Virus record (IMG/VR): IMGVR_UViG_3300045988_138394
Reading direction: 5' to 3' (one strand)
Length of the DNA stretch: 12,959 bases
Origin: a virus
Shown here: positions 1 to 12,959 of the stretch, piece by piece
How the letters are laid out: each line of letters starts with the position of its first letter
How positions within the stretch are numbered: the stretch's first letter is position 1
Made by a program: the position numbers and the translations under genes
Notes under the pieces: generated by a model
The model's database searches: none
The model's input: the letters and a program-made list of their open reading frames with translations, nothing else
Told to the model about the DNA's origin: nothing

Positions 1-14
1 TCCCCCATGATTTT

Positions 15-49
15 TATGCAAGATACACAAAGGCCATGCGTGTCAATAG
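15..49. repeat. ITR-internal direct repeat unit, copy 1 (mirrored at 12911..12945)
   Basis: TATGCAAGATACACAAAgGCC-5nt-TGTCAATAG recurs 65 bp downstream (80..114). The TATGCAAGATACACAAA and TGTCAATAG blocks are identical between copies. Confidence 0.85.
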
Positions 50-79
50 GCAAATTACACAAAAATAAAGCTCAAAAAC

Positions 80-114
80 TATGCAAGATACACAAAAGCC
101 CAATTTGTCAATAG
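80..114. repeat. ITR-internal direct repeat unit, copy 2 (mirrored at 12846..12880)
   Basis: TATGCAAGATACACAAAaGCC-5nt-TGTCAATAG, a direct repeat of 15..49. Confidence 0.85.
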
Positions 115-221
115 TGCAACATCAACAAAAAATCACCGCTGAATTTATGCACATTGCACAATTTCCAATATCTAGCAAAAAAGTGCGGTTTGTTTGCGCA
201 TTGTGTACAAATTGTATAAAA

Positions 222-242
222 TATATTACGTAGCGTAATATA
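222..242. promoter_or_regulatory. 21-bp palindrome (TATATTACG-TAG-CGTAATATA), candidate operator upstream of the late promoter
   Basis: Perfect 9-bp arms around a 3-bp spacer. It lies just inside the left ITR boundary, 35 bp upstream of the -35 box at 277. Confidence 0.35.
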
Positions 243-276
243 AAAAGTTACAACCTGTAAACTATTTTGTAGTATA

Positions 277-305
277 TTGACATTACTGGTTATATGGGTT
301 ATACT
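277..305 (+). promoter_or_regulatory. sigma70/sigmaA-type promoter of the plus-strand structural/lysis operon
   Basis: TTGACA (277..282), a 17-nt spacer, then TATACT (300..305). It faces the holin gene and no other plus-strand promoter-like site lies closer to 417. Confidence 0.7.
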
Positions 306-315
306 GTATACATAA

Positions 316-384
316 GGGCGGCGGACAGGTGCAGCGCCGGAAGCGCGTCCATGCTCTAGCACGGGGCATAAGCCGCCCGATTTT
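316..384 (+). ncRNA. Structured RNA element (three-way junction plus U tract): candidate small RNA or 5' leader attenuator
   Basis: P1 pairs 316-322 GGGCGGC with 372-378 GCCGCCC. P2 pairs 323-326/347-350 and 334-337/343-346, with a 7-nt bulge AGGUGCA and loop CGGAA. P3 pairs 351-356/364-369 with loop UAGCACG. UUUU follows at 381-384. The element starts about 4 nt after the predicted transcription start. Confidence 0.35.
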
Positions 385-416
385 ATAATATATCCGGCTG
401 AATTGGAGGAATAAAG

Positions 417-794
417 ATGCCTGTAAAAATTGTTATCATTGCCGTGCTTGTCGCTATACTCCTTGATTACGCGGTCGGAACGATTCGCGCGCTCTACTAT
501 TTGCAGACGGGCAACGAAGCGGATAAAGCCAAGTGGTGGACGTCGCGCAAAATGTGGGAGGGCATCGTGCACAAGGCGACCGAGGTTGTATTACTTTTTG
601 TTGCTCACGGTATTGATTTAGCCGCACCTTATTTTAACTTGCAGCTCCCGATATGCCTTATGGATTTTGTTGCTGCCTTTTTGGTTATTATGGAGTTAGG
701 CAGTGTGTTAGAGAATCTGCGTGACCTTAACCCCGGACTGTCCAAACCGATTGACACCATCGAACACTTTACGGGGGTGGACAAGCATGACTAA
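417..794 (+). CDS. Holin (phage holin family 4 / toxin-secretion-lysis holin type)
   Basis: GGAGGA lies 6 nt upstream of the ATG. The 125-aa product has hydrophobic segments and the pattern LDYAVGTI...W.SRKMWEGIVHK...IMELGSVLENL, typical of Phage_holin_4 proteins (recollection). Confidence 0.85.
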   Translation: MPVKIVIIAVLVAILLDYAVGTIRALYYLQTGNEADKAKWWTSRKMWEGIVHKATEVVLLFVAHGIDLAAPYFNLQLPICLMDFVAAFLVIMELGSVLENLRDLNPGLSKPIDTIEHFTGVDKHD

Positions 795-1104
795 AGAATA
801 TCGTCTGACAGCCGAAATTACAGACGGCAAACTGGTCATAGCGAAACAGGACGGCAGCGCTTTTGAAGTTGTCGCAACACCCGTTGAAAACGGCGCAAAG
901 TTTCCGGCGGTAGGTTTTGGCGCAATAGGCGCGGTAACCACGGTGTTACAGGCGCTGTTGCGCTACTACGGACACAAAATATCCATTGACGGTATTTTCG
1001 GTGCTGATACGCGCGCGGCTGTCGTAGATTTTCAGACCGCGTGCAACATTCCGGTAGATGGTTATGTTTCACGTGAAACATGGGCAAAACTTTTGGAGGG
1101 ATAA
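787..1104 (+). CDS. Stand-alone peptidoglycan-binding domain protein (PG_binding_1-like), 105 aa
   Basis: The C-terminal half, VLQALLRYYGHKISIDGIFGADTRAAVVDFQTACNIPVDGYVSRETWAKLL, fits the PG_binding_1 consensus (LQ..L...G....DG.FG..T..AV..FQ.....DG.....TW..L). I prefer ATG 787 (GGGGGTGG 6 nt upstream, overlapping the holin stop) to the track's GTG at 721. Confidence 0.8.
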   Translation: MTKEYRLTAEITDGKLVIAKQDGSAFEVVATPVENGAKFPAVGFGAIGAVTTVLQALLRYYGHKISIDGIFGADTRAAVVDFQTACNIPVDGYVSRETWAKLLEG

Positions 1105-1107
1105 TAT

Positions 1108-1443
1108 ATGACAATTGACGACGTTTTGGCATTGGCGCGCTCCGGATATACCCGCGATGAGATAGCGGCATTGAACCAGCCCCCGCAGCAGCAGCATGCA
1201 CCCGCAGCACCCGCAGCACCCGCAGCACCCGCAGCACCCGCACCCGCAGCACCCGCAGCACCCGCACCCGAAGCACCTGCACCCGAAGCCGTCCCGGCAT
1301 GGGCAGAAGCGCTCAATACCAGTATTGCAGCTTTGACTCAGCGCATAACGGCAATTAATATCGGCGGTACAATCCCCGCACAGCAGCCGCAGACGGTTGA
1401 CGCGATACTTGCGGAGATTATCGCGCCGCAGCCGAAAAAGTAA
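1108..1443 (+). CDS. Putative scaffolding protein with a Pro/Ala-rich repeat linker
   Basis: GGAGGG RBS. The 111-aa gene lies immediately upstream of the capsid gene, in the position of phi29 gp7. The function is inferred from position and size only. Confidence 0.5.
   Translation: MTIDDVLALARSGYTRDEIAALNQPPQQQHAPAAPAAPAAPAAPAPAAPAAPAPEAPAPEAVPAWAEALNTSIAALTQRITAINIGGTIPAQQPQTVDAILAEIIAPQPKK
1201..1290 (+). repeat. In-frame 9/6-bp microsatellite (CCCGCAGCA / CCCGCA)n encoding PAAPAAPAAPAAPAPAAPAAPAPEAPAPEA
   Basis: Direct reading: four consecutive CCCGCAGCA units from 1201, then mixed CCCGCA / CCCGCAGCA / CCCGAAGCA units up to 1290. Confidence 0.9.
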
Positions 1444-1460
1444 CAGGAGGTAACAACAAA

Positions 1461-2639
1461 ATGCCCGTAAACACTCTCAGTTTTAACCAGCTCTCGACGC
1501 TGCTTAACGGCATCGCGTCGCAGGCTACGGGCGCGGCTAGTATCGCGCCCGTTAACACCAACGAGTTTGTATCAGTCGCACAGACGGCTCTGCTCGCCGG
1601 TGCAGACCCGGTAATGTCCGCCATATCGCAGATACTTGGTCGTAGCATTTTTAGTATCCGTCCCTATAACGCAAAGTTTAGGGGTCTGCTGATGGATAAT
1701 CAGCGTTGGGGGGGCATTACCCGCAAAATCAACTACGTTGATAAATCGTTTACCAACGATAGTGGTTTTGCGCTCACTGACGGCGAGGCTATAGACCAGT
1801 ACACTGTCAACAAGCCGGAGGTCGTACAGACGAACTATTACGGCTCCAATATTTACCAGAAAAGTATCACCATTTTTAGAGATCAGCTTGATACGGCGTT
1901 TAGCGGCGTCGACCAGTTTGCGGAGTTTATCGGCGGGGTAACGCAGAATATCTCCGACCAGATAGAGCAGGCGCACGAAAACACCGCGCGCATGACCGTT
2001 GCAAACCTTGTCACCGGCATCATAGCTGCGGCAAAGGCAAACCAGATTGTACATCTCCTCACCGAGTATAACGCGGTGACCGGTCTTGAGCTGACAGCGA
2101 CCACGGTGTATACTCCTGCAAACTTTAAACCGTTTATGCAGTGGGTCTACTCCCGCATTGCGCAGGTGTCATCCATGCTTACCGAGCGTAGCCAGACATA
2201 TCACTTTAATCTCACGGGCAAGCCCATACAGCGCCACACTCCGTATGATCGGCAGCGGCTCTATCTCTATGCCGCTGGGCGCTACCAGTCCGAGGCGCAG
2301 GTGCTCGCGGACACTTACCACGATAACTATCTCCGTTTCGGCGAAACTGAGACTGTCAATTTCTGGCAGTCAATCGAGAAGCCTGACCAGATACAGGCGA
2401 AGCCCTGCTATCTCAAGGAGGCAGACGGCACGGTTATCACCGCCGCAGATAATGTCACACAGGCAAATGTTTTTGCAGTGATGATGGACGAGGAGGCTGC
2501 AGGCATGAACATATTTAATTATGAGCTGACCAGCACGCCGTACAACGCTCGCGGCAGATACAACAATTTGTGGTGGAGCTTCAACGAGCGCTACTTCAAC
2601 GATTTCACCGAGAACGCGGTTGTTTTCCTCCTTGACTAA
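1461..2639 (+). CDS. Major capsid protein (phi29 gp8-like, HK97 fold, no C-terminal Ig-like domain)
   Basis: AGGAGG RBS, 392 aa. The C-terminal block NARGRYNNLWWSFNERYFNDFTENAVVF resembles the phi29 gp8 block [28 protein letters not shown] (from memory). The gene is followed by a strong terminator. Confidence 0.8.
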   Translation: MPVNTLSFNQLSTLLNGIASQATGAASIAPVNTNEFVSVAQTALLAGADPVMSAISQILGRSIFSIRPYNAKFRGLLMDNQRWGGITRKINYVDKSFTNDSGFALTDGEAIDQYTVNKPEVVQTNYYGSNIYQKSITIFRDQLDTAFSGVDQFAEFIGGVTQNISDQIEQAHENTARMTVANLVTGIIAAAKANQIVHLLTEYNAVTGLELTATTVYTPANFKPFMQWVYSRIAQVSSMLTERSQTYHFNLTGKPIQRHTPYDRQRLYLYAAGRYQSEAQVLADTYHDNYLRFGETETVNFWQSIEKPDQIQAKPCYLKEADGTVITAADNVTQANVFAVMMDEEAAGMNIFNYELTSTPYNARGRYNNLWWSFNERYFNDFTENAVVFLLD

Positions 2640-2654
2640 TCGCGTTTCAAGATA

Positions 2655-2683
2655 CAGCCCCGGTAACACGGGGCTGTTTTGTT
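2655..2683 (+). terminator. Rho-independent terminator/attenuator after the capsid gene
   Basis: CAGCCCCG (2655-2662), loop GTAACA, CGGGGCTG (2669-2676), then TTTTGTT. Confidence 0.75.
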
Positions 2684-2694
2684 AGGAGCATGAA

Positions 2695-4251
2695 ATGATA
2701 ACAATTAAACTCTATCAGTTTGCCAAGCGCACAAACAGCACAAAACGTCCGAATGACCAGACGGACACGGTGCAGGTTTTTGACGGCAATATAGCCAACG
2801 CTACGAGCATGTTAACTCCCACGGTTATTGTTGATTTTACGTCACTCAAAGTTGGCAATGCCTCATACAATCCGTTGCCGTGGACTTATGCATTTATCGT
2901 CGAGTTGCGGCGGTACTATTTTGTAACCAATTGGACGTGGGCAAACGGTGTATATTATGCGGATTTGGCTGTTGATGTATTGGCAACATTTAAAGCAGAG
3001 ATTTACGCAAGCACTTTATATGTCACTAGAGCATCAAAAGCTTTTGATGGGCTTGTGCCTGATACTCTATATCCAGCGGTCGCTAATGTCGACCATGTAA
3101 CCACAACAAAAGCCACACCATGGGAGACTAGTTTTGAGAGTGACAACGGTACATTTTTAGTTGCTACAATGTCAGGTGATAGGACAAGCACCGCGGGCAT
3201 ATCATATTATGTTATGGGCTTGTCATCGTTTAGGACGTTTATGTACAATACGTTTAATTCGGTTGATTGGCTAAATATACCGGCGTCAGAAATATCACAG
3301 TCATTGCAAAAAGTTTTGTTTAATCCCTCACAGTACGTGATATCCGTTATGTGGTTCCCCAAGATTTTAATTGGCGGCGGCGATACAGACCCAATTGACC
3401 ATGTACGAGTTGGTTGGTGGGCAATCCCAATAGGCGGCGGCTACAAGCTGCAAGGCAATTTGTGGGAGTCCGGCGAGCAAACAATAACGATTCCTAAGCA
3501 TCCACAAGCTGAAGATAGGGGTGCTTGGTGCAATCTCTCTCCATATAGTACATATAGTCTTGAGTTTTGGCCGTTTGGGCAAATTGCCCTTGACAGCTCC
3601 AAACTTGTGGGGATTACCACGCTTAAATTGTCATATGTAATTGACTATCTCACAGGCGCGGCAACTCTACGCGTAACCGGCAATCTGACGGACTCCGCAA
3701 TAGCGATAACAAGCGCGCAGTTAGGTGTGCCGATATCCCTCGCGCACATTACGTATGATTTGTCGCAGTTATCTAATATGTCAACATGGGTGGCCACAGC
3801 TGGTGCCGCACTGCTGCAAAACCCGGATATTGTAAAGACCGCTGTTAAAGATGTTGTGTTGGGAGCGCCTGTAAAGCGTTTTGACTACGCAGGATATTTT
3901 AACGGCACGCGCGAGGATGTCGGGGAATCAGCAAATACGGGTTTGACATTTAGCGAGGTTGCGAACTCTATCGGCAACGCGCTTGGCGCGGTTATTGGTA
4001 GCGGGCAGACAAGCGGCGTTAATGGCAGCACAGCACAACTTGGTTTGGGTATGCGCGTTAATGCTGATTTTATGCTGCTTGCACCCGATGACAACGAGCA
4101 CAACGGCAGGCCGCTTTGTATAAAAGCGCAACTATCCACGCTCGCGCCCGGTTTTGTCAAATGTCAATCCGGAGATATCGAGGTTAATTGCCCGGCAGCA
4201 GAACGCAACGCAATTAACACCTTTTTGACAGGAGGCGTGTACCTCGAATGA
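2695..4251 (+). CDS. Tail knob / distal tail tube protein (phi29 gp9-like)
   Basis: 518 aa. The N-terminal blocks WTYAFIVEL...DLAVDVLATF resemble phi29 gp9 WFYAFVTEL...EIDVLQTW. A Gly/Ala-rich loop (IGNALGAVIGSGQTSGVNGS) is present. The C-terminal GFVKCQSGDIEVNCPAAERNAINTFLTGGVYLE resembles gp9 [33 protein letters not shown] (from memory). Confidence 0.65.
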   Translation: MITIKLYQFAKRTNSTKRPNDQTDTVQVFDGNIANATSMLTPTVIVDFTSLKVGNASYNPLPWTYAFIVELRRYYFVTNWTWANGVYYADLAVDVLATFKAEIYASTLYVTRASKAFDGLVPDTLYPAVANVDHVTTTKATPWETSFESDNGTFLVATMSGDRTSTAGISYYVMGLSSFRTFMYNTFNSVDWLNIPASEISQSLQKVLFNPSQYVISVMWFPKILIGGGDTDPIDHVRVGWWAIPIGGGYKLQGNLWESGEQTITIPKHPQAEDRGAWCNLSPYSTYSLEFWPFGQIALDSSKLVGITTLKLSYVIDYLTGAATLRVTGNLTDSAIAITSAQLGVPISLAHITYDLSQLSNMSTWVATAGAALLQNPDIVKTAVKDVVLGAPVKRFDYAGYFNGTREDVGESANTGLTFSEVANSIGNALGAVIGSGQTSGVNGSTAQLGLGMRVNADFMLLAPDDNEHNGRPLCIKAQLSTLAPGFVKCQSGDIEVNCPAAERNAINTFLTGGVYLE

Positions 4252-4790
4252 GTTGGACAGCTAAAAACGCGGCTCTATCTCAAAGTGAGATGGAGGGCAA
4301 CGCGACAGAGATATATTATGACCTCAAATCACGCGGATGGAGCACCGAGGCCATAGCGGCAACTCTCGGCAACATGCAAGCGGAGTCGCTTATAAATCCG
4401 GGCGCATGGCAAAATTACATTGTCGGCAGTGGTGGCGGCGGTGGCTACGGCCTTGTCCAGTGGACTCCGTGGACACATTTTACTGACTACGCTGACCGCT
4501 GGGGAGTTGCACACGATGACGGCAACGCGCAGCTCCGGTGGATTGACGAGGTAACCGTGCCTTTTGGTCAGTGGGTACCCACAGCAGCATATCCTATGAG
4601 TTTTGCCAGCTACAAAATTAGCACAGAAGCTTGTGAATACCTGTCAACCGTCTTTTTGTACAATTTTGAGCGTCCTGCCGAATATAACATTGTGACACGG
4701 CAGCAGTATGCGCGCGTGTGGTATGACTTTATAACAAAGTTGCCCACGTCAAAAGGTATCCCGATTTGGCTGTTGTTTAAATTTAACTAG
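4248..4790 (+). CDS. Tail-associated lysozyme (phage tail lysozyme, phi29 gp13 N-domain type)
   Basis: ATGA overlap with the knob stop. The motif AIAATLGNMQAESLINPGAWQ....GGGGGYGLVQWT matches the GN...ES..NP ... GG.G..QWT signature of the Phage_lysozyme2 family (recollection). Confidence 0.8.
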   Translation: MSWTAKNAALSQSEMEGNATEIYYDLKSRGWSTEAIAATLGNMQAESLINPGAWQNYIVGSGGGGGYGLVQWTPWTHFTDYADRWGVAHDDGNAQLRWIDEVTVPFGQWVPTAAYPMSFASYKISTEACEYLSTVFLYNFERPAEYNIVTRQQYARVWYDFITKLPTSKGIPIWLLFKFN

Positions 4791-4801
4791 GTGGTGATAC
4801 A

Positions 4802-5707
4802 ATGGCACAGCCCCCATTTTTTTACAATTATATGAATGTTGCTATGTCCGGTGTCGAGCCGAACATGCTGCATGTGCTCGATAGCGAGCAAGGCCGATTT
4901 TTCCAGCGGTATTTGCTGAAAAAGGCATTGTCCGTTTTTAAATGGCGAGTGCCGGAAAACTGGAATAAGGACTATTTTTTGTATACGCTGTATTGTTACG
5001 GCTATGTTGCAATCATCAATACCAACGCATACGGCGTAATTCCACAGATATGCACGCTCAGCGGGTACAATGTCTTTTATCAGCCCACAACTGCGATTAT
5101 TGCAAATCCGTATTTGCGAGGTATCAAAACTCCGCGTATCGGTACGGAGTGTGCATTAATCAAGCTACAGCCCGATTACTGCGGTGTTATGGATTTGTGC
5201 GCACACTATGCAGCTAAAATGGCGCTTATCTCCAGCAGTATTGATAGCAACTTATTTAACAGCCGCGTTGCGTATGTCTTTTTTGCTAGTAACAATGCCT
5301 CGGCGACAAGTTTTAAAAAACTGGCTGACGACATCGCTAGCGGACATGCGGCAACCGTAGTTGACAAGCAGCTTAAATCCGCAGACGGCAAACTCGATTA
5401 TGAGATTTTTAATCGTGATGTTAAAGCATCATATATCGTGTCTGACCTCATATCCGATTTGCGCAAAATCGAGGCAGAGTTTGATACCAAAATCGGTATA
5501 CCCAACGCCAACACCGACAAGCGCGAGCGGCTTATTGCCGACGAGGTCAATGCAAACAACTTTGAGACAAACGCAATGGTGGGTATGTGGTTAGATAATA
5601 TCAACCTCAGCATCACCCAGGCTGAAGAGCTGTTTGGCGCTCTTGATATATCTGTAGATTGGAGGGATGATTATGCGAGCGACAATGTCAGTCGCGGGGC
5701 TGTATAA
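4802..5707 (+). CDS. Portal / upper collar connector protein (phi29 gp10-like)
   Basis: GGTGGTG RBS, 301 aa (phi29 gp10 is about 309 aa). The block KIGIPNANTDKRERLIADEVNAN resembles gp10 [23 protein letters not shown]. The N-terminal FFQRYLLKKALSVFKW resembles the gp10 YLNYLQSLAYQLFEW region (from memory). Confidence 0.8.
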   Translation: MAQPPFFYNYMNVAMSGVEPNMLHVLDSEQGRFFQRYLLKKALSVFKWRVPENWNKDYFLYTLYCYGYVAIINTNAYGVIPQICTLSGYNVFYQPTTAIIANPYLRGIKTPRIGTECALIKLQPDYCGVMDLCAHYAAKMALISSSIDSNLFNSRVAYVFFASNNASATSFKKLADDIASGHAATVVDKQLKSADGKLDYEIFNRDVKASYIVSDLISDLRKIEAEFDTKIGIPNANTDKRERLIADEVNANNFETNAMVGMWLDNINLSITQAEELFGALDISVDWRDDYASDNVSRGAV

Positions 5708-6221
5708 TTATGATACCACGCTCTTTGACGGGCTGACCGTCCCGGACGGCATGGACAAAGACACGCTTGTTACACTGATACTCCAAAACACATATAACAT
5801 GGAGTGCGTGTATTTTGATGGTGATTTTCTCAAAGCTGCAATAACCGCGTGGAGCGCTGCCAACCAGTACAAATGGCGCACACTCCAAAAAACGACGGAA
5901 TTTACATATAATCCCATCGAAAACTATGACCGCAAAGAAAATTATACAAACACTGATACTGGCACTATTACCAGCGAGGGCACAGGGACAAGTTACGCGA
6001 CGGCATTTAACAGCGATGATGACAAAAAAACAGGCAAATCTACTAGCGGAGGCACTAATACGCAAGACATTACACACACCGTTGATGGCAGTGTCCACGG
6101 CAATATCGGCGTTACCACGACACAGCAAATGATTAATTCGGAGCGCGATGTTGCCGACTACTCTGTGTATATGGCTATCGTCAGCGATTTTAAGCATGAG
6201 TTTTGTGTGTTAGTGTATTAA
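5673..6221 (+). CDS. Probable lower collar / head-tail adaptor protein
   Basis: The gene lies immediately after the portal, as phi29 gp11 does. GGAGGG (5661-5666) sits 6 nt upstream of ATG 5673; the track's ATG 5667 abuts the RBS. I recognise no motif, so the function is inferred from position only. Confidence 0.4.
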   Translation: MRATMSVAGLYNYDTTLFDGLTVPDGMDKDTLVTLILQNTYNMECVYFDGDFLKAAITAWSAANQYKWRTLQKTTEFTYNPIENYDRKENYTNTDTGTITSEGTGTSYATAFNSDDDKKTGKSTSGGTNTQDITHTVDGSVHGNIGVTTTQQMINSERDVADYSVYMAIVSDFKHEFCVLVY

Positions 6222-6231
6222 GGAGGCGTTT

Positions 6232-6564
6232 ATGATTACATATCCGTACACAAATTATCAGGATGCAAACCTTGATTGGATTTTAACCGTCGGAGCGGAG
6301 TTGCGCGCGTGTTTTGAGCCGGTCGAGGTTAGCGGCACTGATAGTTATAAGGAGCTTGTACGACGTGGAGCACTGGCAACTATCAGATACACGGATGTCA
6401 CATACACTGACAGTCTGTCAATTATACTCCCCGTTAGTCGTATTGACGAAGCGAGCCAAAAGCTCTATTTTACTGGCACATATCACAACGGCACTCGTTT
6501 TGTTGCCGTAGCCGTCACAGTTGATTATTATGGCAATATTGCCGCGACACGTAAACTGCTATGA
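6232..6564 (+). CDS. Small virion-associated protein sharing the N-terminal anchor motif of the fibre (110 aa)
   Basis: AAGGAGG RBS. The N-terminus MITYPYTNYQDANLDWIL parallels MINKYPYTNYQDINLDWLL of the next gene. The rest is unrelated and looks beta-rich. Confidence 0.55.
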   Translation: MITYPYTNYQDANLDWILTVGAELRACFEPVEVSGTDSYKELVRRGALATIRYTDVTYTDSLSIILPVSRIDEASQKLYFTGTYHNGTRFVAVAVTVDYYGNIAATRKLL

Positions 6565-7394
6565 TTAACAAATATCCATATACAAATTATCAAGACATAA
6601 ATCTCGATTGGCTGCTCCGCAAAGCTGGCGACATTGACAAGGTATCAATCATCGCCAACAATGCAGCAAATAGCGCAGTTAACAGCGCCGCCGAGGCTAA
6701 AGCGGCAGCCACAAACGCCGCCAACAGTGCGGCGGCAGCTGAAGCGACAGCCAACACGTTAGAGCCGCGTATTGCCGCCGCGACCGCAGAAGCGACAGCC
6801 GAGGCTAAAGCGGCAGCCACAAACGCCGCCAACAGTGCGGCGGCAGCTGAAGCGACAGCCAACACGTTAGAGCCGCGTATTGCCGCCGCGACCGCAGAAG
6901 CGACAGCCGAAGCTAAAGCAGCGGCCACAAACGCCGCCAACAGTGCGGCGGCGGCTGAAAACAGTGCAACCGAGGCCAAACAGGCCGCTGCAAGCGTCCC
7001 GTCTCTTTTGGATGTGCTCAAAGCTGTTTATCCCGTGGGAGCGTTTTATATCTCCGCTACGGCAACCTCGCCGCGTGCTGTGTTTGGGTTTGGCACTTGG
7101 ACGCAAATCAAGGATAGATTTATCCTTGCTGCTGGTGATACTTACCCGGCGGCAAGCAGTGGAGGCGAGCCCGAGGTAACATTAACAACAGCACAGATGC
7201 CCAGTCATAATCACGGCTTGCCGCATCCTAACCAAGCAGGTGACATTACCGCGCCCATCGCGTTTTTTGTCGAATCTGATACAACTAAAACATTTGGAGC
7301 CGTCGCTTGTTATAGCAACAACGCGGGCGGCGGCGAGCCGCACAATAATATGCCCCCATATCTCGCGGCATACATTTGGCAGCGGACAGCATAA
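6561..7394 (+). CDS. Tail fibre / appendage with an Ala-rich repeat shaft and a tail-collar-type C-terminal receptor-binding domain
   Basis: ATGA overlap with the upstream gene. The C-terminal signatures GGEPEVTLTTAQMPSHNHG and GGGEPHNNMPPYLAAYIWQRTA match the (V/H)TLT..QMP.H.H ... GGG.PHNN..PY pattern of phage tail-collar / short-fibre receptor-binding domains (recollection). Confidence 0.75.
   Translation: MINKYPYTNYQDINLDWLLRKAGDIDKVSIIANNAANSAVNSAAEAKAAATNAANSAAAAEATANTLEPRIAAATAEATAEAKAAATNAANSAAAAEATANTLEPRIAAATAEATAEAKAAATNAANSAAAAENSATEAKQAAASVPSLLDVLKAVYPVGAFYISATATSPRAVFGFGTWTQIKDRFILAAGDTYPAASSGGEPEVTLTTAQMPSHNHGLPHPNQAGDITAPIAFFVESDTTKTFGAVACYSNNAGGGEPHNNMPPYLAAYIWQRTA
6693..6959 (+). 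repeat. 108-bp in-frame tandem repeat, about 2.5 copies, inside the fibre gene
   Basis: Copies at 6693-6800 and 6801-6908 read identically. A third partial copy from 6909 carries three synonymous changes and diverges after about 51 nt. The unit encodes EAKAAATNAANSAAAAEATANTLEPRIAAATAEATA. Confidence 0.95.
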
Positions 7395-7398
7395 AAAA

Positions 7399-7424
7399 GC
7401 ACCCCGGAGAAATCTCCGGGGTGT
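7399..7424. terminator. Bidirectional rho-independent terminator between the convergent operons
   Basis: CACCCCGGA (7400-7408) pairs with TCCGGGGTG (7415-7423). It is flanked by AAAAAA on the left, which gives a U6 tract for the minus-strand transcript, and by TTGCTT on the right. Confidence 0.8.
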
Positions 7425-7441
7425 TGCTTATGAAACGCGGG

Positions 7442-7777
7442 TCATACCAGTTCGCAGGTGATAAAGGTGCGTCCGGCTTTAGACTCACGCTTGATGACGC
7501 GAATGTCGTACGGTTCGCCGCTCATCAGTTCAGCGATGTACGCAAATTCATCTTTAAACGTGGGGGAGTTGGTCGTAAACACGTTTCCGGCCACGTCCTT
7601 GACAGCAAGGATTTCAACCTCATTGCCCTTGCTGTTGACGTCGGTATACAGCGCCCAAGCGTCGGGGGTGATTTCTGCGCCGTTGTCGACGTTCTTAAGA
7701 CTGATACTCTGACCTCTGGTCAGGGCGTAAATGTCGCGCTTGCTCATGTCGGCTTTGTTGGTGTTGATGATGTTCAT
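7442..7777 (-). CDS. Probable single-stranded DNA-binding protein (phi29 gp5-like)
   Basis: AAAGGAGA RBS, 111 aa. Length and pattern (SLKNVDNGAEI...A...Y.DV...G.....I.A....G..F.T.S..F...........E.....V......KAGRTFITCEL) resemble phi29 p5 (SFKNLPDGTIIEANAIAQYKQV...SSKGNVFFSLQL) from memory. The gene has its own strong promoter, as expected for an abundant protein. Confidence 0.5.
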   Translation of the reverse strand: MNIINTNKADMSKRDIYALTRGQSISLKNVDNGAEITPDAWALYTDVNSKGNEVEILAVKDVAGNVFTTNSPTFKDEFAYIAELMSGEPYDIRVIKRESKAGRTFITCELV

Positions 7778-7828
7778 TTGTGTTTCTCCTTTAAAATATT
7801 TTGTGTTCCCGTCCTTTCGGACAAGTCC

Positions 7829-7857
7829 ATTATAAGCCTGCGGCTGTTTTTTGTCAA
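7829..7857 (-). promoter_or_regulatory. Consensus sigma70/sigmaA promoter driving the SSB-like gene
   Basis: The minus strand reads TTGACA (7857-7852), a 17-nt spacer, then TATAAT (7834-7829). A GTCC-GAAA-GGAC hairpin follows in the leader. Confidence 0.75.
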
Positions 7858-7890
7858 GTTTCTTCTTTCACCGTTTACAATTTGTTTACA

Positions 7891-9888
7891 TTACCATTGT
7901 TTGCGCATATTGTCCAGCGTTTCGGCATCTGCTTGCATTATTGCCCGATAATCATCCGTAACACCAACGGTATACGTACTGTCATACAGATACGCATTAA
8001 TGCCTATTGGCAGCTCGCGCCCGTCTACATGATACACGCCGTATGGCTCGTCATTATATTTGATATCCAGCCCCGCAGCGGCGCGGAATACGAAGCCGTC
8101 GCGCAAGTTGGCAATGTCGCCCAACTCTGCCGCGCCTAGCTTTTTATTAACGCCTGACACTGTGATATGCAGTTGTTCATCGTCGCCGATATAGGCGTAT
8201 TTTTTCGCGCCGAGAGTTACAAATTTCTTACAATGTTTGTCAAATTCATAAACGCCTAAATAATGCCGTTCGCCGTTGATATCATCCGCATACGCACCAT
8301 TTCTAATGGCTGTCGCGCGGATTTCGGTATTTAAATCCGTAAAGTCAACGTCGCCGACAAAGTACACGCTATCTGTATCAGCATAGACAAATTGTTCGCC
8401 GCACAGGTCAATTGCCCGTTGCAGCCAATACCGCGCCCAAGCTGTAACCCACGCGCCCCATTGATAGGCGCAAAACGGTTTGCGCTGTCCCATTTCAAGC
8501 AGTTCCATTTCGGTTTTAAACTTGGGATGTTCCGGTAGGGGCGGCGCGAAGTCTGTTCCGTTAAACAAACAAGGCGTTCTAATAGGGTTCGTTGCCGTCA
8601 TACCGTATATACTGTTTAACTTGTTCTTCGACTTCATGTAAAACACGCCGTCCGGGTCTGCCTCGCTGTTGTTCTTTAATTCGGTTTTCCTGCGGTAATA
8701 GTCCATTGTAGTTTGTATCATGCCGTCAGGTAACACGCCGTATTCGCTGCACCAACAATCAACCACCGCAGCACTAGCCCACTTGTATTGCCTTTTAATG
8801 ATATCCAAGTCAATGTCAGTCACATACATAGTTAAGGTAGCCGCTTGCATTACGCGCCCGTTGTCTTGCCAACTATCAATTAGTCCGGTACACTTGTGCG
8901 CCGACACATACGGGCAGGGGTACATCAAGTCTTTCAGCTCAAAATGCGCGAACTCCACACGCGCCACATATGGAGTTTTACCGGGCAGCGCGTCAACTGT
9001 GGTTATATTGCGGCGCATAAATTTTTTAACAGGAAACGGCATATTAACAATAACATCGGGATAGCTGCTAGCCCTGTCATATGATGATACGTCCGACAAT
9101 ATTACACCGGCGTAAAATTTATTGGCGTGTGTGTTGCCGCCGCGAAACGCTCTGCGCAGCGCCACATATAAGTCATAGTCAGGTTGTATTACGCGCAAAT
9201 ACTTTGTATAGCTGTGCATTGCTCGTTTAAAGTCCCGACGCACATACCCCGTTGATGATATCGGTATTGTGGTTAATGTGTCGCCGTCTACTTGCATTAG
9301 CTTTTTTAACGCTTGCCACAGTCCGACAACATCTGCGGCGGCGTATTCAAGTTCACTTTCTGTTAACGCTGTCCATGGATAACGGCGTTTTTTATAGTCT
9401 AGTTCTGTCTTTTGCACTGGTACTTGCATTTTACGTAAAAACTCGCGCAACGACATGTTTGTCAGAAAGTAGCTGCAACGGAATTCAACATTGCCAATAT
9501 CAAACCGGACAGGCCGACGCGACTTTACCGCAAAAACATCTTCTTCGGTAAACGTTGCAATATTGCGTAAAAATTGGAACTCATACGCGGCATTATGTAT
9601 ATAGCAGACAAAACGCGCGTCGTTTGGTAATGCGTCGTTAATGTGATGCAGCGCGTCGGAAAACTCTCGCCACGTACGGCCAATAATCAACAACCCGTCA
9701 ATGCATAGTTGCCACACATACATAACGGCTTGTTCAATTTCTGGTATATTTGTCGTCTCAATGTCAAACGTTCCAAAAACTTCCACATAGCGGCGCTTTA
9801 GGTTTTTCGGCTTTCTTCCCGGCGCTAGCTTTTCTACGGCGGCGTTACTTATGACAGTATAATCAAAACTTGCCGCCGTATATATCAT
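7891..9888 (-). CDS. Family B DNA polymerase, protein-primed type (phi29 gp2-like)
   Basis: Exo I FDIETT, Exo II YIHNAAYEFQF, Exo III EYAAADV, motif A YDRASSYPD, motif B KNKLNSIYG, TAWARY, motif C VYADTDSVY and KxY GAKKYAY are all present in the canonical order. ATGA overlap with the upstream gene. Confidence 0.95.
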   Translation of the reverse strand: MIYTAASFDYTVISNAAVEKLAPGRKPKNLKRRYVEVFGTFDIETTNIPEIEQAVMYVWQLCIDGLLIIGRTWREFSDALHHINDALPNDARFVCYIHNAAYEFQFLRNIATFTEEDVFAVKSRRPVRFDIGNVEFRCSYFLTNMSLREFLRKMQVPVQKTELDYKKRRYPWTALTESELEYAAADVVGLWQALKKLMQVDGDTLTTIPISSTGYVRRDFKRAMHSYTKYLRVIQPDYDLYVALRRAFRGGNTHANKFYAGVILSDVSSYDRASSYPDVIVNMPFPVKKFMRRNITTVDALPGKTPYVARVEFAHFELKDLMYPCPYVSAHKCTGLIDSWQDNGRVMQAATLTMYVTDIDLDIIKRQYKWASAAVVDCWCSEYGVLPDGMIQTTMDYYRRKTELKNNSEADPDGVFYMKSKNKLNSIYGMTATNPIRTPCLFNGTDFAPPLPEHPKFKTEMELLEMGQRKPFCAYQWGAWVTAWARYWLQRAIDLCGEQFVYADTDSVYFVGDVDFTDLNTEIRATAIRNGAYADDINGERHYLGVYEFDKHCKKFVTLGAKKYAYIGDDEQLHITVSGVNKKLGAAELGDIANLRDGFVFRAAAGLDIKYNDEPYGVYHVDGRELPIGINAYLYDSTYTVGVTDDYRAIMQADAETLDNMRKQW

Positions 9889-10418
9889 TGATACATTCCC
9901 CCTTGTTTCTTGTATATGTCATAATTTGACCAAAAATCCGCTGCGCTGCTAGATTGCGAATTCTGATATACGTTAAAATCGCTTGCGGCGCGTTCACTGG
10001 ACACACCGCCCGGCGCGTACAGTCTCCACGCCCGCATAAAGTTTTCAAAAGTTTCAAGCTCCGGCGGCGTTAATGTCCGAGATAGTCGCTGTTCTATTTC
10101 CTTCAACCGCTTCCGGCTTTCCGTCACGGTTTTTTCCACGCGCAGTACTGACGCGGCGAAAACTAGGGCTTTTCCGACTGCTTTGTCATTGCCTGTCTTT
10201 TTCAGCGCCGTTGTCGTTGGTAGCGCCGCCCGAAGTTGGCTTGCCCGCTCCGGCGTAACAAAACCGGCTTTTTCAAGTCGCATCAAGCGCTTCATTTCCA
10301 CTCTGCGTAAACGACGGTATTCTTTTTCTATTTCTTCCGACGTCCGCGACGGATTAATATACGCGTAGTATGGTGTATATTCGCCCGCTTCAAAATTAAA
10401 CATTGCTTGTTTAGCCAA
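9885..10418 (-). CDS. Putative terminal protein (replication primer)
   Basis: The gene is immediately upstream of, and translationally coupled to, the protein-primed polymerase, as in phi29 gp3-gp2. It has a basic helical N-region (EKEYRRLRRVEMKRLMRLEK) and a Ser/Tyr-rich C-terminus. TTG start at 10418 with GGGGGG 9 nt upstream (one intervening T, then CTATTTAA); the alternative ATG is at 10403. I recognise no sequence motif. Confidence 0.5.
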   Translation of the reverse strand: MAKQAMFNFEAGEYTPYYAYINPSRTSEEIEKEYRRLRRVEMKRLMRLEKAGFVTPERASQLRAALPTTTALKKTGNDKAVGKALVFAASVLRVEKTVTESRKRLKEIEQRLSRTLTPPELETFENFMRAWRLYAPGGVSSERAASDFNVYQNSQSSSAADFWSNYDIYKKQGGMYQ

Positions 10419-11451
10419 TTAAATAGACCCCCCGGAAAAATGTTTTTGTTTCCACGTCGGAAAACAAAATCTCATGTCGTAAGTATGCGTCCCACAGCCA
10501 ATAATATTTTCGGCGCAGCGCTGTGCGCCCATCCGGGCTGTTGTTGTAAAGTTCCGGCGCTCCGGACACGTGCGCACACATGTAATAGCCGTTTCCGCTT
10601 TTGTGGCGGTACACACAGTACCCGCCACACGCAGCCACCGCAATATATTCGCCTAGTGGCTTTGCTGCTATGTCTGTATAGCTGTCGGCGGCAAAATCGT
10701 TTTCGATGGCCATTCGGGCAAAGTCCCCAGTTGTGACCGCGCGATATAGCGCCGTCGCCGACTTCATTCCGGCTATCGGGCTATCTTGCAGCAGCACAAC
10801 GGCAACGCCGCGCCGCTTGTCTATGTTGACCGATTGGCCGCGCCGGTGCATTGTTTCGATAGTCTTAATCAGCCCAAACGCTTGCAAGATTGCAGCGTCG
10901 TAGTTGTTCGCGTTGGCTAACATAACTAGCTTAATGGGCGGTTGTCCTTTTAACTCGCGGTTACGGTTGATTGATTCATACATGTTCAGTATTGCTGCGT
11001 CCTCATTCTTTATGCGGCGTTCGTGTACCTCTGGTATGCATTCGTCATACAGGATTATCTGACACTGTGACATATCAAACGACCTTGCATTACTGATTGT
11101 TGACAGCGCTAAAGTGTAGCCAACAGGCGCACCAAGAGGTTTTATTTTGCCGTCGTCCGCTGTCTCGCCGTGGTAGTATGCGCCGATATACTTATTCACA
11201 GCGGCAGCTGTGTATATCTCACCTCTATCTGCTGCTACGGGATTCAGCGGCATAAAATCCGGCTGCTGCACTAGCTCTTGCTGTGACGCTGTGCGGCGTA
11301 GGTAAATAAATGGCTGATAATTGTCTAGTACCTCGACAAATGCGCCGTAAGTCTTACCTGTTCCGCGCCCGCCTATACACAGGATAAAGGGCACGGGAAT
11401 GTTAATTATACTATGCATATCGGCATATCCGTTTTTGTTATATAGCTTCAT
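10411..11451 (-). CDS. DNA encapsidation ATPase (phi29 gp16-like)
   Basis: Walker A ILCIGGRGTGKTYGA, then FIYLRRT (phi29 FIYVRRY), Walker B IILYDECIPE (phi29 TIVFDEFIRE) and NRNRE...LANANN (phi29 FRNRER...LSNAVS). I prefer the start at ATG 11451 (MKLYNKNG...), which places Walker A at the same distance from the N-terminus as in gp16. The track's 11496 start adds 15 aa. Confidence 0.9.
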   Translation of the reverse strand: MKLYNKNGYADMHSIINIPVPFILCIGGRGTGKTYGAFVEVLDNYQPFIYLRRTASQQELVQQPDFMPLNPVAADRGEIYTAAAVNKYIGAYYHGETADDGKIKPLGAPVGYTLALSTISNARSFDMSQCQIILYDECIPEVHERRIKNEDAAILNMYESINRNRELKGQPPIKLVMLANANNYDAAILQAFGLIKTIETMHRRGQSVNIDKRRGVAVVLLQDSPIAGMKSATALYRAVTTGDFARMAIENDFAADSYTDIAAKPLGEYIAVAACGGYCVYRHKSGNGYYMCAHVSGAPELYNNSPDGRTALRRKYYWLWDAYLRHEILFSDVETKTFFRGVYLIG

Positions 11452-11668
11452 AATCAACGCCCACAATCTGGATAACACACGTATCCGGCACATCATCCGG
11501 CAACTTACCTATCGCCGTAAACTGTATGTTATTCGGCTGCTGTGGCATTTTATACAAAATGCCGTTAGCCGCTCTCCGCGCCGCCGCTAGTGTGTCTGCG
11601 ACGGCGTAACCTATGTACATAGCCGGGCGGCTATCCACGGTCGCGATAATGTTATATACTCTTTTCAT
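11438..11668 (-). CDS. Hypothetical early protein (76 aa)
   Basis: The ORF sits in operon polarity. Its ATG shares one nucleotide with the upstream stop (TAATG) and its 3' end overlaps the ATPase start by 14 nt. I recognise no motif. Confidence 0.6.
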   Translation of the reverse strand: MKRVYNIIATVDSRPAMYIGYAVADTLAAARRAANGILYKMPQQPNNIQFTAIGKLPDDVPDTCVIQIVGVDYEAI

Positions 11669-11853
11669 TAGCGCCGCACCTCAACATTTAACCAATTTTC
11701 TTTGTTGCGCGCAGTCCGCTCAATTATGCACCGCGCGGGCACTGCATATATTTTTTTGAATCCGTCCTCATTGACAACAAAATAGCGATAACCGCGACAG
11801 TCAATATATGATTCTGCACGTACGCGCGCCGCGAACTCAGATGTTATAACCAT
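11668..11853 (-). CDS. Small early protein, paralog B (about 61-62 aa)
   Basis: AGGGGG RBS, then ATGATG; the second ATG at 11853 has the better spacing. Collinear similarity to the 60-aa ORF at 12142..12324: I(T/S).EFA, YRY(F/I), C, NW..(L/V)EVR(R/A). Confidence 0.65.
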   Translation of the reverse strand: MVITSEFAARVRAESYIDCRGYRYFVVNEDGFKKIYAVPARCIIERTARNKENWLNVEVRR

Positions 11854-12145
11854 CATAATACCCCCTTATGCTTATACTTATTAAATGCTTTTCAATGTCA
11901 TTCAGTTTTATTCCGACTTCTTCGAGCACACGCTCGCCGAATGGTGTGACCGCCGCTACAAGCTCTAGCAACGTCGCGCTTGCTCCGCTAAGTGCTTCTT
12001 TAAGCTGTTGATAGCCCGTGCATCGTAATGCCGCGTTGTATAATTGGCGATATACAAAACCGTGATATACAATCCCTGCATTCTCAAGCTTTGCCGCCCA
12101 CTCGCCTAAATGGTCACGCCATTCGGCATATGACTTGTTTTTCAC
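11837..12145 (-). CDS. Hypothetical early protein (102 aa from a GTG start)
   Basis: GGAGGTG lies 6 nt upstream of GTG 12145, which overlaps the upstream stop as GTGA. The track's longer 122-aa version would overlap the upstream gene by 64 nt with no RBS. Confidence 0.6.
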   Translation of the reverse strand: MKNKSYAEWRDHLGEWAAKLENAGIVYHGFVYRQLYNAALRCTGYQQLKEALSGASATLLELVAAVTPFGERVLEEVGIKLNDIEKHLISISIRGYYDGYNI

Positions 12146-12324
12146 GCTCTCACCTCCAGACGCTCCCAATTGCACCAGTCCAAAGCAGCCGTCGTTCCGA
12201 CGCACTCAAGCGATATCCGCCAATAGTATTCGCTGCGATTGATGTATCTGTATCTTTTTGTGTCGTACACGCCTGTTTGAGTGCCGCTAATTTTCTTTGC
12301 GAATTCTTTAGATATTGTTTTCAT
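12142..12324 (-). CDS. Small early protein, paralog A (60 aa)
   Basis: AAAGGAGC RBS 6 nt upstream of the ATG. Paralogous to 11668..11853 (see that entry). Confidence 0.65.
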   Translation of the reverse strand: MKTISKEFAKKISGTQTGVYDTKRYRYINRSEYYWRISLECVGTTAALDWCNWERLEVRA

Positions 12325-12339
12325 TTGTTGCTCCTTTCT

Positions 12340-12359
12340 GGGCGGTTTAGCCGCCGCCC
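12340..12359 (-). other. GC-rich intercistronic hairpin sharing the AGGGCGGCGG 10-mer with the late-operon leader
   Basis: The minus strand reads AGGGCGGCGGCUAAACCGCCC, forming a GGGCGG/CCGCCC stem. No U tract follows. It lies between the first and second early genes. Confidence 0.4.
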
Positions 12360-12383
12360 TCCGGCTTGTTATTATTTTATAAG

Positions 12384-12668
12384 TTACACCGCTGTAGTGT
12401 CTTTACTGACAACGTTGTCGCAGTACAAGCCGCCAGACTTGTAAGCCCTTTTCATGCACCATAAAAATGTGTCCATCAAGTCGGCAAAGCGCGAATCTTC
12501 GGTGTAATATTCCGCAATGTCGCCATCTTCTGCGGTCAAATCGCCATAGTCTATATCATCGTCTACGACACCGCTTATAAACCATCCCTCTAGCACATCC
12601 TCATCATTAATTTGTCGTGCGATGTACTCCATTGCCTTTACCATTTTAACTCTTTCTTCTGTATTCAT
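12384..12668 (-). CDS. Strongly acidic first early protein (94 aa)
   Basis: AAGGAGAG RBS. This is the first gene downstream of the early promoter. I count about 22 Asp+Glu against about 9 Lys+Arg, with clusters DDDIDYGDLTAEDGDIAEYYTED. Confidence 0.7.
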   Translation of the reverse strand: MNTEERVKMVKAMEYIARQINDEDVLEGWFISGVVDDDIDYGDLTAEDGDIAEYYTEDSRFADLMDTFLWCMKRAYKSGGLYCDNVVSKDTTAV

Positions 12669-12697
12669 TTTTAAATTCTCTCCTTTGTTATTTTGTG

Positions 12698-12731
12698 ATT
12701 ATATATTACCACAAATATTCCCGAAAAACAA
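12698..12731 (-). promoter_or_regulatory. Candidate early promoter of the minus-strand operon
   Basis: The minus strand reads TTGTTT (12731-12726), a 17-nt spacer, then TAATAT (12708-12703). An overlapping TATAAT lies at 12703-12698. The site sits between the right ITR and the first early gene. Confidence 0.45.
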
Positions 12732-12743
12732 CAACAAAATAAT

Positions 12744-12959
12744 TACAATTTGTACACAATGCGCAAACAAACCGCACTTTTTTGCTAGATATTGGAAATT
12801 GTGCAATGTGCATAAATTCAGCGGTGATTTTTTGTTGATGTTGCACTATTGACAAATTGGGCTTTTGTGTATCTTGCATAGTTTTTGAGCTTTATTTTTG
12901 TGTAATTTGCCTATTGACACGCATGGCCTTTGTGTATCTTGCATAAAAATCATGGGGGA
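12744..12959. repeat. Right inverted terminal repeat (216 bp)
   Basis: Exact reverse complement of 1..216. It ends in ...CATGGGGGA, mirroring the 5' TCCCCCATG at position 1. Confidence 0.95.

Follow-up and report, generated by a model that had tools for sequence, protein, structure and literature searches.

Phage phi29 of Bacillus (Salasmaviridae, 19,282 bp) has linear DNA with inverted terminal repeats (ITRs), a protein-primed family-B DNA polymerase (PolB) with TPR1- and TPR2-length inserts and, directly 5' of the polymerase gene, a gene in the terminal-protein position. Sliding-back at terminal reiterations is established biology of phi29 and PRD1. Smaller relatives are on record as well: many phi29-related gut genomes of 12–16 kb were already included in a 2024 review, the tail knob of the Astrithrvirus group is split into two genes, and Acinetobacter phage Phanie is reported to practise tail piracy, borrowing the tail of another phage (PMC11476376). 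The CE and D loops of packaging RNAs (pRNAs) are complementary and vary in sequence among pRNAs (PMC5066667).

The window analysed here, a stretch of 12,959 nt, shares with phi29 the linear ITR-bearing organization, the polymerase with both inserts and the gene in the terminal-protein position, and it encodes homologues of the gp5 single-stranded DNA-binding protein (SSB), gp8 capsid, gp9 knob, gp10 portal, gp11 collar, gp13 lysozyme domain and gp16 ATPase. We interpret it, with a probability of about 0.88, as the near-complete linear genome of an uncultivated, phi29-like, protein-primed podovirus of the human gut, which stands alone and has a three-unit transcription layout and a leader RNA of its own. 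This agrees with the sequence-only reading insofar as the latter had recognized a phi29-like podovirus with a compact core gene set.

The window contains 19 genes, which matches both the earlier estimate (about 19) and independent gene calls on an identical contig in ENA (12,637 bp, corresponding to window positions 162–12798). Coding density is 92% and GC content 48.1%. Pfam searches with the window proteins returned Phi29_MCP, Phage_connector, Phage_lysozyme2, Podovirus_Gp16, DNA_pol_B_2, a holin, PG_binding_1 and a Gp10_C fibre domain, and thus bore out the polymerase, gp16-like ATPase, gp8-like capsid, gp10-like portal and gp13-like lysozyme named before. The very small genome, the lack of a classical endolysin catalytic domain in Pfam searches (besides the tail lysozyme) and the tail piracy reported for Phanie (PMC11476376) might suggest that the sequence is not an autonomous phage but a helper-dependent element of the Phanie type, a linear plasmid or a piece of a larger genome. 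We consider this highly improbable, given that the virion set is full (capsid, portal, collar, single-gene knob, lysozyme, two appendage proteins, holin and packaging ATPase) and that hundreds of relatives have the same size, none of them lying inside a larger contig. The exact PolB of the window is present on six contigs, all of at most 20 kb. More than 536 capsid relatives are found in IMG/VR on contigs of at most 14.5 kb, and the knob protein has at least 673 homologs at cluster level, none on a contig longer than 14.3 kb; ten MAG contigs with a knob gene (5–15 kb) all stand alone, none being located within a chromosome. Overall, contigs carrying relatives are 15 kb or shorter.

These numbers also revise the earlier view that the genome is near-minimal and rare, few tailed phages being this small. 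GenBank isolates of 10.4–12.3 kb include Vibrio K58 g2, Shigella vB_SHGBLB0004, astrithr, Phanie and Amedibacillus AD70P2. The genome is not rare, as hundreds of similar small phages exist in public data, and we place the phage in a very large clade, as yet without a family name, whose members have genomes of 11–15 kb. Four near-full-length relatives have the same 19-gene map at 65–79% intergenomic similarity. The host is probably a Gram-positive member of the Clostridia, as weakly hinted at by the holin_4_1 and PG_binding_1 domains and by a lysozyme that is closest to those of Hungatella and C. symbiosum phages; MAG binning pointed to contradictory hosts.

The perfect 216-bp ITRs noticed at both window edges were confirmed: the arms (1–216 and 12744–12959) are 100% complementary over 216 nt. 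Three phased 18-nt units, TAKGCAARWTACACAAAR, are located in the left arm within 15–97 (15–32, 47–64 and 80–97; repeat families D8–D10 and D7) at a spacing of 32–33 nt, with mirror copies in the right arm, and may serve as binding sites for a protein that acts at the origin or organizes the ends. The sequence-only reading had called the genome complete. This holds for a stand-alone and essentially whole genome but not for its extreme ends, because contigs of two close relatives continue past the position homologous to window base 1, L023 by 14 nt and L118 by 31 nt. The two contigs originate from separate studies (ITR identity 91–97%), their extensions agree with each other, and the 14-nt extension looks like one more ITR repeat unit in the same phase and not like a fold-back of the terminus. 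We conclude from these overruns that the physical ends probably lie outside the window, with at least 31 nt likely to be missing on each side. Alternatively, the window could be complete to its last base, with 5'-TCCCCC at both termini and with the extensions of the relatives reflecting strain differences or assembly artefacts. The symmetry of the window ends fits such a model, as do the right end of L018, which stops no more than 1 nt from the homologous position at TTCCCCATC, and the observation that contigs with the exact PolB, holin or g94 never exceed the window in length. However, both window ends represent one collapsed assembly-graph repeat, and their symmetry is therefore automatic and no independent sign of true termini. 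Moreover, one 5' T followed by C5 would provide no terminal reiteration for sliding-back. Along with the concordant extensions, this renders completeness to the last base improbable. The window itself spans about 13 kb; adding some 31 nt per end would bring the genome to about 13.02 kb or more.

Genes for replication and packaging are encoded on the minus strand. The SSB (7442–7777) is of the phi29 gp5 type: hhalign of its family against gp5, with a probability of 96% and an E value of 2e-9, substantiated the earlier assignment, and Pfam gave a weak match (PF17427, 0.0043). For the polymerase (7891–9888; PF03175), phi29 DNA polymerase 1xhx was the sole sequence match in PDB (E 4.5e-9), and the alignment spans ExoIII, motif A, TPR1, motif B, a TPR2-length insert and motif C. 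The adjacent gene (9885–10418), which overlaps the polymerase start by ATGA, codes for a putative terminal protein of 177 amino acids (pI 9.7) with an all-helical model. Of 86 family members, 61 are located directly 5' of PolB; residues Y34, T97 and S141 are conserved, the last of them being the candidate priming residue. Position, charge and conservation speak for the proposed identity, which nonetheless stays putative since hhalign and other sequence and fold searches linked it neither to phi29 gp3 nor to any other annotated terminal protein. Next to it lies the gp16-type packaging ATPase gene (10411–11496, with the start at 11496 or 11451; PF05894, E 1.7e-10; PDB matches 7jq6 and 7jqq). A gene order unlike that of phi29, with the ATPase in the replication arm, had been noted correctly; within this clade, however, the arrangement is the norm and not a departure. 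Five small early genes, g76, g61, g102, g60 and g94 (11438–12668), yielded no matches in Pfam and PHROG searches. Their region is hypervariable and does not align with close relatives, and the g94 product is acidic (pI 4.1). By analogy with phi29, the polymerase would start from the terminal protein at ITR-borne origins, assisted by SSB made from its own strong promoter.

Virion and lysis genes are found on the plus strand, beginning with a holin gene (417–794; PF05105 Phage_holin_4_1, E 9e-16). It is followed by a gene (787–1104; called on L001) for a 105-amino-acid protein with a C-terminal peptidoglycan-binding domain (PF01471, E 2.5e-15) and no recognizable catalytic domain. The next gene (1108–1443) specifies an acidic protein of 111 amino acids with a PAAPA repeat, whose family (84 members) is kept across the clade. 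Its position directly 5' of the capsid gene makes it a putative scaffolding protein; Pfam and PHROG searches gave no match, and hhalign against phi29 gp7 was negative. The major capsid protein (MCP; 1461–2639) matches PF25622 over its full length (E 1e-18). The gp9-like knob proposed previously (518 amino acids, 2695–4251) was corroborated by an AlphaFold model (pLDDT 75) that Foldseek aligned with 5fb5 (E 3e-12, probability 1.00, TM about 0.48); an internal low-confidence segment (350–441) coincides with the long loop of gp9. The tail-associated lysozyme (4248–4790; PF18013, E 9e-31) has its counterpart solely in the N-terminal domain of phi29 gp13, and in tblastn it was 38–40% identical to gp13 of phi29 and B103 and 56% to Hungatella phage CH17P1. 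Portal (upper collar; 4802–5707; PF05352, E 6e-18) and lower collar or tail tube (5673–6221) are of the gp10 and gp11 types, the latter matching gp11 over its full length by family hhalign (probability 94.4%, E 1.7e-8) despite being shortened (182 versus 293 amino acids). A 110-amino-acid appendage-associated protein (6232–6564; repeat family D5) and the tail fibre or receptor-binding protein with its Gp10_C domain (6561–7394; PF21939, E 5e-19) have in their translations a common N-terminal motif, YPYTNYQDxNLDW, that is kept in L006 and L007. The fibre gene contains an Ala-rich tandem repeat (6690–7013; period 108 nt, 2.5 copies, 97% matches by TRF), of which L002 has one unit fewer. We propose that the gp16-type ATPase packages DNA via the gp10-type portal into the phi29-type capsid, and that the tail consists of the shortened gp11 collar, the single-gene gp9 knob, on which the gp13-type lysozyme would be carried, and exchangeable fibres.

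Transcription is organized in three units, namely the early arm, SSB and the late operon, and not in two convergent operons only as previously supposed, because a separate consensus promoter (TTGACA-17-TATAAT, 7829–7857, minus strand; 12 of 12 consensus positions) serves the SSB gene. The early arm, from g94 to PolB, would be transcribed leftward from a likely promoter of the extended −10 type (TGgTAATAT/TATAAT; 12698–12711, minus strand) that sits within the 75 nt of unique sequence bordering the right ITR on its inner side. The late promoter (TTGACA-17-TATACT, 277–305, plus strand) agrees with the consensus at 11 of 12 positions and is predicted to drive a 7-kb operon extending from holin to fibre. 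A terminator-like hairpin (2654–2677, plus strand; nine pairs, seven of them G-C, then a T run) follows the capsid gene, and another hairpin terminator (7400–7423; ten pairs, eight of them G-C, then a minus-strand T run) is located where the converging units meet. The late promoter appears to be constitutive, and we identified no late regulator.

Directly 3' of the late promoter lies a conserved structured leader RNA (312–382, plus strand), a previously undescribed folded RNA without a match in Rfam, whose layout resembles that of the phi29 packaging RNA. Our covariance model R2 finds it once in the window (83.8 bits, E 2e-21). It is 64–71 nt long and present in the window and at 55 loci of relatives, invariably 3' of a TTGACA-17-TATAAT-type promoter, which was recovered in every relative examined, and 15–50 nt 5' of the ribosome-binding site (RBS) of the first late gene. 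The outer helix P1 (316–322 paired with 372–378) encloses two arms. One comprises P2a (GGAC/GUCC), a 5'-side bulge (AGGUGCA) and P2b, capped by an invariant C-GGAA-G; the other is hairpin P3 with loop AGCAC, whose GCAC pairs with GUGC of the bulge. Across 51 distinct sequences, 88.6% of the cells were paired as compared with 36–43% in slid controls. Bulge and loop are complementary over 3–6 bp in all 51, by means of about 28 different helix sequences, and the observed mean for own-bulge–own-loop helices was reached in none of 2000 permutations. G-U pairs occur on the plus strand only. Accordingly folded, the late transcript would begin with a three-way junction held by the covarying bulge–loop helix.

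What this RNA does can be approached from two sides. The order and dimensions of its helices fit the prohead-binding domain of pRNA as in Rfam RF00044: in both, a 5'/3' helix closes a three-way junction, of which one arm consists of an inner helix bulged on the 5' side only, a 4-bp helix and a hairpin, and the other of a 6-bp helix and a 5-nt loop. Its bulge and loop are complementary and covary, as do the CE and D loops of pRNAs (PMC5066667), and its length is comparable to that of pRNA bases 22–84. The element, driven by a consensus promoter and followed after P1 by an AU-rich single-stranded linker, is confined to phages with a gp16-type ATPase, and it lies directly 3' of the ATPase gene at 40 of 55 loci. 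One might therefore envisage a miniature packaging RNA, a functional analogue or possible distant homologue of phi29 pRNA that is released by cleavage at the start of the abundant late transcript, forms a ring on the prohead portal via intermolecular bulge–loop pairing and helps to dock the ATPase. Several findings make us doubtful. The RF00044 model, which scores phi29 pRNA at 145 bits, has no match here even at E≤10, and there is no sequence similarity; the outer helix measures 7–11 bp as opposed to about 25 bp for the ATPase-docking A helix, and the C-like helix 4 bp versus 9 bp. The junction has its unpaired bases between P3 and P1, whereas in pRNA they separate the C and D helices, and the invariant GGAA loop is a further difference. 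In place of a separate early transcript as in phi29, the element is the 5'-terminal part of the late mRNA, with no terminator ahead of the nearby RBS. Where the replication and ATPase arm is inverted, as in the window, it has stayed with the late promoter and not with the ATPase gene; model R2 does not find it in phi29, Amedibacillus AD70P2 or astrithr; and the covariation is accounted for just as well by a pseudoknot within one molecule. The more likely reading, which we favour at slightly better than even odds, is a cis-acting leader that would influence how stable the late-operon transcript is, how well it is translated or how often transcription passes the internal terminator 3' of the capsid gene. 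A cis-regulatory role is weakened by the constitutive look of the late promoter and by the absence of an identified late regulator with which the leader could interact. Purine and THF riboswitch aptamers and the HK022 put antitermination RNA likewise combine a 5' leader position with a three-way junction stabilized by a tertiary helix and few invariant unpaired bases; the RNA described here differs from them in having no Rfam match and no evident expression platform or terminator.

Compared with phi29 (19.3 kb, 27 genes, ITRs of 6 nt), the window is smaller (13 kb, 19 genes) and has ITRs of at least 216 nt. Its late operon starts with the holin gene, the gp13 counterpart has no peptidase half, and homologues of gp4, gp6, gp8.5 and gp12 were not detected. 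The capsid sequence reaches no Salasmaviridae record in tblastn. Astrithrvirus and its relatives (Salmonella astrithr, Acinetobacter Phanie, Pectobacterium DU_PP_III and Vibrio K58 g2; 10.4–11.9 kb) are also small and phi29-related, with PolB followed by the ATPase and with PolB and MCP about 30% and 24% identical to those of the window, but they infect Gram-negative hosts and have a split knob gene where the window has a single one. The nearest cultured relatives are Amedibacillus AD70P2 and AD70P3 (Guelinviridae according to NCBI), which at 12.3 kb are of similar size and have ITRs of 55 nt. Identity is very low (PolB 35%, MCP 29%), with portal, knob, collar and ATPase still detectable, and these phages differ by a GC content of 27% (48% in the window) and by having all genes on one strand. 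Uncultivated human-gut genomes deposited as 'Bacteriophage sp.' (MT835998, MT836263 and others, 12–14 kb) and the IMG/VR and MAG contigs L008–L112 belong to the same clade as the window. They have the core set, a size of 11–15 kb, ITRs and, for the most part, the same promoter-linked leader RNA, and their PolB is 36–45% and their MCP 39–58% identical; similarity is absent at the nucleotide level. Most of them are co-directional in the order terminal protein–PolB–SSB–ATPase–RNA–late genes, whereas in the subgroup of the window the replication arm is inverted.

The part of this genome worth pursuing is a leader RNA of its late operon, which is compact, absent from Rfam, marked by very strong covariation and carried by most members of the phage's clade. 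The genome around it is bounded by a perfect inverted terminal repeat (ITR) of 216 nt, whose arms (1–216 and 12744–12959) lie at both edges of the 12,959-bp window, and holds 19 genes, a count given both by the ORF listing and by gene calls made independently on a public contig of identical sequence. Ten genes are read from the plus strand (417–7394) and nine from the minus strand (12668–7442), at a coding density of 92% and a GC content of 48.1%; ARAGORN found no tRNA or tmRNA gene in the window. Repeat analysis, ORFs and gene calls thus bear out the sequence-only reading as to the 216-nt ITRs and about 19 genes. Where it had counted two operons, however, there are three transcription units, the SSB gene having its own promoter.

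A consensus promoter (277–305, plus strand) heads the late operon, and a terminator-like hairpin lies 3' of the capsid gene (2654–2677). A perfect TTGACA-17-TATAAT promoter (7857–7829, minus strand) serves the SSB gene alone, which fits a demand for large amounts of SSB, and this gene shares as its terminator the hairpin that closes the converging units (7400–7423). The early arm most likely starts from a candidate promoter with an extended −10 element at about 12698–12711 (minus strand), within the 75-nt unique stretch that adjoins the right ITR on its inner side. Conservation is lowest in the small early genes (11670–12743), which cannot be aligned even with relatives of 75–79% overall similarity. 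Their first product, g94, is very acidic (pI 4.1), like DNA-mimic anti-restriction proteins.

Judged from its gene content, assignment to the phi29-like protein-primed podoviruses, an informal group made up of Salasmaviridae, Guelinviridae, Rountreeviridae, Madridviridae and unclassified relatives, is right. The polymerase (7891–9888, minus strand; DNA_pol_B_2, PF03175, E 1.7e-15) has phi29 DNAP as its sole match among PDB sequences, in an alignment that spans ExoIII, motif A, the TPR1 region, motif B, a TPR2-length insert and motif C; it is a PF03175 enzyme with the TPR1 and TPR2 insertions of protein-primed PolB. The ATPase (10411–11496, minus strand; Podovirus_Gp16, PF05894) matches the phi29-type encapsidation proteins of PDB entries 7jq6 and 7jqq and is of the gp16 type without a nuclease domain. 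Pfam further identified on the plus strand a holin (417–794), a PG_binding_1 protein of 105 aa (787–1104), the capsid protein (1461–2639; Phi29_MCP, PF25622), a Phage_lysozyme2 protein (4248–4790), the portal (4802–5707; Phage_connector, PF05352) and a Gp10_C fibre (6561–7394). When protein families built from all fetched loci were compared with phi29 proteins by hhalign, a gp5-type SSB of 111 aa (7442–7777, minus strand; 96%, E 2e-9 against gp5) and a shortened gp11-type lower collar of 182 aa (5673–6221, plus strand; 94%, E 2e-8 against gp11) were recovered. A profile of the tail knob family (518 aa in the window) found nothing among PDB sequences; the structure model of the protein (pLDDT 75, from a 29-sequence alignment) matches the phi29 gp9 crystal structure 5fb5 (Foldseek E 3e-12, probability 1.00), and its low-confidence internal stretch, residues 350–441, coincides with the position of the gp9 long loop. 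Capsid, portal, knob and lower collar are accordingly all of the phi29 type. PHROGs returned no match for any of the 10 unassigned ORFs, and hhalign gave negative results for g111 against gp7, for g110 against gp12, gp8.5 and gp13, and for the small early proteins against gp4, gp6 and gp1. A 9/15-nt periodic repeat at 1175–1296 produces a (P)AAPAAPA tract in the middle of g111, a putative scaffolding protein.

An ORF of 177 aa (9885–10418, minus strand) is a candidate for the terminal protein by position, charge and conservation. It overlaps the PolB start by ATGA, encodes the only strongly basic mid-sized protein (pI 9.7) and is all-helical in the predicted model; in 61 of 86 cases its family is found immediately ahead of PolB, and Y34, T97 and S141 are conserved. 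Neither sequence nor fold similarity to phi29 gp3 or any annotated terminal protein was detected when its profile was compared with PDB sequences, its model with PDB and BFVD, and its family with gp3 by hhalign. We therefore call it a putative terminal protein, which would be joined covalently to the 5' ends, with S141 as the predicted linked residue. Of the phi29 core set proposed by the sequence-only reading, PolB, SSB, ATPase, capsid, portal, knob and lysozyme are upheld by Pfam, Foldseek or hhalign; the putative terminal protein showed no homology to known ones.

Several features of the lysis and tail genes deserve mention. A classical endolysin is absent from the window, where the only peptidoglycan hydrolase domain is that of the gp13-type tail lysozyme (4248–4790), and the 105-aa protein adjoining the holin (787–1104) consists of little beyond its PG_binding_1 domain; lysis may employ a two-component lysin or the tail lysozyme in both roles. 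The lower collar (5673–6221) is about 110 aa shorter than phi29 gp11. Short collars have been linked to Gram-negative hosts in a 2024 review (PMC11476376), with which the Gram-positive-type lysis genes of this phage contrast. The fibre gene contains a tandem repeat of 108 nt (6690–7013; 36 aa, Ala-rich) whose copy number differs between samples: the fibre of contig L002 has exactly one unit fewer (241 aa vs 277 aa), and fibres of relatives measure 238–263 aa. The 110-aa protein and the fibre have in common an N-terminal motif, YPYTNYQDxNLDW (6232–6290 and 6561–6625), that is kept in distant relatives, whereas the remainder of the module can be exchanged; L020, a member of the window's subgroup, carries a collagen-repeat protein and a 159-aa protein (5460–6973) instead. 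The motif has the look of a docking peptide that stays conserved while the receptor-binding modules behind it are swapped.

The notion that so small a genome is rare has to be given up, as equally small or smaller phages have been cultured and IMG/VR holds hundreds of relatives. Cultured examples in GenBank are Vibrio K58 g2 (10.4 kb), Shigella vB_SHGBLB0004 (11.2 kb), Salmonella astrithr (11.6 kb), Acinetobacter Phanie (11.9 kb) and Amedibacillus AD70P2 (12.3 kb), alongside several 'Bacteriophage sp.' genomes of 12–14 kb from human faeces. The 2024 review (PMC11476376) sorts phi29-related viruses into about thirty capsid clusters and includes many gut genomes of 12–16 kb. The ATPase gene does sit among the replication genes, as had been noted, but this is the rule in the clade and not an unusual feature. 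Three things set the window apart. First, in GenBank phages megablast and blastn uncovered no relative at the nucleotide level (matches never exceeded 2% coverage). Second, the best protein identities to deposited phage records are 43% for PolB and 49% for the major capsid protein (MCP). Third, the window's subgroup (L018, L020, L022, L023, L116 and L118), with intergenomic similarities of 65–79%, has its replication/ATPase arm inverted relative to most relatives. No Salasmaviridae record was reached by tblastn with the MCP at E ≤ 1e-5, and PolB is less than 30% identical to that of Bacillus phages, which speaks against membership in Salasmaviridae. The nearest genomes labelled Guelinviridae at NCBI are the Amedibacillus phages (PolB 35%, MCP 29% identical), which form their own cluster in the 2024 review (PMC11476376); for the Clostridium members of that family PolB identity is about 22–34% and the MCP gave no match. 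Membership in Astrithrvirus was rejected on the grounds of no nucleotide match (at least 70% is required), PolB and MCP identities of 30% and 24%, and a single-gene knob as opposed to a split one. By these comparisons the phage adds a new species or genus to a large, recognised, still unnamed clade of tiny phi29-like gut phages.

Its Gram-positive-type holin, PG-binding domain and lysozyme likeness point weakly to a host among the Clostridia, predicted to be Lachnospiraceae or another member of that class, the tail lysozyme being closest to those of Hungatella (56%) and Clostridium symbiosum (47%) phages. Bin labels of metagenome-assembled genomes (MAGs) are spread over unrelated phyla and were for that reason not accepted as host evidence. 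Whole clade genomes (L008–L017) occur in MAGs labelled Collinsella, Bacteroidales, Thermoguttaceae, Enterousia, Limenecus and others, placements that look like binning errors.

As to extent, the window is the whole of a replicon of about 13 kb, to judge from the small stand-alone contigs on which relatives of its PolB, knob and capsid proteins sit. The exact PolB occurs on six public contigs, all of 20 kb or less, and one of the six (ENA ERZ28573062) is 100% identical to window positions 162–12798. The knob protein has at least 673 cluster-level homologs, every carrying contig being no longer than 14.3 kb, and the more than 536 capsid relatives in IMG/VR lie on contigs that are all 14.5 kb or shorter. 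Matches in bacterial and archaeal genome collections were without exception (10 of 10) stand-alone MAG contigs of 5–15 kb, binned into unrelated phyla. With hundreds of relatives all on small stand-alone contigs, a fragment or a prophage was ruled out.

The claim that the genome is complete at its exact ITR ends has to be toned down under the refuting condition that came with it, because contigs of relatives extend beyond the homologous end. Two subgroup members assembled in other studies, L023 and L118, have ITRs about 96–97% and about 91% identical to that of the window and run 14 nt (L023, 1–14) and 31 nt (L118, 12315–12345) past the base homologous to window position 1. Their extensions agree (CTTATAGCAAATAGTGG-AAATTGCACAAATT|TCCCCCATGA, with the junction …AAATTGCACAAATT|TCCCCC…), provide no fold-back of the terminus and resemble a further in-phase copy of an 18-nt ITR unit. 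Three copies of this unit (15–32, 47–64 and 80–97), spaced by 32–33 nt or about three helical turns, are mirrored at 12863–12945 and may be binding sites for an end-organising protein. A motif at 152–165, ATTGCACAATTTCC, is related to the 18-nt unit and resembles the terminal extension of the relatives. L023 starts with AAA, as do phi29-family genomes. In view of these extensions the window ITRs are probably truncated, and the small linear dsDNA genome with bounding ITRs is probably complete except for at least 31 nt missing at each end. Both ITR ends form one node in a de Bruijn graph; identical ends therefore arise automatically and are no marker of physical termini. Exact-protein look-ups with the holin and g94 yielded only k=119 contigs, which stop 97 nt inside the ITR, and neither IMG/VR nor the JGI metagenomes yielded the terminal motif when scanned for it. 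L018, in contrast to L023 and L118, stops within 1 nt of the window's end, which leaves the truncation no more than probable. Such assemblies can appear perfectly ITR-terminated yet lack true ends.

The leader RNA (312–382, plus strand), a three-way junction of 64–71 nt, occurs as a single copy in the window (83.8 bits with covariance model R2) and occupies the GC-rich segment between the late promoter and the holin gene. Its single-sequence folding energy is unremarkable (z = −1.3), and energy alone would thus have dismissed it. Relatives whose flanking sequence is only about 75% identical have nevertheless kept the segment almost unchanged, and in L032, a distant relative with a PolB 45% identical, the same core is joined to a wholly different yet still complementary closing stem. 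A covariance model built from six sequences retrieved 28 copies, and a second model built from those retrieved 55 copies in 100 loci, all on the strand of the capsid gene; carriers include the window, L018, L020, L022, L023, L029, L032 and about 50 IMG/VR and MAG loci. Three of five metagenome matches to a 21-nt core of the RNA (L028, L030 and L031) were discarded as chance hits in unrelated GC-rich DNA. No Rfam 15 model matched the leader RNA, either in a search of the whole window (E ≤ 1) or in one of the element by itself (E ≤ 10). The texts of two large collections of candidate RNAs from phages and microbiomes neither name nor interpret such a motif.

In the deduced structure helix P1 (7–11 bp) joins the 5' and 3' ends, the promoter spacing leaving only 4–8 nt upstream. 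P2a (4 bp) is followed by a bulge of 7–9 nt on the 5' side only and by P2b (4 bp), which is capped by an invariant C-GGAA-G; P3 (about 6 bp) carries a loop of about 5 nt and is separated by three unpaired bases from the return strand of P1. Among 51 distinct sequences 88.6% of cells are paired, vs 36–43% with slid partners, and the covariation score is 0.81 as compared with 0.17 for shuffles, none of 500 of which reached the observed value. G-U pairs on the plus strand place the structure in the RNA. In all 51 sequences bulge and P3 loop can form 3–6 Watson-Crick pairs, with about 28 different helix sequences across the set; the mean of 4.2 bp vs 2.7 bp for mismatched partners was not attained in any of 2000 permutations. 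As this helix was not built into the covariance models, it constitutes independent evidence. Either an intramolecular pseudoknot or an intermolecular kiss fits the sequence data.

A promoter of the TTGACA-17-TATAAT type ends 4–10 nt 5' of P1 in every case examined, and the ribosome-binding site of the first late gene follows 15–50 nt after the RNA, without a consistent terminator in the interval. On the upstream side, the nearest gene to end is that of the packaging ATPase in 40 of the 55 loci; downstream, the first recognised family is a scaffold-like protein in 51. In the rearranged subgroup of the window the RNA stays with the late promoter. On account of the invariable position, the continuity with the mRNA and this retention on rearrangement, we favour a cis-acting leader of the late operon, at a probability of roughly 0.55. 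It could influence how stable the 5' end is, how the first gene is translated, or whether transcription reads through the terminator that follows the capsid gene. As a cis-acting element it would define a new class of late-operon leader, carried by phages without a recognisable late-gene regulator.

It is tempting to compare the element with the prohead (packaging) RNA of phi29, of which it might be a miniature, although we regard this as rather unlikely. All phages that carry it use a gp16-type ATPase, but it lacks a defined 3' end and is itself absent from phi29, AD70P2 and astrithr. Nor does it resemble RF00044, the Rfam model of phi29 pRNA, which had no match in the window at E ≤ 1 or in 290–430 at E ≤ 10 and scored 145 bits on phi29 as positive control. 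The likeness lies in architecture. As in the prohead-binding domain of phi29 pRNA (bases 22–84), the helices have this order and these sizes, the bulge is confined to the 5' side, the loop has 5 nt, bulge and loop are complementary and covary, and the whole measures about 70 nt. In phi29 a ring is assembled on the portal through base pairing between the CE bulge of one molecule and the D loop of the next (PMC5066667 and the Rfam structure line), and a 5'-side bulge complementary to the hairpin loop of the other arm is likewise present in the leader RNA. By contrast, the A helix of phi29 pRNA, which docks the ATPase, comprises about 25 bp as compared with the 7–11 bp of P1. Should the leader RNA nevertheless serve in packaging, an RNA component of the motor would not be peculiar to Bacillus phi29 relatives but widespread, and presumably ancient, in the abundant 11–15 kb phi29-like phages of animal guts, where it would be stripped to about 70 nt. 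Two reviews (PMC5066667, PMC11476376) restrict the known occurrence of packaging RNA to phi29 and its Bacillus relatives; with a pRNA-like fold in a distant and abundant branch, the origin and generality of RNA-assisted packaging become directly testable.

Follow-up and report, generated by a model that had tools for sequence, protein, structure and literature searches.

A conserved three-way-junction RNA behind the late promoter of phi29-like phages resembles the prohead-binding domain of phi29 packaging RNA

In the virus record IMGVR_UViG_3300045988_138394 a GC-rich segment lies between a strong promoter and a holin gene, raising the question of whether it acts as a folded RNA and, if so, what such an RNA would do at the head of a late operon. 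The stretch that we analysed in full (12,959 nt, henceforth the window) constitutes the entire genome, 13 kb long, of a phi29-like phage. It encodes the capsid protein Phi29_MCP, the GP10 connector and the Gp16 ATPase (matches to PF25622, PF05352 and PF05894) as well as a protein-primed PolB, and it carries 216-nt terminal inverted repeats. The gp16-like motor ascribed to this phage in the initial annotation is thus confirmed, along with a phi29-type capsid and connector. No GenBank phage matched the whole window in a megablast search.

The late promoter occupies positions 277-305 of the plus strand, with a -35 box TTGACA (277-282), a 17-nt spacer and a -10 box TATACT (300-305). A sigma-70 consensus scan scored it 11/12, the second-best site in the window, in agreement with its first description as a near-consensus TTGACA-N17-TATACT promoter. 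Judged by the spacing from the -10 box, transcription is predicted to start at 311-313 on the same strand, 3-5 nt before the closing helix of the element described below. A conserved inverted repeat lies upstream of the promoter at 222-242. Because of this repeat, the earlier premise that the promoter is "unregulated" is uncertain. On the far side of the element, the first late gene has a Shine-Dalgarno sequence GGAGG at 405-409 (plus strand, read from the sequence) and runs from 417 to 794 on the plus strand; it matches PF05105 (Phage_holin_4_1, E = 9e-16), so the element does lie upstream of a holin gene, as annotated.

The element itself is a 63-nt three-way junction at 316-378 on the plus strand, and RNAfold of 312-392 returned such a junction (-32.8 kcal/mol, z = -2.3). 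Its closing (A) helix pairs GGGCGGC (316-322) with GCCGCCC (372-378). Hairpin 2 (D, 351-369) has a stem of 351-356 with 364-369 and a loop U-A-GCAC-G at 357-363, GCAC being 359-362, and an unpaired AA (370-371) separates it from the closing helix. Closing stem and hairpin 2 came out of the fold exactly as they had been drawn from the sequence at the outset. For hairpin 1 the minimum free energy structure departs from that drawing by pairing GUGC 329-332 with GCGC 343-346, an alternative that we rejected, as it is not conserved in other clades. The comparative data favour the bulged version originally proposed: an outer stem (C helix, GGAC 323-326 with GUCC 347-350), a 7-nt bulge on the 5' side (327-333, A-G-GUGC-A) and an inner hairpin (E, 334-346) in which GCGC (334-337) pairs with GCGC (343-346) under a CGGAA pentaloop (338-342). 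The bulge is then free to pair through 329-332 with 359-362 in the loop of hairpin 2. Taken singly, the fold is only moderately unusual, since 6 of 200 shuffles were as stable. This modest z value, together with a GC-rich stem followed directly by GAUUUUAUAAU (379-389), would suit a mere intrinsic terminator, or a GC-rich fold that arose by chance and has no function.

Relatives were reached by two routes, through holin homologues and their contigs and with covariance models. Exact-pattern scans with 22/23-mers of the element gave no match in IMG/VR and genome contigs and three loci in metagenome contigs; a holin-anchored search of IMG/VR yielded one truncated contig only, and an ATPase scan counted more than 507 relatives in IMG/VR. 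Covariance models located the RNA in some 95 contigs from related phages, models R1 and R2 matching directly 3' of the late promoter at 31 + 60 loci plus extras. The large clade that carries it comprises phi29-like phages of 12-15 kb with protein-primed replication and a gp16 ATPase, from gut and other metagenomes, and a cultured phage, Amedibacillus phage AD70P3, carries it as well. Family members always lie on the late-gene strand, one per genome, and in most genomes directly 3' of the packaging ATPase gene.

The surroundings of the element recur across these genomes. TTGACA-N16-18-TAnnnT directly precedes it in all relatives of the first listed set, and pattern matching placed a promoter 5' of it in 39 of the 60 further matches, the usual form being TTGACA-N17-TATAAT. 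Across the family, about 6-12 nt separate the end of the -10 box from the first base pair of the closing helix, and the predicted start falls 0-5 nt from that helix in all clades. The first late gene, usually a holin, follows the element at 15-55 nt (about 95 contigs); for the 60 further matches, the median distance from the model match to a start codon preceded by a Shine-Dalgarno sequence is about 25 nt, the match itself spanning 76 nt and ending a few nt beyond the closing helix. Holins of two unrelated types usually fill this first place, and in at least four genomes the scaffold gene stands there instead, with the RNA still kept. From this layout the family is predicted to form the 5' end of the late transcript, which continues through holin, scaffold, capsid and onward.

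Folding with RNAfold and covariation analysis of relatives had been suggested at first as the check on these pairings, and across the roughly 95 relatives the pairings covary. In alignment A5, 89.9% of cells are paired against 54.7% in shuffles, and the covariation score is 0.889 versus 0.198 for shuffled alignments; none of 500 shuffles reached 0.889, and slid controls stayed at or below 0.154. Alignment A3 shows the same pattern, and RNAalifold run on a plain MAFFT alignment recovered the helices, with compensatory changes in 18 of 20 pairs. All helices covary across the family: the closing helix has compensatory changes at every pair, the C helix is paired in 100% of cells with double changes in relatives (e.g. 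GUCC/GGAC and GCAC/GUGC), and all four pairs of the E stem covary and are 100% paired. Hairpin 2 has compensatory changes in its central stem pairs, while relatives often lack its two outermost pairs and the pair U357-G363. The bulge 4-mer and the loop 4-mer of hairpin 2 occur in at least 15 different complementary combinations (81-99% paired, with GC, AU, UA and CG pair types all seen), and this contact was not part of the search covariance model. Thus, the complementarity between GUGC and GCAC first seen in the window covaries across the family.

Seen as a family, the RNA has a closing helix of variable length (6-14 bp) and two arms. In arm 1, two stems of 4-5 bp each flank a 5'-side bulge of 6-10 nt, and the inner stem carries the C-N-G-A-A loop; arm 2 has a stem of 3-7 bp and a loop of 5-11 nt. 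Between 3 and 8 nt of the bulge are Watson-Crick complementary to the arm-2 loop and covary with it. The junctions measure 0-1, 0 and 2-5 nt, the longest being that between hairpin 2 and the closing helix, which mostly ends in A (alignments A3 and A5). Conserved unpaired bases lie mainly in the hairpin-1 (E) loop, whose C-N-G-A-A is nearly invariant family-wide and is the most conserved part of the RNA. Because of the covariation in some 95 relatives, the structure lies far beyond chance, and we regard it as virtually certain that it exists and is conserved.

A sequence-free structure descriptor also finds the element in the window, in AD70P3 and in two relatives (L045 and L021). As a survey tool it was discarded: it gives 0-1.8 matches per shuffled genome, and it misses phi29 pRNA because the helices of that RNA are bulged. 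Other accounts of the segment were rejected as well. A small ORF in the leader would consist only of ATG-CTC-TAG; a CsrA site in the E loop does not agree with the loss of GGA in the loop variants CUGAA, CAGAA and CGAAA; and a double-stranded DNA operator does not agree with helices that show compensatory changes and a bulge that is asymmetric.

One further pairing reaches beyond the element. The segment UCCGGC at 393-398 (plus strand; henceforth anti-E) is complementary to G336-A341, that is, to the last two bases of the 5' strand of the E helix and four loop bases. Among 80 distinct members, 26 have a complement of at least 6 nt at this offset (each shuffle p <= 0.015); it covaries with the E hairpin and competes with it. 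About two thirds of members do without anti-E, and in the L084 clade it is placed after a terminator. The competition suggests a function inside a longer transcript.

The family apparently consists of previously undescribed structured RNAs; no prior description was found, and a search of the window against Rfam 15 gave no match at E <= 10, RF00044 included. A ligand-sensing leader, as the initial annotation had considered, would use the junction and loop contact as its pocket and anti-E as part of its expression platform. A junction with a long-range loop contact is indeed common among riboswitches, and a third of members possess the alternative downstream pairing. However, besides the empty Rfam search, the junctions hold few conserved unpaired bases and almost no unpaired core, conservation sits in a terminal loop instead, the family has no universal expression platform, and a late structural operon hints at no metabolite, which together make a riboswitch very unlikely. 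We regard as highly improbable a self-cleaving ribozyme, or a tRNA-like module recruiting a nuclease, that would detach itself from the late mRNA. In favour of it are that the element is a small conserved junction RNA at the predicted 5' end of a phage transcript, that an AU-rich linker lies behind it and that one genome has a tRNA in the adjoining position; yet no Rfam ribozyme family matched, the conserved core nucleotides are too few, and the closing helix varies over 6-14 bp rather than being a fixed acceptor-like 7 bp.

The sequence just 3' of the closing helix bears on termination. In the window it is an AU-rich linker, GAUUUUAUAAUAUA (379-392, plus strand), with a U4 run and a -10-like TATAAT at 384-389, so that the 7-bp GC stem is followed by GA-UUUU-AUAAU; a terminator scan made no call there. 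Of 13 close relatives, 12 have lost the U tract, and the element is therefore not a conserved terminator. With the massive covariation in about 95 relatives, which effectively refutes it, the idea of a plain terminator or a functionless chance fold becomes scarcely credible. Elsewhere in the family, 16 of 83 members carry a T-rich tail behind the closing helix (about three times the shuffle expectation), and an exact TATAAT lies downstream of the element in 15 of 81 (1.5 in shuffles), -10-like TATAAT motifs just downstream being spread over some six clades. A canonical terminator stands directly 3' of the element in the L084 clade, and in one genome (L049) a tRNA-Gln abuts it. Overall, terminator-like 3' ends are found in about a quarter of members, and about 75% have no terminator after the element.

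These data also bear on the earlier suggestion of a terminator, attenuator or put-like antitermination RNA gating the late operon: its terminator part mostly fell with the loss of the U tract, and the terminator of the L084 clade leaves room for gating. An antitermination or attenuation element, put-like in cis or binding a phage antiterminator, would control whether polymerase passes the terminators close behind it and those farther along the operon, for instance after the capsid gene, where the window has a terminator-like hairpin (2654-2677). This would accord with a position always directly 3' of a strong, constitutive-looking promoter, with the T-rich tails of the window and the 16 members and the canonical terminator of the L084 clade, and with the downstream TATAAT motifs, which could be sigma-dependent pause sites. 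In HK022, put is likewise a structured RNA of about 65-70 nt just 3' of a strong phage promoter, and the element could by analogy act on the polymerase that made it, with terminators downstream in some members. Against this, a put RNA is made of two simple stem-loops and has no such bulge/loop pseudoknot, and a nearby terminator is missing from most members. The arrangement also recalls PR'-6S RNA-tR' of lambda, a strong constitutive late promoter with a possible termination point within about 100 nt, a layout that holds for the window, 16 of 83 relatives and the L084 clade. Unlike in the lambda gate, it is the fold and not the terminator that is conserved, and neither a Q-like protein nor a qut site was found. 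Since, in addition, the U tract is lost inside the window's own clade, no mutually exclusive terminator/antiterminator pairing is found and anti-E of the L084 clade lies downstream of the terminator, we consider a gating role unlikely.

The closest architectural match is the packaging RNA (pRNA) of phi29. We put forward, as the leading reading though one that is possible and somewhat short of probable, that the RNA corresponds in this clade to the prohead/packaging RNA of phi29 and is made here as the leader of the late mRNA. The structure line of RF00044 has an A helix, a C helix, a 5'-side bulge and a 4-bp E stem with its loop, followed by a D helix of 6 bp with a 5-nt loop, and the element shares this topology with the prohead-binding domain helix for helix, its own arm 2 having about 6 bp and a loop of about 5 nt. 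Both RNAs have a 4-bp inner stem and an uninterrupted 3' strand in arm 1, and in both a bulge 4-mer is complementary to the hairpin loop of arm 2 and covaries with it. Their sizes are similar as well (about 63 nt, against bases 22-84 for the phi29 domain), and the E loop of the element holds N-G-A where phi29 has its capsid-contacting loop. In phi29 pRNA this loop (U54 G55 A56) is the capsid contact (PMC8104870). The phages are of one type, with a phi29-like capsid, connector, gp16 ATPase and protein-primed replication, and both RNAs begin where a strong promoter starts transcription, a predicted start in this clade.

Thus, of the readings in the initial annotation, the pRNA analogy is best supported architecturally, by helix order, the 5'-side bulge and the covarying 4-mers, while similarity to RF00044 did not materialise. 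The arguments then raised against it, the shortness of the element and a portal N-terminus without a basic RKR cluster, we judge weaker than was supposed. R1 and R2 gave no match on phi29, where RF00044 finds the pRNA at 145 bits; as neither sequence nor covariance models show any similarity in either direction, homology would be putative, and the likeness may be convergent or coincidental. Bulge/loop contacts in three-way junctions are known also from riboswitches and hammerheads. R2 run with filters off gave no match on CI55P1, LE1-1 or phi29, and R2 gave none on Cp-1, the annotation of which has no pRNA; CI55P1, LE1-1 and Cp-1 are related phages with gp16-type ATPases and, by R2, without such an RNA. 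A Cp-1 pRNA has reportedly been predicted in one paper.

There are also clear differences. The A helix of phi29 has about 25 bp, docks the ATPase and bears a CCA bulge, whereas the closing helix of the element has 6-14 bp and no CCA bulge; domain II is absent from the element; and the outer stem has 4-5 bp in the family but 9 bp in phi29 pRNA. Bases 1-28/92-117 of phi29 pRNA are required for packaging (PMC5066667). Unpaired junction bases lie on the D/A side in the element and on the C/D side in phi29 pRNA, which is a separate early unit at the genome end rather than the 5' leader of a late operon and has no counterpart of the extra covarying pairing with the downstream leader. The short closing helix, the terminator-less majority, the leader-like closeness to the first late start codon, the covarying anti-E, the adjacency to holin and the related phages without such an RNA would count against a packaging role. 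The tRNA of L049, the terminator of the L084 clade and the T-rich tails would count in favour of a discrete RNA, and the place next to the packaging ATPase gene in favour of a role in packaging.

If the RNA does serve in packaging, a pRNA-type molecule would have been reduced to its prohead-binding domain in this clade. It would be transcribed from a strong constitutive promoter, starting at the closing helix much as phi29 pRNA does at promoter A1, and leaky termination or nuclease processing within the AU-rich linker could release it as a discrete species, as could tRNA processing in one genome. Neighbouring molecules would be joined into a ring at the portal vertex, each bulge pairing with the arm-2 loop of the next molecule, the invariant E loop would contact the phi29-type capsid protein, and the RNA ring would help to dock the nuclease-less gp16-type ATPase.

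Doubtful on balance, but next in our ranking, is a cis-acting 5' leader of the late mRNA that controls its stability, holin translation or both. A compact, pseudoknot-locked 5' fold might shield the transcript from the 5'-end-dependent decay by RNase J/Y of Firmicutes, the fold might set the translation level of the first gene (holin), and the invariant loop might bind a trans factor, a phage or host protein. In a third of the family, an E hairpin/anti-E switch could regulate how accessible the ribosome-binding site is, which lies 6-15 nt farther downstream, and thereby the timing of lysis. Such a leader fits the predicted start next to the closing helix in all clades, the short distance to a start codon with its Shine-Dalgarno sequence, the roughly 75% of members without a terminator and the covarying anti-E at a fixed offset in 26 of 80, and variation in closing-helix length would do it no harm. 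That a holin remains the first gene even after non-orthologous replacement fits a cis role too, the adjacency having outlived both gene replacement (two unrelated holin families) and genome rearrangement.

Known leaders offer partial parallels to a cis role. Stabilisers of Firmicutes (the aprE and ermC leaders, phage SP82) place a stable structure a few nt from the 5' end of a highly expressed transcript, as predicted here for a Firmicute phage, but those known consist of simple stem-loops or of ribosome-binding sites and show neither conserved tertiary pairings nor invariant loops. Flaviviral xrRNAs are three-way junctions locked by long-range pairings, which is a topological analogy only; in a third of members a hairpin loop likewise pairs with the single strand 3' of the closing helix, but the arms differ, no pseudoknot threads the 5' end through a ring, and the element sits at the extreme 5' position, where a simple stem suffices. 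Indeed, a stabiliser needs only a stem, which leaves the bulge/loop covariation and the invariant C-N-G-A-A unexplained. The tRNA of L049 or the terminator of the L084 clade would sever the leader from its mRNA, the RNA is kept in the genomes (at least four) that place scaffold rather than holin first, and two thirds of members have no anti-E.

A leader RNA with two jobs, in which the E loop/anti-E switch would repress holin translation and proheads would capture the E loop, we rate as quite unlikely. If it is true, prohead capture would free the leader and so couple the timing of lysis to the progress of capsid assembly and packaging, an RNA-based checkpoint without known precedent, and RNA-dependent packaging motors would be widespread in gut phages.

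Published accounts confine pRNA to phi29 and its relatives among Bacillus phages (PMC5066667; PMC11476376), and both its origin and the docking of the ATPase in other gp16-type motors are debated. A second RNA family that corresponds to it helix for helix and in its covarying loop pairing, in a separate and very abundant clade, would bear directly on this debate. Should the RNA prove to be a packaging RNA, RNA-dependent DNA packaging would extend beyond the Salasmaviridae, and the element would be a minimal natural version of about 63 nt, of interest to motor mechanics and RNA nanotechnology. Should it not, it would represent a new class of cis-regulatory RNA governing late genes and lysis in gut phages. 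The cultured member, Amedibacillus phage AD70P3, makes either outcome testable.

The window begins and ends in perfect inverted terminal repeats of 216 nt (1-216 and 12744-12959), which contain 33-nt sub-repeats and show it to be a complete linear phage genome. Its late operon (417-7394, plus strand) begins with the holin (PF05105) and further encodes a peptidoglycan-binding protein, a scaffold-like protein, the capsid protein (Phi29_MCP), a tail lysozyme, a GP10-type connector and a fibre (Gp10_C). The minus-strand block holds a phi29-SSB-like gene (7777-7442), a 665-aa DNA polymerase, a likely terminal protein and the packaging ATPase (Podovirus_Gp16). From its translation we read the polymerase as a protein-primed family B enzyme; the homologous 665-aa ORF of the close relative L034 is PF03175 DNA_pol_B_2. 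Given this layout, the phage is phi29-like and very small, and the structured RNA element (316-378) stands at the head of its rightward late operon. Late genes converge with replication and packaging genes here; most relatives have a unidirectional layout. The SSB-like gene, inside the minus-strand block, is preceded by a promoter that matches the consensus at 12 of 12 positions (7857-7829, minus strand), and strong terminator-like hairpins follow the capsid gene (2654-2677, plus) and separate the two convergent operons (7423-7400, minus). Pro/Ala-rich tandem repeats of 9/15 nt occur in the scaffold-like protein (1189-1311), the fibre gene contains three 108-nt repeats (6690-7013), and the fibre shares an N-terminal YPYTNYQD.NLDW motif with a 110-aa protein (6572-6611 and 6240-6279, respectively).

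The late promoter (TTGACA at 277-282, N17, TATACT at 300-305, plus strand) matches the sigma-70 consensus at 11 of 12 positions and reads exactly as the initial annotation described it. About 35 nt upstream of its -35 box, just inside the terminal repeat, lies an inverted repeat (TATATTACG-TAG-CGTAATATA, 222-242) with arms conserved within the close clade; as this is a candidate operator, the late promoter may be regulated. RNAfold predicts a three-way junction for 312-392 (-32.8 kcal/mol; z-score -2.3, with 6 of 200 shuffles folding equally well), which was kept on folding 129 nt. The closing stem (316-322/372-378) and hairpin 2 proposed earlier are both present in this minimum free energy structure, which departs from the original drawing in hairpin 1 alone, where comparative data back the drawn version. 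GUGC (329-332) is complementary to GCAC (359-362), and GAUUUUAUAAU follows directly 3' of the element. Searching Rfam 15 at E <= 10 gave no match in or around the element, and no tRNAs were found in the window.

Promoter and element are present in all contigs reached via nine holin homologues (66-90% identity). The core GGACA[A/G]GUGCAGCGCCGGAAGCGCGUCCAUGC is invariant in these close relatives, and the promoter spacer, linker and holin vary. The U tract is replaced there by AAUACUAUAAU, ACUAUUAUAAU, GUUCAAAACAU and the like, and is therefore not a conserved terminator. In one close relative, L039, both the closing stem and hairpin 2 show compensatory swaps. A 22-mer scan of metagenome contigs revealed L040 and L042, with the identical core in mid-genome between their own TTGACA-N17-TATTAT promoter and a scaffold gene, and with a wholly different closing helix (GAAAGCUCCC/GGGAGCUUUC). 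A 33-nt core of their RNA elements (L040 3002-3077, minus strand; L042 4545-4620) is 100% identical to that of the window, with capsid, portal, ATPase and polymerase only 36-54% identical; in other clades at similar protein distance the helices have fully covaried. Such identity could mean exchange of an RNA module or a shared partner.

Searching with a covariance model from 13 sequences (R1) located the element in almost every IMG/VR relative that the capsid protein had retrieved (37-59% capsid identity); unlike in the window, polymerase, SSB, ATPase, element and late genes follow one another on a single strand in these. A second model (R2) added more loci and GenBank gut-phage records, and matched 60 of 80 relatives (E < 0.1) fetched from an ATPase-profile scan of IMG/VR that returned >507. 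All matches lie on the late-gene strand, with a single significant match in each genome. In cultured Amedibacillus phage AD70P3 the architecture is the same, with the element after the ATPase gene. The element was found in ~95 contigs altogether; no model match was obtained in CI55P1, Eggerthella phage LE1-1, Cp-1 or phi29.

Pair changes on both sides occur in every helix in each of two model-based alignments. In the one with 30 distinct sequences, 89% of cells are paired (63% when shuffled) and the covariation score is 0.647 versus 0.160 shuffled (0/500 reach it; slid controls, 0.07-0.14). With 53 distinct sequences, mostly from independent contigs, the values are 89.9% versus 54.7% and 0.889 versus 0.198 (0/500; slid controls <= 0.154). 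Since both alignments were fitted to the model, RNAalifold was also applied to 18 diverse members aligned simply with MAFFT, where it recovered the closing helix, both hairpin 1 stems and hairpin 2, with compensatory changes in 18 of 20 predicted pairs. That the element is a plain terminator or a product of chance is scarcely credible. The pairing between the hairpin 1 bulge and the hairpin 2 loop lies outside both models and is nonetheless 99% paired in the smaller alignment and 81% in the larger, a figure lowered by register shifts. Its combinations include GUGC/GCAC, GCAC/GUGC, UUGC/GCAA, ACGC/GCGU, AUGC/GCAU, AGUC/GACU, GAGC/GCUC, UGUC/GACA, UAGC/GCUA, GACC/GGUC, GGUC/GACC, GGAC/GUCC and CAGC/GCUG; by eye or descriptor scan we also found GAAAC/GUUUC, CUAUC/GAUAG, GUCG/CGAC, AUCC/GGAU and an 8-bp version (AAAAGGAA/UUCCUUUU). 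The tertiary contact first suggested from the window alone is therefore real. The terminal loop of hairpin 1 is C-N-G-A-A nearly everywhere, mostly CGGAA, with CUGAA, CAGAA, CGAAA and CCGAA as variants.

We compared this architecture with that of phi29 pRNA, using the RF00044 structure line obtained by running Rfam on phi29. Both share element order, bulge side, a continuous arm-1 3' strand and a covarying bulge/loop complementarity. The phi29 closing (A) helix has ~25 bp (PMC5066667) against 6-14 bp in the family; likewise, for phi29 and family respectively, the A/C junction has 1 and 0-1 nt, the C helix 9 and 4-5 bp, the 5'-side bulge 9 nt (with AACC) and 6-10 nt, the E helix 4 and 4-5 bp, the E loop 6 and 5 nt, the C/D junction UUU and 0 nt, the D helix 6 and 3-7 bp, the D loop 5 nt (with GGUU) and 5-11 nt, and the D/A junction 0 and 2-5 nt. 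The prohead-binding domain of phi29 pRNA comprises bases 22-84, and packaging needs A-helix bases 1-28/92-117 (PMC5066667). In the phi29 motor structure, E-loop bases U54, G55 and A56 contact the capsid E loops, and the portal is hardly touched (PMC8104870). The objection that the window's portal lacks the basic RKR cluster is thereby weakened, and the phi29 contact fits the equivalent loop being the most conserved part of our family. Neither RF00044 nor the family showed model similarity to the other in either direction; for this reason, and because of its short, variable closing helix and leader position, the element was not filed under RF00044.

In unidirectional genomes the TTGACA-N17-TATAAT promoter lies within the last ATPase codons. 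In L008 (~2860-2900) and other such relatives TTGACA itself is embedded there and does double duty as coding sequence and promoter. The -10 box ends ~6-12 nt before the first closing-helix pair, so by position the RNA should begin at this helix or within 5 nt of it. The next start codon, which has a Shine-Dalgarno sequence before it, follows the model match at a median of ~25 nt; its gene is nearly always a holin, phrog_4898 (62-75 aa) or Phage_holin_4_1 (120-125 aa), with scaffold first in a few genomes. These two unrelated holin families follow the RNA by clade (L008 3001-3201 and L075 3676-4038, for example), and a lysis gene heading the late operon is unusual in itself.

Most members lack a terminator after the element, and antitermination or attenuation seems an unlikely function. 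T-rich tails directly follow the closing helix in 16 of 83 distinct members, a count in which the window's own GAUUUUAUAAU went unflagged on technical grounds; in a related test, UUUU occurred within 10 nt in 12 of 81 tails versus 4.0 in shuffles, a ~3-fold excess. An exact TATAAT, -10-like, stands at window 384-389 and equivalently in ~6 clades; 15 of 81 tails have it 3-8 nt past the closing helix, versus 1.5 in shuffles, and a pause element or an effect of composition may lie behind this. The L084 clade (L084, L091, L094 and L098) is an exception, with CAGGCGG-loop-CCGCCUG-UUUUAUUA, a canonical intrinsic terminator, immediately 3' of the element (L084 ~3644-3675). In L049 (MT836587; 5058-5206) a tRNA-Gln (anticodon UUG) starts exactly at the element's end, before the late genes, so RNase P would release the element; that the element is itself a ribozyme or processing module is very improbable. 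Tails, terminator and tRNA together point to production of a discrete RNA, or at least to tolerance of one.

Of 80 distinct members, 26 have a 6-8-nt segment (anti-E) 7-12 nt beyond the closing helix that is complementary to, and covaries with, the loop and the 3' portion of the 5' strand of the E helix (each case, shuffle p <= 0.015). The window pairs UCCGGC/GCCGGA (393-398 with 336-341); others have UCCGGCU/AGCCGGA, UCCGGG/CCCGGA, UCCGAGA/UCUCGGA or UUCCGGGA/UCCCGGAA, and UCAGG/CCUGA accompanies the CUGAA loop. In the L084 clade, anti-E is located after the terminator. The anti-E pairing necessarily competes with the E helix and argues that in the phages with anti-E the element also works inside a longer leader. 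A cis leader acting on stability or translation accounts best for anti-E, for the constant location ahead of the holin ribosome-binding site, for the lack of a terminator in most members and for the variable closing helix, and is a real if rather doubtful possibility; a riboswitch is improbable. In L092, L096, L112 and L121 a palindrome, GTATAC-N2-4-GTATAC, is conserved ~40 nt after the element, before the Shine-Dalgarno sequence.

Full-text literature searches found no pRNA-like or other structured RNA described in these phages, and according to reviews pRNA is restricted to phi29-like Bacillus phages (PMC5066667; PMC11476376); the sole outside claim found, an old Cp-1 prediction, could not be confirmed by a pRNA covariance model. 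We tentatively favour a packaging RNA: this reading gives the best account of the topology, the loop invariance, transcription starting at a strong promoter, the adjacency to the ATPase gene and the cases with a tRNA or a terminator. The element could also combine roles. It is built like the prohead-binding domain of phi29 pRNA and may work like it.
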